From Bacteroidetes bacterium GWA2_40_15 (GTDB lineage Bacteria; Bacteroidota; Bacteroidia; Bacteroidales; VadinHA17): a stretch of 64,000 bases of DNA. The notes beneath the pieces are model-generated. The model had not been told where the DNA came from. It was given only the letters and a program-made list of their open reading frames with translations, and searched no databases. The position numbers and the translations under genes were made by a program. Position 1 is the stretch's first letter. Every line of letters begins with the position of its first letter. This document shows positions 1-64,000 of this stretch, in pieces. The stretch spans positions 73,198 to 137,197 of the forward strand of contig MENI01000097.1 of NCBI GenBank assembly GCA_001768195.1, in the 5' to 3' direction.

Positions 1-162
1 ATTATTCTCATCTTGCTTGTAGTGGTTCTTCTTTTTGGCGGTCGCAAAATTCCTGAGCTCATGAAGGGAATAGGTCAGGGGATGAAAGAGTTTAAGAAAG
101 CATCAAAATTTGATCCTGATGCCGAGGAAAATAAGGAAGTAGCAACAAAAGACAAATTTTAG
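1..162 (+). CDS. tatA: Twin-arginine translocase TatA/TatE family subunit, 5' end outside the window
   Basis: My own frame-1 translation is ...[44 protein letters not shown]. The FGxxK(I/L)PEL segment followed by a Lys-rich amphipathic helix is the TatA/E hallmark. Stop TAG at 160-162. It is absent from the ORF track because there is no start codon in the window. Confidence 0.7.
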
Positions 163-180
163 TCTTAAAATATACAAATG

Positions 181-211
181 AAAAGGTGTCCTTGAGCGAC
201 ACCTTTTTTTT
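181..211 (+). terminator. Rho-independent terminator between convergent tatA and the radical SAM gene
   Basis: AAAAGGTGTC (181-190), loop cttgagc, GACACCTTTT (198-207), then further T residues. The A-tract/T-tract symmetry would allow function in both directions. Confidence 0.7.
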
Positions 212-255
212 ATGTCTAAGTGTTAAAAAAGATTAAAACTGACATGTAAAAGATT

Positions 256-1341
256 CTATATCGGTTCGTATTTCTGATTTCTTTTTCCCGGAACATAACC
301 GGCTTCCCTTATTATCTCCTGCATCTCATTAGCATTGAACTTGTTGCGTGCGCCGGCAGCACTTACTACATTCTCTTCGATCATTATTGATCCCAGATCA
401 TTTGCTCCTGAATGAAGCGAAAGCATTCCGAAATCCTTTCCTACTGTCAGTATAGATGCCTGTATATTCTTTATATTATTGAGGATGATGCGGCTTAATG
501 CAATCAGTCTTAAATAGTCATAACCTGTGTACCTGCTCTTTACCCCGTGGTTTATCAGAAGAGAGGTTCCCTGATCCTGAAATGGCCACGGGATGAAAGT
601 TATGAAACCATAAGCCTTTTCAGGTTTTTCAGCCTGGAGGTCTCTCAGCTTTATAAGATGTTCAATTCTTTCCCCTATAGTTTCAATATGTCCGTACATC
701 ATTGTTGCTGAAGTAGGCAGGTTAAGCCTGTGAGCCTCTTTCATCACTCCTATCCATTCATCTGTTGTGGCTTTTGCGGAAGAAACTATTTTCCGCACAC
801 GGTCGGAAAGGATCTCAGCTCCGGCACCCGGTAAACTGTCAAGCCCTGATTCTTTTAAACCGGCAAGCACTTCATGGAATGACATTTTTTCTTTTCTGGC
901 CAGGTATACAACCTCCGGAGGGCCCAGTGCATGGAGTTTCAGGTCGGGGTAGAGGCTTTTCAGGGTTTTAAAAAGATCGGTGTAAAAACCGATCCCAAGT
1001 TCAGGGTTCATCCCTCCCTGGAGAAGGAGCTGGTCACCTCCAAGAGCAAAGAGTTCATCAATTTTCTTTCTGTAATCGTCCAAAGACGTGGTATAAGCAT
1101 CATCTGATGCCTTTTTCCTGCAAAAATTGCAGAAGGTACATTGTGAAAAGCAAACATTTGTGATGTTGACATTCCGGTCAACCATCCATCCGACAATATT
1201 GCCGGGATTGTGAGTTTGCCTTAACCTGGCAGCTATGAACATCAGTTCTTCGAGCGGAGCGGACTTATATAATTCAACTCCTTCTTCAATGTCAAGAGGA
1301 ATCAGATTAAGGGCTTTTTCATAAAGTTGTTTAAGATCCAT
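256..1341 (-). CDS. Radical SAM enzyme of the futalosine-pathway MqnC/MqnE (CofH-like) family, probably cyclic dehypoxanthinyl futalosine synthase
   Basis: CxxxCxxC cluster motif in VDRNVNITNVCFSQCTFCNFCRKK and a CofH/MqnC-like C-terminal half (GANDLGSIMIEENVVSAAG). The likely start is MDLKQLY at 1341 rather than the ORF-track start at 1362. I cannot separate MqnC from MqnE by eye with certainty. Confidence 0.6.
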   Translation of the reverse strand: MDLKQLYEKALNLIPLDIEEGVELYKSAPLEELMFIAARLRQTHNPGNIVGWMVDRNVNITNVCFSQCTFCNFCRKKASDDAYTTSLDDYRKKIDELFALGGDQLLLQGGMNPELGIGFYTDLFKTLKSLYPDLKLHALGPPEVVYLARKEKMSFHEVLAGLKESGLDSLPGAGAEILSDRVRKIVSSAKATTDEWIGVMKEAHRLNLPTSATMMYGHIETIGERIEHLIKLRDLQAEKPEKAYGFITFIPWPFQDQGTSLLINHGVKSRYTGYDYLRLIALSRIILNNIKNIQASILTVGKDFGMLSLHSGANDLGSIMIEENVVSAAGARNKFNANEMQEIIREAGYVPGKRNQKYEPI

Positions 1342-1435
1342 ACAGCCTGTAAGTAGCTGCAAAGGTAATGCTTTGAATTCAATTCATTCAATAATTTAAT
1401 TAACTTTACCGCTATACATTACCAGTGATTCCGAT

Positions 1436-2893
1436 ATGAAACCAGCAATTATAAGAGCATTAAAAATATCAGAAAATCAATCTGTTGTGTGTGTGCTTGG
1501 GAGTGATAAAATTCCTGACTTTCTGAAGCTGAGTGATTCAGAAAGGGAGTACGCGCTGAAGCGGTTGCATGATAAGGATGATCATGTTTATATTAATTCC
1601 TTCAGGCGATGCATATACCTTGTCAGATTAAAAGATGGGACCTCTCATCATACTATCAGGGAGGAGCTTCGACGGGCCGCTTATAATTTAAAAAAACTGA
1701 TCAGAGGGAATAATCACAGGGAGCTTATAGTTACCTCTTCCAATGCCTACAAGGGGGCCATTGAGGATTTCACAGAGGGCTTTCTTCTCGGAATCTATGC
1801 TTTTGATAAGTACAAAACTAAAAAAGATAAAGATGCCGGTAAAAATTATCCTTCAGATATCCTTCTTTATGGGAATACAGATGAAAAGGATATCAGGTGG
1901 CTTACTGATCTTACCGACGCAGTATATTTTACACGTGATCTTATAAATGAACCGGTGAATCATCTGAATGCTTCTGCACTTGCAGGGGAGATAAGGAAAC
2001 TCGGAGATGCTTCAGGTTTTAATGTAGAGGTTCTTACAAGGGGAAAGATAGAAGCTTTAAAGATGGGAGGACTACTCGCTGTCAACAAGGGAAGTGTTGA
2101 TCCGCCTGTGTTTTCAATTCTCGAATGGCGCCCCGAGAAGTGTCTGAACAGTAAGCCTGTTGTGCTTGTTGGGAAAGGTGTTGTGTATGATACAGGTGGC
2201 CTTAATATTAAAACCGGCGACTTTATGGCAGGTATGAACGGCGACATGGCAGGGGCAGCAACTGTTGCAGGTGTAATGTATACAGTTGCCAAATCAGGGA
2301 TTCCCCTTCATATAATAGGCCTGGTCCCTTCAACTGATAACAGACCAGGAGGCAATGCCTACACCCAGGGAGATATAATCACCATGCACAACAAGATGAC
2401 TGTTGAAATTGGCAATACTGATGCAGAAGGAAGGCTTATCCTGGCTGATGCAATCAGTTATGCATCGAAGTACACTCCGGAGATTATAATCGACATTGCA
2501 ACTCTTACCGGTTCAGCTGCCATGACTTTCGGAAACCAGGCAATTGCTCTCATGACCAATGCTGACAGGAAGTATATTGATCTGCTTACTGAATGCGGAA
2601 ATGATGTTTATGAAAGAGTAGGAGAATTGCCTCTATGGGATGAATATGGAGAACTTCTGAAATCTGATGTCGCTGACATGAACAATGTTGGCGGACGTGA
2701 AGGCGGTGCAATAATAGCCGGGAAATTCCTTGAGAAGTTTGCAGAGTATCCGCTTATTCATCTTGATATTGCAGGTACTTCGATGCTCAAGAAAGATGAC
2801 TTTTACAGGACCAGGAGTGGTTCGGGGTCAGGACTAAGATTGCTAGCTACATTTTTAAGGAAACTGGCAGAAAACTATAATCATCTGAAATAA
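1436..2893 (+). CDS. pepA: Leucyl aminopeptidase, M17 family
   Basis: M17 catalytic signature NTDAEGRL, plus VGKGVVYDTGGLNIK and the DIATLTG motif. Length 485 aa. Confidence 0.9.
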   Translation: MKPAIIRALKISENQSVVCVLGSDKIPDFLKLSDSEREYALKRLHDKDDHVYINSFRRCIYLVRLKDGTSHHTIREELRRAAYNLKKLIRGNNHRELIVTSSNAYKGAIEDFTEGFLLGIYAFDKYKTKKDKDAGKNYPSDILLYGNTDEKDIRWLTDLTDAVYFTRDLINEPVNHLNASALAGEIRKLGDASGFNVEVLTRGKIEALKMGGLLAVNKGSVDPPVFSILEWRPEKCLNSKPVVLVGKGVVYDTGGLNIKTGDFMAGMNGDMAGAATVAGVMYTVAKSGIPLHIIGLVPSTDNRPGGNAYTQGDIITMHNKMTVEIGNTDAEGRLILADAISYASKYTPEIIIDIATLTGSAAMTFGNQAIALMTNADRKYIDLLTECGNDVYERVGELPLWDEYGELLKSDVADMNNVGGREGGAIIAGKFLEKFAEYPLIHLDIAGTSMLKKDDFYRTRSGSGSGLRLLATFLRKLAENYNHLK

Positions 2894-2899
2894 AAATCA

Positions 2900-4006
2900 A
2901 TGGAGACAAAAAATATATTAGCCGGTATTTCTCATGGAGATATTAATGGAATAGGATATGAGGTTATAATAAAAGCCCTGTCAGATCCAATGATCAATGA
3001 TATCTGCACCCCGGTGGTGTATGGTTCACCAAAAGTTGCAGCTTATCATCGCAAGGCATTGAATATTACTAATTTCAGTTTCAATAATATCAGATCTGCT
3101 GATGAAGCAAATCCCCGTAAATCAAATATGATCAACTGCCTCGATGACAACTCAAGGGTTGAACTTGGTAAATCGACTTCACATGGGGGTGAGGCGGCTC
3201 TTATTTCTCTTGAAAGAGCTGTTACTGATATAAGAAGCGGGAAAATAGATGTTCTGGTAACAGCCCCTATTGATAAACATAATGTGCAATCTGATAAATT
3301 CCAGTTTAAAGGGCACACTGAATATCTGAAATCAAAAGCCGGTGTAGAGGAGGTTCTTATGTTCATGATCGGAGAGAGCATGAGAATAGGTTTTGTCACA
3401 GGTCATGTTCCGCTGAGTAAGGTGTCGGAGATGATAACTATCGAGGTAATTATGCGAAAAATAAGACTGATGCATAATTCCCTTATTACTGATTTTGCTA
3501 TCCGTAAGCCGAAAATTGCATTACTTGGACTTAATCCGCATGCGGGCGACAACTCTCTTCTTGGTCCTGAAGAGGCTGAGATAATTAATCCTTCAATTCA
3601 GCAGGCTCAGAAGGAAGGTATCCTTGCATTCGGGCCTTTTCCGGCAGATGGATTTTTTGGTGCAGGCCTGTTTACCAGGTTCGACGGCATACTGTCCATG
3701 TATCACGACCAGGGATTATCTCCCTTTAAAGCATTATCATTTGATACGGGAGTCAATTTTACTGCAGGTTTACCGTTTGTCAGAACCTCACCTGTACATG
3801 GTACTGCTTTTGCAATTGCAGGGAAAGGCGAAGCTTCTGAAAGCTCATTCAGACAAGCAGTTTATCTGGCATGCGATATATTCAGAAACAGGCAAATGTA
3901 TGCTGAAATCTCCAAAAATCCTCTGAAACACCAGGATATTGAAATCCACAGCGACAGAATTGATGAACTGCCACCTGAAATCTTAAACGGAGAACCGCAA
4001 TTATGA
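2900..4006 (+). CDS. pdxA: 4-hydroxythreonine-4-phosphate dehydrogenase
   Basis: GDINGIGYEVIIKAL N-terminus, GHTEYL, GLNPHAGDNSLLG and VRTSPVHGTAF motifs typical of PdxA. A 4-nt ATGA overlap joins it to ruvA. Confidence 0.85.
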   Translation: METKNILAGISHGDINGIGYEVIIKALSDPMINDICTPVVYGSPKVAAYHRKALNITNFSFNNIRSADEANPRKSNMINCLDDNSRVELGKSTSHGGEAALISLERAVTDIRSGKIDVLVTAPIDKHNVQSDKFQFKGHTEYLKSKAGVEEVLMFMIGESMRIGFVTGHVPLSKVSEMITIEVIMRKIRLMHNSLITDFAIRKPKIALLGLNPHAGDNSLLGPEEAEIINPSIQQAQKEGILAFGPFPADGFFGAGLFTRFDGILSMYHDQGLSPFKALSFDTGVNFTAGLPFVRTSPVHGTAFAIAGKGEASESSFRQAVYLACDIFRNRQMYAEISKNPLKHQDIEIHSDRIDELPPEILNGEPQL

Positions 4007-4584
4007 TTGATTACATAAAAGGCAGCTTAACCCGGTTAACACCTACTTTTGTTACAGTTGAAACATATGGTGTAGGATATTTCGTAAATATTTCTCTCAC
4101 AACTTTTTCAAAACTTGAAAACAAAAGTGAGATTAAAATATTGATCCATGAGATCATAAGAGAGGATACTCATCAGCTTTATGGATTTGCTGATTCTCTG
4201 GAGAGGGAAATCTTCAGGCATCTGATTTCAGTTACCGGAGTCGGTGCCAATACCGCCAGGATGATGCTTTCATCGCTTAATCCGGTAGAAATAGAACAGG
4301 CAATAATTGGTTCAGATGTAAATATTTTGAAAAGTATAAAGGGCATTGGATTGAAAACTGCCCAGCGTATAATTGTTGATCTTAAGGAAAAGCTTGGCAA
4401 ACAGGCTGGAAGTGGTGAAATATTTGCCTTTTCAGACAATACAAACCGTGAAGAGGCGTTATCTGCTTTAGTAATGCTTGGATTTGCCAAAAGCGCAGTC
4501 TCAAAGGTCCTTGATAAGATAGTCAGAGAACAGAAAAACCTGACTGTTGAGGAGATGATCAAGAGAGCGCTTAAAAACTTGTAA
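4003..4584 (+). CDS. ruvA: Holliday junction branch migration complex subunit RuvA
   Basis: MIDYIKGSL...VETYGVGYFVNIS N-terminal OB domain, HhH motifs (ISVTGVGANTARMMLS, IKGIGLKTAQRII) and a C-terminal domain III. Length 193 aa. Confidence 0.9.
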   Translation: MIDYIKGSLTRLTPTFVTVETYGVGYFVNISLTTFSKLENKSEIKILIHEIIREDTHQLYGFADSLEREIFRHLISVTGVGANTARMMLSSLNPVEIEQAIIGSDVNILKSIKGIGLKTAQRIIVDLKEKLGKQAGSGEIFAFSDNTNREEALSALVMLGFAKSAVSKVLDKIVREQKNLTVEEMIKRALKNL

Positions 4585-4593
4585 TTCTTAAGA

Positions 4594-7500
4594 TTGGGAT
4601 CAGGGATATCACATAAAAATATTCTGATATTTTCTTATCTTGTACTGTCTACGTCTCTTCTATTAAGGCCTGCAGATTCAAGTGGTCAGGCTGCTTTGCA
4701 GCAAAGCGAAACAATCGATACAACACGCAAGTCAGTACTGAAACTGAAAGATGAATCAGGAATACCCTGGGAACCAAAGCAAAAGACCCCCCTTTTCCTG
4801 GATAATCCTTCAAATATAAAGTCAATTGTGATTTATGATCCTGATAAGAATGAATATGTTCTTTATCAGAAAGCCGGTACTTTTGACATAAGAACTCCTG
4901 TTCATATGACTCCGGAGGAGTTCCGGAAATATGAATACCGGAGGGCAATGCAGGATTACTGGGAGCAAAGGATATCAGGTGATGAATCAGGTTTCAGGTC
5001 CACTCTCATACCCCAGATCGAAGTTGGTGGCGCCGGATTTGACAAAATATTCGGAAGCAATACCATCAACATCATTCCCCAGGGATCTGCTGAACTTATT
5101 TTCGGGATAAATATCTCCAGAACAGAAAACCCCACTCTTTCTGAAAAACTCAGAACCATCCCCACTTTTGATTTTAAGGAGAAGATACAGATGAATGTTA
5201 CCGGTACTATTGGAGAGAAAATGGAACTGGGTATAAACTACAATACAGATGCAATGTTTGAGTTTGAAAACAGAACAAAGCTCCAGTATTCGGGAAGTGA
5301 AGATGAGATTATCAAGAAAGTGGAGGCAGGTGATGTAACTCTGCCACTTACCGGTTCACTGATAACAGGAAGTTACAGTCTTTTCGGACTCAAAACAGAG
5401 CTGCAGTTCGGTAAACTGACTGTTACAACTGTACTCTCACAACAAAAGGGGGAGTCTTCAGTAATTGATGTTAAGGGAGGTGCTCAGCTTACTGAATTCG
5501 AGGTATATGCAGATGCCTATGAAGCAAACCGTCACTTCTTTCTTTCACAGTATTTCAGGGATGTGTATGATGAATCTTTGAAGAACATGCCTGTTGTAAG
5601 CTCAGGGATCAATATTGAAAGAATTGAGGTATGGATAACCAATAAGACCACACGTTTTGAGGAAGCCAATAACAGGAACATTGTTGCATTTATGGATCTT
5701 GCTGAGAATGCAAGCCATATTTACAACGATATCCCGGAATTCCAGGCTGCTCCAGGTGGTGAAAGATTTCCTTCGAACAGCGCAAATATGTTGTACAATC
5801 AGCTGATAACCGCCTACGGTGCAATTCGTAATGTGGATCAGGTTACAAACTCATTTGAACCCTTATACCCCGACTTTCAGATCGGCCGCGATTTTGAAAA
5901 GATTGAGAATGCAAGAAAGCTCAATGAAAGAGAATTTGAATTCAACCGGCAGCTTGGCTATATCTCACTTAATACAGCGCTTAATACGGATGAGGTTCTG
6001 GCGGTGGCATACGAATATACGCTTGGAGGGCAGATATTTAAGGTTGGTGAATTTTCCACTGATGGTATTACTGCTCCGCAAACACTTCTGCTTAAGATGC
6101 TTAAAGGAACAACCCTTACTCCGAGACTGCCCACATGGAACCTGATGATGAAGAATATCTATTCGCTGGGATCAGGCAAGCTCGATAAAAAGGATTTTGA
6201 ATTAAATGTCCTGTACCAGGATGATGAAACCGGAAATTCAATCAATTATCTGCCACAGGGAAAACTTGCAGATAAGATCCTGTTACAGGTTATGGGACTT
6301 GACAATCTCAATTCACAGCTTGACAGGGAATCGGACGGATACTTCGATTTTATTGAGGGGATAACAATAATGATCAACAGAGGAAAGATTATTTTTCCTG
6401 TGATTGAACCTTTCGGAAATCATCTTAAGAAGATGATAGATGATCCTAAGCTGGCAACAAAGTATGTTTTCCAGGAACTCTACGATTCGACCCAGACAGT
6501 AGCAAAACAAATGGCAGAGAAGAATAAATTCAAGCTTACCGGACAGTATTCGTCTGAATCCGGATCAGAGATCAGACTGAATGCTGCCAGTATTCCAAAG
6601 GGATCCGTCAAAGTAACTGCCGGAGGAGTGCCGCTGGCTGAAAATACCGACTATACGGTTGACTATAATATGGGTACCGTAAGGATAATCAATTCTGCTC
6701 TGATTGAGTCTCAGACTCCGATCCAGGTTTCACTTGAAAGTAATCAGTTCTTCGGATTCCAGACAAAATCGCTTGTAGGAACACATCTCGATTATCAGTT
6801 GTCAAAGAATTTTGATATAGGAGCAACAATCCTTCATCTTAACGAGCGGCCTTACACTCAGAAAGTGAATTATGGGGAAGAACCTATTTCAAATACCATA
6901 TGGGGTCTCAATACATCTTATCAAACAGATTGGCAGTTTCTTACCAAAGCGATCGACAAGATCCCGTTGCTTAATACCAAAACACCTTCTTCTGTCTCCT
7001 TCTTCGGCGAGTTTGCCAACCTTATTCCGGGACATTCAAAAGCGATATCAAATGCAGGAAATTCCTACATTGATGATTTTGAGGCCAGTGAAATACCTCT
7101 TGATCTTAAGTCATTCAATGCATGGACAATGTCCAGCATTCCGCAGGGTCAGGATCAGCTCTTCCCTGAAGCAAGGCTGAATAATAAAATTGAAAGCGGA
7201 TTCAACAGGGCTAAACTTGCATGGTACGTAATTGACCCTCTCTTTTTGCGAAATGGTTCTTCCACACCTGATCATATAAAGCAAAACCCCGATCTGCAAT
7301 CAAGTCACTATGTAAGGGAAATATATGAAGATGAAATATTTCCCTACAGGGAGAGCCCAAGCGGAATCCCAACAAATATTACTGTTCTTAACCTCGGATA
7401 CTACCCGGCAGAGAAAGGTTCATACAACTTTGATTCTGAACCAGGACCATATTCTTCAGGTGTGGCAAATGATGGTACTCTTAATGATCCCCAGTCGAGA

Positions 7501-10500
7501 TGGGGGGGAATGATGAGAGAGGTTCTGACAAGTGATTTTGAATCTGCAAATATCCAGTATATCAAATTCTGGCTTATGGACCCTTTTGTAGAGAAGCCGG
7601 GTCATGAAGGAGGTGATTTCTATATAAACCTTGGAAACATTTCAGAAGATATTCTCCGCGATTCACGGAAGAGTTTTGAAAATGGTCTTCCCGGATCTCC
7701 TGAAGTGAAAAATGTCGATACAACAGCCTGGGGTAGAGTGCCAACTGTTCAGGCTGTTGTTCATGCTTTTGATAATGCTCCCGAATCCAGATTGTACCAG
7801 GATGTTGGTTTTGACGGATTAGGTGATCCCGATGAACAGAATTTCTTCTCAGACTACCTTCAGAAGTTACAGAACCTGATTACTCCTGATGCTTTTCAGT
7901 CAGCAGTGGAAGATCCGTCAAGTGATAATTTCCACTATTTCAGGGGAGGTGATTATGATGCTGCCCAGCTTGATATACTGGAAAGGTATAAGAAATACAA
8001 TGGACAGGAGGGCAACTCACCCACATCGGAAATGTCACAGGAGTCTTATCCTACATCAGGGTCAACTCTCCCTGACATGGAAGATATAAACCGCGACAAT
8101 ACTCTCAGTGAAACGGAAAGCTATTATCAGTACAAAATAAGTCTGAGGCCTGGTGATATCAGGGTTGGAACGAATTATGTGGTGGATGAGATAGAATATG
8201 AGGCAACATTTCCTAATACCAAAAAATCGAAGGTGAAATGGTATCAGTTCAAAATACCTGTAACTGATTATCAGAAAGTAGTAGGATCAATAAAAGATTT
8301 TAAGTCGATCCGTTTTATGAGAATGTACATGAGTGATTTTAAGGAACCTGTAATTATGAGGTTTGCTGAACTCGATCTGGTAAGGGCAGAGTGGAGAAAA
8401 TATAATATATCATTTATGGAAGGAGGTGAACGGATAACTGTTCCTGAAGCCTCTGATGGCACATTTGATATAAGCTCGGTAAGTATTGAGGAAAACTCGG
8501 GGAAGGAGCCTGTAAACTATGTTCTCCCTCCGGGGTTTGACAGGGTTACTGATCCTCAGAATCCTCAGCTGAGGCAGCTTAACGAACAATCAATGGTCTT
8601 AAAGGTGCAGAATCTGGAGGATGGAGATGCCCGTGCTGCTTACAAAAATATGAATATTGACATCCGTCAGTACCGTAGCCTTAGGATGGAGGTGCATGCC
8701 GAGGCGTTGATAGGACAACCTTTGCAGGATAATGAACTGACAGCATTTGTACGTCTTGGGTCAGATTATAAAGGTAACTTCTATGAGTATGAACTGCCAC
8801 TTAAGCTGACATTGCCAGGCAGGTATGACAATAATTCAGATGCATCAAGGGCCCAGGTATGGCCTCAGGAGAACAGTTTCATAATTAATATGTCGCTTCT
8901 TCAGGAGGCAAAGCAGGAAAGAAACAGGCAGATGGACCTGCCTGGTTCATCACTGAGTGTTTCCGATGTGTTTGTTTACACAAATGGATTGGCCAGAGTA
9001 TCTATATCGGGGAATCCTAACCTAAGTAATATAAAGGTTATTATGGTCGGTGTACGGAATCCGATTAAAACCAGGAATCAGAATTATGATGACGGTAATC
9101 CGAAATCTGGTGAAGTATGGTTTAATGAACTCAGACTGAGCGATTTTATTGAAAATAGCGGATGGGCAGCCAATGCGCATTTTCAGGCCCGTCTGGCCGA
9201 TCTGGGAACCATCGACATGGTTGGCCAGACCAGTACGCCAGGTTGGGGTAGTATAGATAAGAAAGTGAATGAGCGAAGCATCGAGAATATAATAAACTAT
9301 GATATTTCATCAACAATTGAGCTTGGAAAGTTCTTCCCTGAAAAAGTGGCTGTCAGACTTCCGGTGTACGCAGGATTCTCCCAAACACGAATACAACCCC
9401 AGTATAATCAGCTTGATCCGGATATTCCTCTGAAGGAAGCTTTGGATGCTGCGGCAAATAAAGCTGAGAAGGATTCGATAAGAGCTATCTCAGAGGATCT
9501 GGCGCAGCGTAAAACATTTACAATCAGTAATGCCGGTATCAGTGCAAGAGGGGAAAAACCTCATTTCTATGATCCCGCTAACCTGAGCGCAAACTACACG
9601 TACAATGAGATCTACAGAAGCAATACCAAGACTGAGATCAACCTTGAAAAGAACTATCGCGGCGGTATCAATTATAACTATGAGGCACAACCGGCCAACA
9701 TAATGCCATTTAAGAATGTGAAATTTCTGAATCCTTCTGCTTTAAGGCTTGTTAAGGATTTCAATTTCTATCCCTTCCCAAAGAGCCTGGGATTCAGAAC
9801 AGAACTATACAGATATTACAGTGAGATTAAGACCCGTAATATAAATAATCCCAATCTGCGTGTAACACCATCATATAGAAAGGATTTTGAATGGTACCGT
9901 ATGTATGATTTCAAATATGATATAACCCGGCAGCTTAAATTTGACTTTATGGCAAGTAATACTTCACGAATTGATGAACCCTCCGGAGGAGTAGACAAAC
10001 AAAGATACAGTGATAGTTACGACGACTGGCGCGATTCGGTAATGGTAAATCTCAGAAATGGAGGGAGGAATGTCAATTACAATCATTTTATGAATGTCAC
10101 CTATAATATTCCTGTAAATAAATTGCCTCTTCTCTCCTGGCTTAATGCCAATGCAAGGTATGGCGCTGATTATACCTGGCTTGCCGGTCCGGTTTTCCCC
10201 GACAGTCTGAACATCAATATGGGTAACTCTATCAAGAACCATAATGAGGCAACATTGACCGGAATGGCAAACCTCTCAACTCTTTATTCAAAATCAAAAT
10301 TTCTGAAGAGAATAGAAAATAATACCCGCCCGGAAGGAGCCAGGAGGCAGAAGACTGAAACAGTGACTGTAAAATACAGCAAGGCTGATGTAAATTTCCG
10401 GGCAAAAAGTGTCAGATCAATAAACCATAACCTTGGCACCAGGGATGTAAAAGTAAAGATTACAGGCAAAGACGGACAGGAGGTGAAAGGTAAAATGGAT

Positions 10501-12036
10501 ATTATCAGTGATAACAGGGTGAATTTCACGGCAGAAGAACAGGCTGATGGCGCAACTGTATCAATCGACGGAGAAGTTCAGAAAAAAAGGAATCCCATGA
10601 TTGTTACAGGTGAATTCTTTGTCCGTTTCCTCCTTGGAATAAGATCGGTAAGCTTAACGTACACCTCTTCACAGGGACAGTTTCTTCCTGGCTATAATCC
10701 GGGAACTTCATTCCTGGGGATGTCGAATTACAATGGCAAGTCTGCACCAGGATTGCCATTTGTCCTGGGATATAATGATCCGGATTTTTTCAATAAAGCG
10801 GCAATGAACAGGTGGATATCAACAGATACGTTACTTAATACACCTGCTGCTCAATACAACAAGTACGACTTATCATTCAGGAGCATGATTGAACCATTCC
10901 CCGGCCTGAGAATTGACCTTAATGCCGACAGACGTTACATGGAAAGTGTAAGCTCTTACTATATAGCGGACTATAATGGTAGTTTCCCTGACAGTACCCG
11001 CAATATGGTAATGTCGGGTACATTCTCAATAAGCGTCATTTCATGGGGAACTTCCTTTGAGAAGATCACCAAGACAACAGATTATGTTTCTCCCACCTTC
11101 GAGGCATTTAAAGCAAACACTGTAATAATCTCCCGGAGGAGGGCAGAAGAGCATCAAAAGGCGGATCCCGGTTATGATCCGGATTTCGATCCGGCAACAG
11201 GCAATCCGGTTGATGGTCCATACAAAAGTGGCTATGGACAGACCTCAAGAGATGTTTTAATACCTTCATTTATAGCTGCTTACACAAAATCTGACCCGGG
11301 TAAGGTTACCCTTGAGACATTTCCATCAGCTCTTCACATGATGCCAAACTGGCGTATCAACTTTGACGGGCTTTCAAAGTACGAGTTTGTACAGAGAACC
11401 TTCAGGTCTATCAACATTATGCATCAGTACAGAAGTACATATCAGATAGGTTCCTATACTACAAACCTTAATTATGATACTGATCAGAGTGGAGTGAGCG
11501 TGATACGTGACCTTCAGCGCAACTTTTTACCCATGTATGAGATCAATGTGGTTTCTATAAACGAACAGTTCAGCCCGCTGGTAAATGTGGACATGAACTG
11601 GAAGAATAGTCTTACCACACGGTTTGAATGGAGAAAATCACGAACGGTAGCGCTTAATCTTACCAGCAACCAGATTGCTGATGCCCGCATAAATGAACTT
11701 ATAATTGGAGCCGGCTACAGGTTTAATGAGGTTCAGATCATCCTCAGAACGGCTGGCGGTGGTCAGAGAGCTCTACGGAGTGATCTTAATATCAGGCTTG
11801 ATCTCTCAGTACGTGATAATAAGACCGTGGCAAGAAAACTGATAGAAAATGTCAATCAGCCTGTTGTCGGACAAAAAGTATTCACAGTTGGAACAACAGC
11901 GGATTATATTCTCAGCGACAGGTTCAACCTTCAGATATTCGCTGACCACAGTATGACCAATCCTTTTGTAGCCAACACATTCCCTACTTCAAACACAAAT
12001 TTCGGATTCAGTCTTAAGTTTACTCTGGTTCAATGA
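4594..12036 (+). CDS. sprA: Type IX secretion system translocon / gliding motility protein SprA
   Basis: 2480-aa secreted giant beta-barrel-type protein with an N-terminal signal peptide. Size and sequence character match Bacteroidota SprA. The ORF opens at 4585. The only standard start before the signal peptide is TTG at 4594, since the first in-frame ATG is about 100 codons in. Confidence 0.85.
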   Translation: MGSGISHKNILIFSYLVLSTSLLLRPADSSGQAALQQSETIDTTRKSVLKLKDESGIPWEPKQKTPLFLDNPSNIKSIVIYDPDKNEYVLYQKAGTFDIRTPVHMTPEEFRKYEYRRAMQDYWEQRISGDESGFRSTLIPQIEVGGAGFDKIFGSNTINIIPQGSAELIFGINISRTENPTLSEKLRTIPTFDFKEKIQMNVTGTIGEKMELGINYNTDAMFEFENRTKLQYSGSEDEIIKKVEAGDVTLPLTGSLITGSYSLFGLKTELQFGKLTVTTVLSQQKGESSVIDVKGGAQLTEFEVYADAYEANRHFFLSQYFRDVYDESLKNMPVVSSGINIERIEVWITNKTTRFEEANNRNIVAFMDLAENASHIYNDIPEFQAAPGGERFPSNSANMLYNQLITAYGAIRNVDQVTNSFEPLYPDFQIGRDFEKIENARKLNEREFEFNRQLGYISLNTALNTDEVLAVAYEYTLGGQIFKVGEFSTDGITAPQTLLLKMLKGTTLTPRLPTWNLMMKNIYSLGSGKLDKKDFELNVLYQDDETGNSINYLPQGKLADKILLQVMGLDNLNSQLDRESDGYFDFIEGITIMINRGKIIFPVIEPFGNHLKKMIDDPKLATKYVFQELYDSTQTVAKQMAEKNKFKLTGQYSSESGSEIRLNAASIPKGSVKVTAGGVPLAENTDYTVDYNMGTVRIINSALIESQTPIQVSLESNQFFGFQTKSLVGTHLDYQLSKNFDIGATILHLNERPYTQKVNYGEEPISNTIWGLNTSYQTDWQFLTKAIDKIPLLNTKTPSSVSFFGEFANLIPGHSKAISNAGNSYIDDFEASEIPLDLKSFNAWTMSSIPQGQDQLFPEARLNNKIESGFNRAKLAWYVIDPLFLRNGSSTPDHIKQNPDLQSSHYVREIYEDEIFPYRESPSGIPTNITVLNLGYYPAEKGSYNFDSEPGPYSSGVANDGTLNDPQSRWGGMMREVLTSDFESANIQYIKFWLMDPFVEKPGHEGGDFYINLGNISEDILRDSRKSFENGLPGSPEVKNVDTTAWGRVPTVQAVVHAFDNAPESRLYQDVGFDGLGDPDEQNFFSDYLQKLQNLITPDAFQSAVEDPSSDNFHYFRGGDYDAAQLDILERYKKYNGQEGNSPTSEMSQESYPTSGSTLPDMEDINRDNTLSETESYYQYKISLRPGDIRVGTNYVVDEIEYEATFPNTKKSKVKWYQFKIPVTDYQKVVGSIKDFKSIRFMRMYMSDFKEPVIMRFAELDLVRAEWRKYNISFMEGGERITVPEASDGTFDISSVSIEENSGKEPVNYVLPPGFDRVTDPQNPQLRQLNEQSMVLKVQNLEDGDARAAYKNMNIDIRQYRSLRMEVHAEALIGQPLQDNELTAFVRLGSDYKGNFYEYELPLKLTLPGRYDNNSDASRAQVWPQENSFIINMSLLQEAKQERNRQMDLPGSSLSVSDVFVYTNGLARVSISGNPNLSNIKVIMVGVRNPIKTRNQNYDDGNPKSGEVWFNELRLSDFIENSGWAANAHFQARLADLGTIDMVGQTSTPGWGSIDKKVNERSIENIINYDISSTIELGKFFPEKVAVRLPVYAGFSQTRIQPQYNQLDPDIPLKEALDAAANKAEKDSIRAISEDLAQRKTFTISNAGISARGEKPHFYDPANLSANYTYNEIYRSNTKTEINLEKNYRGGINYNYEAQPANIMPFKNVKFLNPSALRLVKDFNFYPFPKSLGFRTELYRYYSEIKTRNINNPNLRVTPSYRKDFEWYRMYDFKYDITRQLKFDFMASNTSRIDEPSGGVDKQRYSDSYDDWRDSVMVNLRNGGRNVNYNHFMNVTYNIPVNKLPLLSWLNANARYGADYTWLAGPVFPDSLNINMGNSIKNHNEATLTGMANLSTLYSKSKFLKRIENNTRPEGARRQKTETVTVKYSKADVNFRAKSVRSINHNLGTRDVKVKITGKDGQEVKGKMDIISDNRVNFTAEEQADGATVSIDGEVQKKRNPMIVTGEFFVRFLLGIRSVSLTYTSSQGQFLPGYNPGTSFLGMSNYNGKSAPGLPFVLGYNDPDFFNKAAMNRWISTDTLLNTPAAQYNKYDLSFRSMIEPFPGLRIDLNADRRYMESVSSYYIADYNGSFPDSTRNMVMSGTFSISVISWGTSFEKITKTTDYVSPTFEAFKANTVIISRRRAEEHQKADPGYDPDFDPATGNPVDGPYKSGYGQTSRDVLIPSFIAAYTKSDPGKVTLETFPSALHMMPNWRINFDGLSKYEFVQRTFRSINIMHQYRSTYQIGSYTTNLNYDTDQSGVSVIRDLQRNFLPMYEINVVSINEQFSPLVNVDMNWKNSLTTRFEWRKSRTVALNLTSNQIADARINELIIGAGYRFNEVQIILRTAGGGQRALRSDLNIRLDLSVRDNKTVARKLIENVNQPVVGQKVFTVGTTADYILSDRFNLQIFADHSMTNPFVANTFPTSNTNFGFSLKFTLVQ

Positions 12037-12100
12037 TCTTTCTGGTTTGCCGGAAACTATAAAAATGAGAATTATCACCTTGGATCAATAAAAAAATATC

Positions 12101-12108
12101 TATTTTTG
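12101..12108 (+). promoter_or_regulatory. Bacteroidota sigma-A -7 box (TATTTTTG) upstream of gcvH
   Basis: Exact match to the TAnnTTTG consensus, 52 nt upstream of the gcvH ATG. Confidence 0.4.
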
Positions 12109-12159
12109 ACTGTACTATTATAAAAAAGAGATAGAGATTCATCTAAAACAATATCCGTT

Positions 12160-12534
12160 ATGAACATACCTGCAGAGTTATTATACACAAAGGACCATGA
12201 GTGGATCCGGATCGAGGGTGAAACCGGAATAGTTGGCGTTACTGATTTTGCCCAGGGGGAATTAGGCGACGTAGTCTTCGTGGAAATTGAGACTGTGGGA
12301 GAAACTCTTAAAAAAGAAGAGGTATTCGGAACTATTGAGGCAGTTAAAACAGTTTCTGATATGTTCATGCCGGTAGGAGGAGAGATTCTTGAACTTAATC
12401 CTGAACTGGAAAACTCGCCTGATGTGGTAAATAAAGATCCTTATGGAAAAGGATGGATGATAAAGTTCAGGATAACAAATCCGGCTGAGCTTTCAGAACT
12501 GCTTTCAGCCGAAAAATATAAGGCCCTTTTATAG
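12160..12534 (+). CDS. gcvH: Glycine cleavage system H protein
   Basis: 124 aa. YTKDHEWI, GITDFAQ-like VGVTDFAQGELGDVVFVE and the lipoyl-lysine context EAVKTVSD. Confidence 0.9.
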   Translation: MNIPAELLYTKDHEWIRIEGETGIVGVTDFAQGELGDVVFVEIETVGETLKKEEVFGTIEAVKTVSDMFMPVGGEILELNPELENSPDVVNKDPYGKGWMIKFRITNPAELSELLSAEKYKALL

Positions 12535-12543
12535 CCCCGGGGG

Positions 12544-15537
12544 TCAGAGTGTCTTCTTAACCTCTATCTCCTGGTAGCCTTCAACAATATCTCCTGTTTT
12601 GATATCGTTGAAATTATGGATATTAAGTCCGCATTCATATCCTCCGACAACCTCTTTAACATCATCTTTGAACCGCTTAAGTGACCCAAGTTCTCCTGTA
12701 TAGATTACAATACCGTCACGGATGACTCTTACTTTTGTATTCCTGGTTATCTTACCTTCTTTGACATAACATCCTGCTACTGTACCGACCTTGGTAACCT
12801 TGAAAATCTCACGAATTTCGAGTGTTGCGACGATCTCCTCCTTAACTTCAGGCATAAGCATCCCTTCCATGGCAGATTTTATCTCCTCAATAACTTTGTA
12901 GATGATGGAGTAAAGTCGAATGTCAATCTCTTCCTTCTCAGCCAGTTTTCGAGCGCTTAATGAAGGTCTTACCTGGAAGCCAACGATAATTGCATTGGAT
13001 GCTGCAGCAAGAAGTACATCAGATTCGGATATCTGTCCTACAGCTTTATGTATAATATTAAGCTGGATCTCAGGTGTTGAAAGCTTGATAAGCGAATCAC
13101 TCAGTGCTTCAACTGAACCGTCAACATCTCCTTTTACTATTATGTTAAGTTCCTGGAAGTTCCCGATAGCTATCCTGCGCCCTATTTCATCCAGTGTAAT
13201 ATGCTTCTGTGTACGCAAGCCTTGTTCTCTCTGCAACTGTGCTCTTTTTGTAGCTATATCTCTTGCTTCCCGGTCACTCTCCATAATGTTGAATTTGTCC
13301 CCTGCCTGTGGTGCACCGTTCAGGCCCAGTATAAGGGCCGGGGTAGCAGGTCCTACTTCATCTACTTTATTACCGCGTTCGTTGTACATAGCTTTAATAT
13401 GACCGAAGCAACTACCTGCCAGCATTACATCACCGACTCTGAGTGTTCCGGCTTTAACAAGAACCGTAGCAGTGAATCCTCTTCCCTTATCAAGAGATGA
13501 CTCCACAACAGTTCCTAAGGCCGGCTTATCTGGATTTGCCTTGAGCTCAAGCATCTCTGCTTCCAGCAGGACTTTGTCAAGAAGCAAATCAATATTTAAG
13601 CCGTTTTTGGCAGAAATCTCCTGTGACTGGTACTTGCCGCCCCACTCTTCAATAAGGTAATTCATTGCTGCAAGTGCCTCTTTAATCTTGTCAGGGTTTG
13701 CTGTCGGCTTATCAATTTTGTTAATAGCAAACACAATCGGAACCCCTGCTGCAGATGCGTGATTGATTGCTTCCCTTGTCTGTGGCATAACTCCGTCGTC
13801 GGCTGCCACTACGATGATTGCAATATCAGTAATTTGTGCACCACGTGCACGCATAGCCGTAAAGGCTTCGTGACCAGGAGTATCAAGGAATGTTATCTGT
13901 CGTCCATCCTCCAGGATAACCCCGTAGGCACCAATATGCTGAGTTATTCCTCCGGCTTCACCGGCTATAACGTTGGCATTTCTGATATAGTCAAGAAGTT
14001 TTGTTTTTCCATGGTCGACATGACCCATAACTGTTACGATAGGAGGTCTTGGTTTAAGGTCTTCTTTTTCATCCTCAAGCTCTTTAACTGCTTCCTGCAG
14101 CTCGGCACTTACAAATTCAACCTTATATCCGAACTCGTCAGCCAGGATTGCCATGGTTTCAGCATCGAGACGCTGATTGATTGAAACAAAAAGCCCCAGG
14201 CTCATACAGGTTGAGATGATTTCGGTAACCGGAACGTTCATCATCGATGCCAGTTCGTTGGCAGAAACGAATTCGGTTACTTTAAGAATGTTCTTTTCAT
14301 GTTCTATCCTGTCAACTTCTTCCTGCTGCTTCTGGCTTATAGCTTCTCTTTTATCGCGTCTGTATCTTGAACCTTTCGATTTTCCCTTTGTGGTAAGTCT
14401 GGCAAGTGTTTCCTTGATCTGTTTCTGAACCTCTTCCTCATTAACTTCAGCCCTTACAGGTCTCTTCTTAATAAGTTTCCTGGCACCCGGGTTTTCTTTC
14501 TTATCAGTTGTCTCCTTGTTTGAAACAGGTACTACTTCTTTTTCTTTGAGAATTCTTTTTCTCTTCTTCTTTCTTCTGAAGTCCGAATCGCCGTTTACCT
14601 TCACGGGCTGATAAGGCGCCGATTTCTTTTTCTCCTCAACAGGCAGATCAATTTTTCCGACCACTATCGGACCTGCCAGTTTCTTGAAGTCTGTCTTGTA
14701 AAGAGAAACAATGTCTTCCTCCTTCTCCGGAAGGATACTTTCTTCCAGTAACTCGGCATCAATTACATTATCAATTATTTCTTCTGTTAATGTATCTTCA
14801 ACCGGTTCGGCTTCTTTTATGACTTCGGCTTCATGTTTTTCAGATGCTCTCTCCTTCAGGGTCTCCTTTACTGTTTGTTTCCCTTTTTCTTTCTTTACAT
14901 CTTTTTTAGCAGGTTTTGACTCTTTGGGTATTGTATCGAGATCAATTTTACCAACAATATGGATTTCTATATTTGCCTTGGCTCTTTTTGGTTCATCAGG
15001 AACCTCTTCAACTTTCTTTTCTTTCTTTACTGAAGGTGTATCCTTAACAGATTTACTGCTTTCCGCAGGTTTTAGTGGAGCTTTTGTATCAGCTTCTTCT
15101 TTTTGAACCGCTGGTTTTTCAGCCCTTGGCTTTGATGTTTTTTCCAGGTCAATTTTACCAACAAGCTTGATGTCAGGCTTTTTAATCTCGGTCTTAATGT
15201 CAACAGTTGGTTTTGATACGGTTGAATCTTTAACCAGTACGTCATTATCTGTCTCTGATTCTTCACTCTCAGCTTTCTCTGAGAAATCATCTATTGACAC
15301 TGATTCTTTTTTTCTGTGAAGATCCTTAAAGACAAGCTTTTCAGATTCTTTTTTTGCGCTGATATCAGTACTGTATTCTTTTACAAGAAGAATATAAGCT
15401 TCATGCGGAAGTTTGGTATTCGGGTTGGGATCAAGATCAAAGCCCTTCTTGTGCAGGAATTCCACAATAGTGGATATCCCCACATTGAATTCGCGGGCTG
15501 CTTTACTTAATCTTGTTGCCTTAACATCATCTGTCAT
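12544..15537 (-). CDS. infB: Translation initiation factor IF-2
   Basis: 997 aa. GTPase G1 [16 protein letters not shown] and NKID, with a Lys/Glu-rich N-terminal extension and the C-terminal IF-2 domains. It sits downstream of nusA. Confidence 0.95.
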
Positions 15538-15601
15538 AAATATTCCTTGCCTTTATTAAAACTTCAAAAATGATCTTGTGTTATTATTAATTAATCTTTA
15601 T

Positions 15602-16840
15602 CTATTCAAATTCGGCACGCAGGACATTGATTACCTCTTTTACAGTTTCCTCTTCGAGGTCGGTTCTTTTAACAAGGTCGCTTATTGAAAGGTTGAGAAC
15701 ACTTCTTGCAGTGTCGCAACCTATTGCCTTAAGTTCTTCGATTATCCATTCTTCAATTTCATCTTTGAATTCCTCAAGGTTAACATCTTCCTCATCTTCA
15801 CCTCCGGGTTCCCTGTATACATCAATCTCATATCCGGTAAGCTGGCTTGCAAGCTTAATGTTCAGACCTCCCTTCCCGATAGCCAGTGATACCTCGTTTG
15901 GCTTCAGGTATATTTCGGCTCTCTTTGTCTCTTCATCAAGTTTTATCGATGTAATCTTTGCCGGGCTAAGAGCCCTTTGTATAAACAGCTGGTTATTTGA
16001 AGTAAAATTAATTACATCGATGTTTTCATTTCTCAGTTCCCGTACAATACCATGAATTCTGGAACCTTTCATGCCTACGCAGGCGCCAACAGGATCAATT
16101 CTTTCGTCATATGATTCCACCGCAACTTTAGCACGCTCTCCGGGTACCCTTACTATCTTCTTGATAGTTATAAGACCATCAAAGATTTCCGGTACTTCGA
16201 GTTCAAACAGTCTCTCAAGGAATACAGGTGATGTACGGCTAAGAATAATGAATGGTGTATTGTTTCTCATCTCCACCTTGATCACAACTGCTCTTATTGT
16301 ATCGCCTTTCCGGAAATGGTCTGAAGGTATCTGTTCGCTCTTTGGCAGTATCAGTTCATTGCTGTCATCATCCAGAACCAGTATCTCTCTTTTCCATACC
16401 TGGTAAACTTCTCCGGTTACGATCTCTCCGATCCTGTCCTTGTACTTGATATAAATATTGTTCTTCTCAAGGTCGAGGATTCTTGCAGTAAGATTTTGCC
16501 TCAGCGACAGGATTGCCCTTCTTCCAAAGTCCAGGAATTTTACTTCGTCAGATACTTCCTCACCTATTTCATAATCTTCATCAATCTCCTTTGCCTTTGA
16601 GAGAGGGATCTGAATGACAGGATCAGTTACCTCATCGTCGGCAACCACAACCCTGTTTCTCCATATTTCAAAATCACCCTTGTCAATATTGACTATAATG
16701 TCGAAATTATCAGCCGAACCATATCTTTTTGCCAGCATGCTCCTGAATACATCTTCAAGCACACTCATCATGGTGGGTCTGTCAATATTCTTCAACTCCT
16801 TGAATTCCGAAAAAGTGTCGATCAAATTAACGTTTTCCAT
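15602..16840 (-). CDS. nusA: Transcription termination/antitermination factor NusA
   Basis: 412 aa with an S1 domain (GEIVTGEV), two KH domains (DPVGACVGMKGSRI, LAIGKGGLNIKLA) and conserved rimP-nusA-infB order. Confidence 0.95.
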   Translation of the reverse strand: MENVNLIDTFSEFKELKNIDRPTMMSVLEDVFRSMLAKRYGSADNFDIIVNIDKGDFEIWRNRVVVADDEVTDPVIQIPLSKAKEIDEDYEIGEEVSDEVKFLDFGRRAILSLRQNLTARILDLEKNNIYIKYKDRIGEIVTGEVYQVWKREILVLDDDSNELILPKSEQIPSDHFRKGDTIRAVVIKVEMRNNTPFIILSRTSPVFLERLFELEVPEIFDGLITIKKIVRVPGERAKVAVESYDERIDPVGACVGMKGSRIHGIVRELRNENIDVINFTSNNQLFIQRALSPAKITSIKLDEETKRAEIYLKPNEVSLAIGKGGLNIKLASQLTGYEIDVYREPGGEDEEDVNLEEFKDEIEEWIIEELKAIGCDTARSVLNLSISDLVKRTDLEEETVKEVINVLRAEFE

Positions 16841-16860
16841 CTGGTGTAAACCTCTAAATG

Positions 16861-17313
16861 TTATTTAATAGTTAAAATTACTTTTGATGTTTTTATCTGT
16901 TCAAAGTTGAAGGAAAGCTCTTTCATCTCTTTTGTTTTTCCTTTTATTTTCACCTCTGCTTCAAGTTCAAATCCGCCGGAGGTTACATTTTTCAGCATCC
17001 CGGTATACCTGATGCCATCAATATCAATAACTTCAACTTTTTTACCCTCATTCTTATGATATTGCTCAATAACGGTGAATGGCATGTCAAGTCCGGGAGA
17101 TGAAACCTGAAGCTCACAATCAATCACATCCCTGTCGAGCTTAGTCTCAATATGCCTGTGAATTGATGCACATTCATCTATTGTTATTCCCTCATTTTTA
17201 TCGGCAAGTACTGTTATCCTGTTTGCACCGCTTACCTTCACTGAAACAAGGAAAAGTCCGGTCCCGTTTATGAACTCCTTTACAATACCTTCTATTTTGG
17301 TTTTTTCTATCAT
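16861..17313 (-). CDS. rimP: Ribosome maturation factor RimP
   Basis: 150 aa, first gene of the rimP-nusA-infB operon, with the LEVSSPG-like motif (LQVSSPGLDMP). Confidence 0.85.
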   Translation of the reverse strand: MIEKTKIEGIVKEFINGTGLFLVSVKVSGANRITVLADKNEGITIDECASIHRHIETKLDRDVIDCELQVSSPGLDMPFTVIEQYHKNEGKKVEVIDIDGIRYTGMLKNVTSGGFELEAEVKIKGKTKEMKELSFNFEQIKTSKVILTIK

Positions 17314-17321
17314 TTTAAACC

Positions 17322-17351
17322 GATAATAAAATAGGGGACTCTGGTCCCCTA
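17322..17351 (-). terminator. Terminator-like hairpin in the rimP-nusA-infB leader (candidate attenuator)
   Basis: The minus-strand transcript reads AGGGGAC-caga-GUCCCCU followed by AUUUUAUUAU and ends 8 nt before the rimP ATG. Stem at 17333-17339 / 17344-17350. Confidence 0.45.
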
Positions 17352-17378
17352 GGTCTCAATTCCCCCTCAATTCGAATG

Positions 17379-17409
17379 CAAAATTACACATTCTTTTGAA
17401 ATTATCAAA
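17379..17409 (-). promoter_or_regulatory. Bacteroidota-type promoter of the rimP-nusA-infB operon
   Basis: The minus strand reads TTTG (17406-17409), a 19-nt spacer, then TAATTTTG (17379-17386). This matches the TTTG-N19-21-TAnnTTTG consensus. Confidence 0.5.
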
Positions 17410-17496
17410 ATCTTATGCAAATAATATGATTTACAGATGATCGGGGGGAAAATCTGTGTATTATCTTTGGGACTTCTGAGGTTAAATGAAAGAGTT

Positions 17497-18426
17497 ATGT
17501 ACATTGATGCAGAACGAAGATTATTATCAGACTGCACCTTATGCCCGAGGGAATGCAGAGCTGACAGGTTTGCCGCAGGAACGGGCTACTGTGGCATGGA
17601 TGCCGGTTTGAACATAGCCTCAATCTGTATCCACAGGGGAGAGGAACCGGTAATAAGCGGACCAGATGGGATCTGCAATATTTTCTTTTCAGGCTGCAAC
17701 CTGCGGTGTATTTTTTGTCAGAATCATGAGATATCAAGGCCCGGCAGAAAATTTCACAGAAACATTTTTACGCTGAAGGAAACCCTTGATATCATTGAAA
17801 GTATTCTTTCAGAAGGGATTAAGTCAGTAGGTTTCGTTTCACCTTCACATGTAGTGCCTCAGGTCAGGGTTATTATAAGCGGACTTCATGACCGGGGTTT
17901 AAAGCCCGTCACTGTATATAATACAAATGGATACGACAAACCCGTAGTGATTGACGGGCTTGAGAATCTGATTGATGTTTATCTACCGGATTACAAGTAT
18001 GTAACACCCTCAATCGCCAGGGAGTATTCAGATGCTTCGGATTACCCGGAAGTGGTCGTGAAAGCTTTGAAGAGAATGTATTACCAGAAAGGCTCAGCTC
18101 TCCCTATTGATGAAGAGGGGAGGGCTGAAAACGGGATTCTTATAAGGCATCTTGTTCTGCCGGGACATGCTGAAGAGAGCAAAAAGGTATTAAGAAGTAT
18201 TGCCGAAGAACTTTCAACTGGCGTGCATATATCATTAATGTCACAATATCATCCTGTCAATAATGTTAAGGATCATCCAAATCTTTGCCGTTCATTGTAC
18301 CGGTCAGAATATGAATCGGTTGCAGCGGAGATGGAAAAGCTGGGTTTCAGGAACGGATGGCTGCAGGATATGGAAAGCAATTTGAATTACCGGCCGGATT
18401 TCAGAAGAGAAAAGCCGTTTGAGTAG
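17497..18426 (+). CDS. Radical SAM protein, PflX-like (pyruvate formate-lyase activase-related) family
   Basis: FFSGCNLRCIFCQNHEIS radical SAM cluster motif preceded by a Cys-rich N-terminus (CTLCPRECRADR...GYCG). The likely start is MYIDAER at 17497; the ORF-track start is 17437. Confidence 0.65.
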   Translation: MYIDAERRLLSDCTLCPRECRADRFAAGTGYCGMDAGLNIASICIHRGEEPVISGPDGICNIFFSGCNLRCIFCQNHEISRPGRKFHRNIFTLKETLDIIESILSEGIKSVGFVSPSHVVPQVRVIISGLHDRGLKPVTVYNTNGYDKPVVIDGLENLIDVYLPDYKYVTPSIAREYSDASDYPEVVVKALKRMYYQKGSALPIDEEGRAENGILIRHLVLPGHAEESKKVLRSIAEELSTGVHISLMSQYHPVNNVKDHPNLCRSLYRSEYESVAAEMEKLGFRNGWLQDMESNLNYRPDFRREKPFE

Positions 18427-18549
18427 CGGTGAACAGCCATGAACCGATTATGAAAGAATTCACCTTTTCCATTGAGTGCCTGAATTAGTAATAATTTTCA
18501 TAATTTAGAGCCGTATAAATGGTCCTTTCTATTAATTAAAATCAAAGAA

Positions 18550-19254
18550 ATGTGTTTCTCAGCAGGAGCAAGTTTTGCAGGGGCAGCGGTTATTTCAGCC
18601 ATAGGTATTGCTGCTGTCAGGGAGGTACACAAACCATCACAAAAACTGTTCGCCACAATTCCGTTATTCTTTGCCTTTCAGCAGGTAGCTGAAGGAGTAG
18701 TGTGGCTTTCACTCAAACAGGGAGGAGATCACTCTCTTCAGATGGCAGGAGCCTACATTTTCCTTTTAATGGCGCTCGTTATCTGGCCAATGATGATACC
18801 AATGGCAGTACTGAGGATGGAAGAGAATATAAAGAAGAGAAAAGTGATGAAATGGATCTTTGGAGCAGGGCTGATCCTTTCGTTGTATTATGCCGTTTGC
18901 CTTGTAAATCTGAATGTTTATCCCCGGATTAATCAGTTTCACATTCAATATATAAATGATTTTCCGAAAATGCTCAGACACATTGCTTTCGCGATATATG
19001 GATTTGTAACAATTGCACCTCTCTTTATTTCGAGTGTTAAACGAGTTTCCATTTTTGGCATTCTCATTATTATCTCTTTCGTTATAACTGGTATTTTATA
19101 CAAAGAGTACCTGACATCGGTATGGTGTTTCTTCGCATCACTGATAAGTGCTGTTATTTATATAATTGTAAGAGAATCCCAGGAAGAGTTTAGTCTGTAT
19201 AACCAACGATTTATAAAGTTATTGTCCGATCGTACTCACTGGAGAAACAGGTAA
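18550..19254 (+). CDS. Hypothetical multi-pass membrane protein
   Basis: 234 aa with about 7 hydrophobic helices and no recognisable catalytic motif. Confidence 0.5.
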   Translation: MCFSAGASFAGAAVISAIGIAAVREVHKPSQKLFATIPLFFAFQQVAEGVVWLSLKQGGDHSLQMAGAYIFLLMALVIWPMMIPMAVLRMEENIKKRKVMKWIFGAGLILSLYYAVCLVNLNVYPRINQFHIQYINDFPKMLRHIAFAIYGFVTIAPLFISSVKRVSIFGILIIISFVITGILYKEYLTSVWCFFASLISAVIYIIVRESQEEFSLYNQRFIKLLSDRTHWRNR

Positions 19255-19496
19255 CGATGATTATTAAAAGATAACTTTTCCAAATCATATCTTTAATGAA
19301 AGATTTATTAAGTCAATTTGCCTTAAGCCTTATTACCCGTTCCCACATGGACTTCTGATGTTCCTTTTAAGTTGAATTATGATCTTTCATGTCAAGGAAA
19401 AGGCTGCATGGCAGTTCATTGCGACTACCACAATCCTTATAACATTACAGATTAATCTACAGGATGATAATAACATGGCATAATAGTTTTAGTATT

Positions 19497-21479
19497 TCAT
19501 TGATTTTTTCGTAACAGTAATTCCGATGCATAGTTGATTTGTTCAGGATTACCCAGAAGATAGGTTATATCTCCGGCATGAAAAGTTGTTTCAGGTACAG
19601 GATGTTCAATGATATCGGTTCCTCTTCTTATTACCAGCAGGGTGACTCCGGTCTCTTTTCGCAGATTAATATCGAGAAGTGATTTATTCTCAGCCTGAGA
19701 ACCCTTCTCTACCGTAACAGCCGAAATACTGATATTAGGAAATTCATCAAGAACAGATGGTCGGTTTACTATATCCTTATGACTGAATTCCCCAAGACTC
19801 GTATTTCTTATATGAGTGAGAATTCGGTTTACCTGCTTTTGAGGGACCAGCCTTTTTATAAGTATTCTGTTCAGCAGGTCGATTGCAATTTCCAGCTTTT
19901 CCGGTATCACCTGGTCGGCACCTGCCTTATATAATAATTCAACATTTTGTATCAGAGTTCCTCTTGCAAGGACATAAGCATTTTTGTTGATGCGTTTTAT
20001 CTTATCAATTATTGCCATTGAAGGTATAAGGCTTCCAACCGATATCACAACTATATCAGCTGAATCTACATGAGCTTTTCTTAGAATAGGTTCATTTACT
20101 GCATCCCCGTAAACCACCTTATCGCCATTGTTCATTTTTTCACGTGCAATTGCCGGATCGAAAATTATTGAGATATGCTGAAGGTTATTCAATTTTGCCA
20201 TCACCGATAATTTTATTGCACTTGCATCCTTTCCGATAATTACCAGATGGTTCTTAAAATCCGGAATATCAGTTTCTTTCAGTGGAAACAAACCTTCAAC
20301 AACTACCCTGGGAAGCTGTAGTTTCAATAATGTATTAACCAGTGGTTTAGAAAGATAAAAGAGGAACGGGGTTATGGCCATTGTAATTACTGCCACAGCA
20401 AGGAACAGATGGTAGTAATAATCAGAGATTATAGAATTATTAAAACCGATTTTGGCCAGCACGAATGAAAACTCTCCCACCTGGCTGAGAGCCAGCCCAA
20501 TTAATACAGTTCCCTGAAGTGTATGTCCGAGAATGAAACCGGTACTGCCTGCTATAATTGTTTTTGCCACAAGCAGAAGGATCACACTTAATATAATTAT
20601 CAGATAGTTATCGATAACAAAAGTCATATCCAGCAACATTCCGATTGATACAAAGAAGAAGCTGGCAAAAACATCTTTGATAGGCTGGAAGTTCCCAAAG
20701 GCATTATAGCTGTATTCCGATTCGGATATCATCAGCCCTGCCAGAAATGCTCCAAAAGCAAGTGACATCCCGAATTTTGAAGTAAGCAGGGCAATTGCAA
20801 AGCAGATCAGGAATATGCTCATCATGAAGAGCTCCTGGTTTTTTGTGAGAGCTATCAGATGCAGTAGTTTCGGAAGAAGCCATCTGTTGCCGGCATAGAC
20901 CAGTCCAATAATAATGATTACCTTAAATGTAAGGGTAAGAAATTCTTTCTGAAGGTCCAGTGAATTATCTGCCAGCAGGTTAGTGAACAACAGAAGAGGA
21001 GCAAGCAGCAGATCCTGAAAAATCAGTATCCCCAGAACTGTCCGGCCATAATTTGAAGTCAGTTCTGAACGTTCCTGAAGCATCTTAAGTACAATGGCGG
21101 AACTGCTGAGGGAAGCAAGGAAGCCTATAAATATCCCTTCCTGCCAGCTCATTCCGAACAACCTCGAGACGATTAAAAATACTCCGGCAGTAACTGAAAC
21201 CTGCAAAAAACCACCCAGAAATGCTCTTTTCCTGATCTTCAGCAGATGCTGCAGGGAGAACTCCATTCCGATAGTGAACAGCAGAAGAACTACACCTATC
21301 TCAGCAATAAGTTCAATTTTATGCGTTTCGCTTACCAGTGACAGCAGGTGAGGTCCGGCAATAACTCCTGTAAGTAGGTATCCAACTACAGTAGGTATCT
21401 TAAACCTTGTGAAGACCAGATTCACCACTGTAGACAGGGCGAAGATTATTACAATGTCCTTGAGTATGGATAATTCCAT
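19497..21479 (-). CDS. Monovalent cation:proton antiporter-2 (CPA2, Kef-type) with RCK/TrkA-N and TrkA-C domains
   Basis: 660 aa. The N-terminal roughly 390 aa form a Na+/H+ exchanger-type membrane domain. This is followed by a Rossmann-like HLVIIGKDASAIKL segment and a C-terminal TrkA-C-like domain (TVEKGSQAENKSLLDINLRKETGVTLLVIRRG). Confidence 0.8.
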   Translation of the reverse strand: MELSILKDIVIIFALSTVVNLVFTRFKIPTVVGYLLTGVIAGPHLLSLVSETHKIELIAEIGVVLLLFTIGMEFSLQHLLKIRKRAFLGGFLQVSVTAGVFLIVSRLFGMSWQEGIFIGFLASLSSSAIVLKMLQERSELTSNYGRTVLGILIFQDLLLAPLLLFTNLLADNSLDLQKEFLTLTFKVIIIIGLVYAGNRWLLPKLLHLIALTKNQELFMMSIFLICFAIALLTSKFGMSLAFGAFLAGLMISESEYSYNAFGNFQPIKDVFASFFFVSIGMLLDMTFVIDNYLIIILSVILLLVAKTIIAGSTGFILGHTLQGTVLIGLALSQVGEFSFVLAKIGFNNSIISDYYYHLFLAVAVITMAITPFLFYLSKPLVNTLLKLQLPRVVVEGLFPLKETDIPDFKNHLVIIGKDASAIKLSVMAKLNNLQHISIIFDPAIAREKMNNGDKVVYGDAVNEPILRKAHVDSADIVVISVGSLIPSMAIIDKIKRINKNAYVLARGTLIQNVELLYKAGADQVIPEKLEIAIDLLNRILIKRLVPQKQVNRILTHIRNTSLGEFSHKDIVNRPSVLDEFPNISISAVTVEKGSQAENKSLLDINLRKETGVTLLVIRRGTDIIEHPVPETTFHAGDITYLLGNPEQINYASELLLRKNQ

Positions 21480-21513
21480 ATACCGTAATGACGGATTATA
21501 AAGGTTAAGATCT

Positions 21514-22476
21514 CTACACAGCCTCTATAGTTGAGGGTGGTTTGGTCGCAATATTATATGTTACTGAAACTACCCCGGGAACACTCTTAAGTATAGATGA
21601 AGCAATTTTTTCAAGAATATCGAATGACAACCGTGTTGGTGTCGCCGTTCTTGCATCAATGCTGTCCCAGCAACGCACTTCTATCTGACGTCCGAAATCT
21701 CTTTTTCCGTCACACATACCAGTTACACGGTCGTCATGGAGAATAGCCATGTACTGGAAAGCACCACTGCCTGCAAGCAGCTTTTCAACAATTGATGTTG
21801 CCTTACGGACAATATCCAGCTTCTCCTGTGTAACCTCTCCAATGATACGTGCAGCCAGTGCAGGTCCCGGAAATGGTATCCGGTTAAACAACTCCTCCGG
21901 CAGCCCGAGTGCTTTGCCTGTCATCCTTACTCCATCCTTGCGCAGTTGGATCAAAGGTTCCAGGATATGGTAGCCAAAGGTATCCTGAGGATCTATCCCA
22001 AGTTGGGCAAAGACATTGTGCTGTCTTTTAATACCGGCAACTGTTTCATCCACATCTGTGAGGATTGTTCCCTGTAGCAGATATCTGGCTCCGCTCTCCC
22101 TGACTATGCGTCCGAAAACACTTTTGTAAAAAGTCTGCGTTATTGCCTCGCGTTTTTCTTCGGGATCAGTTATCCATGAAAGAGCTTCAAGGAATTCCTT
22201 TCTTGCGTCAATGATTTCCACGGTTACACCCATTTTTTTAAAATACCCTGCAACTTTTTCCGCTTCTCCTTCGCGCATCAGACCGTTTTGAATAAAGACA
22301 GTCCTGAGCTTTTTCCCGAGTGCTTTGTGTCCAATCATTGTCACTACCGAAGAGTCGACACCTCCGGAGAGAGCATTGATAGCTGTTCCGTTACCAACGG
22401 AAGCAACTATTTCGGCAACTTTTTCCGAAATGAATTTATCTGTATTCAGATCCTTTACTTTAATTTCTTTTGTCAT
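21514..22476 (-). CDS. Stand-alone GMP synthase-like ATP pyrophosphatase plus dimerisation domain (GuaA C-terminal half), with no glutaminase domain
   Basis: PP-loop SGGVDSSV, LLQGTILTDV, EPLIQLRKDGVR, FPGPALAARI and the C-terminal KPPSTIEAV all track the GuaA synthetase half. The protein starts directly at the ATP-PPase domain. Confidence 0.65.
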   Translation of the reverse strand: MTKEIKVKDLNTDKFISEKVAEIVASVGNGTAINALSGGVDSSVVTMIGHKALGKKLRTVFIQNGLMREGEAEKVAGYFKKMGVTVEIIDARKEFLEALSWITDPEEKREAITQTFYKSVFGRIVRESGARYLLQGTILTDVDETVAGIKRQHNVFAQLGIDPQDTFGYHILEPLIQLRKDGVRMTGKALGLPEELFNRIPFPGPALAARIIGEVTQEKLDIVRKATSIVEKLLAGSGAFQYMAILHDDRVTGMCDGKRDFGRQIEVRCWDSIDARTATPTRLSFDILEKIASSILKSVPGVVSVTYNIATKPPSTIEAV

Positions 22477-22553
22477 GGTATATGGTTTTGATATAAATTT
22501 ACAAAAAATATCTCTGCTATTAGTCTCTTTGCCCGAATGTTCATATCCTTGCA

Positions 22554-23147
22554 GTGTTGATTACAGATAATGAAATACTAAAGAAGATCGCCGGAGGGGA
22601 CAAAAATCAGTACAGGGTTCTGGTTGAACGATATCAGCAGGTGATATTCCGTACCTGTTTTGGTTTTGTGCATAACCGCGACGATGCTGATGATCTCGTT
22701 CAGGAGGTGTTTATTCAGGCATACAAGGCAATACCGGGTTTCAGGCATGAGTCGTCATTTTCAACCTGGTTATACCGGATCGCTGTTAATGCCTCCCTTA
22801 ACCATGTGAGGAGCAATTCAAAGAATTTTATTCTGCGCAGGATAGATGACTACTTTGGTTCAGGAAAGAGAGATACAGGTGAATTGAATGTTATTGATGA
22901 AGAGGATCCCGAAAGCATGCTTATCCGCGATGAGCAAAGGGCATGGATTAAAAAAGCTCTTGATTCTTTGCCTGATAATCAGCGTACGGCAATTGTTCTG
23001 AGCAAGTATGATGATTTATCACAGAAAGAAATAGCTGCCATAATGGATACATCAGAGGGGGCTGTTGAGGCTCTTATACAGAGGGCAAAGGCAAATCTGA
23101 GAAAAAGACTCTCTTCAGCGATTAACAAAAAGAGTATAAAACCGTAG
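22554..23147 (+). CDS. ECF-type RNA polymerase sigma factor (sigma-70 family, group 4)
   Basis: Region 2 (DDADDLVQEVFIQAYK...FSTWLYRIAVNASLN) and region 4 (LPDNQRTAIVLSKYDDLSQKEIAAIMDTSEGAVEALIQRA). GTG start. Confidence 0.85.
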   Translation: MLITDNEILKKIAGGDKNQYRVLVERYQQVIFRTCFGFVHNRDDADDLVQEVFIQAYKAIPGFRHESSFSTWLYRIAVNASLNHVRSNSKNFILRRIDDYFGSGKRDTGELNVIDEEDPESMLIRDEQRAWIKKALDSLPDNQRTAIVLSKYDDLSQKEIAAIMDTSEGAVEALIQRAKANLRKRLSSAINKKSIKP

Positions 23148-23186
23148 GAAAAAGAAAAAAAACGTTTCTAATAATTAAAAACAGAA
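23142..23186 (+). promoter_or_regulatory. Copy 1 of a duplicated promoter/operator-like motif (CCGTAGGA-N14-GTTTCTAAT...)
   Basis: CCGTAGGA at 23142-23149 overlaps the sigma-gene stop. A 14-nt A/T spacer precedes GTTTCTAAT at 23164-23172, and the anti-sigma ATG is at 23190. The same motif with identical spacing recurs at 24343. Confidence 0.45.
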
Positions 23187-23189
23187 AAG

Positions 23190-23621
23190 ATGAATTGCAA
23201 ATCATGTAATATTCAACTTGAACACTACCTCACAGGAAAACTTGACGAAGATATAAGGCTTCAGGTTGAAGAACATCTGGCCATCTGCAAGGATTGCAAG
23301 GAAAGTCTGAATCTGATGAAAATTGTTGAGAGGGTAATAAGCGAGGAGAAAAAGGTCGGATCAAATCCATTTCTCTCTACCCGCGTAATGGCTGCAATTG
23401 AAGAAATCGACCAGACAGATAAAAATTCTGTTTTTAGTACTATATTTGGAAAGTTGCTGAAGCCGGCGCTTATCACAGTTTCCCTGGCAGCATCATTGTT
23501 TCTGGGAATTGCATCAGGGAGTCTGATCAGGCCGGTTGATTATTCAGAACAAATAACGGAGGAGATTGCTTATCTGAATGATTCCTACATTGAATCATTG
23601 GAATTCTTTGCTGAAGAATAA
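23190..23621 (+). CDS. Anti-sigma factor with an N-terminal zf-HC2 domain and one TM segment
   Basis: The CKSC...H-x3-C-x2-C pattern (EEHLAICKDCKE) is typical of zf-HC2 anti-sigma factors. There is a single TM helix (ALITVSLAASLFLGIASG), and the gene lies immediately downstream of the ECF sigma gene. Confidence 0.75.
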   Translation: MNCKSCNIQLEHYLTGKLDEDIRLQVEEHLAICKDCKESLNLMKIVERVISEEKKVGSNPFLSTRVMAAIEEIDQTDKNSVFSTIFGKLLKPALITVSLAASLFLGIASGSLIRPVDYSEQITEEIAYLNDSYIESLEFFAEE

Positions 23622-23630
23622 AGATTTAAA

Positions 23631-24191
23631 ATGAGAGAGGAAAAGAACCGGTCATTGCTTATATGGGTAATTGTTGCTCTGGCACTTCTTAATGTTTCAA
23701 CGTTGGGTACAATTTTATTTCAGCGTTATACTTATAACAGGAGCCTGAGAGCCGAAACGGTCAGGTCTGCAACAGCGAATCCCAATTATGGCACTTTCAG
23801 CGGCAATTATTTTGGTGAAAGTCTTAATCTTACTCCTGAACAACAGAGTGAATTCCGGAAATTCGATCCCCGCTTCAGAGAGAAGGTAAAGGAAATCAAT
23901 TTCAGCCTCTCTGAACTGAGAAGCGAAATGCTCGGGGAAATGACAAAATCAGAAGTTGACACCGAGAAGCTTGATGAGCTGTCCGAAATGATAGGCAAAC
24001 GGCATAGCGATCTTAAGAAATTAACGTACAAATATTATCTGGATCTCAGGAGTATTTGCGATCCTCAGCAACAACAACTGCTTGAAACCCTGTTTGCGGA
24101 AACTCTTATGTATGACCGTAATCCGGGGAGCCAGGGTGGCCGTAACAGGATGAGAAACAGGGGAGGAATGCACAGGGGATGGGATCGATGA
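23631..24191 (+). CDS. Membrane-anchored Spy/CpxP-like (LTxxQ motif, 'periplasmic heavy metal sensor' type) protein with an Arg/Gly-rich tail
   Basis: N-terminal TM/signal anchor, an LTxxQ motif (LNLTPEQQSEF), a second Q-rich helix (DPQQQQLLETLF), and the C-terminal tail GSQGGRNRMRNRGGMHRGWDR. Confidence 0.6.
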   Translation: MREEKNRSLLIWVIVALALLNVSTLGTILFQRYTYNRSLRAETVRSATANPNYGTFSGNYFGESLNLTPEQQSEFRKFDPRFREKVKEINFSLSELRSEMLGEMTKSEVDTEKLDELSEMIGKRHSDLKKLTYKYYLDLRSICDPQQQQLLETLFAETLMYDRNPGSQGGRNRMRNRGGMHRGWDR

Positions 24192-24342
24192 TAAATCCTG
24201 CTGCGCTCCACTGGAAGAAAACATGGGAATACAGATGCAGAACAGGTTCCCCTCTGTGCGTTTTGATTCTTTAGTCTAATCTTTAGTCAAAATTTCATTG
24301 TTTACCTGTCTGAATGAGACGAGTAAAAAAAAAGACTTTTAC

Positions 24343-24386
24343 CCGTAGGAAAATAAAAGTTTTTGTTTCTAATCAATAAATCAGCA
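24343..24386 (+). promoter_or_regulatory. Copy 2 of the duplicated promoter/operator-like motif
   Basis: CCGTAGGA at 24343-24350, a 14-nt spacer, then GTTTCTAAT at 24365-24373. The downstream AATcAATAAAtCAG also resembles copy 1. It lies upstream of the Gly/Tyr/Arg-rich protein gene. Confidence 0.45.
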
Positions 24387-24453
24387 GAAGAATACATGAG
24401 TATAAATGCTGAAAAACTTGATATGTGTTTTATATTTTAATAACTTTTTGATT

Positions 24454-24891
24454 ATGAAAACAAAATTGTTACTTACAGGACTTGCGCTTATGATTGTTAC
24501 TTTCATTGCAAGTGGTCAGCAAACTGACAACAAGGTTAAACAACCAAATACACCACCTGCGAGAGGTGTTTATGTGGATGAAAATAAAGATGGCGTTTGC
24601 GATTATTTTGAAACCCGCCCGAATAATGTTCCTCCCGGAAGAGGAATGGCTTACGGCAGAGGCTATGGAAGAGGAAACCGCGCCGGATATGGCCCGGCAT
24701 ATGGAGCCGGTCGGGGGTATGCATATGGTGGAGGTTATGGCAAGGGTTACAGACGGGGAGGAGGATTTGGAGGAGGCCAGGCATCAGGTCTGGGCAGAGG
24801 CCAGGGACGGGGCCCGGGGAGCCAATATTTTGATGAGAACAAAAATGGAGTCTGTGACCGGTATGAAAAACCAACTGATACAAGTAAGTAA
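24454..24891 (+). CDS. Secreted Gly/Tyr/Arg-rich low-complexity protein flanked by two DENK[DN]GVCD motifs
   Basis: Signal peptide MKTKLLLTGLALMIVTFIASG. VDENKDGVCDYFE is at 24574-24612 and FDENKNGVCDRYE at 24829-24867, around a core GRGMAYGRGYGRGNRAGYGPAYGAGRGYAYGGGYGKGYRRGGGFGGGQASGLGRGQGRGPG. The likely start is 24454; the ORF-track start is 24406. Confidence 0.6.
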   Translation: MKTKLLLTGLALMIVTFIASGQQTDNKVKQPNTPPARGVYVDENKDGVCDYFETRPNNVPPGRGMAYGRGYGRGNRAGYGPAYGAGRGYAYGGGYGKGYRRGGGFGGGQASGLGRGQGRGPGSQYFDENKNGVCDRYEKPTDTSK

Positions 24892-24915
24892 TTGAAATAT
24901 TAAGTATTTGATAGT

Positions 24916-24950
24916 GAATTGTCCGGCCAGCTACCGGACAATTCTTTTAT
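24916..24950. terminator. Strong hairpin terminator shared by the convergent ECF module and the efflux operon
   Basis: GAATTGTCCGG (24916-24926), loop ccagcta, CCGGACAATTC (24934-24944), then TTTTAT. This is a perfect 11-bp stem. Confidence 0.75.
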
Positions 24951-24983
24951 AAGGAGCAGACCTGCATATTGTCTGAAAAGTGT

Positions 24984-25703
24984 TCACATAAATTTCTCCC
25001 TTTTCTGAAGATTAAGCAACGCAGCCAGCAGGAATATGACAGATCCGGTAATAAGTATTATCCGGTTCTTGAATGTTATTAATGCCCACGATGTTTCATT
25101 AATACCATAAGGAATATCAAAAGGATTGAGAAAAATATTCCACTGACTTCTTCCAAGGGATGAATCAAACAAAATCATAAATATTAGCCCTATTATTATC
25201 ATAATGACTGCAGTACCGTTGCCATTTCTGACAACAGTCGAAAGCATAAATGCAAGCATCCCCATGAAAAGAACCGGGACCATCACCTGAAGAGTAACTT
25301 TAAAAATCCGGAATTTCACAATCAGTACGGAGGAGAGAAATGTGAAAAGAAGCATGATGACAAATGCTACAACAAATATCAGAATGATCCTGACAAGCCA
25401 TACTTTATACCTGTAATCGGGAATTCCAAAGAGGATCTCAATCGTCCTGGCATCCATGTCATTCTGAATGCCGAATACAGACGGATAAAAAACCAGTAAT
25501 AATCCTGAGAAGAGGAAAACCCCGTAAAGATCGTCCATGTTCGAAACATCACTTTCAAAGACATAAATTACTGACAGGCCAAGATAGAATATTACAGATC
25601 CGGCAAGAAACCATATGAATTTGTTTGCAAATATTATCCGCAGGTTGTAAACTATCATTTTGTAAATGAGATTGATGAAATTTGTAATATTGTTCGTTTT
25701 CAT
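24984..25703 (-). CDS. ABC-2 type transporter permease (6 TM)
   Basis: 239 aa, six hydrophobic helices and no NBD. Its ATG overlaps the stop of the upstream RND-NBD fusion (ATGA at 25700-25703). Confidence 0.65.
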   Translation of the reverse strand: MKTNNITNFINLIYKMIVYNLRIIFANKFIWFLAGSVIFYLGLSVIYVFESDVSNMDDLYGVFLFSGLLLVFYPSVFGIQNDMDARTIEILFGIPDYRYKVWLVRIILIFVVAFVIMLLFTFLSSVLIVKFRIFKVTLQVMVPVLFMGMLAFMLSTVVRNGNGTAVIMIIIGLIFMILFDSSLGRSQWNIFLNPFDIPYGINETSWALITFKNRIILITGSVIFLLAALLNLQKREKFM

Positions 25704-28700
25704 CCTGCAATGTGATTTTTTATATTATTCTGGCTTTCATGACCTCTGAGCAGCCACAGGTAGGCGTCCTCAAGGCTGGGTGTTACCGGTCTGGCTCCTT
25801 TTCCGGGTGATGACCCGGATATGACCCTGACTCTTACATTATCTCCGTCCGACATATGGTTTACAACAAGATGACTATCAACAAATTCTGAGAATTCTGC
25901 GGCTGGGATTACATGTTGCCACACATGCCCTTCAGCTTTTCTGGTCATCTCAATAGGTTTTCCAAGATATCTTAGTTTGCCTTTATTCAGTACAGCAACC
26001 TGGTTACAGGAACTTGAGATGTCTTCAATTATGTGAGTTGAAAATATCACAACCCGTTCGCGACTCAGTTCCACAAGAAGATTTCTGAACCTTATCCTTT
26101 CACGCGGGTCAAGCCCTGCTGTAGGCTCATCCACAACAAGGATCCTCGGAAGGTGAAGCAGAATAAGTGCAATGCCCATTCTTTGTTTCATGCCTCCTGA
26201 ATAGGAGCCTATTTTTTCATGGCGTCTCTCTTCCATATGCACAGCCTGAAGAACATAAGTTACGCGTTCTTCCCTGGTTTTTACATCTGTTATGTTCTTC
26301 AGCATGGCCTGGTAATGAAGATATTCGTGCGCAGTCATATTCTCGTAACTCCCGAATTCCTGGGGCAGATATCCGATAAGTCCCTGGAGCTCTTCCCTCA
26401 TTTTCTGCGTATCGAGTCCGTTTATCCACACCTTACCGTAACTTTGTTCAAGAATTCCGCAGATTATTCTCATCAGAGTTGTTTTTCCGGCTCCGTTTGG
26501 TCCCAGAAGTCCAAACATGCCGTTGCCGATATTCATCGAGACGCAGCTTAATGCCTTAAATGGTTTTTTCTTCCTGCCGATCAGAGGTACTGCAGCAACA
26601 ATTTTGTAGATGGTTTTCCTGATATTCCTGAACCTTCCTTCAAGCCGGTAAATATCAATATTTTCCTTTGTGAGTTTCTGTCCGGTTTTATAAATGAAGA
26701 GTGACATAAACCATATGAATCCGAGGATGAGAACAACAGCAAGGTTATCCCATCGGAGCTGGAACCATGCCAGATCAGCCAGCGGGATCATCCAGAATAT
26801 AAGAATTTCAATTATACCGGAAATCCGTTTTATCCAGATCTTTTCTCCGTTCATGCTTTTATATGCCAATAGTTTTCTCAGGGAGGTCCATATCGCAGAA
26901 AGGAAAAACCAGGTGATTATGGTAAAGATGAATATCCAGAATCCTTTACTGAGAAAAAAATAGGTGAAGTATATCATAAAACCGAGTAGCGGTATCTGCC
27001 AAAGGAATTCTTTTAGATCACCGGATGATTTATATTCTTTCTCAAGTCCCAGCTTTTTTCTTATCCTTGCTCCGGCTTTCCATTCCCTTGTCCACCTGTT
27101 TTCCCTGTCATAGATTTTCACAAGGCTCTGAACATAAATATTTATGTTTTCATCAGCAGGGATGACAGTTTCCCTTGCTTTTTTAAGACTTTTCAATATG
27201 AACCAGGTTGCAGCCGGTATTAAGATCACAACAAGCAATGTCAAGATAATTTTCCAGATAAACTTATCTATATTGCTGTAGATAAGATAAATAGATATTG
27301 AAAGTATAATTATTTGCAGAACCTTGATTTTCCAGTTGAGCGAAAGGATCCATTTTAAAGCATTTTCCAGACCCGTATAAAACGTTGGGATGAAAACGAG
27401 TGTAAGAAGAGTGCTGAGTGTAAGGCCTCCTATTACAGTGATGGCGAATGAAGCACCGATTACTGAAACAAATTCTGCCTGTCCCATAGCAAGAGGGATA
27501 AGAGCAACGACCGTTGTCGCTGCAGTTATCAGTACCGGCCTGAGCCTTGCCATTCCTGCCATCATAAGCGCCCTGTGGGAACGGTAGCCTCGTTTGCGGA
27601 GGATATTGGTATAATCTATAAGAATTATGCCATTATTTACAACAACCCCCAGCAGAATAAGAAATCCGGTAAGAGTATTAGCATTGAGGAGTGAGTTTTG
27701 AGTCAGGATGAGCGCTATCAGCGATCCCAGAGCTGCAAGAGGGATACTGAACATAAGGACCACAGGAGTTACAACAGACTCAAAAACTGCAGCCAGAACC
27801 ATATATATCAGAAGAAAAGACACTCCGATCAGGTAATAGAAATCTTTGAGCTGATTTTCCTCATGAACTATTTCAACGGCAATTCCGGCAGGAATATTCA
27901 ACCCGGAGACTATTGATTCTATATCACTGCGGGCTCCCGCAAGCAGGTCCTTTGAATTCCTGATCTCATCGTTAAATGTGTAGGTGACTGTGACTCTTTT
28001 TTCCTGGTTTTCCCTGTGTATGTTACCCATGCCTGAGGAAAAAACAATGCTGGCAAGTTCTTCCATTTCCATAACCGAGCCATTGTTCCCGGTGACTTCC
28101 ATCCGCTTCAAGTCATCAATACTCTTTTCCACCGCCCTGTCAGAAAGATTTTCCTTATCCGGGTACTTAATCATAATGTCATAGCTTTCTGATCCCTGAC
28201 GGAACGTGGCTCCGGAGGAGTATTCCCGGCTGAATGTTGCCAGTGCGGCGGAAAGATTCATGAGTGTGAAGTTGTTCCTGCCCATGTAATCCATATCGAA
28301 GATCAGCCTTACCTCAGGCTTGTTATCCTGAACATTGACACTGGAGCTGCTTATTGTCGAAAGACCTTCCAGATAAGATTTAATATCGTCTGCCAGGTTC
28401 TTCATCTGGTTGAAATTCTGACCTTTAATTATAACACTCTCTTTTTCTGAACCGATACCAAGGAGATTCATAAAATCCGCTCCCGGATTATAATTTTCAC
28501 CACCACCACCTCCGGTGAAACCGCCTCCGGTTGAAAGCTCATTCATGCTGATTTCAGCTGAAGAGATATTTTTAACCTTTTGTTCTATATCATTTTTTAT
28601 TTCCGGCAGTGTTCTTTTGCTTGATTTATCCCACTCTTTCAGGAGGTTGATAGTAACTGTTGCCTGGTTTTCTTCTATACGGCAAACAATATCCTCCTTT

Positions 28701-30463
28701 TCAGGGATACTTGCCAGTCGCGATTCAATTTCAGCAACAACCGCATCACTCTTTTCAAGTGTTGATCCGCCAGGCATTGTCACTGAAAGCCTGAAGGTAG
28801 GTGCTTCAACCTCCTGTGTTGAGCTGAGGCTTAAAGTAAGGCTTATAAGAAGCGCTGTAAAAAACAGGACAAGGGTTCCTATTATTGTTGATGCAGGGTT
28901 TCTCATGCCGGCTTTCAGTATAAGATAATAGCCCTGTATCAGCCGGTCGTTTATTGTAAGTTTTTTAAATATCTCAGATTTTTGCCCTGATGATCTTTTC
29001 AGAAGATAAAATGTTGCCATCGGAATAAAGAACATGGCAATGGCAAGGGAAATGGTAAGGGTAGAAATAATTGAAACGCCAATATTCTTTCCTATAATCT
29101 TTACCATGAAATTATCAGAGAAGATGAAGGGGAAGAAAACAATCAGCGTTGTGACCGTTGCTGCAAAGACTGATCTCCAGACCTCTGTTGTTCCTTGTTT
29201 TACAGCAGTTTCAGGAGTATAATCCTTGCCTGCAAGACGATAAATATTTTCGAGTACCACCACTGAATTATCAACCAGCATCCCAATGGCAAGTGCCATT
29301 CCGATAAGGGTGAGACTGTTTATTGTGATACCGTAAGCATAGAAGAAGTTAAAGGCAGAATAAACCGAAACAGGAATGGCAATTGCAATAATGGTGACAA
29401 GCCTTATATTTCTAAGGAACAGCCACAATATCAATACTGCCATTAACCCTCCTGATATGGCAAGGTTGATGATCTGGGCAATATTTTTCTCCATTATCCC
29501 GGCAGTGTTATTCTGCACAACAATCATTACCCCTTCAGGGGCCAGTTTGCTGTTCAGTTTATCCACCTGTTTCAGCGCTTCATGTGAAAGATCAATCAGA
29601 TTGGCCTGGTTGTCATTCACAAGGGTTATTGTTACGGCATCAAGTCCGTTAACCCTGCTGAATGATGTTCGTTCCTTGGCTCCGAAAATTATTTCTGCTA
29701 CATCACCAAGAAGAACAGGCCCCTCATTTTTAACAATAATTTTACCTATATCTTTTACATCAGTGTACTCGGATATTATATTTACAAACAATTCTCTGTC
29801 TCCGTCAACAACTTTACCAGCAAATGTCTTATCGGCTCCGTTATTGTTAAGAAGGCTTCGTACCTGTCCTATTGAAATCCCTATTGCCTTGCATGCCTTC
29901 TCGTTAAGCCTTACTTCTATCGAGTTCTCCTTTCCCCCGTAAACCTGCACTCCGGCAATGCCGTCAATATTCTCAAACTCAGGTTTTATTTCACGGTCGG
30001 CAATGTTTCTTATGCGGTCGATACCGCCCTCGCCTCTTACCTGCAGCTCCATGAACTGGTTTGTAAGCTGCTTAAGATCGATTTTTATTACATTGATAAT
30101 GAAATCTTCCGGGATTGAATTTTTGACAATATCTATTTTCTCACGGAGCTTAAGATTGGCATACTTGAGATCGGCATTCTGATTATAGTAAATTACAACA
30201 GTACCGTATCTGGAGGAGATGTTTGATTCGATCTTTTCAATACCCTCAAGTGTTCCAATTGCCCCTTCAATTGGTATAATTGCCTGGGATTCAATATAGG
30301 AAGGATCCATTTCAAGAGGGGTGGCGACCTGCACTATCAGGGCAGGCAGTTCTGCATTTGGAAAAAGTTCGACCGACAGTTTCCTGTATGATACATAGCC
30401 AAGCATCGTCAGCCCTGCAAAGAGCATTATGATAAGAATCCTTCTTTTAATTAAAAAATCCAT
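25700..30463 (-). CDS. Fusion protein: AcrB/HAE-type RND efflux permease (aa 1-~1032), six extra TM helices (aa ~1033-1266) and an ABC transporter ATP-binding domain (aa ~1267-1587)
   Basis: Single 1587-codon ORF. RND hallmarks are the N-terminal LSVELFPNAELP, TM4 GMLVDNSVVVLEN and TM11 ARLRPVLITAATT. NBD hallmarks are Walker A GPNGAGKT (26480-26503), Q-loop YLPQE, signature YSGGMKQR, Walker B ILVVDEPTAGLD and H-loop STHII. Confidence 0.85.
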   Translation of the reverse strand: MDFLIKRRILIIMLFAGLTMLGYVSYRKLSVELFPNAELPALIVQVATPLEMDPSYIESQAIIPIEGAIGTLEGIEKIESNISSRYGTVVIYYNQNADLKYANLKLREKIDIVKNSIPEDFIINVIKIDLKQLTNQFMELQVRGEGGIDRIRNIADREIKPEFENIDGIAGVQVYGGKENSIEVRLNEKACKAIGISIGQVRSLLNNNGADKTFAGKVVDGDRELFVNIISEYTDVKDIGKIIVKNEGPVLLGDVAEIIFGAKERTSFSRVNGLDAVTITLVNDNQANLIDLSHEALKQVDKLNSKLAPEGVMIVVQNNTAGIMEKNIAQIINLAISGGLMAVLILWLFLRNIRLVTIIAIAIPVSVYSAFNFFYAYGITINSLTLIGMALAIGMLVDNSVVVLENIYRLAGKDYTPETAVKQGTTEVWRSVFAATVTTLIVFFPFIFSDNFMVKIIGKNIGVSIISTLTISLAIAMFFIPMATFYLLKRSSGQKSEIFKKLTINDRLIQGYYLILKAGMRNPASTIIGTLVLFFTALLISLTLSLSSTQEVEAPTFRLSVTMPGGSTLEKSDAVVAEIESRLASIPEKEDIVCRIEENQATVTINLLKEWDKSSKRTLPEIKNDIEQKVKNISSAEISMNELSTGGGFTGGGGGENYNPGADFMNLLGIGSEKESVIIKGQNFNQMKNLADDIKSYLEGLSTISSSSVNVQDNKPEVRLIFDMDYMGRNNFTLMNLSAALATFSREYSSGATFRQGSESYDIMIKYPDKENLSDRAVEKSIDDLKRMEVTGNNGSVMEMEELASIVFSSGMGNIHRENQEKRVTVTYTFNDEIRNSKDLLAGARSDIESIVSGLNIPAGIAVEIVHEENQLKDFYYLIGVSFLLIYMVLAAVFESVVTPVVLMFSIPLAALGSLIALILTQNSLLNANTLTGFLILLGVVVNNGIILIDYTNILRKRGYRSHRALMMAGMARLRPVLITAATTVVALIPLAMGQAEFVSVIGASFAITVIGGLTLSTLLTLVFIPTFYTGLENALKWILSLNWKIKVLQIIILSISIYLIYSNIDKFIWKIILTLLVVILIPAATWFILKSLKKARETVIPADENINIYVQSLVKIYDRENRWTREWKAGARIRKKLGLEKEYKSSGDLKEFLWQIPLLGFMIYFTYFFLSKGFWIFIFTIITWFFLSAIWTSLRKLLAYKSMNGEKIWIKRISGIIEILIFWMIPLADLAWFQLRWDNLAVVLILGFIWFMSLFIYKTGQKLTKENIDIYRLEGRFRNIRKTIYKIVAAVPLIGRKKKPFKALSCVSMNIGNGMFGLLGPNGAGKTTLMRIICGILEQSYGKVWINGLDTQKMREELQGLIGYLPQEFGSYENMTAHEYLHYQAMLKNITDVKTREERVTYVLQAVHMEERRHEKIGSYSGGMKQRMGIALILLHLPRILVVDEPTAGLDPRERIRFRNLLVELSRERVVIFSTHIIEDISSSCNQVAVLNKGKLRYLGKPIEMTRKAEGHVWQHVIPAAEFSEFVDSHLVVNHMSDGDNVRVRVISGSSPGKGARPVTPSLEDAYLWLLRGHESQNNIKNHIAG

Positions 30464-30473
30464 TCTTTATGCT

Positions 30474-33400
30474 TTATGAAACCCTGCCGGCATCTTCTTT
30501 GAAATTTCCTGTGCCCGTGAACCATTTGCTGAAGCTATCGAATACCCAGTATACGCATGGGATCAAAATCAGTGTTAGTAAAGTGGAGGAGACCAGACCT
30601 CCTATGACAGCAAGGGCCATAGGCGATCTGAGTGAAGCACTTTCTCCTAACCCGATTGTAAGGGGTAGAAGAGCAAGTATTGTAGTAAGACTTGTCATCA
30701 GTATGGGTCTGATCCTCTGTGTGCCTGCAAGGATGATTGCATCCTTCTTTGGTATCCCGCTTTCTCTCAGGCGGTTGATCCTGTCGATCAGAAGGATTGA
30801 ATTATTGACCGCTATTCCTCCAAGCATTATTATTCCTATATATGCCATCATATTCATAGGTTTTCCCAGCAGGAAGAATATCAGAACAGATCCTGCCCCT
30901 GCAAGGGGTATTGTAAGCATTATCACAAATGGCTGTATAACAGACTCAAACTGTGCAGCCAGTACCATAAAGACGAGGATAAGGGAGAGCATCAGGGCGA
31001 ACGAAAGATCTGAAACTGACTCTTTTCTTTTAAGCTCCTCACCGGTAAATTCTATTTTATAGTCAACAGGAAGAGATATAGATTTAAGCGATGATTCTGC
31101 TTCACTTACTACCTTGTCAAGCGGCGATCCGCTTTTTACCATGGCATAGATATAACATGTTCTTGCCTGGTTCCTTCTTGTTATCTCCCTCGGACTTATT
31201 ACAGTTCTGATGTCTGCAATATCACTCAGTGGCACCTTTATTGCACCTGCATTGATCATCATATCACTCAGGCTCAGAATAGAGAGATCTCCAAGCCTGA
31301 TGGTTATGTCCTTCATCTCGCCCTCCTTTTCGAAACTACCTGCAGATGATCCTGATAAATAACCTTTTACCTGATTTATGATGCTTTCAACAGTTACACC
31401 ATAATAGCTCGTTTTAAACCTGTCAACGGATACTTCAACCTCCGGAGTTCCCTCATCAATGGAGGTAGTAATGTTATAAAGGCCGGTATTGGTTTCGAGA
31501 ATAACTCTACATTCATTAATAATTCTTTCAAGTTCGGAATAATCATCTCCGGAAATTTCCAGTACAAACGGGGCTTTACTGGTCCCCAGTGATGACTGCA
31601 GGGCCGTTTCTTCCCTGGTAAATCCTGCTTCCATATCAGGAATGGTTTTAAGCCATTTTTCAATAGAGGATATAGCCTCACCGGTGATTGAAGCAGACTC
31701 ATCACCCATAATTACTTTTATTGATGATGTATTTTCTCCTCTTGATTGTCCTGCCTGGCTGAATGAAGAGTTTTTATCACTGCCTGCCTGGCTGTATATC
31801 ATTCTGACCTTATCTCCCAGCATCTCTTTTATTATATTTTCAGTGCTGGCTGTTGTCCGTTCTGTGAGTTGAAGGCCGGTTCCTTCAGGAAGCTTAATAT
31901 TAACGGTAAATTCAGGTGATTCTGACCTTGGCATGAATTCGCTTCCGAGATGGGGGATCAGCAAAGCGGAACCGGTCATTATAATTACAGAAACTATAAT
32001 TACTGTTATTCTTTTCACAATAACTGCTTCAAGAAACCTGCCGTACCAGTTGAATTTGAATACAGGCGGAGTTTTAGTGTTTTTATTTTTATCGGGAAAT
32101 AGCACAGAAACGAGCATCGGGATCACAAGCATGGCGACCACCAGGGAGGAAAGAAGCGAAAATGCAACGGTCCAGGCCTGGTCCTTGAACATTTCACCCG
32201 ATGCTCCATGAAGGTAAACTATAGGAAGAAATACAACAATCGTTGTGATTGTCGATGAGGTTATTGCTGCTCCTACCTCTCCTGTACCCCGTGTAACTGA
32301 TTCAACAAAAGGCACACCTTCCTCCCGAAGCCTGGAAATGTTTTCCAGCACAACTATTGCATTGTCAACAAGCATGCCGGCTCCCAGGGCAAGTCCTCCG
32401 AGAGTCATTATATTTAATGTGAGATGGTTGAAGTACATCAGGTTGAAGGTGGCAATTATTGAGATAGGGATAGCTATACTGATAACCAGTGTTGCTCCTA
32501 TCCTTCTCAGAAATACATATAGAATGACAACAGCCAGAAGTATACCGATAATAAGTGTGTTCTTCACCTCACCTATGGCCTTGTTAATATAGTTCCCCTG
32601 GTCGTGGACTTTAACAAATTTGTATCCCGGCAGCACTTTTTCAAGATCTGTAATTGCTTTATCGAGGCTCTTCACAACATCTACAGTGATGAATTTGGGC
32701 TCTTTGTATATCGAAAGCCCTATGCAGCGTTCGCCATTAAGAGTAACTATGTTTTCAGGATCCTTATTGGCAAATCCGATAGTTGCAATATCTTTCAGGT
32801 ATACGGGCACCCTTGAAGAAAGGGCCGGTTGGGATGAACTTATCCCTGATAATGAACCGGTTGTTGAAGTCTCTTTGAATCCTACTATTATGTTTCCGAG
32901 GTCTTCAATATCTTCAAGGACACTTACGCCCTTTACAATATATTTGAGTCCCATGTCTACTATTGATCCCCCGGAAACGTTCCTGTTATAATTGCTGATC
33001 TGTGCAGCAATTCCTTCTGTTGTCAGACCAAATGATTCCAGCAGGTATCTGTTTGTTTCGATTACAACTTCACTTTCATCTGTTCCTGTTAGTTTCACAT
33101 CGGCAACACCCTCAATCCTTACAAGCTCATTCCTGATATAGTTTTCTGCTGTTTTCCTGAGATCATCCATATTGATTATGTTCTCATTTTTCAGAGCAAT
33201 GGTCATAACAGGAACGGCATTCGGGTCATACTGTGAAATAGTAAAATCCTCGATATCCGAATTCTGGCTGAATGAGTTAAGCTCTTTCTGAAGATCAAGG
33301 AATGCTTCATCCATATCCTTGTTCCAGTCGTACTCAACAGTTATGGTAGCAAGTCCTGCCTGTGATACAGAGGAGACCTCAATAACATCACTTTGCCTCA

Positions 33401-33617
33401 TTGCCAGTGACTCTATCTGATCTACATAGTTCTTCTCAATCTCTTCAGGAGGTCGCTCCCCTGCCTTGAGTTCGATGTAAATTTTCGGATTGTTAAGATC
33501 AGGGAACAGGTCGGTACCAAGTTTGCCAAAAGAGATATAACCAAGCAGTACAACCCCCAGTACCAGCATCAGTACCGTGACCGGATATTTTACAGCAAAT
33601 TGTGCAATACGGTTCAT
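30474..33617 (-). CDS. RND efflux transporter permease subunit (AcrB/HAE1-like), paralogue A
   Basis: 1047 aa, 12-TM RND architecture. Motifs: FAVKYPVTVLMLVLGVVLLGYISFGKLGTDLFPD, TM4 GMLVDNAIVVLEN, TM11 QRIRPILMTSL. Confidence 0.9.
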   Translation of the reverse strand: MNRIAQFAVKYPVTVLMLVLGVVLLGYISFGKLGTDLFPDLNNPKIYIELKAGERPPEEIEKNYVDQIESLAMRQSDVIEVSSVSQAGLATITVEYDWNKDMDEAFLDLQKELNSFSQNSDIEDFTISQYDPNAVPVMTIALKNENIINMDDLRKTAENYIRNELVRIEGVADVKLTGTDESEVVIETNRYLLESFGLTTEGIAAQISNYNRNVSGGSIVDMGLKYIVKGVSVLEDIEDLGNIIVGFKETSTTGSLSGISSSQPALSSRVPVYLKDIATIGFANKDPENIVTLNGERCIGLSIYKEPKFITVDVVKSLDKAITDLEKVLPGYKFVKVHDQGNYINKAIGEVKNTLIIGILLAVVILYVFLRRIGATLVISIAIPISIIATFNLMYFNHLTLNIMTLGGLALGAGMLVDNAIVVLENISRLREEGVPFVESVTRGTGEVGAAITSSTITTIVVFLPIVYLHGASGEMFKDQAWTVAFSLLSSLVVAMLVIPMLVSVLFPDKNKNTKTPPVFKFNWYGRFLEAVIVKRITVIIVSVIIMTGSALLIPHLGSEFMPRSESPEFTVNIKLPEGTGLQLTERTTASTENIIKEMLGDKVRMIYSQAGSDKNSSFSQAGQSRGENTSSIKVIMGDESASITGEAISSIEKWLKTIPDMEAGFTREETALQSSLGTSKAPFVLEISGDDYSELERIINECRVILETNTGLYNITTSIDEGTPEVEVSVDRFKTSYYGVTVESIINQVKGYLSGSSAGSFEKEGEMKDITIRLGDLSILSLSDMMINAGAIKVPLSDIADIRTVISPREITRRNQARTCYIYAMVKSGSPLDKVVSEAESSLKSISLPVDYKIEFTGEELKRKESVSDLSFALMLSLILVFMVLAAQFESVIQPFVIMLTIPLAGAGSVLIFFLLGKPMNMMAYIGIIMLGGIAVNNSILLIDRINRLRESGIPKKDAIILAGTQRIRPILMTSLTTILALLPLTIGLGESASLRSPMALAVIGGLVSSTLLTLILIPCVYWVFDSFSKWFTGTGNFKEDAGRVS

Positions 33618-33622
33618 TTCTG

Positions 33623-34675
33623 TTACTTAATTATTTTTACCTTCGATTTGTTGCTGAGCGTTTCAAAGCCGCTTGTTACAATTCGTTCATTCCGGGTCAC
33701 TCCCCTTGTAACTTCTACTTCAGTGATATTCTCCAGACCGGTCTCAATAATTCTCTCTGAAGCAATCCCTCTGTCGACAACAAATACGGTTTTTCCTCTC
33801 TGGCGGGACAGGATAATGTTTTTCGGGATCACAATTACAGAATCCTTCCGGTTAACCAGAATATCCACCCGTACAAACATGCCAGGTCTGAGAAGCAGGC
33901 CGGGATTATTAACTTGTATATTGCCCCTGAATGTGCGGGTATCAGGATTGATGGCAGGGGAGAGCTGAGTTATGCTTCCATTGATAGTATCGTCGGGAAT
34001 TGTATAGTTTGTCAGCTGCACTTTCTGTCCAGGCCTGATGGCAGAAATATATTTCTCCGGTAACTGAACATCGAGATACATAATATTGTAATCCATTATT
34101 TTAACAATTGATGAACCGGTTTCTACCTGGCTGCCCTGAGTATAATAATTAAGGTCTACTATTACTCCGTCAATTGGTGATGTTATTCTTGTTTTCTCAA
34201 GCTGGAGCCTCGAATTTTCTGCTGTGGTTTTGGCATTGCTGTAGTTGATACTGGCAGTTTTGAGTTCCCTGAGTGTAACCCCGCCTTTTTCGTATAGAGA
34301 TTCCTGTTTTCTGAGTTCACTCTCCATGAGCTCCATATTGAGCTCATTGGTCTCGAGCTGAATTGAATTTACATACTCCTTGTCTTCCAGCCTTGCTATG
34401 AGAGACCCTGCTCTGACTTTATCGCCCAGCTGCCAGTTTCTGCCTGTTGCGGGATTTTTCTCAAGATAATATGAAGCGGTTATTTTAGATTTGAGTACAA
34501 TATCGCCCTTTGGGTAAACAGTACCGGTTGTGCTGACATATTCGCCTATATGTTTTAGTTTTATATCCTCAACAGATACCGGTATTTCAACATCGGCATT
34601 CAGATTCTGTTCATTGTTTCTGCAGGAGTAAAATACTGCTAAGAACAGGGTTAAGATGAAAAATCCTTTTTTCAT
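33623..34675 (-). CDS. RND efflux periplasmic adaptor (membrane fusion protein, HlyD family) lipoprotein
   Basis: 350 aa with a lipobox-like FLAVFYSC signal, a coiled-coil hairpin region and beta-barrel/MP domains typical of MFPs. It lies directly upstream of the RND genes. Confidence 0.85.
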   Translation of the reverse strand: MKKGFFILTLFLAVFYSCRNNEQNLNADVEIPVSVEDIKLKHIGEYVSTTGTVYPKGDIVLKSKITASYYLEKNPATGRNWQLGDKVRAGSLIARLEDKEYVNSIQLETNELNMELMESELRKQESLYEKGGVTLRELKTASINYSNAKTTAENSRLQLEKTRITSPIDGVIVDLNYYTQGSQVETGSSIVKIMDYNIMYLDVQLPEKYISAIRPGQKVQLTNYTIPDDTINGSITQLSPAINPDTRTFRGNIQVNNPGLLLRPGMFVRVDILVNRKDSVIVIPKNIILSRQRGKTVFVVDRGIASERIIETGLENITEVEVTRGVTRNERIVTSGFETLSNKSKVKIIK

Positions 34676-34686
34676 GTGTTTAAATT

Positions 34687-36183
34687 TTAATTTTTTCCTT
34701 TTAATGTCATTACAGGGGATACCGGCGCTTTCTTCTCAAAATCATATAGTGTCTGAATTTTAAGATTAAGGAGCTCAAGTTTATATGAAATAAGTGAATT
34801 GGTATATGATAACTGTTTCTCAGAGAGTTGGTTCTGGAAGATGTTAAGGTCCATGCCAGTAAGATCTCCGTTTTTATATTTTTCCAGATTAAGATCGTAT
34901 GTAAGCTGGGCATTCGTAACGGACTGACGGGCGATTTCAATCTGATTCTGAAGATTAAGAAGGTTCCTGTAAATTTTCCTGATACCGAGAATTATATTGT
35001 TCTGTTCCTCCTCAAATGAAATATTAGCCGATTCTATAGATGCCTGCGTTGCCTTTATCCTGGCTTTCCTTTCACCCCAGTCCCAGAGAGGTATTGACAG
35101 GGAAAGTGCTACAGATTCATTATCTGTGGGATTTTCATAAAGGTTTTCAAGATTTTCATTGTCTCCGAATATACCGAAAGTAAGTCCCAGATTTCCCTTA
35201 AACTCGTTGAGAGCCTTGGTCTGTATAAGATCGAATTGTGTAAACTCAATATCTATTTCGCGCTGACGCAGTTCCATCCTGTTGGCTAGTCCCTGGTCAA
35301 TGGCGAAGGATATATCAACTGCAACAGTATCTACTGCGATATTTGGCAAAACAATGATGTCATCAAAGAGGCTTATTCCAACAAGGAGTTTGAAATCGTC
35401 CTTTGCATTTTCAAGTGAAACAAGTGCATTCTCATAATCCGATTTCGTTGTTGCAAGGTTCAGTTCAGCCTGGAACATCTCCTCCCTGGCTGAGATACCG
35501 GCATCGACCTTATTCTTTGATACCTCATGGCTCCTCTGCATATTCTGATATGCCTGTGAGGCAATGTCGAGACTCTGCTGCTGCTGATATACATAATAGA
35601 AAGCCTGGGCCACCTGTCGTTCGAGGGCAAGAAGCTGAATGGCATAATTTAACTGAGAGGTTTCAAGGGCAAGCTCCAGTTCTTTAAGTGTAAGCTTTGT
35701 TCTGTTATAGGTGAACAATGGCTGTTCGAGGCGGACTGACAGGTTGTTGTTGAATCCTTTGGTTGTAGTGCCGGAGTACTCACTGTAGGAGTCTGTATAA
35801 CCAAACTTGTTAGTGAGAGAGATCCTTGCATCTGTTAGCTTTATAGGTTGCATAATGGAAAAACTGGCATTACTTTCAGTTGCCTGGTAGGTATTATAGT
35901 CAGATATAAGGTTGTTGAACTCACGGCTCTGAGTGTAGCTGAAAGGATTCAGAGTCAATGCGAACTGCGACTTCAGAGCGGCATTCTGAGCATTCAGGTT
36001 CTCCTGACTTCTGATAAGGTTCAGCCTGGTTTTTTTCATTGAAGGACTGTTTATCTCGGCAGTGTTTAATGCCTGTTCGAGTGTAAACCCCTGTTGCGAA
36101 AAAACTGATATGTTAAGTACAGATAGCAACACGATGTATATTAGTTGCAGTCTGATTATCATTACTAAGCGTTTCATATTCAT
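34687..36183 (-). CDS. TolC-family outer membrane efflux protein
   Basis: About 498 aa with the signal MKRLVMII...VFSQQ and two repeats of the TolC helix/strand pattern (LTLEQAL, NLNAQNAALKSQF...). I prefer the ATG at 36183/36177 over the ORF-track GTG at 36237, which lies in a repeat tract. Confidence 0.85.
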   Translation of the reverse strand: MNMKRLVMIIRLQLIYIVLLSVLNISVFSQQGFTLEQALNTAEINSPSMKKTRLNLIRSQENLNAQNAALKSQFALTLNPFSYTQSREFNNLISDYNTYQATESNASFSIMQPIKLTDARISLTNKFGYTDSYSEYSGTTTKGFNNNLSVRLEQPLFTYNRTKLTLKELELALETSQLNYAIQLLALERQVAQAFYYVYQQQQSLDIASQAYQNMQRSHEVSKNKVDAGISAREEMFQAELNLATTKSDYENALVSLENAKDDFKLLVGISLFDDIIVLPNIAVDTVAVDISFAIDQGLANRMELRQREIDIEFTQFDLIQTKALNEFKGNLGLTFGIFGDNENLENLYENPTDNESVALSLSIPLWDWGERKARIKATQASIESANISFEEEQNNIILGIRKIYRNLLNLQNQIEIARQSVTNAQLTYDLNLEKYKNGDLTGMDLNIFQNQLSEKQLSYTNSLISYKLELLNLKIQTLYDFEKKAPVSPVMTLKGKN

Positions 36184-36224
36184 TCGATTATCTTTTATTT
36201 TTGTCTTTATATCTCCTCGTCTTT

Positions 36225-36252
36225 CCTCACACCTCACCCCTCACTCCTCACT
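36225..36252 (-). repeat. Tandem heptamer tract, 4 x CCTCACN (GTGAGG on the coding strand)
   Basis: Perfect CCTCAC cores at 36225, 36232, 36239 and 36246 (7-nt period), with degenerate copies extending to about 36262. The tract spans the stop codon (36248-36250) of the 1149-aa gene and the spacer before the TolC-like gene. Confidence 0.7.
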
Positions 36253-39200
36253 CCACCTTCACCCACTTAATTGCATCACCGATTACAAGCCTTCCGGCTG
36301 ACTGGTTGGTCAGAACGACTCTGGCAGTATCAGGTGAAAAGTAATAACGTCCAATGTTATTCCATCCGGCATCTGCGTTTTCATAATCAAGAGTTATTTC
36401 ATCACTTCCCTCGTCATGAAAAACTTTATAATGGAAATCTTTAAAGCGGCTATCCTCCTGTCGCTCTCTATCGGGTCCGGGAGCTCCTCCCTGCCCGCCG
36501 CCTCTCTCATCCCTGATTGTCATCCTTTCAGCATTCTTTCCGACAAAACAATATACATCATAGTATCCCTGATCCTTAATCAAAGTGTTCCATTCGATTG
36601 CCTTATCTCCTGTACCTGCCCTGGTGTATACTGCTGACCTGATATATTTTCCAAAGTATGAGGTAAGTACTACAGGCTGCCAGTATTCAGGCACATTCCA
36701 CTGACTGATCTGCATATACGTATTACTTCTTCTGTTGGTTATGCCAAAAAGCCTTTTAAGGGGACTTGCCGTAATCTGGTTGCCTGATTTGAATCCTTCA
36801 TCCTCATTGTCAGTTATAATTTCCGAAGGGGCTGAAAATTGCAGAGGTTCTGCTGTTATTTCTACCTCTTCGCTTATCTTCCCGGTGTTTATCTTTGCTT
36901 TTAATATTTCATTTAAAGGCATATTTATTTCACCGGGGATGTTTTTGGCAAAGAGAGTATTTATCATCATGCCCCTGGGCTGAACATCCGTTAAGAGAGA
37001 TATTTTTTTTGTCTCCCCGGAATCGAGAAATACAATCCTCAATATATCGGAAGTTTCCATTCCCCGGCCCTGCATTGTTCTGCCTCCGGGTCCTCCTCCT
37101 GACGGCTGAAATGCTCCGGACATCTGCTGTCCCCTGCGTCCCGGCGCACCCTGTCCTTCGCTCCTGAAGGCTATATTGAATAACCCGGGTACCTTTTCAT
37201 GATTTGCTGCAATAAATGAAACCAGGTACCTTGATCTCTCTTCCAGGATTATCTCATTTGCCTTCAGATCCGAAAAGATAAATCCCGGTTGTTCCTTTCC
37301 ATTGAACCAGTCAGCGAGATATGGATAAAAGTCGAAATGGAACATATTCATAATGTCATCTCTGAATTGAAGCATATCAATTCTTTCAAAACGGTGATCA
37401 TCACAATATTTTGAGAACCAGGTATTGAATTCCTCTATACCTGCTTTTGATCTCAGGAGATTGAAGAGCCAGTCACCTTTAACTGCAATTACAACTCTTA
37501 TAGTATCTCCGGAGGGATTATCTGCAAGCAGATCCTTCAGGCTGTGCTCCTTCAATACCAGATTTGCTTTGTCATTATCAGTAAGATTGCCCATCATTGA
37601 CGAATACCTGTCAGGGGGCCCCTGTTGCACAAGCTGCTGGAGATGCGATTCAAATACTGCATTGATTACAGGATACTCTGCAGAATGGAAATTATTCTTA
37701 TAGAAATAGAAGCTTGGGCCCAGCAGGTATCTGGAAGGTTCATTGTACACTCCGTTTCTTGTAAATAAGGAATTTACGCCACTGATGAACGTATTCCGGA
37801 TAAAATCGTTGAAAAGCCTTACCTGAAGCTCTTTGTCGGTTATTACCTGGTTATTGCGGGCCATCCTTTTTTTCTGGCTCTCAAATCTTCTGCTGAAGCC
37901 TGAATTATCGAGAGTTGATAGTTTTTCGGGTAAAAGGATCATTCCAGGTTGAACTTCTGCTCTTGTCTGGGTGCTGTTTTTAGGGTATGAATAGAACTGA
38001 ACCGGAACTTCCAGAAGCGTTAAGGTTCTGAAAGGATACCTTGTCGAAAATGAAGTTTCAAGGTCTCTCATGATCCCTGAAACCAGGAAGGGTAACGTGT
38101 CCTTTAATTCTGACAGATCCTTTTTGTAGTAATCATTTCCCGGGAAATAGTGGGTGATGTAAACCACGGAATCAACCGTAAGAGTATCTGACCGGTAGTT
38201 ACCAATAGCAAGGGTAAGGCCTGTCAGCGGATTTTCCGGAAGAAATGAATACCAGTTGGTGTCAGATGTTTGTCTGCCCTGGGAAACAGGAGTCAGATTT
38301 TCTTTTGTTTTTACCCTCAGGGAGTATTTTGTGAAATCTATCTTGATTCGCGCAGGATTTGAAGGATAATAGTTAAGAGACGCTACGGGATACCAGTGGG
38401 TTTCAGGTGTTAGCAGAAGATATTTGTCATTGAGGAATGACTGCCTTTTATTTACATTAAGCATTGCAATCCTGTATCTGTTCTCTTTAATGTTGTCACT
38501 GTAATTGGGAGAGCAGAATGATTCATTGATGCTGCCTGCGTAAGTTATTGTCAGACTGTCAGATTCACCGGAGAGAAGTTTTGAGGAAGGTACTATCTCT
38601 ATTATATGATTGGTTCTGGAGTATTGCAGGCTTATGTTCCCTGCTGTTATTTTATTAACAGTAAGCGATGGGTTAAGCGAAAAAAGATAATAGTCGAGAG
38701 GCTCTCCGTTGTCATTTGTTATTTTAAGATTTGCCGAGGCTTCAATTGATTCTCCTCTATGAATCAACTCGATGGAAGCCTCCTTCACAACCGGGAATCT
38801 CCTGTCTTCAAAAATCCTGTTTGCCTCTGTAACAGCTTTTTTGGCATCTGATTTATCCCTGTGAATTGAATATGTATTTAACCCAAAAAAAACTGCAGCT
38901 GCCAGCGAAACTGCTAAAAATACAATTGCCAGGATAGTATGCAGGCTTGACTGCGGTAGTCTTTTGAACAATAATACTGTTCCCATTACGAGAGCCATTC
39001 CTGAGAAGAAGTAGAGAAGTCTTTGATTAATAATTACTTCAGGATTGTCAAAACCGATAATTCCAGACTTAAAAATTGGTAAGCCGAATGCCATATAATC
39101 AAATATGGAACCAACCCTGAACCACAACCAGAACATATCAAGCGCTGCTATTCCGAGCAGGATAAGGAATGTTACCGCCTGGTTTTTTATTAGTGACATA

Positions 39201-39697
39201 AGCAGGAATGCCAGCCCCAGGCTGAATATTATTGTTGGCAGGGTTATTATAAGCAGGTATTCAAAGTATGCCATTATATCAACACTCATTTTTTTTGATA
39301 TAATATTTATTATAAGCCCAATCCCGAGGATTATCAGATTCAGTCCGAGGAACAGCCTTATTATTCCCCAGGTTTTACCAAGTACATACTCGAAGTTTGA
39401 AATTGAACGGGTATAGAGTACTTCATTTGTATCAAGCTTTTTATCTCTTTTAAGAAAATCTGCTGCAAGGAATATTACAACTATTGCCTGTCCGATATTC
39501 AGGAGGTAAAGATTCACAAGCGGAACCGAAGATGAAATAGAAACCAGTTCCCATGATTCATCAGCGATAAATACCCCTATATTCATGAAGGTAAAGATTA
39601 CCAGGGCTCCGAGGGAAAAGAGTCTGAAAAACCAGCTTCTCCTGAGAGTTTTTGCCTCATATCTGGCAACTGTACCTGCATTGTGCAAAAAAGACAT
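36248..39697 (-). CDS. ABC-2 permease fused to an M1-aminopeptidase-like (apparently non-catalytic) periplasmic region and a C-terminal golvesin-C-like beta domain
   Basis: 1149 aa. About 6-7 N-terminal TM helices are followed by an M1 N-domain-like segment (TPETHWYPVASLNYYP). No HExxH occurs anywhere in the translation. Two Gly/Arg-rich inserts are present. The C-terminus GWNNIGRYYFSPDTARVVLTNQSAGRLVIGDAIKWVKVE resembles golvesin-type C-terminal domains. Confidence 0.65.
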   Translation of the reverse strand: MSFLHNAGTVARYEAKTLRRSWFFRLFSLGALVIFTFMNIGVFIADESWELVSISSSVPLVNLYLLNIGQAIVVIFLAADFLKRDKKLDTNEVLYTRSISNFEYVLGKTWGIIRLFLGLNLIILGIGLIINIISKKMSVDIMAYFEYLLIITLPTIIFSLGLAFLLMSLIKNQAVTFLILLGIAALDMFWLWFRVGSIFDYMAFGLPIFKSGIIGFDNPEVIINQRLLYFFSGMALVMGTVLLFKRLPQSSLHTILAIVFLAVSLAAAVFFGLNTYSIHRDKSDAKKAVTEANRIFEDRRFPVVKEASIELIHRGESIEASANLKITNDNGEPLDYYLFSLNPSLTVNKITAGNISLQYSRTNHIIEIVPSSKLLSGESDSLTITYAGSINESFCSPNYSDNIKENRYRIAMLNVNKRQSFLNDKYLLLTPETHWYPVASLNYYPSNPARIKIDFTKYSLRVKTKENLTPVSQGRQTSDTNWYSFLPENPLTGLTLAIGNYRSDTLTVDSVVYITHYFPGNDYYKKDLSELKDTLPFLVSGIMRDLETSFSTRYPFRTLTLLEVPVQFYSYPKNSTQTRAEVQPGMILLPEKLSTLDNSGFSRRFESQKKRMARNNQVITDKELQVRLFNDFIRNTFISGVNSLFTRNGVYNEPSRYLLGPSFYFYKNNFHSAEYPVINAVFESHLQQLVQQGPPDRYSSMMGNLTDNDKANLVLKEHSLKDLLADNPSGDTIRVVIAVKGDWLFNLLRSKAGIEEFNTWFSKYCDDHRFERIDMLQFRDDIMNMFHFDFYPYLADWFNGKEQPGFIFSDLKANEIILEERSRYLVSFIAANHEKVPGLFNIAFRSEGQGAPGRRGQQMSGAFQPSGGGPGGRTMQGRGMETSDILRIVFLDSGETKKISLLTDVQPRGMMINTLFAKNIPGEINMPLNEILKAKINTGKISEEVEITAEPLQFSAPSEIITDNEDEGFKSGNQITASPLKRLFGITNRRSNTYMQISQWNVPEYWQPVVLTSYFGKYIRSAVYTRAGTGDKAIEWNTLIKDQGYYDVYCFVGKNAERMTIRDERGGGQGGAPGPDRERQEDSRFKDFHYKVFHDEGSDEITLDYENADAGWNNIGRYYFSPDTARVVLTNQSAGRLVIGDAIKWVKVE

Positions 39698-39712
39698 CAG
39701 ATTATTGTATTG

Positions 39713-40606
39713 CTAGTCAATAATATATGTTTGCAGCTTATGTTCCATGAAATAAACATATGCGTCTTCAATATTTGGAAAAACCTGAGTTGAAATGAAT
39801 TCCGGAGGATTGTCCGAAACAATCTGTACATCCCATCCCGACTCCACCGGAAGTGTAGAGATAACATTATATTTTTCTTTAACAGCGTCATACTCATGCG
39901 GACTTAGTAAAAGTCGGAACACATGACCCTCGGCATGTCTGACGAGATTTTCGGGAGATCCTTCAAATACCAGTTCCCCTTTATTCAGCAGAGCCATACC
40001 ATGACATGTGGATGAGATATCTCCTACAATATGAGTTGAGAGTAAAATTATTACATCATTTCTGCTGAGCTGCGAAAGAATATTCCTGAATCTGATCCTT
40101 TCATCAGGGTCAAGCCCTGTAGTAGGTTCGTCAACAACTATAAGCTTCGGATTTCCGATTAGTGCCTGAGCAATTCCTAATCGTCGTTTCATGCCGCCGG
40201 ATAGTCTGTTAGCCTGCCTGTCGCGCACCTCAAGCAACCCAACCTGATCAAGGAGCCTGTCGACTTCAGCTATTCTCGCCTTTCGGTTCTTCATCCCGGC
40301 AAGCGAACCTGAGTAATCGAGGAATTCCCATGTCTTAAGCGAGGTGAAGAACCTGAAATCCTGGGGAAGATAACCAAGCATGCTTCTCAGTTTTTCCCTG
40401 TGCTTCTGAATGTCCATGCCGTCAATAAGCACTGATCCGGAAGTTGGTTTCATCAGGGTGACAATAATTCTCATCAGGCTTGATTTGCCTGCTCCGTTAG
40501 GACCCAGCAAGCCGAACATTCCCGTTCCTATTTCGAGATTAATATCTTTAAGAGCATGATTACCATTAGGGTATATCTGGTTCAGATCTTTTATCTCAAT
40601 TTTCAT
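39713..40606 (-). CDS. ABC transporter ATP-binding protein, first gene of the efflux operon
   Basis: 297 aa. Walker A GPNGAGKS, Q-loop YLPQD, signature LSGGMKRR, Walker B LIVVDEPTTGLD, H-loop STHIV. It is clearly paralogous to the NBD fused to the RND protein. Confidence 0.9.
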   Translation of the reverse strand: MKIEIKDLNQIYPNGNHALKDINLEIGTGMFGLLGPNGAGKSSLMRIIVTLMKPTSGSVLIDGMDIQKHREKLRSMLGYLPQDFRFFTSLKTWEFLDYSGSLAGMKNRKARIAEVDRLLDQVGLLEVRDRQANRLSGGMKRRLGIAQALIGNPKLIVVDEPTTGLDPDERIRFRNILSQLSRNDVIILLSTHIVGDISSTCHGMALLNKGELVFEGSPENLVRHAEGHVFRLLLSPHEYDAVKEKYNVISTLPVESGWDVQIVSDNPPEFISTQVFPNIEDAYVYFMEHKLQTYIID

Positions 40607-40749
40607 AAAAATATCTAAATTCCGGTGGTATTAATCATTCATTTCTATCTGACCTTATAAAGACGGTAAATATTCCGGATGTGACAATAAAACTGTAAAA
40701 TAGCTCTGAAAAATAAGCTAATTGTATCAAATTTCATCTGGTGATTCAC

Positions 40750-40808
40750 GAACTCACCCCCTGTTTCCCCCTCTTTGCGGAGCAGAGAGGGGGTAGGGGG
40801 GTGAGTTC
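40750..40808. repeat. G/C-rich nested hairpin element in the AT-rich intergenic region
   Basis: The outer 12-bp stem is GAACTCACCCCC (40750-40761) / GGGGGTGAGTTC (40797-40808). The inner 8-bp stem is CCCCCTCT (40767-40774) / AGAGGGGG (40786-40793). A related copy lies at 53181-53207. Confidence 0.7.
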
Positions 40809-40938
40809 ATGTAAACAATATTAATGAGTAAAACACTATTCATTCTTTTGAATAATTTTCTCCCTTTAACAAATGTACTCAAGTTACTCTAAAGGGAATG
40901 ATGGAGATAGGGGTTTATTGCATAATAAAAGTTATTCC

Positions 40939-40946
40939 TATTTTTG
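40939..40946 (+). promoter_or_regulatory. Bacteroidota -7 box (TATTTTTG) upstream of the HD-domain gene / lpx cluster
   Basis: Exact TAnnTTTG match 19 nt upstream of the TTG start at 40965. Confidence 0.4.
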
Positions 40947-40964
40947 TAAACAAAATATTACCAG

Positions 40965-42218
40965 TTGGCTTATCTGACAAACAAGAGAAAGATCATAAAT
41001 GACCCTGTATATGGTTTTATTAGTATTCCGGGGGACTTTGTCTTTGATATAATTGAACATTCATGGTTTCAGCGGCTGAGGAACATAAAGCAGCTAGGGC
41101 TGACCAGTTTTGTTTACCCTGGAGCAAATCACAGCAGGTTCCAGCATGGTCTGGGTGCACTTCATTTGATGGAGATGGCAGTGAGCACACTCAGGAGCAA
41201 GGGAGTTGAGATAACTCAGGAAGAAGAGGAGGCGACTTATCTTGCAATTCTCCTTCATGATATTGGGCATGGACCATTTTCTCACGCACTCGAAAACTCA
41301 ATTATTGAAGGAATTGCACATGAAGATCTGTCGCTCCTTCTTATGCGCAGGCTTAATGATGAATATCATGGAAAGCTTGACCTGGCTATCGAAATATTCC
41401 TGGGAAGATACCACAGGAAATTTCTTCATGAGCTGGTTTCGGGACAGATAGATATGGACAGACTCGATTACCTGCGGAGAGATTGTTTTTTTACAGGAGT
41501 GATTGAGGGATCTGTTGGTTCAGAGAGAATTATAAGAATGCTGAATGTAGCTGATGAGAGTCTGGTCATCGAGGAGAAAGGGATTTATTCACTCGAGAAA
41601 TTCCTTATTGCCCGCAGGTTAATGTACTGGCAGGTTTATATGCACAAAACGGTTCTGTCATCTGAAAGCCTGCTAGTTAAAGTCCTTCAACGGGCAAGGG
41701 AACTGGCCATCAGAGGAGCAGATCTATTTACAACTCCGGCACTTCGTTTTTTCCTCTATAACCAGTTTGAGAAGAAAGATCTTTTAAACGACGGGGATTT
41801 TACTCCCGGTATAATTGCTTCCACCTTTGTCCGCCTCGATGATACAGATATCTTTACTGCAGCCAAATACTGGGCAGATGATTCTGACTCTGTACTTTCA
41901 GACCTGGCTGCAAGGCTTATGAGACGAGATCTTTTTGCCATAGAGCTTCAGAATGAGCCGTTTAAGAAAGAAAAACTGAGGCAGCTGAAAAAGGTGGCAG
42001 GAGATTTGCTGCATGTAAGCCCGGAACATTCGGATTATTATGTATTTTCAGGTACTATATCGAACCTGGCATTTACACCAGATGCCCCTGAAGTAAAGAT
42101 CCTCCTGAAAAACGGCAAGACAGAAGATATTTCAACAGTATCAGATATGTTTGAACAAAGATTTATATCAGAAAGAATTACAAAGTACTTCCTTTGTTAT
42201 CCAAAAGAATGTAGATAA
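40965..42218 (+). CDS. HD-domain phosphohydrolase (dNTP triphosphohydrolase-like)
   Basis: 417 aa. INDPVYGFI, HSRFQHGLG, LLHDIGHGPFSH and DMDRLDYLRRD are the metal-binding H...HD...D motifs of the SAMHD1/dGTPase-like HD family. TTG start. Confidence 0.75.
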   Translation: MAYLTNKRKIINDPVYGFISIPGDFVFDIIEHSWFQRLRNIKQLGLTSFVYPGANHSRFQHGLGALHLMEMAVSTLRSKGVEITQEEEEATYLAILLHDIGHGPFSHALENSIIEGIAHEDLSLLLMRRLNDEYHGKLDLAIEIFLGRYHRKFLHELVSGQIDMDRLDYLRRDCFFTGVIEGSVGSERIIRMLNVADESLVIEEKGIYSLEKFLIARRLMYWQVYMHKTVLSSESLLVKVLQRARELAIRGADLFTTPALRFFLYNQFEKKDLLNDGDFTPGIIASTFVRLDDTDIFTAAKYWADDSDSVLSDLAARLMRRDLFAIELQNEPFKKEKLRQLKKVAGDLLHVSPEHSDYYVFSGTISNLAFTPDAPEVKILLKNGKTEDISTVSDMFEQRFISERITKYFLCYPKECR

Positions 42219-42233
42219 CTTAAATTTAAAGAA

Positions 42234-43271
42234 ATGGAATTTACAGCTGCAGTTATAGCAGGATTTCTGAAAGGTGAGATCGAAGGTAATCCTGAGGTTA
42301 AAGTCAATACAATTGCAAAGATCGAAGAGGGTCATGAAGGAGCCCTTTCATTTCTTGCAAATCCAAAATATGAACATTATATCTATTCGACTGATTCATC
42401 TGTTGTCCTTGTTAATAAAACATTTGTGCCATCCTCGAAGATTAAGGCTACGCTTATCAGGGTTGAAAATGCCTATGAATCATTCGCATCCCTTCTCAGG
42501 CTGGTTGACCAGTCAAGGTCCAGGAAGACAGGAATTCATCCCACGGCTGTGATTGAATCTTCTGCAAAAATCGGTTCAGATGTATATATCGGTCCCTATT
42601 CATACATAGGTGATAATGCAGTAATCGGAGATGGCTGTTCAGTTTATCCTCATGTTTATATTGGTGATAATACAAAGGTGGGAAACAATTGTACTCTTTA
42701 TCCGGGAGTAACGGTTTACCATGAGTGTGTATTGGGCAAGAGTTGCATTATACATGCAGGATCAGTGATCGGGAGCGACGGTTTCGGTTTTGCACCTCAG
42801 TCTGAGAATGAATTTATGAAAATACCACAGCTTGGAAATGTTTTGTTCGAGGATAATGTTGAGATCGGAGCGAATGTTACAATTGACAGAGCCACAATGG
42901 GATCGACAATTATAAGAAAAGGAGTTAAGCTTGATAACCTGATTCAGGTAGGACATAATGTTGAAATCGGGGAAAATACCGTTATGGCTGCTCTGAGCGG
43001 AATATCAGGTTCAACAAAACTTGGAAAGAACTGTATGATTGGAGGCCAGGTAGGCTTTGCGGGGCATATTAAAATCGCAAACGGGACCAAAATCGGGGCA
43101 CAGGCCGGAATATTGGGAGAGATCAGGGAAGAAAATACTGCACTTATCGGATCCCCGGCTTTTGATATTAAACAGTTCATGAAATCCACTGTTATTTTTA
43201 AACGATTACCCGACATGAAGGTTAAGATTGATCGTCTGGAAAAAGAGGTTGAAGCACTGAAAAAGAAGTAA
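42234..43271 (+). CDS. lpxD: UDP-3-O-(3-hydroxyacyl)glucosamine N-acyltransferase
   Basis: 345 aa with an N-terminal LpxD domain, left-handed beta-helix hexapeptide repeats and a C-terminal coiled coil. It lies in the lpxD / lpxC-fabZ / lpxA cluster. Confidence 0.9.
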
Positions 43272-43391
43272 TTCAATTTACATTCGGGACAGAAAATGTT
43301 GTTTTAGTATAATTAAAGACTCTTATTATGGATAGTACGAAATATTTTTATTTTTTTTGTACCCGAAATCTTGAATCAACAAGTATTACTC

Positions 43392-44789
43392 ATGAGTGAA
43401 AAACAAAGAACTCTTGCCAGCGAAATAAGCCTAACCGGAAAAGGATTACATACCGGGATCAATGTCACTATAACATTTAAACCTGCTCCTGCTAATCACG
43501 GATATAAGTTCTGCAGGGTTGATTTACCAGGAAAACCCATAATCGATGCACTTGCCGAGCATGTAACCGATACCTCCAGAGGGACCACTCTTGTACAAAA
43601 CAATGCTTCTGTTCAGACTATTGAGCATGTGCTTGCAGCTTTCCATGGATTGCGTGTTGATAATGCACTGATAGAGATGAATGGTACTGAGGCCCCTATC
43701 ATGGGGGGAGCTTCCTGGAAATTCGTGGAAGCTATAAAGGAGGCAGGAATTGTTGATCTGAAGGAAGACAGGAATTACTTTGTTGTTAAACAGAAGCTCA
43801 CATATTCAGATGAAGAACATGGCGTTGACCTTATCGTTTATCCCGACGATCATTTAAGCATAAATGTACTGATTGACTATAATTCGAAGATCCTCGGTAA
43901 CCAGTATGCAATTCTTGATACTATTGATGATTTTGAGAAGGAGATATCAAAGAGCAGGACATTCGTCTTCTTCCATGAACTTGAACCGCTGTTCAAGATG
44001 GGTCTTATCAGGGGTGGCGACCTCGACAATGCCATCGTTATTCTTGAAAAGGAAGTGGAACAGGCTGAAATTGACAGGATTGCAAAGCTTTTTAATCGTC
44101 CGGGAATCAACACTCATACAGCAGGAATTCTGAATAATACCGATCTGCATTATCCGAATGAACCCGCAAGGCATAAACTTCTGGATATCATGGGCGATCT
44201 TGCGCTTGTAGGACATCCCATTAAGGGTAAAGTTGTTGCAACAAGACCTGGTCATCTGGCTAATACAAGGCTGGCAAAGATTATGAGGCAGGAGATGAAG
44301 AAAGCCCTGTCAAAAAAAGATGTCCCGGTCTATGATCCATCACAGCCTCCTGTATTTACTCTTGAGGATATTAAGAAAAGGCTTCCTCATCGCTACCCTT
44401 TCCTCCTTGTTGATAAGATCATAACACTGGAAGAGAGTTCAATTGTAGGTATAAAAAATGTTACTTTCAATGAATCCTTTTTCCAGGGCCATTTCCCTGA
44501 TGAGCCTGTAATGCCAGGTGTACTTCTTGTTGAAGCTCTGGCACAAACTGGTGGTCTCCTGATCCTGAGCAGTGTTGATGAACCTGAGAAATATTCAACT
44601 TATTTCCTTAAGATCGACAAGGTTAAATTCAAAAGTAAGGTAGTCCCGGGTGATACTATTATTCTGAAAATGGAACTTACAGATATTATAAGAAGAGGTA
44701 TTGTTACAATGTTCGGACAGGCTTTTGTCGGCAACAAACTCGTTCTTGAGGGAGAACTTACAGCACAGGTAGTGAAAAACAAAATTTAA
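43392..44789 (+). CDS. lpxC/fabZ: Bifunctional UDP-3-O-acyl-N-acetylglucosamine deacetylase / 3-hydroxyacyl-ACP dehydratase (LpxC-FabZ fusion)
   Basis: The N-terminal LpxC part has GKGLHTG, TIEHVLAA and the HKLLD motif. The C-terminal FabZ hot-dog part has LPHRYPFLLVDKI and FFQGHFPDEPVMPGVLLVEALAQ. The likely start is MSEKQ at 43392. This fusion is characteristic of Bacteroidota. Confidence 0.9.
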   Translation: MSEKQRTLASEISLTGKGLHTGINVTITFKPAPANHGYKFCRVDLPGKPIIDALAEHVTDTSRGTTLVQNNASVQTIEHVLAAFHGLRVDNALIEMNGTEAPIMGGASWKFVEAIKEAGIVDLKEDRNYFVVKQKLTYSDEEHGVDLIVYPDDHLSINVLIDYNSKILGNQYAILDTIDDFEKEISKSRTFVFFHELEPLFKMGLIRGGDLDNAIVILEKEVEQAEIDRIAKLFNRPGINTHTAGILNNTDLHYPNEPARHKLLDIMGDLALVGHPIKGKVVATRPGHLANTRLAKIMRQEMKKALSKKDVPVYDPSQPPVFTLEDIKKRLPHRYPFLLVDKIITLEESSIVGIKNVTFNESFFQGHFPDEPVMPGVLLVEALAQTGGLLILSSVDEPEKYSTYFLKIDKVKFKSKVVPGDTIILKMELTDIIRRGIVTMFGQAFVGNKLVLEGELTAQVVKNKI

Positions 44790-44793
44790 AATA

Positions 44794-45567
44794 ATGATTT
44801 CAGATTTAGCTTTTGTTCACCCGGAAGCCCGGTTAGGAAAAGATGTTACAGTTGAACCATTTGCATATATCGACAGAAACGTTGAAATAGGAGACGGAAC
44901 CTGGATCGGTCCCAATGCAACAGTTCTCTATGGAGCAAGAATTGGTAAAAATTGTAAGATATTCCCTTCATCAGTTGTATCAGGAATACCGCAGGACCTT
45001 AAATTCAAGGGGGAGGAGTCCACTGCTGAAATAGGCGATAACACAACAATAAGGGAAGGAGTTACGGTGAACAGGGGAACAGCTGCTGTCGGAAGAACCG
45101 TTGTTGGAAGCAATTGCCTGCTTATGGCATATTCTCATATCGGCCATGACTCTGCTGTCGGTAACTTCTGTATTATAGGCAATTCATCCGGTCTTGCAGG
45201 CGAGGTTAAGGTTGATGACTGGGCAATCCTCAGCGGAGGAACCCTGGTGCATCAGTTTGTACACATAGGTGCTCATGTAATGATCGGAGGCGGATCAAGA
45301 GTGCGGATTGACGTCCCTCCCTATATCAAAGCTGACCGCGAACCTCTTTCATATATGGGATTGAACTCTGTAGGACTGACAAGAAGAGGATTCGAGAAAG
45401 AAAGAATAGATGAGATTCATAATATCTACAGGGTGCTCTTCCAGAGCGGTTTGAATAACTCCCAGGCCCTGGAAAAAATAGAACAGGATTTCAAACCTTC
45501 TGAGGACCGCGATTACATTATTCAATTTATCAGAAAATCGGAACGTGGAATAATTAGGTCCAGGTAG
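44794..45567 (+). CDS. lpxA: Acyl-ACP--UDP-N-acetylglucosamine O-acyltransferase
   Basis: 257 aa with hexapeptide repeats and a C-terminal LpxA helical domain (GLNSVGLTRRGF). Confidence 0.9.
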   Translation: MISDLAFVHPEARLGKDVTVEPFAYIDRNVEIGDGTWIGPNATVLYGARIGKNCKIFPSSVVSGIPQDLKFKGEESTAEIGDNTTIREGVTVNRGTAAVGRTVVGSNCLLMAYSHIGHDSAVGNFCIIGNSSGLAGEVKVDDWAILSGGTLVHQFVHIGAHVMIGGGSRVRIDVPPYIKADREPLSYMGLNSVGLTRRGFEKERIDEIHNIYRVLFQSGLNNSQALEKIEQDFKPSEDRDYIIQFIRKSERGIIRSR

Positions 45568-45578
45568 TATAGATGATG

Positions 45579-45621
45579 GCTGATAGCTGATAGGGTTTTC
45601 TATGAGCTACAAGCTATGAGC
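45579..45621. repeat. Inverted tandem heptamers between convergent lpxA and thiL
   Basis: GCTGATA x2 (45579-45592) faces TATGAGC/TACAAGC/TATGAGC (45601-45621), which is the reverse complement of GCTCATA-like units. This gives an imperfect hairpin. Confidence 0.5.
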
Positions 45622-46659
45622 CTATGTCTTTCCTTTCCAACCCTGAGCAGATATTTCTACCACGGAACCGTCATCTCCGACTATATAATTCTCTGAGATT
45701 TCTGAAGTCATATGCCCGATCACTTTAACGGACTGAAGACTTTTTATCCTGTCAATATCTTCGAGGGGTATTGTGAACAGTAACTCATAATCTTCACCTC
45801 CGTTCAGGGCAGGAGTCATAGGATCAACATTGAACTCCTCCGCAAGCTTTGATGTCTCATAATCAATTGGTATTTTGCTGTAATAGATCCTGCAACCTGT
45901 ACCGGATAGTTTACATATCTGAAGCAGGTCGGAAGCGAGTCCTTCTGTAACATCCGTCATCGAATTTGGAATTATTCCTTCACTCCCGAGTTCATTCAGA
46001 ACAGCTGCAGGAAAATCAGGCTTTAGTTGTCTTCCTATAACATATTCATAACCGGACAGATCCGGCTGAGTTATTTTTTCTTTCTGAAAAAGCTTCCTTT
46101 CCCTCTCCAGCAGCTGTAATCCCATAAAAGCAGCTCCGAAATCGCCTGTCACACATATAAGGTCATTAGGCTTTGCACCGTCTCTTTTTATTATTTTATT
46201 CTTTTCAGCAAAACCGACAGCTGTAACTCCTATAGTCAGACCGGTAAGGGAACTTGTTGTGTCTCCCCCGGCAAGGTCAACTTTGTATTTCCCGCATGCC
46301 AGTCCGATACCTTCATACAGCTCTTCAATCTGTTCCACTGAGAACCTTGAACTGATGCCCAGTGAAATTAATACCTGGCCCGGAGTGCCGTTCATTGCAT
46401 ATATATCTGATATTGCCCTGATAACAGCCTTATATCCCAGATGCTTCATCGGAGTATAAATCAGGTTAAAGTGAATGCCTTCAAGGAAAAGATCAGTGGA
46501 AACCAGCGTAAGATTTCTGCCGGAGTCAATAACGGCAGCATCATCCCCGATTCCTGTAACTGTTGACTTATTCCCTGGCCTGATACCTCCTGTAATATGA
46601 TTTATCAATCCGTATTTTCCAAACTCGCTTATCGGGGTATTGTTATCTGAGTTACTCAT
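45622..46659 (-). CDS. thiL: Thiamine-monophosphate kinase
   Basis: 345 aa, AIR synthase-related fold. IGDDAAV, STDLFLEGIHF and GGDTTSS are motifs typical of ThiL. Confidence 0.85.
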   Translation of the reverse strand: MSNSDNNTPISEFGKYGLINHITGGIRPGNKSTVTGIGDDAAVIDSGRNLTLVSTDLFLEGIHFNLIYTPMKHLGYKAVIRAISDIYAMNGTPGQVLISLGISSRFSVEQIEELYEGIGLACGKYKVDLAGGDTTSSLTGLTIGVTAVGFAEKNKIIKRDGAKPNDLICVTGDFGAAFMGLQLLERERKLFQKEKITQPDLSGYEYVIGRQLKPDFPAAVLNELGSEGIIPNSMTDVTEGLASDLLQICKLSGTGCRIYYSKIPIDYETSKLAEEFNVDPMTPALNGGEDYELLFTIPLEDIDRIKSLQSVKVIGHMTSEISENYIVGDDGSVVEISAQGWKGKT

Positions 46660-46679
46660 GGTATTGCTTTTTCAGCTTA

Positions 46680-46743
46680 ATCTGCGAAGATCAGCGAGAT
46701 CAGCGGGAAACAAAATATAAAATTTCCCGCAGATAGCGCAGAT
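46680..46743 (-). terminator. Long imperfect hairpin downstream of the yccF-like gene and upstream of thiL
   Basis: The core stem is GCGGGAAA (46703-46710) / TTTCCCGC (46723-46730) with a 12-nt A/T loop. It is extended by ATCTGCG.../...CGCAGAT pairing. The left arm carries a tandem GATCAGCG(A/G) duplication. There is no clear U-tract. Confidence 0.35.
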
Positions 46744-46754
46744 TTGATTAGATG

Positions 46755-47129
46755 TTAAATATTAATAATGTCTCTGCCGAAGGGACTTAAGGCTATTGCT
46801 GTCATCTTGAAATGTTGCATTCCGAAGGGGATTCCTATTATGGTTATGCAAAGAATTGCACCGAACAATGCATGTGTTATTGCGATACATAAGCCACCAC
46901 AGATAAGCCAGATAATATTCATGATAATATAGAGGCAACCTGAAGCTCCCGATTCAACTCTGGTATCCCTGCCAAAAGGCCATAGTGCCAGTGAAGCCAT
47001 TTTCAGTGTCTGCAGCCCGAAAGGTATTCCGACAATAGTTAATATAAGTACAATACTTCCTGCAAAGTATTCAATGGCAATAATAATGCCCCCGAAAATG
47101 AGCCATACAAGATTTCCAATTACCTTCAT
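46755..47129 (-). CDS. YccF-domain inner membrane protein
   Basis: 124 aa with two internally repeated halves (GNLVWLIFGG...GIPFGLQ and NIIWLICGG...GIPFGMQ), as in YccF family proteins. Confidence 0.7.
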   Translation of the reverse strand: MKVIGNLVWLIFGGIIIAIEYFAGSIVLILTIVGIPFGLQTLKMASLALWPFGRDTRVESGASGCLYIIMNIIWLICGGLCIAITHALFGAILCITIIGIPFGMQHFKMTAIALSPFGRDIINI

Positions 47130-47147
47130 TTATATTAAATTAACTGG

Positions 47148-48764
47148 TTATTCAAGGATTACGGTTTTGTCTTTGGGATATTTTACAGAATATGTCAGGA
47201 CTATCTGCTTTGTTTCCTGTGGCATCATTTCAATATCCCATTTTATCTCACCTGTCTGAATATTGTGACGCCCTCCGGATAATTCAACTGCTTCTACAGT
47301 TATACCGCTGTTTGAGGAAACAGGGATCTGATCCTGAAGCGTGATTCTGATCCCCGTTGATTTATTATTTCGTATTGTAAGCAGGAAGGAGAAATTCTCA
47401 GTTTTATTGGATCCGATCACTCTTTTGCTTGTGAAATCCTGCCTTTTTTCTCTTTTTACCAGTATACTGTTATCAGTTCCAAGCGAGAGAGTAAGAGTAT
47501 CAGTTAACTGATTCACATCCAGGTTTGATTTACCGACATAAGCGTTTTCAAAATAAAGCGTTGCCTCTCCGGCCTGAAGGCTCAGTTTCGCCCAGTCGGT
47601 TATATTCGCTGTAAGATATGCATGTTGGGCAACCTTGGGGAGTGTGACATATTTATAATCTGCAGGAGCGGTCAGCCTCTGGATCTCAACTGTCTGTATC
47701 TTGCCATCTGAAGGTATGGAGTAGGGGATTGAAATATCAAATGTTATGGTTGTCTCGCCTGTCTGTTTTTGCACGGGTATAGGAGCAGCTTCCATCTCTT
47801 TGGCTTCCATCTTAAGGTCGCTGGCAGCGACTTCCATCATAGCCGGAGCTTCATCACGGTTAACTCCGGCAGCTCTTCCTTTTCGAAGCATGGGAATGGG
47901 AACATAGTAATCAATGAACCAAGGATAGAGGACCGGTACATCTCCGGAAATCCAGGGAGTGGCATTTGAGAAACTCAGCTTTACATCTTTCCATGGAACG
48001 CCTGAGTTCTGATATACATTGGCTTTGTAAAAGATAGACACAGGATTTTTTATATCATCAACCCTTATGTCGTAGGAGGGGTACCATCCGGCATTCATAA
48101 CCACATAGCTGAAATAGAGCCTTCCTGAAACCTGTTTATCAGCATTGGCTGTAACATATATTTCACCCGAAGGCAGGTTTTGTTTTCCAAGTCTGTCGGA
48201 TATCTGCTGCTGAAGAGCTGCTATCTGTTTTTCATAATCTTTTATCAGCCGTCCTTTTTTCAGGATGGTCATTGTAACCTGTTCCATATTGCTGGTATAC
48301 AGTTCCATAACACTTTTCAGCTGTTCAACGGAAAATGTTATTTCCTTTGCCAGTATGGCTCTGTTTGCAACGAGAAAAGCCTCTTTTTCCTTAAGTACGG
48401 CGATTGCGGCCTTTTCATCCTCTACTTTGATCAGAAGAGCCTCAAGCTGGCTCCTTAAGTTTTTTATTTCAGATGATTCTTCCAGATTCTGCAGGTAGTT
48501 ATTCTGGTGTGTTACCGAAAGGATGGTGAAATCACCAAATCCCTTTACCTGAACGCTTTGCGGATCGATATAAGGTGAAAGTGAGGATAGTTTAAGAACT
48601 GTTTTCCCAGTGGGCAGTGAGACGGATGATTCATGATTGATCTGGGCTCTGTCAGGAAAAACAGTTACCTGCTTCATTTCAGCCTTAATCTCCTTTTCCG
48701 GTTGAGCTAAAAGGTAAAAAGCAGAAAATATGACAGATATAGATGAGATAATTATTTTTTTCAT
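47148..48764 (-). CDS. Secreted DUF4139/DUF4140-type protein (mucoidy inhibitor MuiA-like family)
   Basis: 538 aa with a signal peptide, a central coiled coil and a beta-rich C-terminal half. The family assignment is from sequence character only. Confidence 0.5.
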   Translation of the reverse strand: MKKIIISSISVIFSAFYLLAQPEKEIKAEMKQVTVFPDRAQINHESSVSLPTGKTVLKLSSLSPYIDPQSVQVKGFGDFTILSVTHQNNYLQNLEESSEIKNLRSQLEALLIKVEDEKAAIAVLKEKEAFLVANRAILAKEITFSVEQLKSVMELYTSNMEQVTMTILKKGRLIKDYEKQIAALQQQISDRLGKQNLPSGEIYVTANADKQVSGRLYFSYVVMNAGWYPSYDIRVDDIKNPVSIFYKANVYQNSGVPWKDVKLSFSNATPWISGDVPVLYPWFIDYYVPIPMLRKGRAAGVNRDEAPAMMEVAASDLKMEAKEMEAAPIPVQKQTGETTITFDISIPYSIPSDGKIQTVEIQRLTAPADYKYVTLPKVAQHAYLTANITDWAKLSLQAGEATLYFENAYVGKSNLDVNQLTDTLTLSLGTDNSILVKREKRQDFTSKRVIGSNKTENFSFLLTIRNNKSTGIRITLQDQIPVSSNSGITVEAVELSGGRHNIQTGEIKWDIEMMPQETKQIVLTYSVKYPKDKTVILE

Positions 48765-48914
48765 ATCAGTGATTATAAATGGACTCTAAAGTTAAGGTTT
48801 TTCTTAAACATAATTTATACTTTGTTGATTCCTGTTTGGACTGATAAAAATCAAATGATTATCAATATTTTATGTTAATTATCTCTTTTATAGTTCTTAA
48901 CCGGTTTAATAGTA

Positions 48915-48922
48915 TACATTTG
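48915..48922 (+). promoter_or_regulatory. Bacteroidota -7 box (TACATTTG)
   Basis: TAnnTTTG match 22 nt upstream of the ATG at 48945. Confidence 0.4.
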
Positions 48923-48944
48923 TCTGATAATTATAAAATTCAAA

Positions 48945-50012
48945 ATGAAGGGATTAAGGATAGGGAACCTCACACTTGCGGTTCCGGTTATTCAGGGGGG
49001 GATGGGAGTAGGAATTTCACTGTCGGGTCTTGCCTCAGCTGTGGCAAATGAAGGAGGTGCAGGAATAATCTCAAGCGCCGGGCTCGGATTGCTGTATAAG
49101 GAATTTTCATCTGATTTTCTGGAGGCCAGTATTCATGGCCTTAAAGAAGAAATTCGCAAGACACGGGAAAAGACTCTTGGCGTTATAGGGGTGAATGTTA
49201 TGGTTGCAATGACCAACTTTACTGATATGATCAGCACAGCTATCTCAGAAAAAGTTGATCTGATAACAGCAGGAGCAGGGTTACCTCTCGATCTGCCATC
49301 ATTTCTGAAAAAAGACAGTGTAACAAAGCTTGTTCCCATTGTTTCATCAGCACGGGCTGCAAAAATAATTTGCGAGAAATGGAAGACCAATTATGATTAT
49401 CTTCCTGATGCGGTTATCGTTGAAGGCCCGAAAGCCGGAGGACATCTTGGATTCAAGGTGGATCAGATAGATGATGCCGACTATTCACTTGAAAAGCTGG
49501 TGCCGGCGATTGTGAATGAACTGAAGGTATTTGAGGAAAAGTATAATACAAAAATCCCTCTTATAGCTGCAGGCGGAATATATACAGGTAATGATATTCA
49601 TGATATACTTAAACTTGGCGCTTCGGGTGTTCAGATGGGAACCCGTTTTGTAACCACACAGGAGTGTGATGCATCACCAGAATTCAAACAGGCTTATATA
49701 AATGCTGAAAGCAAAGACATAGAGATAATAAAGAGTCCTGTAGGCATGCCCGGCAGAGCTATCATGAGTAATTTTATTGCAAAAGTAAGAGACGGAAAGA
49801 AGCAACCTAAGGTATGTCCGTTCAAGTGCATAAAAACCTGTGATATTTCCAGTAGTCCTTATTGTATTATTATTGCACTGATAAATGCTCTTAAAGGAAA
49901 TTTTGACAGCGGCTATGCTTTTGCCGGAGCAAATGCATTCAGGGCAACAAATATTTCTTCCGTAAAAGAAGTATTTCAATCTCTGATAAAAGAATACAAA
50001 GAGAGCAAATAG
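48945..50012 (+). CDS. Nitronate monooxygenase-family FMN oxidoreductase (FabK-like enoyl-ACP reductase II candidate)
   Basis: 355 aa, TIM-barrel NMO family. Motifs: PVIQGGMGVGIS, AGGHLG, AAGGI and GASGVQMGTRF. Confidence 0.7.
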   Translation: MKGLRIGNLTLAVPVIQGGMGVGISLSGLASAVANEGGAGIISSAGLGLLYKEFSSDFLEASIHGLKEEIRKTREKTLGVIGVNVMVAMTNFTDMISTAISEKVDLITAGAGLPLDLPSFLKKDSVTKLVPIVSSARAAKIICEKWKTNYDYLPDAVIVEGPKAGGHLGFKVDQIDDADYSLEKLVPAIVNELKVFEEKYNTKIPLIAAGGIYTGNDIHDILKLGASGVQMGTRFVTTQECDASPEFKQAYINAESKDIEIIKSPVGMPGRAIMSNFIAKVRDGKKQPKVCPFKCIKTCDISSSPYCIIIALINALKGNFDSGYAFAGANAFRATNISSVKEVFQSLIKEYKESK

Positions 50013-50027
50013 ATTATTTCCAGCGCT

Positions 50028-51443
50028 TTATTTAATCAGCTCCATATAGCTTACTGATCCGGGAATTTCTCCGGTTTCTGCTTTATGTGCCATCGGACAG
50101 CCTGGAACCGTGCAGTCTTTTATCTTATGTTCTTTATTATCAGCAGGCTCCCAGCCCATGGTCAGATATAGTGCAAAAAACCCTATAACATAGGCCACAG
50201 CTACATGCCATCCGCTTTTAATCCAGAGAACTACATTGCGTCCTTCAGGAAACTTATTGGTAATTGCCACACCGGCTGAAGATCCGAACCATACCATTGA
50301 TCCTCCGAATCCAACTGCATATGCCAGCATACCCCAGTCATAGTGACCCTGGTCCAGACAGAGTTTGGTCAGCGGAATATTATCAAAAACTGCGGACAAT
50401 GCTCCGAGAGCAAGGGCAGTGAACCACGATGCATCGGGGAGCTCTTCAACAGGCATCATTGAAGCGCACAATACCAGACAGAGAAGGAATATGGTTCCTT
50501 TTATAGCCCCGTGGATTTCTTTCCATGGAACGGGACGAATGGCAGTTCCGATTAATATAGCGATCCAGACTCCCAGTGCAGGCATATCATATAAAATGTT
50601 TGAAGTAACTGCTCCGACCAGTATCAGGCCAACATTAAATATCTTCAGCCAGTCAACTTTTGCAGACATTAAAGCATCCTTCTGGATCTTCTGGTATTTG
50701 TCCTGCTGGTGCGACCCAAACCATGCAAAGATGAAAAAAGCTGCAACGGAGGCAACATATGCATGTAATACATTAAGTGCCCCAACACCATCGATCCACA
50801 TCATGGTTGTAGTTGTATCACCGACAACGCTACCCGCACCTCCTGCATTACTTGCGGCAACAATAGCTGCAATATAACCGATATGCACTCTTTTACTGAA
50901 AACAACCAGTGCAATTGTTCCGCCAATTAATGCTGCGGCTATATTATCGAGAAATGCCGACATAATGAATACAAATACGAGAAGCATGAAAGGACCTTTC
51001 CAGTCATCAGGCAGGTATTTAGGGAGTATTTCAGGAACACCAGATTCTTCAAATATTTTGGAAAGTATTGCAAATCCGAGCAACAGCCCGCCAAGATTAA
51101 GTATAATTCCCCATTCTCCCTGGCGAAGATGCTTGTCCATAAGCTGATCTGTCATCGATGTATCACCAAATATATGTTCAACCAGATGGAAGCCCGGGTC
51201 AAAGATTAATTTGAAAGTCAATAATACAGTAAGTCCGATCAATGCAACCCGGAAAGTCTGATGATGAAACAGCGCCACTCCCATAAGAATAAGTCCGAAG
51301 ATGATGAATTCAATCCTGACAGGACCTATTGACAGGACATCTCCGCCTGATGCAAAAAGGGATAATGGAGTAAATAATACTAATGAGAGAATGAATAGTC
51401 TCCTGATGTTAAATAATGGACGCGATCTGAATAGAGTTCTCAT
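50028..51443 (-). CDS. ArsB/NhaD-superfamily ion transporter permease (citrate-transporter-like)
   Basis: 471 aa, about 11-12 TM, with two inverted-repeat-type motifs FLDNIAAAL and VFDNIPLTK typical of NhaD/ArsB-type permeases. Confidence 0.55.
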   Translation of the reverse strand: MRTLFRSRPLFNIRRLFILSLVLFTPLSLFASGGDVLSIGPVRIEFIIFGLILMGVALFHHQTFRVALIGLTVLLTFKLIFDPGFHLVEHIFGDTSMTDQLMDKHLRQGEWGIILNLGGLLLGFAILSKIFEESGVPEILPKYLPDDWKGPFMLLVFVFIMSAFLDNIAAALIGGTIALVVFSKRVHIGYIAAIVAASNAGGAGSVVGDTTTTMMWIDGVGALNVLHAYVASVAAFFIFAWFGSHQQDKYQKIQKDALMSAKVDWLKIFNVGLILVGAVTSNILYDMPALGVWIAILIGTAIRPVPWKEIHGAIKGTIFLLCLVLCASMMPVEELPDASWFTALALGALSAVFDNIPLTKLCLDQGHYDWGMLAYAVGFGGSMVWFGSSAGVAITNKFPEGRNVVLWIKSGWHVAVAYVIGFFALYLTMGWEPADNKEHKIKDCTVPGCPMAHKAETGEIPGSVSYMELIK

Positions 51444-51591
51444 ATTTGTCAGTTTATTAAGGGTCTTTTAGAAAAACCGGACGGCAATTTAAAACTAATT
51501 TTGTATTCCTTTCCTGATAATTTCCTTCATTTCATATTTTTTTTGCCCTGTCTTTAGTCTATTTTACCTCTTCTTTTATCCGCAAGTCATC

Positions 51592-51608
51592 TATTTTTGT
51601 TATTTTTG
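51592..51608 (+). promoter_or_regulatory. Two adjacent -7 boxes (TATTTTTG x2) upstream of the suf operon
   Basis: TATTTTTG occurs at 51592-51599 and again at 51601-51608, about 95 nt upstream of the sufB ATG. Confidence 0.4.
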
Positions 51609-51700
51609 CATTTTTATTTAGATTAAATATAAGTAAGGTAATAACAAATCGATTTTATCATTGTTACTACATCAGAACGATACTCTTGCTAAATACTCAG

Positions 51701-53149
51701 ATGGATAAAGACCAGGATAAGATATTAGACGAAGTAACCACAGGTGAATACAAATATGGTTTCCATTCGGATATTGAATCAGAACAGATACAGAAAGGTC
51801 TGAGTGAGGATGTAGTCAGAATAATTTCAGCAAAGAAGAACGAGCCGGATTGGCTTCTCGAGTTCCGGCTGAAAGCATACCGCCACTGGCTGACGATGAA
51901 AATGCCTGCATGGCCAAACCTGAAAATACCTGTTATTAATTATCAGGACATAATCTTTTATTCTGCGCCTAAGCAGAAACCAAAGCTTAACAGTCTGGAT
52001 GAAATTGATCCTGAACTGAAAAGGACTTTTGATAAACTGGGAATTCCCCTTGAAGAGCAGAAACATCTGGCAGGTGTTGCTGTCGATGCTGTAATGGACA
52101 GTGTTTCTGTAAAGACCACTTTCAGGGAAGCACTCGCTGAAATGGGCATTATCTTCTGTTCATTCAGCGATGCTGTACATGAATATCCCGACCTTGTAAA
52201 AAGATATATGGGTACTGTTGTACCTTATACTGATAATTTTTTCGCATCCCTTAACTCTGCAGTCTTCAGCGATGGATCGTTCTGCTACATACCCAAAGGT
52301 GTCAGATGCCCTATGGAGCTCTCTACTTATTTCCGGATCAATGCAGCAAATACCGGGCAGTTTGAAAGGACTCTCCTGGTAGCAGATGAGGAAAGTTATG
52401 TCAGCTATCTTGAGGGTTGCACGGCACCATCGCGCGATGAAAACCAGCTGCATGCCGCGATCGTTGAGATAATAGCCGAAAAAAATTCTGAAGTCAAGTA
52501 TTCAACCGTTCAGAACTGGTATCCAGGGGATAAAGACGGAAAAGGAGGGATATTCAATTTTGTAACTAAAAGAGGGATGTGCCGGGGAGAGAATTCAAAG
52601 ATCTCATGGACCCAGATTGAAACAGGTTCAGCCATAACATGGAAATACCCTTCATGTATACTCAGGGGAGATAACTCAACAGGTGAATTCTATTCAGTGG
52701 CTGTAACCAACAATCACCAGCAGGCCGATACCGGCACCAAGATGATTCATATCGGCAAAAACACCAAAAGCACTATCGTCTCAAAAGGAATATCTGCAGG
52801 GAAAGGGCAAAACAGCTACAGGGGGCTGGTTAAGATTCTGAAAAATGCTTCAAATGCCCGGAATTTCTCACAGTGTGATTCACTTCTCCTTGGTGATAAA
52901 TGTGGTGCCCATACTTTCCCGTACCTCGAAGTGGATAATCAGACAGCTATTGTGGAACATGAAGCTACAACATCCAAGATAGGAGAAGATCAGATATTTT
53001 ATTGTAATCAGAGAGGGATATCAACTGAGGATGCTATTGGCATGATAGTAAACGGGTATGCCCGCGAAGTTATTAATAAACTGCCTATGGAATTTGCTGT
53101 AGAGGCTCAGAAGCTTCTGCAGATAAGCCTTGAGGGAAGCGTTGGCTAG
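51701..53149 (+). CDS. sufB: Fe-S cluster assembly scaffold protein SufB
   Basis: About 482 aa, highly conserved SufB sequence ([53 protein letters not shown]). The ATG at 51701 is preferred over the TTG at 51686. Confidence 0.95.
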
Positions 53150-53180
53150 ATAAGACAAAAGACAAAAGTACTCAGGCAGG

Positions 53181-53207
53181 TTTCCCCTTTGAAGAGGGGC
53201 CAGGGGG
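53181..53207. repeat. Second copy of the G/C-rich TTTCCCC...AGGGG..AGGGGG hairpin family, preceded by GACAAAA x2
   Basis: TTTCCCCTTTGAAGAGGGGCCAGGGGG has the stem CCCCT (53184-53188) / AGGGG (53195-53199). A tandem GACAAAA sits at 53154-53167. The element lies in the sufB-sufC spacer. Confidence 0.55.
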
Positions 53208-53249
53208 ATGTTAAAGATCAAAAAAAAGATAATAGTAAGAATAATTATC

Positions 53250-54014
53250 ATGTTGGATATTAATAATTTAAAGGTCTCAATTGCAGGAAAGAGCATATTA
53301 AAAGGAGTTAGCCTTCACGTTAAACCCGGAGAGATACATGCAATAATGGGTCCGAATGGTTCGGGTAAAAGTACACTTGCTTCAGTTCTTACAGGCCGCG
53401 AATTCGCAGAGGTAACCGAAGGAACTGTAACATATATGGGAAATAACCTGCTTGAAATGTCACCTGAGGACCGTGCGAAGGAGGGAATATTTCTCGGTTT
53501 CCAATATCCGATAGAGATCCCCGGAGTAAGCATGGTTAACTTCATGAAGACTGCAGTGAACGAGAAACGAAAGCATCATGGGCTCGATCCTTTGTCGGCA
53601 TCGGACTTTCTTAAGATGATGCGTGAAAAGAAGGAGCTTGTTGAAATTGACTCCAAACTTGCAAACAGGTCGGTAAACGAAGGATTCTCGGGTGGTGAAA
53701 AGAAAAAGAATGAGATATTCCAGATGGCAATGCTTGAGCCTAAACTGGCAATACTTGATGAAACCGATTCAGGTCTTGATATAGATGCCCTGCGTATTGT
53801 GGCAAACGGGGTCAATAAATTGAAAAAAGCTGATAACTCATTTATTGTCATTACGCATTACCAGAGGCTTCTTGATCATATTATACCAGATGTTGTGCAT
53901 GTTCTGTATGACGGACGCATAGTAAAAACAGCAGGAAAAGAACTGGCTCTTGAACTTGAAGCCAAGGGTTACGACTGGATCAAGAAAGAGGTTGAAAATA
54001 ATGTAATAGCATGA
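53250..54014 (+). CDS. sufC: Fe-S cluster assembly ATPase SufC
   Basis: MLDINNLKVSIAGKSILKG, Walker A GPNGSGKST, signature FSGGEKKK, Walker B ILDETDSGLD. The ATG at 53250 is preferred over the ORF-track start at 53208. Confidence 0.95.
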   Translation: MLDINNLKVSIAGKSILKGVSLHVKPGEIHAIMGPNGSGKSTLASVLTGREFAEVTEGTVTYMGNNLLEMSPEDRAKEGIFLGFQYPIEIPGVSMVNFMKTAVNEKRKHHGLDPLSASDFLKMMREKKELVEIDSKLANRSVNEGFSGGEKKKNEIFQMAMLEPKLAILDETDSGLDIDALRIVANGVNKLKKADNSFIVITHYQRLLDHIIPDVVHVLYDGRIVKTAGKELALELEAKGYDWIKKEVENNVIA

Positions 54015-55369
54015 GCGGTAATTCAGAAGTTTCAGAAAAATATCTGAACCTGTACAGGGAGAATATAGACAAGATTTCATCTATATCAGCCCCTTATATA
54101 AACTCGTTCAGAAGTTCTGCATTCGAAAGGTTTAGCAAGCTGGGGATCCCCTCTAAAAAGGATGAGGCATATAAATACACAAATCTCAACATCTTTTTCG
54201 ATCATGATTACAGGAGTTATTTTCTTCCTGTAGCCTCCGATTTTATAAAGGCAGAGGAGTTCCGTTGTGATGTGGCTGACCTCGACGCTCATGGAATTGT
54301 ACTGTTAAACGGATTCTATCCTACCATAAATGATAAGCTTCGTCAGTTACCCAGCGGAGTCTGGATAGGAAGCATTAATGAAGCTGCTTTGAGATTTCCG
54401 GATCTTATTGAAAAACATTATGGAAAGTATGCTGACAGCGATACTGACGGCCTCGTGCATCTCAATACGGCTATGGCCTCAGATGGGGTATTCGTTTATG
54501 TTCCAAAAGGTGTCCGGTTCAATAAGCCGGTTCAGATTGTTAACCTTGTTCAATCTGAGGAGGATATGTTCAACCAGCACAGGAATCTGATTATTGTAGA
54601 GAAAGATGCTGAATTTTCAATCATTATATGTGATCATGCTTTATCACCCAAAAAGTTTCTTACCAATGCCGTAACAGAAGTTTATGTTGGTGAGAGTGCA
54701 CATTTTGATCTTGTAAGGGTACAGAATGAACATAATGCTGCATGCAAGGTAACTCATACTTTCATACATCAGGAGAAGAACAGTATTACGTCATCAATTA
54801 ACATGACACTTCATGGCGGACTTATCCGCAACAGCACTTATCATTTCCTTGGAGGCGAGAATGCGGAGACAAATTCATGCGGATTATATCTGACAGACAA
54901 GTGGCAGCATGTTGATAATTTTGTCAATGTCGATCATGCCTTCCCAAACTGCACCAGCAACCAGCTGTTTAAAGGTGTTCTGGATGATATGTCAACAGGA
55001 GCGTTTAACGGACGCATTCTTGTGAGGCCTGATGCTCAGAAAACTCTTGCTTACCAGAAAAACAACAATATACTCCTCACTGATGATGCCAAGATGGATA
55101 CCAAGCCTCAGCTTGAGATCCACGCCGATGATGTGAAATGCAGTCACGGTGCAACGGTGGGACAGCTTGATGGCGATGCCTTGTTTTATCTTCAGTCGCG
55201 AGGGATCGATAAACATGAGGCAAAGCTGATGCTTATGTTCGGATTTGCACATGAAGTGATACAGAATATAAAGGTCGAGCCTTTAAGGGAGAGGATGGAC
55301 AACCTGGTTATGCAGAGGCTCAGAGGTGAATTATCGCGATGTGCAAGCTGTGTTGTTAAGTGCGGATAA
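54011..55369 (+). CDS. sufD: Fe-S cluster assembly protein SufD
   Basis: 452 aa with a SufB/SufD beta-helix C-terminal region (EIHADDVKCSHGATVGQLD, LFYLQSRGI). An ATGA overlap joins it to sufC. Confidence 0.9.
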   Translation: MSGNSEVSEKYLNLYRENIDKISSISAPYINSFRSSAFERFSKLGIPSKKDEAYKYTNLNIFFDHDYRSYFLPVASDFIKAEEFRCDVADLDAHGIVLLNGFYPTINDKLRQLPSGVWIGSINEAALRFPDLIEKHYGKYADSDTDGLVHLNTAMASDGVFVYVPKGVRFNKPVQIVNLVQSEEDMFNQHRNLIIVEKDAEFSIIICDHALSPKKFLTNAVTEVYVGESAHFDLVRVQNEHNAACKVTHTFIHQEKNSITSSINMTLHGGLIRNSTYHFLGGENAETNSCGLYLTDKWQHVDNFVNVDHAFPNCTSNQLFKGVLDDMSTGAFNGRILVRPDAQKTLAYQKNNNILLTDDAKMDTKPQLEIHADDVKCSHGATVGQLDGDALFYLQSRGIDKHEAKLMLMFGFAHEVIQNIKVEPLRERMDNLVMQRLRGELSRCASCVVKCG

Positions 55370-55381
55370 CCTGAGTGCAAG

Positions 55382-56599
55382 GTGAAAAATATAAAAGAAA
55401 TACGATCGGATTTTCCTATCCTTAACAAGGAGGTTTACGGAAAGCCTCTTGTTTATTTCGATAATGGAGCTACAACTCAGAAGCCCCAATCAGTTATCGA
55501 TTCAGTCAATGAAGTACTCACATCTTATAACAGCAATATACACAGAGGGGTTCATTATCTCAGCGACATGTCTTCGGAGGCGTATGAGAATGCCAGGCAA
55601 AAAGTGGCATCATTTATAAATGCTGGGAAAAAGGAAGAGGTAATCTTCACTTCAGGGACAACCGGCTCAATCAACACTATTGCATTTTCCTACGGTGAGC
55701 GCTATATTAAACCCGGCGATGAAATAATTATAAGTTATCTTGAGCATCATGCCAACATAGTGCCGTGGCAGATGCTCTGCGAGAGAAAAGGAGCAGTTCT
55801 GAAAGTGATCCCGATGAATGAAAACGGAGGGATAATCATTGAAGAATACCACAAACTATTGTCGTCAAGGACCAAACTGGTCTCTGTGACACAGGTATCC
55901 AATTCCCTCGGTACTATCCTCCCGGTATCCGAAATTATAAGAGCTGCTCACTCAATGAACATACCTGTACTGGTTGATGGCGCACAGGGGATCCAGCATG
56001 GGATTGTTGATGTTGGCGCAATGGATTGTGATTTTTATACCTTTTCAGGACATAAGGTATATGGCCCAACCGGAATAGGGATACTATACGGGAAAGAGAA
56101 ATGGTTAAGTGAATTGCCTCCTTACCAGGGCGGTGGAGATATGGTCGATAAAGTTACTTTTGAAAAGACAACCTATAATCAGCTTCCTTTCAAATTTGAA
56201 GCCGGAACAATGAATTATCCCGGAGCTATCGGACTGGCTGCTGCACTCGATTATGTTACAGCTATTGGCCGGGAGAATATTTCATTGAGGGAAAAAGAAC
56301 TCCTTCAATATGCTACAGAAAAGATGTCTGCAATTGATGGATTAAAAATTTATGGCACTTCAGCCAATAAAATACCTACCATCTCTTTCCTTCTTAAAGG
56401 GATTCACCAGTACGATACCGGGATGATCCTCGATAAAATGGGAATAGCAGTAAGAACAGGAACACACTGCGCCCAGCCTGTGATGGATTATTTTGGAATA
56501 GACGGCACAGTGAGGGCATCGGTCTGTTTTTATAATACTTCGGAAGAGATCGATTCGCTGGTTGCGGGAATTGAGAAGGTAAAAAGTATGTTTGCATAA
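55382..56599 (+). CDS. sufS: Cysteine desulfurase SufS (class II aminotransferase V)
   Basis: 405 aa. FDNGATTQKP, HRGVHYLS, the PLP-lysine context FSGHKVYGPTGIG and the active-site RTGTHCAQP. Confidence 0.9.
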   Translation: MKNIKEIRSDFPILNKEVYGKPLVYFDNGATTQKPQSVIDSVNEVLTSYNSNIHRGVHYLSDMSSEAYENARQKVASFINAGKKEEVIFTSGTTGSINTIAFSYGERYIKPGDEIIISYLEHHANIVPWQMLCERKGAVLKVIPMNENGGIIIEEYHKLLSSRTKLVSVTQVSNSLGTILPVSEIIRAAHSMNIPVLVDGAQGIQHGIVDVGAMDCDFYTFSGHKVYGPTGIGILYGKEKWLSELPPYQGGGDMVDKVTFEKTTYNQLPFKFEAGTMNYPGAIGLAAALDYVTAIGRENISLREKELLQYATEKMSAIDGLKIYGTSANKIPTISFLLKGIHQYDTGMILDKMGIAVRTGTHCAQPVMDYFGIDGTVRASVCFYNTSEEIDSLVAGIEKVKSMFA

Positions 56600-56608
56600 T
56601 TGAATATA

Positions 56609-57037
56609 ATGACTATCAACGAAATACAGGACAATATTATTGATGAGTTCTCCCTGTTTGATGACTGGATGGACAAGTACAATCTTCTCATTGATATGGG
56701 GAAGGATGTATCTCCGGTCGATCCGAAATTCAAGGTAAAGGATTTTCTCATTGAAGGCTGCCAGTCGAAAGTGTGGCTTCATCCTGAGTTTGATGGACAT
56801 CTGATAACTTTTACAGCCGACAGCGATGCAATAATAACAAGGGGAATCGTTGCCCTGCTTATTAAAGTTCTTTCAGGCAGAACACCGGAAGAGATCATTA
56901 CAGCAGAACTCTATTTTATCGACAGGATAGGGTTGAGGCAGAATCTTTCACCGACAAGATCTAACGGACTTCTGTCTATGGTTCGCCAGATGAAACTTTT
57001 TGCGATGGCTTATGATGCAAAACAAAAACAGATTTAA
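56609..57037 (+). CDS. sufE: Sulfur acceptor protein SufE
   Basis: About 142 aa with the conserved LIEGCQSKVWL active-site Cys motif. ATG at 56609; the ORF-track TTG is at 56600. Confidence 0.85.
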   Translation: MTINEIQDNIIDEFSLFDDWMDKYNLLIDMGKDVSPVDPKFKVKDFLIEGCQSKVWLHPEFDGHLITFTADSDAIITRGIVALLIKVLSGRTPEEIITAELYFIDRIGLRQNLSPTRSNGLLSMVRQMKLFAMAYDAKQKQI

Positions 57038-57039
57038 TT

Positions 57040-57360
57040 ATGGAACCTGCAGAAAAACTCGAAATAGAAACAAGGATTGGAGAGGTGCTCAGAACCATCC
57101 ACGATCCTGAAATACCGGTGAATATTTATGATCTGGGCCTTATCTATGATATAAATCTTGATGATGACAGTATTGCCCATATCACAATGACGCTCACAGC
57201 GCCCAACTGCCCGATGGCCGAAGAACTTATCGAGGAAGTAAAATATAAGATCGGAGGATGCAGGGGAGTTAAGGAGTGCAACCTGAAGCTTACATTTTCT
57301 CCTCCATGGGATAAAAGCATGCTCAGTGAGGAGGCAAAACTGGAACTGGGTTTCCTTTAA
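57040..57360 (+). CDS. DUF59/MIP18-family Fe-S assembly protein (SufT-like)
   Basis: 106 aa. DPEIPVNIYDLGLIY and the TLTAPNCPMAE motif, at the end of the suf cluster. Confidence 0.8.
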   Translation: MEPAEKLEIETRIGEVLRTIHDPEIPVNIYDLGLIYDINLDDDSIAHITMTLTAPNCPMAEELIEEVKYKIGGCRGVKECNLKLTFSPPWDKSMLSEEAKLELGFL

Positions 57361-57371
57361 AATTTACTGCC

Positions 57372-58316
57372 ATGACCGCTTCAGCGGATATCAGATTATC
57401 GGCACTGATCAGGGACAAAGCAACGGAGCTTGGTTTTGATCTGTGTGGTATAGCCAGGGTAAGGAAGCTTTCAGAATGTAAAGAGGTGCTCACAAAGTGG
57501 TGTGCTGAAGGGTTGAATGATAAGATGACTTATCTTATACGCGATCCTGATAAAAGAGCTGATCCCGGAATTCTTTTTCCTGGTGCAAAATCGATGATAG
57601 TTACAGGATTGAATTATTACACCGATAAGCGTCAGAAGCACCTCTATGTTCCTCTTATTTCAATTTATGCTCTGGGTAAGGATTATCATGATCTGATCAC
57701 AGCAAGGCTGGAGAAACTTTTAACCTATGTCAAATCATTTGTCCCTGATGCCGAAGGCAGGGCATTCTGTGACGATGCTCCTGTACTCGAGAAACCATGG
57801 GCTGTCGAAGCTGGTCTTGGGTGGAGGGGGAAACATTCGATCGTGATTAATGATACTATAGGATCATTCTTTTTTATAGGAGTGCTTATCCTGAACATTG
57901 AACTTGATTATGATAAACATGTAGAAGGTGATAAATGCGGAAACTGCAGGGCGTGTATTGATAGTTGTCCGACAGGTGCAATTAACATTGACAGGACAAT
58001 TGATGCAAGGCGATGCATTGCGAATCTTACAATCGGGAACAGAGGTCCGGTTCCGGAAGAGATTATACCATATATGGGCAGAATGGTCTACAGCTGCGAT
58101 ATCTGTCAGGATGTCTGCCCCTGGAACAAAAATGCAAAACCTCACAATGTTGCTGAGTTCATGATCGTTGATGAGCTGGCGGATATGACAAAAGAAGAGT
58201 GGCTTTCTCTTGACAACGCTAAATTCGACACTCTTTTCAAAGGAACTCCCGTGGAACGGGTTAAATTCGACAGGTTCAAAAGGAATATTGAGGCTATCTC
58301 AAAGAATCTGAAGTAA
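57372..58316 (+). CDS. queG: Epoxyqueuosine reductase
   Basis: 314 aa. Two 4Fe-4S ferredoxin motifs (CGNCRACIDSCPTGA, CDICQDVCPWN) and the GWRGKHS motif typical of QueG. Confidence 0.85.
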   Translation: MTASADIRLSALIRDKATELGFDLCGIARVRKLSECKEVLTKWCAEGLNDKMTYLIRDPDKRADPGILFPGAKSMIVTGLNYYTDKRQKHLYVPLISIYALGKDYHDLITARLEKLLTYVKSFVPDAEGRAFCDDAPVLEKPWAVEAGLGWRGKHSIVINDTIGSFFFIGVLILNIELDYDKHVEGDKCGNCRACIDSCPTGAINIDRTIDARRCIANLTIGNRGPVPEEIIPYMGRMVYSCDICQDVCPWNKNAKPHNVAEFMIVDELADMTKEEWLSLDNAKFDTLFKGTPVERVKFDRFKRNIEAISKNLK

Positions 58317-58317
58317 A

Positions 58318-58731
58318 CTAGTGGCCCTCTATTATTGTAACTACCACCTCTCGTTTTTCCCTTGGGCCGTCAAATTCACAGAAGAAAATATTTTGCCATG
58401 TAGATAATCCGGGATTACCATCAACGATCGGTATAGTCTCTGATGGACCGATTATTCCTGCCTTGAGATGGGAGTCTCCGTTATTGTCCTGATGATCGTG
58501 TTCCCAGATCCCTGCCGGGACAAGTTTATTCATCAGCGTAACAACATCATTTTGGACCGACTGGTCCCAGTTCTCCTGGATCATGATGGCAGCTGTTGAT
58601 CCCCTGGCATATACCGAAGCAATGCCTGTCTTTACCTTACTTGCCTTTATCAGTGTAACAACTGCATTTGTTATATCATAAAGCCCGCTTCGGCGGTCGG
58701 TTCGGAGTGTGATTATCTTTTGCATAGTCAT
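58318..58731 (-). CDS. YjbQ/UPF0047 family protein (secondary thiamine-phosphate synthase enzyme)
   Basis: 137 aa. YDITN, GSTAAIMIQEN, GDSHLKA and EFDGPR are conserved blocks of UPF0047. Confidence 0.75.
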   Translation of the reverse strand: MTMQKIITLRTDRRSGLYDITNAVVTLIKASKVKTGIASVYARGSTAAIMIQENWDQSVQNDVVTLMNKLVPAGIWEHDHQDNNGDSHLKAGIIGPSETIPIVDGNPGLSTWQNIFFCEFDGPREKREVVVTIIEGH

Positions 58732-58828
58732 TAATCTCTGGACTGAAGTCCGGGGTTAGTACAAAAGTACAAGATGTTTTTTACCTTGCTTATGTTTTTA
58801 CGTCTTATAATCAGATAACCTTATCATT

Positions 58829-59374
58829 TTGATTGACATTAAAATTATAGAAGAGTGCAGGGGAGGGAATTTAAATAATTTCAGGAAACTGGTGGAAGTT
58901 ACATCTCCGTTTGCATACTCTGTAGCTTTCAGAATGCTCGGAGATGAGGATCAGGCAAAGGATGCGGTTCAGGAAACTATGGTAACTATCTGGCAGCAAC
59001 TGAGGAGGATTAAGTCTGCAAGTGTATATAAGACCTGGGTTTACAGAATAGTAATTAATAAATGTTATGATAACCTCAGAAAACGAAAGAGAAGCATCGA
59101 GTGTAATGCAATTGAGAAAACATGGACAATGTTATCAGATACTGTTTCCCAATGGCCATCTTCTGAACTTGAGGATAAAGAAACTGCAATGATAATATCT
59201 ACCCTGACAAACAAGCTCAGCCCTAAACAGAAAGCAGTATTTGTTTTATCTGAGATGGAAGAGATGACAAGCGATGAGATTGCCGGAATAACAGGAATGA
59301 GCAAGCTGGCAATTAAAGCGAACTTATATTATGCAAGAAAAAGTATTTCTGAGATGCTTGAAAAATATTTATGA
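58829..59374 (+). CDS. ECF-type RNA polymerase sigma factor
   Basis: Region 2 (DEDQAKDAVQETMVTIWQ...YKTWVYRIVINKCYD) and region 4 (LSPKQKAVFVLSEMEEMTSDEIAGITGMS..AIKANLYYARK). Confidence 0.85.
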   Translation: MIDIKIIEECRGGNLNNFRKLVEVTSPFAYSVAFRMLGDEDQAKDAVQETMVTIWQQLRRIKSASVYKTWVYRIVINKCYDNLRKRKRSIECNAIEKTWTMLSDTVSQWPSSELEDKETAMIISTLTNKLSPKQKAVFVLSEMEEMTSDEIAGITGMSKLAIKANLYYARKSISEMLEKYL

Positions 59375-59922
59375 AAATGAAAAAGAATGATAGTAAGTAT
59401 ATAAAGACTATTGATCTTCTGAGAAAGTCGAAGCCTCTGCTGGACTCTTCCGGGGATATTGAGAGAGAGGTGATCAGGAGGATCTCTTCATCTGCTGAAC
59501 AGGTAACCGATTCTTTTTCATTGCTTGATCTGTTGTTTGGCTGGACCAATATAGTATGGATCAGGAGAGGTCTGATTGCAACATCAGTCATGCTGGTTGC
59601 ACTGTTTGTTTATCAGCAATCGGTGATAGTGAATCAGCTCAACTGGATCAGCAGACAAATAGTCATTAATGAGGAAAGACCAATCCGGGCCACACAACCC
59701 GAATTTGTAAGGCAACTAAAACTATTGAAAATAACAGGTGGCAGATACAATATGATGAACAGTTCCATATCAGAAGATCAGATAGAGATACTTATAGAGT
59801 CAGTTGATAAGCTGCAAACTGACTTTGATAACCTGATGAAGATAATCCAGGATGATCCTGACCTTAAAGAGCTTATTGAAAAGAAGCTCAATGAAAAAGA
59901 ACAGAGGAAAGTAAAATTATAA
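59371..59922 (+). CDS. Hypothetical single-pass membrane protein, putative cognate anti-sigma factor
   Basis: 183 aa with an ATGA overlap to the sigma gene, one central TM helix (LIATSVMLVALFVY) and no zf-HC2 motif. Confidence 0.45.
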   Translation: MKMKKNDSKYIKTIDLLRKSKPLLDSSGDIEREVIRRISSSAEQVTDSFSLLDLLFGWTNIVWIRRGLIATSVMLVALFVYQQSVIVNQLNWISRQIVINEERPIRATQPEFVRQLKLLKITGGRYNMMNSSISEDQIEILIESVDKLQTDFDNLMKIIQDDPDLKELIEKKLNEKEQRKVKL

Positions 59923-59925
59923 GTC

Positions 59926-60978
59926 ATGAAGATAAAATCATTAAAATTTATTGTCTCTTTCATGCTTGTCATGATCGTATCGTGCGACGAACCTGAAACA
60001 GTTGTCACAAATATCATTCATCAGGATGGTTCAATAACAAGGAAGATTGAGATGAGGAAGAGTGATAATAAATTCGAAATTACCGATATCCAGGTGCCGC
60101 TTGACAGTACATGGATTATCTCAGATTCCTCTGAAATATCTCTTAAAGGTGATACAACCTGGATCAAAAGAGCAGAAAAGATCTTTAAGAATGCTGACGA
60201 GTTGAATCTGGCTTATACCAGCGATACCGGGTGCAATAGTTATTTGTCAAGGCATGCCTGGTTCAGCAAAAAATTCCGTTGGTTTAACACCATTTACAGT
60301 TTTTCGGAAACAGTTGGAAAAAGATTCAGGTATGGTTATCCTGTGCGGGATTATTTGAACGATGAAGAGCAGCTGTGGTTTTATAGTCCCTACAATAGTA
60401 ACCAGGCGAAACTTGCAGGACCGGATAGTCTGAAATATAAAGCACTTTCTGATTCAGTAGAAAGAAGGAAAGATGAATGGCTTCTCAAATCAATTGTTTC
60501 TGAATGGATAGGGGAATTCTCAGAGCAGATTGACCGGGAACCTGATGCCGTATTGTGGCTGGATAGCCTTAAAAAGGGGGAAGACCGCATTGTGAAAATA
60601 GTTCAGACTAATGACCAGGATCTCGATAATCTCTGGCAATCGGGTTATATTCTGAAGGAGTTTATTGGTGAATCAAATGCCTTGAATTACAGAACTGAAG
60701 CAGACAGTGCGCTGGATATTATTGAGGATAGACTTTTTGAGAGTTTTGCAGGGTATTCAGTAAGAATATCAATGCCGGGCAAACTTACTTCTTCAAATGG
60801 CTTTGTAGACAGCAGTCATATACTTCTCTGGCCGGTAATTGATGAGTACTTTCTGGCAGAAGATTATGTAATGTGGGCAGAGTCGAGGGTACCAAATATA
60901 TGGGCATGGATCGTTTCCGGAATATTTGTTCTGTTTGTCGGTACAGGAGTATTAATCAGGAGAAATAAGAAAGGCTGA
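59926..60978 (+). CDS. Hypothetical lipoprotein with an additional C-terminal TM helix
   Basis: 350 aa. The lipobox-like signal is SFMLVMIVSC and the C-terminal hydrophobic helix is IWAWIVSGIFVLFVGTGVLI followed by RRNKKG. Confidence 0.5.
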   Translation: MKIKSLKFIVSFMLVMIVSCDEPETVVTNIIHQDGSITRKIEMRKSDNKFEITDIQVPLDSTWIISDSSEISLKGDTTWIKRAEKIFKNADELNLAYTSDTGCNSYLSRHAWFSKKFRWFNTIYSFSETVGKRFRYGYPVRDYLNDEEQLWFYSPYNSNQAKLAGPDSLKYKALSDSVERRKDEWLLKSIVSEWIGEFSEQIDREPDAVLWLDSLKKGEDRIVKIVQTNDQDLDNLWQSGYILKEFIGESNALNYRTEADSALDIIEDRLFESFAGYSVRISMPGKLTSSNGFVDSSHILLWPVIDEYFLAEDYVMWAESRVPNIWAWIVSGIFVLFVGTGVLIRRNKKG

Positions 60979-60990
60979 TCTCTCAGCCTT
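60971..60990 (+). terminator. Hairpin overlapping the stop codon of the lipoprotein gene
   Basis: AAGGCTGA-tctc-TCAGCCTT is a perfect 8-bp stem, and the TGA stop at 60976-60978 lies inside the stem. No U-tract follows. Confidence 0.35.
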
Positions 60991-61028
60991 CTTAAACCAA
61001 CCTTAAACCTTAAACCTTAAACCTGAAC
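60991..61028. repeat. Tandem heptamer tract (CCTTAAA)n between convergent genes
   Basis: Perfect CCTTAAA copies lie at 61001, 61008 and 61015, with degenerate copies on both sides (CTTAAACCAA, CCTGAAC). The tract fills the whole spacer up to the stop of the sigma gene at 61030. Confidence 0.7.
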
Positions 61029-61029
61029 A

Positions 61030-61536
61030 TTATCTTACATAATCTTTTAGCATCAGCATCAGCTTCTGGCGGGTAAAGAAAATCCTGCTTTTTACAGTAC
61101 CGATCTTTAGTCCAAGCTCATCTGCAATCTCCTTGTATTTATATCCGTTAATGTGCATCCGGAAGGGGATCCTGAACTCATTACTCAGTGAATCAATGGC
61201 TTTCTCAATTTCAGCTTCAGAATATTTTGATTCTGGTGAAATGAAACCCTTGTCACCCGGTTGATTGATATAATAGAGATCCTGGGTTCCGTCAATAATT
61301 GTATTCTCTTTTACATTACGCCTGTAGTTGTTAATGAAAGTATTCTTCATGATAGTAAATACCCAGGCTTTGAGATTTGTGTAATCAACAAACTTATCTT
61401 TGTAAGTGATTGCCTTGAGATATGTATCCTGAACCAGATCAAGTGCTGTGTCACGATCTGATGTGAGGCTCATCGCAAACCTTTGCAGGTTACCTTTCAT
61501 TTCGATGAGGCTGCTGTTAAACTCATATTGTGTCAT
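61030..61536 (-). CDS. Sigma-70 family (ECF-like) RNA polymerase sigma factor
   Basis: 168 aa with region 2 (DRDTALDLVQDTYLKA...LKAWVFTIMKNTFINNYR) and region 4 (FRMHINGYKYKEIADELGLKIGTVKSRIFFTRQKL). A TAGATTTG -7 box sits on the minus strand at 61581-61588. Confidence 0.8.
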   Translation of the reverse strand: MTQYEFNSSLIEMKGNLQRFAMSLTSDRDTALDLVQDTYLKAITYKDKFVDYTNLKAWVFTIMKNTFINNYRRNVKENTIIDGTQDLYYINQPGDKGFISPESKYSEAEIEKAIDSLSNEFRIPFRMHINGYKYKEIADELGLKIGTVKSRIFFTRQKLMLMLKDYVR

Positions 61537-61815
61537 AGCTATTTGTATTTAAAGAGTGTTTAATATTAATTGTTGAAGCAAATCTATACAAATAAAAAAA
61601 GATATGCAACTCTGAATATCCGATAATCTGTTTGATCTGCAGTTAATATAAATAAATAAAAAATATAACTATAAGATATACAGTGGTATATATTAAAAAA
61701 GACTATATGTTTCTAAATTATTTATAAATAGCTTTTTTGTGAAAAAGGTTAACTCATCCTATCATTTCTTTGCATAATATTGGCTCAACTTTCGTACATT
61801 TAAAAAAAATTCAAC

Positions 61816-62634
61816 ATGGATTTCAGTATAAAACTCAGCAATGGACAGGTACTTAAAGGTCTGCTTGAGAGTCCCGGAGAGAATACCCGGGCTGTAATTG
61901 TAATGGTGCATGGCATAGGAGAGCATCTGCGAAGGTATCTGAACTGGGCAGAACAATTCAGAAATGCCGGGATGGCATTTATCGGAGTTGATCTTCCGGG
62001 TCATGGCCTTTCTCCTGGCCGTAGAGGCCATATCAGGAATTATGATATATTAAAGGAAATGATAGATATCCTTATAAACAGTTCAAGGCAGACTTTCCCG
62101 GGTATACCTTTATACATATATGGTCACAGCCTTGGAGGTGGAATCGTACTCGATTACATCATAAGGAATAATCCGCGGATAAGCGGTGCAATTGTTACCT
62201 CGCCTTGGCTTCGTCTCTCTTTTGAACCACCCAGGATCAAAATAATTCTTGCTTCAGTGATGAAAAGTATACTTCCGGAGCTTGCTCAGCCAACAGGGTT
62301 GATTGTTGATCATATATCTCACGATAAAGAAGTAACAGATAATTATAAGTCTGATCCGCTGGTTCACGACAAGTGTTCTGTAAGTCTTTTTCACACTGCA
62401 ATGAGTAGCGCAAAGTATTCTCTTGAACATTCCGGTGAATTAAGAGTACCCACACTCATTCTTCATGGGAGTGATGATCTGATCACTTCTCCGGAAGGGA
62501 GCAGGGAGTTTGCTTCAAAGAATAGTGTAACTGATCTCAGGATATTTGAAGGCGGATTTCATGAGTTGCATAATGAATTGTTCCGGAATGATGTATTTGA
62601 ATATATCATTAAATGGATAGATAAGAAACAATGA
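61816..62634 (+). CDS. Alpha/beta hydrolase (lysophospholipase / monoacylglycerol lipase-like)
   Basis: 272 aa. HG-box VMVHGIGEH, nucleophile elbow GHSLGG, and the C-terminal LHGSDD...HE catalytic Asp/His contexts. Confidence 0.75.
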   Translation: MDFSIKLSNGQVLKGLLESPGENTRAVIVMVHGIGEHLRRYLNWAEQFRNAGMAFIGVDLPGHGLSPGRRGHIRNYDILKEMIDILINSSRQTFPGIPLYIYGHSLGGGIVLDYIIRNNPRISGAIVTSPWLRLSFEPPRIKIILASVMKSILPELAQPTGLIVDHISHDKEVTDNYKSDPLVHDKCSVSLFHTAMSSAKYSLEHSGELRVPTLILHGSDDLITSPEGSREFASKNSVTDLRIFEGGFHELHNELFRNDVFEYIIKWIDKKQ

Positions 62635-62649
62635 AAACCTGATTAAAGT

Positions 62650-63639
62650 ATGTCCGGAATGAATTTCAGGACCAACATAAATGTCGGCCCGTCACCATGG
62701 AAAGTTTCTTACAGTGATAATGTTATGTTCGCCGGATCGTGTTTTGCAGCTTCTATTGGCGAACAGATGCTTATGCGCAAAATGCCGGCGATGATCAATC
62801 CTGCAGGTACAGTATATAACCCCGTATCAGTTTTAAACACACTTGAAAATCTGATATCAGGGAAGATTTTTACCCTGGATGACCTGTATAATTATGAAGG
62901 AACATGGCTAAGTTTTTTTCACCATACTGATTTTTCATCAGAGGATCATGATTCATTGATTGATAAAATAAATGACCGTTCTGTAAAAGCGAGAGAATTT
63001 TTAAGCAACTCCAGGTTTTTTTTTATAACATTCGGTACGGCAAGGGTCTTCAGGTGGAAGAAGACAGGTACAATAGTCTCCAACTGTCATAAAATACCAG
63101 CCGCTCAGTTTGAAACGGAGCTCCTTGCAGTTAATGATATTGTTGACCGGTGGGTATCGCTGCTTGACAGACTTCCGGAATTCAATCCTGATCTGAAAGT
63201 TGTTTTCACAGTCAGTCCTGTACGACACTGGAAAGACGGTGCTCACGGAAATCAGGTTAGCAAGTCTGTCCTGTTTCTTGCAGTGGAAGAGTTACAGAAA
63301 CATCAATCCGGTCCGGGATATTTTCCTGCATATGAACTTTTAATTGATGATCTCCGCGATTACAGGTTCTACAGCGATGATATGCTTCATCCATCATCTT
63401 CAGCCATAGAGTATATCTGGGAAAAGTTCTCAGGAGCCTACTTTGACATTGAAACCGTTAATTTACAGAATGAGATATTGAAAATAACCAATGCCTGTAA
63501 TCATCGTTTCTTAACCGGCTCTGTTACAAAAAAGAAGGCTTTTGCACAAAAAATGCTGAAACAGATCTCAGAGATTCAGGCCAGAAATAGTTTTATTGAT
63601 CTGTCAGCTGAAAAAGAGTATTTTCTTAACCTGGACTGA
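62650..63639 (+). CDS. GSCFA-domain protein
   Basis: 329 aa. The early MFAGSCFA motif names the GSCFA family. SGNH-like blocks follow (ITFGTA, DxxHP: DDMLHPS). Confidence 0.7.
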   Translation: MSGMNFRTNINVGPSPWKVSYSDNVMFAGSCFAASIGEQMLMRKMPAMINPAGTVYNPVSVLNTLENLISGKIFTLDDLYNYEGTWLSFFHHTDFSSEDHDSLIDKINDRSVKAREFLSNSRFFFITFGTARVFRWKKTGTIVSNCHKIPAAQFETELLAVNDIVDRWVSLLDRLPEFNPDLKVVFTVSPVRHWKDGAHGNQVSKSVLFLAVEELQKHQSGPGYFPAYELLIDDLRDYRFYSDDMLHPSSSAIEYIWEKFSGAYFDIETVNLQNEILKITNACNHRFLTGSVTKKKAFAQKMLKQISEIQARNSFIDLSAEKEYFLNLD

Positions 63640-63743
63640 TTTTTTTTACTTCTGACTGAACAATATTTAAGTAATGAAAGCGGCACCGTACTGCCAACCA
63701 TAGGAATTATAATTGAATTTTAAGAAATCTGTAGTTGTAAGGA

Positions 63744-64000
63744 TTAATTGACAGTGAAAACAGAGTCGGCAACTTTAATAAAGTCTTCGGGATCGGTAGT
63801 AAATGTCATTTTTTCAGCAACTTTTTTATTGTTGAAAGAGGGAGAATCTGTAAATATTATCCTTTTTAACATTAATGATTTTCCGATATTTCTGAAATAT
63901 AAAACCTTCTTTTCAGCAAAATCGAACGAACTTGAATTAACTATAAGATATTCGAATGGTTTTGTTTTATAAATCTCCACTACTTCAGACGCAGGTAAAA
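63744..64000 (-). CDS. Hypothetical protein, possibly the 3' part of a longer gene
   Basis: The minus-strand frame stays open from the GTG at 63980 to the window edge, with no in-frame stop between 63981 and 64000, so the true start may lie outside the window. No recognisable motif. Confidence 0.3.
   Translation of the reverse strand, partial: LPASEVVEIYKTKPFEYLIVNSSSFDFAEKKVLYFRNIGKSLMLKRIIFTDSPSFNNKKVAEKMTFTTDPEDFIKVADSVFTVN

What the first reader, a model, noticed from the sequence alone, without database searches (positions are those of the whole stretch)
25700..30463. One polypeptide joins a complete RND permease, six extra TM helices and an ABC ATPase domain
The ORF is uninterrupted for 1587 codons. 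Residues 1-~1032 (nt 27368-30463) form a full-length 12-TM AcrB-type RND permease with both large periplasmic loops. Residues ~1033-1266 (nt 26666-27367) add six more hydrophobic helices. Residues ~1267-1587 (nt 25700-26665) form a complete ABC nucleotide-binding domain: Walker A GPNGAGKT at 26480-26503, Q-loop YLPQE, signature YSGGMKQR, Walker B ILVVDEPTAGLD, H-loop STHII, plus a C-terminal regulatory extension. RND TM12 ends in the cytoplasm, and an even number of added helices keeps the NBD cytoplasmic, so the topology is self-consistent. That argues against a chance read-through. RND pumps are PMF-driven secondary transporters, whereas NBDs power primary transporters. I know of no characterised protein that links the two covalently. 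The fusion implies ATP-driven or ATP-gated operation of an RND pump, or a physical ABC-RND supercomplex.
Basis: partly seen in the sequence, partly recalled or inferred. Interest (0 to 1): 0.92.

Follow-up and report, generated by a model that had tools for sequence, protein, structure and literature searches.

The report
RND efflux pump fused to ABC ATPase
A single 1587-residue protein really does join a complete proton-type (RND) efflux pump subunit to a working-looking ATP-type (ABC) motor domain; it is conserved with the same partner genes in hundreds of uncultured Bacteroidota species and has apparently never been studied, so it offers a natural test of how the two main classes of bacterial efflux machinery can be physically coupled.

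Summary
ORF 25700-30463 (-) encodes 1587 aa with a full-length ACR_tran match (2-1030, E 8e-160) and an ABC ATPase whose catalytic motifs are all intact. It is not an artefact: 62 independent species-level assemblies carry the same uninterrupted ORF, at least 589 GTDB species genomes matched the linker scan, and 15 divergent representatives (25-41% linker identity) keep the 1550-1587 aa architecture. The linker occurs essentially only fused to an RND.

The anatomy needs revision. Only two TM helices connect the RND to the NBD. The NBD starts at about residue 1104 (strand beta1 with the conserved aromatic Y1118) and is split by a 174-aa, four-TM insertion before beta2.

The gene sits in a conserved seven-gene operon: free paralogous ATPase, 1149-aa TM protein, OMP, MFP, RND1, RND2::NBD, and an overlapping ABC-2 permease. 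The NBD and permease resemble NosF and NosY.

The best reading is a covalently tethered ABC-2 exporter plus heterotrimeric tripartite RND pump working as a two-stage machine. Direct ATP drive of the RND is not excluded, because both RNDs lack the AcrB D408 and K940 relay residues. I found no literature on this fusion.

The parts
25700..30463 (-). RND2::NBD fusion gene (1587 aa), the finding itself
   Evidence: Uninterrupted ORF. ACR_tran plus ABC_tran. Same single ORF in 62 related loci and 15 divergent representatives.
27368..30463 (-). RND permease domain, residues 1-1032 (12 TM, two periplasmic loops)
   Evidence: ACR_tran 3-1018/1021. Best PDB sequence matches are MdtB, ZneA, MdtF and AcrB. 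TM4 D398-N399, TM10 N943, TM11 R973 and T980 are invariant in 78 family members.
27155..27367 (-). Two-TM connector (TM13-TM14), residues 1033-1103
   Evidence: Hydropathy. AF2 helices 15-35 and 39-68 of the model. Invariant W, P, F, S and L positions in alignment A1.
27095..27154 (-). Displaced first beta-strand of the NBD with the conserved aromatic (probable A-loop), residues 1104-1123 (INIYVQSLVKIY(1118)DR)
   Evidence: Invariant L-V-K-x-Y motif. Splicing out the insert extends the GldA-type profile match to position 2 and adds 5.6 bits, while a shuffled control does not. AF2 predicts a 12-residue strand here. It aligns with beta1 of the free paralog ATPa. Y/F is conserved in divergent members.
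26573..27094 (-). Four-TM insertion inside the NBD (between beta1 and beta2), residues 1124-1297
   Evidence: AF2 helices 127-141, 145-175, 180-209 and 212-237. No Pfam family. The whole linker is exactly 268 aa in all 62 close orthologs. No detectable relation to the ABC-2 permease (hhalign probability 0.2%).
25934..26572 (-). NBD catalytic core, residues 1298-1510
   Evidence: ABC_tran. The key catalytic residues are invariant in 78 members. Most conserved part of the protein: 93% identity among close orthologs and 69% among divergent ones. Foldseek best matches are TM_1403, NosF, LptB and ABCA NBDs.
25703..25933 (-). C-terminal domain of the NBD, residues 1511-1587
   Evidence: AF2 beta-rich domain. 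Foldseek alignments to TM_1403 (4yer) and NosF, which carry a C-terminal domain, cover about 284-302 columns. Shared with ATPa.
24984..25703 (-). PERM: 239-aa six-TM ABC-2 family permease; its start overlaps the fusion's stop (ATGA)
   Evidence: Overlap seen in the sequence. Directly downstream of the fusion in 77 of the 82 related loci first analysed and in the three divergent loci L083-L085; four of the other five end before it. 4 of 8 diverse orthologs hit ABC2_membrane_2 (best 2.7e-07) and 1 hits ABC2_membrane_3. Foldseek top hits are NosY, KpsM and Wzm, but from a low-confidence model.
30474..33617 (-). RND1: unfused RND paralog (1047 aa), 29% identical to the fusion's RND domain
   Evidence: ACR_tran E 1.9e-218. 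Pairwise identity. Always immediately upstream of the fusion.
33623..34675 (-). Periplasmic adaptor (MFP), 350 aa
   Evidence: TIGR01730 RND_mfp at 195 bits, above its cut-off of 94.9. Conserved position.
34687..36237 (-). TolC-like outer membrane factor, 516 aa
   Evidence: Pfam OEP, two stretches, E 1e-39. Conserved position.
36248..39697 (-). BIG: 1149-aa protein with about 7 N-terminal TM helices and a large C-terminal domain ending in Golvesin_C; probable ABC-2 permease fused to an M1-peptidase-like domain
   Evidence: Pfam Golvesin_C. TM profile. The L083 ortholog hits Peptidase_M1 and, weakly, ABC2_membrane_4. Found directly upstream of the OMP (in L083, which shows no OMP gene, of the MFP) in all 59 loci that reach that far. 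Resembles TC 3.A.1.145 as described in PMC3924187.
39713..40606 (-). ATPa: free ABC ATPase (297 aa), paralog of the fused NBD
   Evidence: ABC_tran E 3.4e-32. 43% identity to fusion residues 1304-1581. Canonical motifs and a contiguous beta1. Also present in L083 at 49% identity.
24916..24944 (.). 11-bp-stem hairpin between the operon's end and the convergent gene; probable terminator
   Evidence: Pattern scan only.

Best explanation
The protein is the hub of a conserved seven-gene envelope-spanning export machine in which an ABC-2 (type V) ATP-driven module is permanently tethered to a tripartite RND pump. Shown: the fusion is genuine and ancient; its NBD has every catalytic residue under strong purifying selection; the NBD is of the DrrA/GldA/NosF type; the next gene, which overlaps the fusion's stop codon, encodes an ABC-2 permease; and a second RND paralog, one MFP, one OMF, a paralogous free ATPase and a large TM protein are always co-encoded. 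Inferred: the fused NBD energises the small ABC-2 permease, either as a homodimer or together with the free ATPase and the 1149-aa permease-like protein. This module moves the substrate out of the cytoplasm or inner leaflet. The attached RND heterotrimer (RND1 plus the fusion, by analogy with MdtB2C) takes the substrate from the outer leaflet or periplasm and expels it through the MFP and OMF, using the proton gradient via the retained TM4 Asp, TM11 Arg and Thr. The two-TM connector and the four-TM insertion in the NBD form a membrane bundle that fixes the ATPase next to the RND transmembrane domain. That would guarantee 1:1 co-assembly and short-range hand-over between stage 1 (inner membrane, ATP) and stage 2 (outer membrane, PMF). 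Two RND paralogs, only one of them fused, may be how a three-fold RND is matched to a two-fold ABC dimer.
For: Real and recurrent. NBD competent: the key catalytic residues are invariant in 78 members, and the NBD core is the most conserved region. NBD family: NCBIfam best hits are GldA, DrrA and RbbA; Foldseek best hits are TM_1403, NosF, LptB and ABCA. Cognate permease: ATGA overlap, adjacency in 77 of the 82 related loci first analysed and in the three divergent loci L083-L085, ABC2_membrane hits in orthologs, NosY, KpsM and Wzm as top structural neighbours. The most conserved stretch of the permease is the TM2-TM3 loop, where ABC-2 permeases carry their NBD-coupling helix (the assignment of that loop is my inference). 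Operon: gaps of -4 to 15 nt across seven genes; ATPa and BIG conserved upstream. Two RND paralogs with one MFP parallels MdtABC, which is active as a B2C heterotrimer with divided labour (PMC4338810). Cooperation between inner-membrane pumps and tripartite RND pumps is an established concept (PMC4338810 abstract). The linker behaves as a structured domain: 268 aa without indels in 62 orthologs, and AF2 mean pLDDT 81.
Against: No experiment exists and the substrate is unknown. Nothing shows directly that the fused NBD contacts PERM and not the RND or the linker bundle. Both RND paralogs lack the AcrB D408 and K940 equivalents, so their PMF coupling is not assured. The three-fold versus two-fold stoichiometry is unsolved. 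The PERM structural model is low-confidence (pLDDT 55), and the window's own PERM only reaches E 0.11 against ABC2_membrane_2. A tether alone does not obviously need six conserved TM helices, four of them inserted inside the NBD.
Confidence: 0.5

Rival explanations
1. ATP-driven or ATP-gated RND pump. NBD dimerisation and hydrolysis are transmitted through the TM13-14 connector and the four-TM insert, which are wired directly to the NBD's beta1-beta2 hairpin and its conserved aromatic (probable A-loop). This drives or licenses the conformational cycle of the RND trimer, replacing or supplementing a weakened proton relay. PERM would be an accessory or scaffold.
For: Both RND paralogs invariantly carry N at the AcrB D408 and K940 positions, residues that are essential in AcrB by established knowledge. 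The NBD is more conserved than the RND. Three covalent connections link the NBD's ATP-site hairpin to TM helices, and the insert is conserved in length. The fusion was essentially never found unfused.
Against: The TM4 Asp and the TM11 Arg and Thr are invariant, which is compatible with a one-Asp relay as in some other RND families. The unfused RND1 shares the same relay variant, so it is not tied to the fusion. A bona fide ABC-2 permease is translationally coupled to the NBD, which gives the ATPase a conventional partner. There is no precedent for NBD-driven RND cycling.
Confidence: 0.2
2. One heterodimeric ABC machine docked on one RND heterotrimer. The fused NBD pairs with the free paralog ATPa, and PERM pairs with the 1149-aa BIG protein, giving an asymmetric ABC-2 transporter (as in YbhFSR or LptB2FG). 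A 2 RND1 : 1 fusion trimer (MdtB2C-like) then supplies exactly one NBD. This is a specific sub-version of the supercomplex model.
For: ATPa is 43% identical to the fused NBD over 279 aa, including the C-terminal domain. ATPa and BIG are conserved in the operon, including in the 21-25%-identity outlier L083. MdtBC works as B2C (PMC4338810).
Against: Both NBDs have fully canonical motifs, so there is none of the consensus/degenerate asymmetry typical of obligate heterodimers. Gene order pairs ATPa with BIG and the fusion with PERM. BIG's ABC-2 assignment is weak (E 0.01 in one ortholog).
Confidence: 0.15
3. Assembly, frameshift or read-through artefact, or a decaying pseudogene fusion with no joint function.
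For: Several related loci show the gene broken into pieces (L001, L010, L020, L031, L065). One tiny contig has a stop exactly at the junction (L086).
Against: 62 independent assemblies have one intact ORF. The broken cases are in error-rich assemblies, where neighbouring genes are often fragmented too, and the breaks fall inside the RND and not at the junction. 15 divergent full-length representatives keep the architecture. Catalytic motifs and linker length are under purifying selection.
Confidence: 0.01

Closest known systems
MdtABC-TolC / MuxABC-OpmB (tripartite RND pumps with two RND paralogs forming a heterotrimer)
   Same: The operon encodes one MFP and two adjacent, diverged RND permeases (29% identity) plus an OMF. 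MdtB is the best PDB sequence match of the fusion's RND domain. Division of labour between paralogs is documented for MdtB2C (PMC4338810).
   Different: Not orthologous: the NCBIfam MdtB and MdtC scores are 233 and 253 bits against cut-offs of 1584 and 1774. The TM4 D-D and TM10 K relay is replaced by D-N and N. One paralog carries a 555-residue C-terminal extension with six TM helices and an ABC ATPase. Mdt and Mux systems have no ABC components.
NosFY / DrrAB / Wzm-Wzt class: ABC-2 (type V) exporters with a separate NBD and a six-TM permease
   Same: The NBD's best profile hits are GldA, DrrA and RbbA, and its best structural hits include NosF and TM_1403. The downstream permease matches ABC2_membrane families and NosY, KpsM and Wzm structures. 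The gene order NBD then permease, with overlapping stop and start, is typical.
   Different: Here the NBD is not a free cytoplasmic protein. It is the C-terminus of an RND permease, and its first beta-strand is separated from the rest by four TM helices. All scores are below the equivalog cut-offs (for example GldA 172-182 bits against 402.6), so it is not a member of any named subfamily.
MacAB-TolC and YbhGFSR (ABC transporters that use an MFP and TolC)
   Same: ATP-powered inner-membrane components encoded with an MFP and working with an outer-membrane channel. YbhFSR is encoded with the MFP YbhG (PMC7190983); that its permeases are ABC-2 type is my own knowledge.
   Different: In those systems the ABC transporter itself sits under the MFP and no RND is present. 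Here a complete RND pair occupies that role and the ABC module is attached to it sideways in the membrane.
Functional cooperation between single-component inner-membrane pumps and AcrAB-TolC (two-stage efflux)
   Same: The same logic as the favoured model: one transporter delivers the substrate to the periplasm or outer leaflet, and an RND tripartite pump removes it across the outer membrane (PMC4338810).
   Different: The known cases are kinetic cooperation between separate, unlinked proteins. Here the two stages would be covalently joined and co-transcribed.
CFTR NBD1 'regulatory insertion' between beta1 and beta2 (recalled from memory, not checked here)
   Same: The same loop of the ABC fold tolerates an insertion.
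   Different: CFTR's insertion is about 30 disordered soluble residues. Here it is 174 residues forming four TM helices.
TC 3.A.1.145 (ABC-2 permease fused to an M1 aminopeptidase domain), relevant for the neighbouring 1149-aa protein only
   Same: About 1150-1200 aa with an N-terminal multi-TM region and a C-terminal Peptidase_M1-like domain (PMC3924187; L083 ortholog).
   Different: The HExxH zinc site is absent in the three orthologs checked. About 7 TM peaks were found here, against the 13 reported. A Golvesin_C domain lies at the C-terminus. Membership was not established.

Membership tests
RND superfamily permease (Pfam ACR_tran, HAE-1-like) | Full-length 12-TM architecture with two large periplasmic loops | tested here: met
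   ACR_tran profile 3-1018 of 1021, 534 bits against a cut-off of 28. Full-length alignments to ZneA and other solved RNDs.
RND superfamily permease (Pfam ACR_tran, HAE-1-like) | Canonical HAE-1 proton relay: TM4 D407 and D408, TM10 K940, TM11 R971 and T978 (AcrB numbering) | tested here: not met
   D407, R971 and T978 equivalents are invariant, but D408 is N and K940 is N in all 78 fusion proteins and in most RND1 copies.
RND superfamily permease (Pfam ACR_tran, HAE-1-like) | Encoded with a periplasmic adaptor and an outer membrane factor | tested here: met
   TIGR01730 MFP above its cut-off and an OEP-family OMF in the same operon. Conserved in related loci.
RND superfamily permease (Pfam ACR_tran, HAE-1-like) | Trimeric assembly and PMF-dependent transport | not testable with these tools
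   Needs biochemistry or structure determination.
MdtB/MdtC-type heterotrimeric RND | Two RND paralogs co-encoded with a single MFP | tested here: met
   RND1 (30474-33617) and the fusion are adjacent and 29% identical, with one MFP.
MdtB/MdtC-type heterotrimeric RND | Orthology to MdtB or MdtC (NCBIfam equivalog cut-offs) | tested here: not met
   233 and 253 bits for the fusion, 353 and 345 bits for RND1, against cut-offs of 1584 and 1774.
ABC ATPase (Pfam ABC_tran) | Walker A, Q-loop, ABC signature, Walker B with catalytic Glu, D-loop and H-loop | tested here: met
   All present at the stated coordinates. The key catalytic residues are invariant in 78 members.
ABC ATPase (Pfam ABC_tran) | Contiguous NBD fold from beta1 (A-loop) to the H-loop | tested here: not met
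   The beta1 strand with the conserved aromatic (1104-1123) is separated from beta2 (about 1300) by a 174-aa four-TM insertion. The fold appears complete but not contiguous.
ABC-2 / type V exporter (DrrAB, NosFY, Wzm-Wzt class) | NBD of the DrrA/GldA/NosF subgroup | tested here: met
   Top NCBIfam hits are GldA, DrrA, PQQ-ABC and RbbA. Top Foldseek hits are TM_1403 and NosF. Scores are below the equivalog cut-offs, so subgroup level only.
ABC-2 / type V exporter (DrrAB, NosFY, Wzm-Wzt class) | Adjacent six-TM ABC-2 family permease | tested here: met
   PERM orthologs hit ABC2_membrane_2 (4 of 8, best 2.7e-07) and ABC2_membrane_3. Foldseek top hits are NosY, KpsM and Wzm, from a low-confidence model. 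The window's own copy scores only E 0.11.
ABC-2 / type V exporter (DrrAB, NosFY, Wzm-Wzt class) | Physical NBD2-TMD2 complex and ATP-dependent export | not testable with these tools
   No multimer modelling was available, and no experiments exist.
GldA (gliding-motility ABC ATPase, TIGR03522) | Score above the equivalog cut-off (402.6 bits) | tested here: not met
   172 bits for the native protein and 182 bits with the insert spliced out. PERM has no GldF hit.
MacB-type tripartite ABC pump | NBD fused to a four-TM permease with a large periplasmic domain that contacts the MFP | tested here: not met
   The architecture is different: the NBD is C-terminal to an RND, and there is no FtsX/MacB-type domain among the Pfam hits.
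TC 3.A.1.145 (ABC-2 permease-M1 peptidase fusion), for the neighbouring BIG protein | N-terminal ABC-2 membrane domain plus a C-terminal Peptidase_M1 domain | tested here: inconclusive
   The L083 ortholog hits Peptidase_M1 at E 1.2e-07 and ABC2_membrane_4 at E 0.01. The window copy hits only Golvesin_C. No HExxH motif.

The most novel reading that the evidence does not exclude
ATP binding and hydrolysis by the fused, membrane-wired NBD directly drives or gates the conformational cycle of an RND trimer whose proton relay has been simplified (D408N, K940N). That would make it a primary-active, or dual-energised (ATP plus PMF), RND pump, with the four-TM insertion in the NBD acting as the force-transmitting element.
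Probability: 0.2. Interest if true: 0.95.

Novelty: new variant of a known kind. Interest (0 to 1): 0.78.

Why it matters
RND pumps (secondary, PMF-driven) and ABC pumps (primary, ATP-driven) are treated as separate energetic classes of efflux machinery. How inner-membrane pumps hand substrates to tripartite RND pumps is known only as loose kinetic cooperation.

A natural, ancient and widespread covalent RND-ABC fusion, with a fixed set of partner genes, gives a defined complex in which that coupling can be studied structurally and genetically. It also raises the three-fold versus two-fold symmetry problem in a concrete, solvable form. It shows that an ABC NBD can tolerate a four-TM insertion in its ATP-site hairpin. 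And it leaves open the more radical possibility of an ATP-powered RND.

On the practical side, current annotation pipelines mostly name these proteins simply 'efflux RND transporter permease subunit' or 'ABC-type ... ATPase subunit', so the family is invisible in resistome and transporter surveys of anaerobic Bacteroidota.

Tried and rejected
1. Artefact or read-through: rejected.

2. 'The fusion's RND has specifically lost its proton relay while the partner keeps it, as in MdtB2C': rejected. Both paralogs share D-N in TM4 and N in TM10. I could not test whether this relay variant occurs in RND pumps outside this system, because no other RND genes were present in the fetched DNA.

3. 'The six linker helices are a degenerate ABC-2 permease domain': no support. 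Pfam finds nothing, hhalign against PERM gives 0.2% probability, and Foldseek finds no match for the bundle.

4. Stand-alone 'linker+NBD' genes as the ancestral state: none found among the 103 representatives. The one candidate, P0143, sits 64 nt from a contig edge with a TAA at the junction, so it remains ambiguous.

5. Obligate NBD heterodimer inferred from degenerate motifs: not supported. Both NBDs are canonical.

6. PERM against PDB sequences by profile: no meaningful hit. The AF2 model of PERM reached only pLDDT 55, so its Foldseek hits count as weak corroboration only.

7. The ECF sigma, anti-sigma and CpxP-like genes next to the operon as its regulators: not conserved (3 of 85 loci).

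8. Literature searches for an RND-ABC fusion using five different term sets found nothing relevant. The library excludes most subscription journals, and TCDB and InterPro could not be queried.

9. The sigma-70 promoter scan is uninformative for Bacteroidota.

Full report
OBSERVATION. The minus-strand ORF 25700-30463 is uninterrupted for 1587 codons. Pfam places a full-length ACR_tran match on residues 2-1030 (profile 3-1018 of 1021, E 7.7e-160) and ABC_tran on 1314-1449 (E 1e-26). NCBIfam agrees, with RND_permease_2 over 2-1033 and GldA, DrrA and RbbA-type NBD models over about 1297-1517. Six hydrophobic helices separate the two domains.

NOT AN ARTEFACT, AND A DEEP FAMILY. A search with residues 1030-1587 returned more than 120 proteins at E below 1e-197, and many of them carry both PF00873 and PF00005. 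Their short lengths come from contig ends, or from frameshifts inside the RND part in draft assemblies, not at the junction. An exhaustive HMMER scan of 1.84 billion cluster representatives with the linker alone (residues 1033-1300) found only 103 matches. The 16 essentially full-length ones are 1550-1587 aa, with the linker starting at about residue 1024-1052, down to 25% identity. Six divergent ones that I checked all have ACR_tran plus ABC_tran.

The seed pattern for that scan was the beta1 motif and its E-values are local, so the total is approximate. The best 80 loci are unambiguous, with full 268-residue coverage. In 62 fetched loci the gene is a single ORF covering the whole query. The source labels are Bacteroidales, Bacteroidia, 'Rikenellaceae' and Prolixibacteraceae MAGs, plus one candidate division KSB1 MAG and one Spirochaetales-labelled MAG. 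NCBI names members 'efflux RND transporter permease subunit' or 'hypothetical protein', while JGI names some 'multidrug efflux pump subunit AcrB/ABC-type multidrug transport system ATPase subunit'.

REVISED ANATOMY: A SPLIT NBD. The linker alignment is almost gap-free, and the linker is exactly 268 aa in all 62 close orthologs. Between the second and third linker helices it contains the invariant motif I-x-I-x-[IV]-[QR]-x-L-V-K-[IV]-Y-x-R. This is the signature of the first beta-strand of an ABC NBD, ending in the aromatic residue I take to be the A-loop.

Four lines of evidence support that reading:
- All profile matches to the contiguous NBD start only at profile position 10-16.
- Splicing out residues 1124-1299 in silico extends the GldA-type match to profile position 2 and adds 5.6 bits, while a shuffled beta1 does neither.
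- AlphaFold2 (mean pLDDT 81.2) predicts residues 1109-1120 as a 12-residue beta-strand flanked by TM helices.
- The segment aligns with beta1 of the paralogous free ATPase in the same operon, and the aromatic is Y or F even in the most divergent members.

The layout is therefore RND (1-1032), a two-TM connector (1033-1103), NBD beta1 (1104-1123), a four-TM insertion (1124-1297), the NBD core (1298-1510) and a C-terminal domain (1511-1587). I could not inspect the model coordinates, so beta1-beta2 pairing is inferred from the DSSP strand assignment. The TM bundle has no Pfam family, no structural neighbour and no detectable relation to the ABC-2 permease.

THE NBD LOOKS CATALYTIC. The Walker A Lys, Q-loop Gln, SGG of the signature, Walker B Asp-Glu and H-loop His are invariant in all 78 full-length family members, with only a few conservative substitutions beside them. 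The NBD core is the most conserved part of the protein: 93% identity among close orthologs and 69% among divergent ones, against 77% and 42% for the RND domain. Structurally it is closest to TM_1403 (4yer) and NosF of NosDFY, then LptB and ABCA NBDs.

CONTEXT: A CONSERVED SEVEN-GENE OPERON. On the same strand, with gaps of -4 to 15 nt, lie these genes:
- ATPa (39713-40606), a free DrrA/GldA-type ATPase that is 43% identical to the fused NBD.
- BIG (36248-39697), 1149 aa, with about 7 N-terminal TM helices and a Golvesin_C end.
- A TolC-like OMF (34687-36237).
- An MFP (33623-34675).
- RND1 (30474-33617), 29% identical to the fusion's RND domain.
- The fusion itself.
- PERM (24984-25703), whose ATG overlaps the fusion's stop codon as ATGA.

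A hairpin follows PERM at 24916-24944. OMF-MFP-RND1-fusion-PERM is present in essentially every locus long enough to show it. The C-terminus of BIG lies directly upstream of the OMF, or of the MFP in L083 (which shows no OMF gene), in all 59 loci that reach that far. The most divergent members (L083-L085) keep MFP-RND1-fusion-PERM. L083 and L084 also show the BIG homolog upstream, and L083 the free ATPase.

PERM is an ABC-2 permease. Four of eight diverse orthologs hit ABC2_membrane_2 (best E 2.7e-07) and one hits ABC2_membrane_3. The top Foldseek neighbours of its model are NosY, KpsM, Wzm, ABCG and TarG, although that model is low-confidence (pLDDT 55). Its most conserved stretch is the TM2-TM3 loop. 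BIG resembles TC 3.A.1.145, an ABC-2 permease fused to an M1 peptidase (PMC3924187; L083 ortholog), but it lacks the HExxH motif.

THE RND DOMAINS. Mapping onto MdtB and AcrB shows TM4 D-N where AcrB has D407-D408, N at the K940 position, and retained R971 and T978. This holds in all 78 fusion proteins and, with minor variation, in RND1. My initial idea that only the fused paralog had lost its relay was therefore wrong. The variant characterises both pumps of this system. A single TM4 Asp with a TM11 Arg may still carry protons, as in some other RND families (background knowledge), but this is untested.

MECHANISM. What is shown: a genuine, ancient, selectively maintained fusion of a complete RND to a catalytically intact, membrane-wired ABC-2-type NBD, always co-encoded with an ABC-2 permease, a second RND, an MFP, an OMF, a paralogous ATPase and a large TM protein.

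What I infer (confidence about 0.5): the NBD powers PERM, as a homodimer or together with ATPa and BIG, to move the substrate out of the cytoplasm or inner leaflet. The attached RND heterotrimer then expels it through the MFP and OMF. The six-helix bundle fixes the two machines side by side. This is the covalent form of the known two-stage cooperation between inner-membrane pumps and tripartite RND pumps (PMC4338810). The conserved pair of RND paralogs, by analogy with MdtB2C, may reconcile the three-fold symmetry of the RND with the two-fold symmetry of the ABC dimer.

Rivals:
- Direct ATP drive or gating of the RND (about 0.2). It is favoured by the altered relay and by the NBD's ATP-site hairpin being wired to three TM helices. 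It is disfavoured by the presence of a conventional permease partner.
- A single heterodimeric ABC unit (fusion NBD with ATPa, PERM with BIG) on a 2:1 trimer (about 0.15, a sub-version of the main model).
- An artefact (about 0.01).

COMPARISON AND NOVELTY. The system works like an MdtABC-type pump joined to a NosFY/DrrAB-type ABC-2 exporter, but it is a member of none of the named subfamilies, since all equivalog cut-offs are missed by wide margins. Five literature searches and a 2021 comprehensive review of tripartite systems yielded no description of an RND-ABC fusion. The library is incomplete, and TCDB and InterPro could not be queried. I rate it a new variant of known kinds (a new architecture built from known modules) and uncharacterised. 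It would be categorically new if ATP turns out to drive the RND.

CAVEATS. There is no experimental data, the substrate is unknown, and there are no isolate genomes among the hits examined. Stoichiometry and interfaces are untested. Model coordinates could not be inspected, and the 589-species figure is approximate.

Noticed in passing
window 36248-40606 (-): A free ABC ATPase (297 aa, 43% identical to the fused NBD) and a 1149-aa protein (about 7 N-terminal TM helices, Golvesin_C at the C-terminus) sit directly upstream of the OMF gene with gaps of 10-15 nt. The large protein's C-terminus is found in that position in all 59 related loci that reach that far, so the conserved unit has seven genes, not five.
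   Followed up: yes
window 36248-39697 (-); L083:1209-4610; L002:1-1600: The large protein resembles TC 3.A.1.145 (ABC-2 permease fused to an M1 aminopeptidase), but none of the three orthologs checked has an HExxH zinc motif. The M1-like domain is probably non-catalytic. Its side of the membrane is unresolved.
   Followed up: partly
window 29267-29272 and 27632-27637 (fusion residues D398/N399 and N943/N944); RND1 residues D418/N419 and N938: Both RND paralogs carry Asn at the positions of AcrB D408 and K940, a neutral-for-charged pair swap, while keeping the D407, R971 and T978 equivalents. This is invariant in 78 fusion proteins. I could not test whether the relay variant exists in RND pumps outside this system.
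   Followed up: partly
L086:1-120 (GCA_028748505.1, contig JAMHJE010019392.1): In one divergent lineage a TAA stop lies exactly at the RND/linker junction, 14 codons before the called TTG start of a 526-aa 'linker+NBD' gene. Only 64 nt of upstream sequence exist, so this is either a naturally split version or a sequencing error.
   Followed up: partly
window 22554-24191 (+): An ECF sigma factor, a zf-HC2 anti-sigma factor and a Metal_resist/LTXXQ (CpxP/Spy-like) periplasmic protein are encoded convergently next to the operon. They are not conserved neighbours (the ECF factor is found in 3 of 85 loci, the others in none), so they are probably unrelated.
   Followed up: yes
L001, L010, L020, L031, L065 (mostly 'MFD' or ENA long-contig assemblies): In these assemblies the fusion, and often RND1, the MFP and the OMF too, are broken into many overlapping ORFs in different frames. 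This looks like indel-rich long-read consensus and not biology. It explains why every database hit to the fusion was shorter than 1000 aa.
   Followed up: partly
P0162 (RKY89563.1, candidate division KSB1 MAG); P0070 (Spirochaetales-labelled MAG): Full-length or near-full-length family members are attributed to non-Bacteroidota MAGs. This could be lateral transfer or binning error.
   Followed up: no
window 24916-24944: A perfect 11-bp-stem hairpin (GAATTGTCCGG...CCGGACAATTC) lies between the end of the operon and the convergent ORF ending near 24891. It is a likely bidirectional terminator.
   Followed up: no
window 40965-43271 (+): Divergently transcribed from the operon are an HD-domain protein and an LpxD-like UDP-3-O-acylglucosamine N-acyltransferase (lipid A biosynthesis). 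I did not check whether this link to the cell envelope is conserved.
   Followed up: no

Follow-up and report, generated by a model that had tools for sequence, protein, structure and literature searches.

Seven adjacent genes on the minus strand of a 64,000-nucleotide stretch of DNA from Bacteroidetes bacterium GWA2_40_15 (hereafter, the window) on balance probably encode one conserved export machine that spans the cell envelope, in which ATP-driven extraction of a substrate would be followed by its hand-off to RND porter domains. Domain searches bore out the parts list proposed in the initial annotation (two NBDs, two ABC-2 membrane subunits, two RND paralogues, one adaptor, and one channel), along with its statement that the RND and ABC parts are interleaved and that one NBD is tethered to an RND subunit, as evidenced by a 1587-aa protein that matches both ACR_tran and ABC_tran. 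No published description of a fused RND–ABC system was found in the literature searched, and the seven-gene cluster is seemingly undescribed. The fusion suggests that two energy sources are coupled in a single export machine.

The coordinates, strand, and lengths of the seven ORFs were recomputed and agree with the earlier description. Reading along the minus strand, the genes encode a free ABC ATPase (NBD1, 297 aa, 39713–40606), a big permease with an ABC-2 TMD, an M1-fold domain, and Golvesin_C (PB, 1149 aa, 36248–39697), a TolC-family outer-membrane factor (OMF, 498 aa from its ATG, 34687–36183), a periplasmic adaptor (MFP, 350 aa, 33623–34675), RND-A (1047 aa, 30474–33617), the RND-B::NBD2 fusion (25700–30463), and a small permease (PS, 239 aa, 24984–25703) whose start codon overlaps the stop codon of the fusion gene. 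The intergenic gaps of 15, 64, 11, 5, and 10 nt and the final 4-nt ATGA overlap were likewise as first reported, and the seven genes presumably share a single transcript. A strong terminator for these genes had been placed at 24916–24950. There is indeed a hairpin with a perfect 11-bp stem at 24916–24944, but its T-run is on the plus-strand side, and no T-run follows the stem in the minus-strand reading. Therefore, we rejected a canonical minus-strand intrinsic terminator and consider the hairpin a possible bidirectional terminator between convergent genes. Comparison of locus neighborhoods revealed no conserved regulator or other gene beside the cluster, which is therefore a self-contained module. 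In this lineage, lpxD, lpxC/fabZ, and lpxA adjoin the cluster, a synteny that is lineage-specific and missing at loci L085 and L086.

As judged from its homologues, the RND-B::NBD2 fusion is real and under selection. Its relatives include more than 120 clusters at 76 to 90% identity, all of 1566 to 1606 aa with both ACR_tran and ABC_tran, and about 35 full-length 50%-identity cluster representatives that extend down to approximately 32% identity. The order NBD1, PB, OMF, MFP, RND-A, RND-B::NBD2, PS is kept in all 81 fusion-anchored loci as far as the contigs extend, and these span Bacteroidales, Marinilabiliales, Cytophagales, Saprospiraceae, and Calditrichaceae, with Tannerella forsythia, Bacteroides faecis, Prolixibacter, and Marivirga among the named cultured carriers. 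Because these loci were picked via the fusion protein, the sample is biased toward the presence of both halves. Two loci anchored instead on PB, both from close relatives, also hold the RND half and agree in order. The initial annotation had reasoned that a chance juxtaposition would be indicated if homologous loci routinely lacked the ABC or the RND half; no examined locus lacks either one. Latescibacteria and Gemmatimonadetes loci retain the core, with the OMF gene moved or absent from the cluster, and the cluster at L086 is without an OMF gene. The system resides on the chromosome in one copy per locus and shows deep conservation among diderm phyla of the FCB group.

A deeply diverged class of fusions with a short linker, whose named members are from Omnitrophota and Sumerlaeota, holds orthologues of all eight modules in a permuted order: MFP, NBD1, small ABC-2, RND-A, PB-like, RND-B::NBD2, OMF. 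Orthology is pairwise, in that the free RND protein is nearer RND-A and the fused one nearer RND-B, the scores likewise place the free NBD nearer NBD1 and the fused NBD nearer NBD2, and the PB-like protein aligns with PB by hhalign at 99.9% (E 3e-32). Retention of every module despite a different gene order therefore speaks for a single machine and against a chance juxtaposition. Moreover, adjacencies are swapped between the classes, with NBD1 beside PB and NBD2 beside PS in our cluster but NBD1 beside PS and PB beside NBD2 in the short-linker class, and this swap is better explained by one ABC of four subunits than by two separate homodimers.

NBD1 (Pfam ABC_tran, E 3.4e-32) is a DrrA/GldA/NosF-like ABC-2 type ATPase with a C-terminal regulatory-like domain; its matches to the NCBIfam drrA and GldA models both fall below the cutoffs (for GldA, 182 bits versus 402.6). 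NBD2 occupies aa ~1296 to 1587 of the fusion protein (25700–26578, minus strand), where the ABC_tran match (1e-26) spans residues 1314 to 1449, and its closest Foldseek structures are TM_1403, NosF, LptB, and ABCA NBDs. Both NBDs carry a C-terminal domain of the kind characteristic of TM_1403, NosF, and ABCA NBDs. They are 43% identical (E 3e-80) and both contain the shared strings from which they had been called paralogues of one subfamily, an assignment that we uphold. The Walker A/B, Q-loop, signature, and H-loop motifs are intact in NBD1 and in all its scored orthologues, as are the catalytic motifs of NBD2 in 81 of 81 loci, and no module of the cluster is more conserved than NBD2 (median identity of 68% in distant loci). 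PS has six hydrophobic segments by hydropathy, but only 3 of 41 orthologues match ABC2_membrane_3 (best 4.9e-6). Because this direct search is weak, we relied on transitive homology through the small permeases of the short-linker class, which carry Pfam ABC2_membrane_2 and align with PS by hhalign (E 3.2e-6), and this indirect evidence points to a divergent ABC-2 type permease with six TM helices. Of the 81 loci, 79 have a PS homologue downstream of the fusion gene; in the remaining two, the contig stops at this gene or shortly thereafter.

The segment joining RND-B to NBD2 had been described as a six-TM linker. Six TM helices are present, but they do not form one block, being arranged instead as two plus four with a beta1-like strand between them. 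The first pair, TM13 and TM14 (aa ~1044–1097, 27173–27334, minus strand), was located by hydropathy and by AF2 helices 14–34 and 38–67, where residue i of the model for this fusion segment corresponds to aa 1030+i, and the modeled hairpin brings the chain back to the cytoplasm. It is followed by a cytoplasmic strand, INIYVQSLVKIYDRENR (aa ~1104–1120, 27104–27154, minus strand), that matches IEIKDLNQIYPNGNH of NBD1 and reads as a displaced beta1/A-loop strand of NBD2. AF2 predicts a strand at aa 1107–1116; among aligned fusions I1109 and K1116 do not vary and L1114 and Y1118 hardly do, and short-linker fusions have the same strand motif ~40 to 65 residues ahead of Walker A. The remaining four helices (aa ~1147–1267, 26663–27025, minus strand; AF2 helices 117–140, 144–174, 180–208, and 211–237) form an insertion between beta1 and beta2 of NBD2 that is missing from the short-linker class. 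Confidence in the AF2 models is moderate, with pLDDT values of 62 for the linker/NBD2 segment and 70 for PB. The insertion has no consistent Pfam or PDB sequence match, and hhalign detected no relation of the linker TM helices to PB or PS; the linker matched neither ABC-2 nor any other family in these searches. That the linker helices serve as an interface is a guess.

RND-A (Pfam ACR_tran, 1.9e-218, covering 1 to 1020 of 1021 profile positions) is a full-length 12-TM RND permease. The RND-B domain (aa 1–1035 of the fusion, 27359–30463, minus strand; ACR_tran 7.7e-160, spanning residues 2 to 1030) is 27% identical to RND-A and has MdtB as its best solved relative. By alignment, both proteins depart from the proton relay of AcrB at two positions (D408→N, K940→N): TM4 carries D-N and TM10 carries N-N, versus D407-D408 and K940 in AcrB/MdtB. 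The motifs read 'VDN' and 'VNN' in RND-A, and D398, N399, V942, and N943 of RND-B are invariant in alignment A1. These substitutions could mean that the cluster encodes an ATP-driven or ATP-gated RND pump, wherein the ABC part has no substrate of its own but acts as a motor or gate on RND-B via the TM linker, with mechanotransmission as in MacB, LolCDE, and NosDFY replacing or overriding proton coupling in RND proteins with a partial relay. We regard this alternative as possible but doubtful. It is favored by the invariance of DN and NN in both paralogues across the family, by the presence of TM4 'DN' in the short-linker class, by the retention of DD and K in ordinary RND pumps encoded beside the operon at L051 and L078, and by the standing of NBD2 as the most conserved module with membrane helices inserted in its own fold. 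However, D398 (equivalent to AcrB D407) and R973/T980 (equivalent to R971/T978) are invariant in RND-B and D950 is nearly so, making an alternative proton path possible, and heavy-metal RND pumps such as CusA likewise have one TM4 Asp. Furthermore, a pure motor would not need a full set of two ABC-2 permeases, one carrying a large periplasmic domain.

That periplasmic domain belongs to PB. Residues 1–296 (38810–39697, minus strand) comprise an N-terminal amphipathic helix, a six-helix ABC-2-type TMD, and a seventh TM helix. AF2 helices and hydropathy concur on this membrane part, and PB orthologues match Pfam ABC2_membrane_2 (20 of 31, best 1.4e-10) and ABC2_membrane_4 (8 of 31). With the topology taken from K/R-rich loops, the seventh helix would place the remainder of PB in the periplasm. 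The label 'M1-like' given to PB holds at the level of the fold: all of the top 50 Foldseek PDB matches are M1 aminopeptidases (IRAP, ERAP1, PepN, and F3; E 1e-17 to 1e-15, 530 to 690 aligned columns, 9 to 14% identity), and they define a domain at aa ~300–930 (36908–38800, minus strand). It does not hold for the active site, since neither HExxH nor GxMEN was found in the PB sequence and Pfam Peptidase_M1 gave no match even at E<=10; by eye, 'PGMIL' (584–588) and 'KELQV' (622–626) sit at the motif places with matching spacing. The domain is therefore a pseudo-peptidase and probably serves as a binding cage, attached to an ABC-2 permease and lacking the HExxH-(18)-E zinc site of the M1 aminopeptidases whose multidomain fold it shares. 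Some NCBI proteins are annotated 'ABC transporter permease/M1 family aminopeptidase'. The M1-fold domain is also the fastest-evolving module (median identity of 29% in distant loci). At aa 1082–1146 (36260–36454, minus strand), PB carries Golvesin_C (PF25275, E 6.8e-12, 46 bits versus a cutoff of 31.6), a beta-sandwich resembling a carbohydrate-binding module (CBM); Golvesin bears a domain of the CBM6-CBM35-CBM36_like_2 class (PMC9166713).

A cage with a lost catalytic site joined to a CBM-like domain might instead bind an envelope component bearing peptide, lipid, or glycan, in which case the cluster would serve envelope biogenesis or surface export rather than drug efflux, with the ABC part extracting, for example, a lipopeptide, glycolipid, lipoprotein, or polymer and the RND/OMF part delivering it to the outer membrane or surface. 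The chromosomal, single-copy, and deeply conserved nature of the system in diderm FCB-group phyla and the adjoining lpx genes are consistent with such a role. Nevertheless, we consider it unlikely, as the lpx synteny is confined to certain lineages, Golvesin_C is missing from the short-linker class (whose PB-like proteins of 882 to 961 aa have no Pfam family on record and align by hhalign with PB 73–914 alone), and the fast evolution of the M1-like domain is compatible with variable substrates.

It is improbable that the cluster encodes two independent pumps merely coexpressed or colocalized, with the fusion securing stoichiometry or localization and no substrate hand-off, because although each half has all the parts of known stand-alone systems and the MFP is of the RND type, the fusion and full parts list persist over phyla, two linker architectures, and differing gene orders with neither half missing at any locus examined, which is hard to account for without functional dependency.

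In the single export machine that we favor, NBD1, NBD2, PB, and PS would form one heterodimeric ABC-2 (type V-like) transporter, which would be held against a heteromeric RND-A/RND-B pump, since RND-B and NBD2 are one polypeptide chain. By analogy with MdtB2C, each pump probably contains two RND-A to one RND-B and hence exactly one NBD2, with one adaptor and one TolC-like channel serving the whole assembly. Powered by ATP hydrolysis, the ABC-2 module would either move substrate or extract it at the inner membrane, or else operate the periplasmic cage formed by the catalytically dead M1 fold and the CBM-like domain that follows it, and substrate would then pass to the RND porter domains and out via the adaptor and channel. 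Two envelope-crossing steps would thus be hard-wired in one complex that could use both ATP and the proton gradient. We infer the physical assembly of this complex, as well as its direction of transport, substrate, and energy coupling.

Each part of the proposed machine has known counterparts. MdtABC-TolC and MuxABC-OpmB likewise have two adjacent RND paralogues, one adaptor, and a TolC-family channel, so that a heteromeric RND pump is expected by analogy. However, in our cluster six additional TM helices and an entire ABC ATPase are attached to one RND subunit, a free NBD and a pair of ABC-2 permeases are required partners, and Asn replaces both relay residues in each paralogue. MacAB-TolC (type VII ABC) is a similar combination, in which an ABC ATPase and a permease whose periplasmic domain is large join an adaptor and a TolC-like channel, making comparable NBD-to-periplasm mechanotransmission plausible. 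In contrast to PB, with its 6+1 TM helices and C-terminal M1-fold domain, MacB has the MacB/FtsX fold of four TM helices, in which the domain lies between TM1 and TM2, its set includes no RND proteins, and profile searches of our cluster found no match to MacB_PCD or FtsX. The type V systems NosDFY, GldAFG, and ABCA share the NBD structural class with its C-terminal regulatory-like domain, as well as permeases of the ABC-2 type and the presence of a large partner domain outside the cytoplasm. They differ in having no NBD that is joined to an RND protein and carries TM helices between beta1 and beta2, and our cluster has no NosD or GldG homologue and a GldA score below the cutoff. Finally, some export proceeds as a two-step relay, for example between an inner-membrane transporter and AcrAB-TolC or between PvdE and PvdRT-OpmQ; one transporter is believed to supply the periplasm or outer leaflet, and the tripartite pump then expels the substrate. 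The partners in those relays are separate and independently encoded, whereas here they are coencoded, coconserved, and covalently linked.

The OMF matches Pfam OEP (1e-39) in two stretches and TIGR01844 below its cutoff (2.9e-28). Its ORF has an alternative GTG start at 36237, but the ATG at 36183 used in the initial annotation is more plausible because a signal-peptide-like sequence then follows and orthologues are 487 to 528 aa long. The MFP, the sole adaptor in the cluster, matches TIGR01730 RND_mfp well above its cutoff (195 versus 94.9 bits) and Pfam HlyD_D23 (3.6e-26), and its N-terminal sequence (…FYSC) looks like a lipoprotein signal.

ORF calling bore out the coordinates that the initial annotation had assigned to seven minus-strand genes at 24984–40606. 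The first encodes a free ABC ATPase (NBD1, 39713–40606; Pfam ABC_tran) and the second a 1149-aa protein, here termed the big permease (36248–39697). These are followed by genes for a TolC-like outer-membrane factor (OMF, 34687–36183; OEP, 1e-39), a periplasmic adaptor (MFP, 33623–34675; HlyD_D23, with the NCBIfam model TIGR01730 RND_mfp above its cut-off), a free RND permease (RND-A, 30474–33617; ACR_tran, 1.9e-218, nearly end to end), a 1587-aa fusion protein (25700–30463) and a 239-aa protein, the small permease (24984–25703). Within the fusion, Pfam recognizes ACR_tran at residues 2–1030 (RND-B; 7.7e-160, nearly end to end) and ABC_tran at residues 1314–1449 (NBD2). Hydropathy upholds the earlier suggestion of extra TM segments between these two parts, about six in number, and marks the 239-aa protein and the N terminus of the 1149-aa protein as polytopic. 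The intergenic spacers measure 15, 64, 11, 5, and 10 nt, and the last two genes share an ATGA that contains the stop codon of the fusion gene and the start codon of the gene after it, as had been noted. Starting the OMF at GTG 36237 shortens its spacer from 64 to 10 nt.

Two hairpins border the cluster, and Rfam yielded no match anywhere in the window. The hairpin at 24916–24944, previously described as part of the only strong terminator, is present, but its T-run lies on the plus-strand side; it looks like the terminator of a convergent 161-aa ORF (24406–24891, plus strand) that lacks a Pfam family and has a homologue in 1 of 81 related loci. Upstream of NBD1, the intergenic region 40607–40964 (41% GC) contains a GC-rich extended hairpin at 40750–40811 that, as minus-strand RNA, folds with −48 kcal/mol (z −7.3; none of 200 shuffled sequences did as well) and whose arm sequence does not recur in the window. 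This element could be an operon leader or regulatory structure, or a terminator or insulator between divergent genes.

We lean toward the interpretation that the cluster encodes a single conserved export machine spanning the envelope. In it, NBD2 would tether a heterodimeric ABC-2 transporter, which bears a periplasmic pseudo-M1/CBM cage, to a heteromeric RND pump, and a single adaptor and a single TolC-like channel would serve the whole assembly. If, by analogy with MdtB2C, RND-A and RND-B formed a 2:1 trimer, exactly one NBD2 would be available to pair with one NBD1. The rival readings considered below differ from this one in energy coupling and substrate.

The two NBDs had been proposed to be paralogues, and they indeed share 43% identity (E = 3e-80) together with the characteristic strings listed in the initial annotation. 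Walker A, Q-loop, signature, Walker B with its catalytic Glu, and H-loop are all present in both NBDs, in the window and in all loci of relatives. The nearest structures to NBD2 by Foldseek are TM_1403, NosF, LptB, and the NBDs of ABCA proteins. For the big permease, the TMD of the window copy reaches only E = 1.1 against ABC2_membrane_2, and 20 of 31 orthologues match this family (best 1.4e-10) and 8 of 31 match ABC2_membrane_4; on these profile matches, the protein carries a six-TM membrane domain of the ABC-2 family. For the small permease, 3 of 41 orthologues match ABC2_membrane_3 (best 4.9e-6) and 1 of 41 matches ABC2_membrane_2, and its putative ABC-2 type rests mainly on a transitive hhalign link to the ABC2_membrane_2 permeases of a second class of loci described below. 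Profile searches of PDB sequences returned nothing meaningful for the linker of the fusion, for the TMD of the big permease, or for the small permease.

An AF2 model of the big permease (pLDDT 62 overall, with well-predicted stretches within residues ∼300–850) comprises an N-terminal amphipathic helix and seven TM helices, in agreement with hydropathy, and the TM helices and K/R-rich cytoplasmic loops suggest that residues ∼300–1149 are periplasmic. A MacB-type (type VII) pump was rejected: there is no FtsX or MacB_PCD match, and the MacB/FtsX fold has four TM helices with the periplasmic domain between TM1 and TM2, whereas here seven TM helices precede a C-terminal periplasmic domain. The GldAFG gliding transporter was likewise set aside, given that the GldA equivalog model TIGR03522, whose cut-off is 402.6 bits, was reached with scores of 182 and 172 bits only and that no GldF or GldG model matched.

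The description of the 1149-aa protein as M1-like proved right at the level of fold, because the best 50 Foldseek matches of its model in the PDB are all M1 aminopeptidases (IRAP, ERAP1, ERAP2, PepN, F3, and PfA-M1; E = 1e-17 to 1e-15 over 530–690 columns at 9–14% identity). An active M1 zinc peptidase is ruled out by the lack of catalytic motifs: neither the HExxH-(18)-E zinc site nor the GxMEN exopeptidase motif occurs anywhere in the 1149 residues, and Pfam Peptidase_M1 gave no match at E ≤ 10. By eye, PGMIL (584–588) and KELQV (622–626) occupy the places of GAMEN and HExxH and stand 36 residues apart; the corresponding distance in Escherichia coli PepN is 34 residues. The modeled periplasmic M1-fold domain is thus a pseudo-peptidase, which plausibly acts as a binding cage. 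It is the fastest-evolving module, with a median identity of 29% in distant loci. At the C terminus of the big permease, Pfam identifies Golvesin_C above its cut-off (E = 6.8e-12), and Golvesin belongs to the CBM6/35/36-like class (PMC9166713).

The linker of the fusion was modeled with AF2 (pLDDT 70; model residue i corresponds to residue 1030+i). Two TM helices (residues 1044–1097) are followed by a strand (1107–1116), a helix (1123–1137), four TM helices (1147–1267), a further helix (1279–1290), and, from residue ∼1302, the NBD. The strand, IYVQSLVKIY, matches the first strand of NBD1, IEIKDLNQIY, including the A-loop Tyr, and its key positions are invariant or nearly so in an alignment of family members. 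On the basis of this model, the four TM helices may be an insertion into the β1–β2 hairpin of NBD2. Hhalign detected no significant relation among the small permease, the big-permease TMD, and the linker (E = 0.15, 0.07, and 0.44, the first being small permease against big-permease TMD), and the linker therefore cannot be called a third ABC TMD. Pfam scans of 42 linker sequences gave scattered single matches and no family.

RND-A and RND-B share 27% identity over their full length, and both are 12-TM permeases with two large periplasmic loops, as their full-length ACR_tran matches indicate. PDB relatives are MdtB, ZneA, MdtF, MexB, and AcrB. Both paralogues carry VDN in TM4 and VNN in TM10. 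Of the proton relay of AcrB, both proteins retain the counterparts of D407, R971, and T978 and have N in place of D408 and of K940; these positions are invariant in the family alignment. By contrast, the canonical DD and K are present in ordinary RND pumps whose genes lie a few kb from the cluster in Bacteroides faecis and a Marinifilaceae MAG. One rival reading is an RND pump driven by ATP. The altered relay is compatible with an ATP-driven or ATP-gated RND protein, without proving it, and an NBD with intact catalytic motifs fused to RND-B raises doubt that the proton-motive force would be the sole source of energy. The cluster encodes two NBDs and two TMDs, the count for one ABC transporter. 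We consider an ATP-driven RND pump unlikely.

Returning to the single export machine, we examined how widely its fusion protein is kept. The best 120 protein clusters (76–90% identity) are all 1566–1606 aa long, all carry ACR_tran and ABC_tran, and are named only "efflux RND transporter permease subunit" or "AcrB / ABC-type ATPase"; public labels for the system as a whole are limited to the former name and "hypothetical protein." A search among 1.84 billion cluster representatives, for which the linker and the NBD together served as query, recovered ∼35 full-length fusions of 1550–1600 aa, down to ∼32% identity, and a second class of 1390–1460 aa. A scan of one genome per species gave 80 loci with full-length matches, and at least 581 species-level genomes contained a relative of the NBD2 region. 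Cultured hosts are Tannerella forsythia, B. faecis, B. faecichinchillae, Prolixibacter bellariivorans, Draconibacterium mangrovi, Mariniphaga sediminis, two Gaoshiqia species, Marivirga sericea, and Xanthovirga aplysinae. MAG hosts are labeled Saprospiraceae, Calditrichaceae, Krumholzibacteriia, and Chlorobiota, and the closest fusions (83–84% identity) come from "Bacteroidales" and "Rikenellaceae" MAGs. An assembly or frameshift artifact as the origin of the fusion is ruled out, since hundreds of independent assemblies have conserved it.

Three irregular cases were noted among the relatives. In an ENA assembly of a close relative (L087, 16113–23486), RND-A appears split into 890 and 160 aa, and RND-B::NBD2 into 1068 aa and a separate NBD; these splits are probably indel errors of a noisy assembly, the opposite artifact, rather than true fission. 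Two proteins of 526 and 539 aa (P0252 and P0292) resemble a stand-alone linker plus NBD lacking the RND part; they could be split forms of the fusion or else fragments produced by gene calling or assembly. Contig JBLNAO010000361.1 (L007), binned as "Chloroflexota," encodes a fusion 76% identical to that of the window in a cluster typical of Bacteroidales, and it is therefore probably mis-binned.

ORFs were called in all 81 loci and labeled by similarity to the proteins of the window. Conservation of the seven-gene order, which the initial annotation had left to be checked, holds throughout: all 81 loci have NBD1, big permease, OMF, MFP, RND-A, RND-B::linker::NBD2, and small permease on one strand, up to contig ends, and both loci anchored on the 1149-aa protein (L087 and L088) contain the same cluster. 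MFP and OMF lie within the cluster in every Bacteroidota locus long enough to include them. A Latescibacteria locus (L085) has the OMF relocated to the end and a Gemmatimonadetes locus (L086) has the cluster without it; the six-gene core is kept in both. No conserved neighbor or regulator was found, and homologues of the genes flanking the operon in the window are missing from nearly all loci. An exporter serving envelope biogenesis, a reading that would assign the cluster another substrate, seems to us distinctly improbable.

The strongest argument for one machine is provided by the second class of fusions, the short-linker class (loci L082–L084; proteins P0300, P0317, P0322, P0323, P0363, P0374, P0380, and P0381), whose named members are Omnitrophota and Sumerlaeota MAGs. 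These are direct RND::NBD fusions of 1390–1460 aa without the six extra TM helices: the RND C terminus leads through a short amphipathic segment directly into IEIRNLCKIY, then ∼20–45 residues, then the rest of the NBD. Such a direct fusion may represent the minimal ancestral design. The gene order in the three loci is MFP, NBD, small ABC-2 permease, RND, an 882- to 961-aa protein, and RND::NBD, with an OMF following in two. The free RND scores far better against RND-A and the fused RND better against RND-B; likewise, NBD1 is the better-scoring match of the free NBD and NBD2 that of the fused one. Homology between the ∼900-aa protein and the big permease extends over both the TMD and the periplasmic domain (hhalign 99.9%, E = 3e-32, 730 columns), although the ∼900-aa protein has no Golvesin_C domain. 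The small permease, matched by Pfam ABC2_membrane_2 in two of three loci, is homologous to the 239-aa protein (hhalign E = 3.2e-6, 88% probability). By these sequence relationships, the eight modules have been kept through changes of gene order and linker architecture, which argues for one machine; two independent pumps that are merely co-expressed are accordingly a very unlikely explanation. Adjacency is also swapped, in that NBD1 lies beside the small permease and the big permease beside RND-B::NBD2, an arrangement that favors one heterotetramer over a pair of fixed homodimeric ABC transporters.

How such a single machine would be energized is a more tentative matter. Possibly, primary (ATP) and secondary (proton-motive) transporters are covalently fused into one machine that works either as a dual-energized two-step conveyor from inner membrane to exterior or as an RND cycle driven or gated by the ABC ATPase, with the dead M1 cage as the hand-off station in both. 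That one polypeptide unites two engines, and that the list of eight modules stays fixed from phylum to phylum, suggests obligate cooperation of ATP-driven and proton-driven transport. The textbook division of tripartite efflux systems follows the inner-membrane engine, which is ABC, RND, or MFS. Every component here comes from a known superfamily; provided that the coupling is real, both versions would represent a tripartite class outside the current scheme, present in hundreds of species including the cultured T. forsythia and B. faecis. Full-text literature searches, and papers that included a survey of tripartite systems in Chemical Reviews (2021) and a study of the Bacteroides transportome, contained no description of an RND–ABC fusion or of this cluster; subscription journals and TCDB lay outside the scope of this search. 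Two questions are opened to testing: how inner-membrane exporters pass substrates to periplasm-facing RND pumps, and whether the RND cycle can have a driver besides the canonical proton relay. The hosts include cultivable bacteria, an oral pathogen and gut Bacteroides among them, some with genetic tools.

Several features of the DNA around the operon were also noted in this Bacteroidales-like genome. Convergent to the operon, 22554–24191 (plus strand) encodes an ECF sigma factor, a zf-HC2 anti-sigma factor, and an LTXXQ/Metal_resist periplasmic protein, and in L086 the small permease is likewise followed by a Metal_resist gene (15941–16456). This link is not recurrent: none of the 81 other loci has an LTXXQ homologue, and the association is therefore probably a coincidence. 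Divergent from the operon (40965–45567) are an HD-domain gene and then lpxD, lpxC/fabZ (an LpxC/FabZ fusion), and lpxA, of lipid A synthesis. The same synteny occurs in two close relatives (L087, 4132–8882; L088, 4275–8879) and was not found at L085 or L086, and it may therefore be lineage-specific. The window also encodes InfB and NusA (12544–16840) and, on the plus strand at 4594–12036, a 2480-aa homologue of SprA, the type IX secretion translocon (SprA_N, 3.9e-203), which confirms an envelope of the Bacteroidota type.
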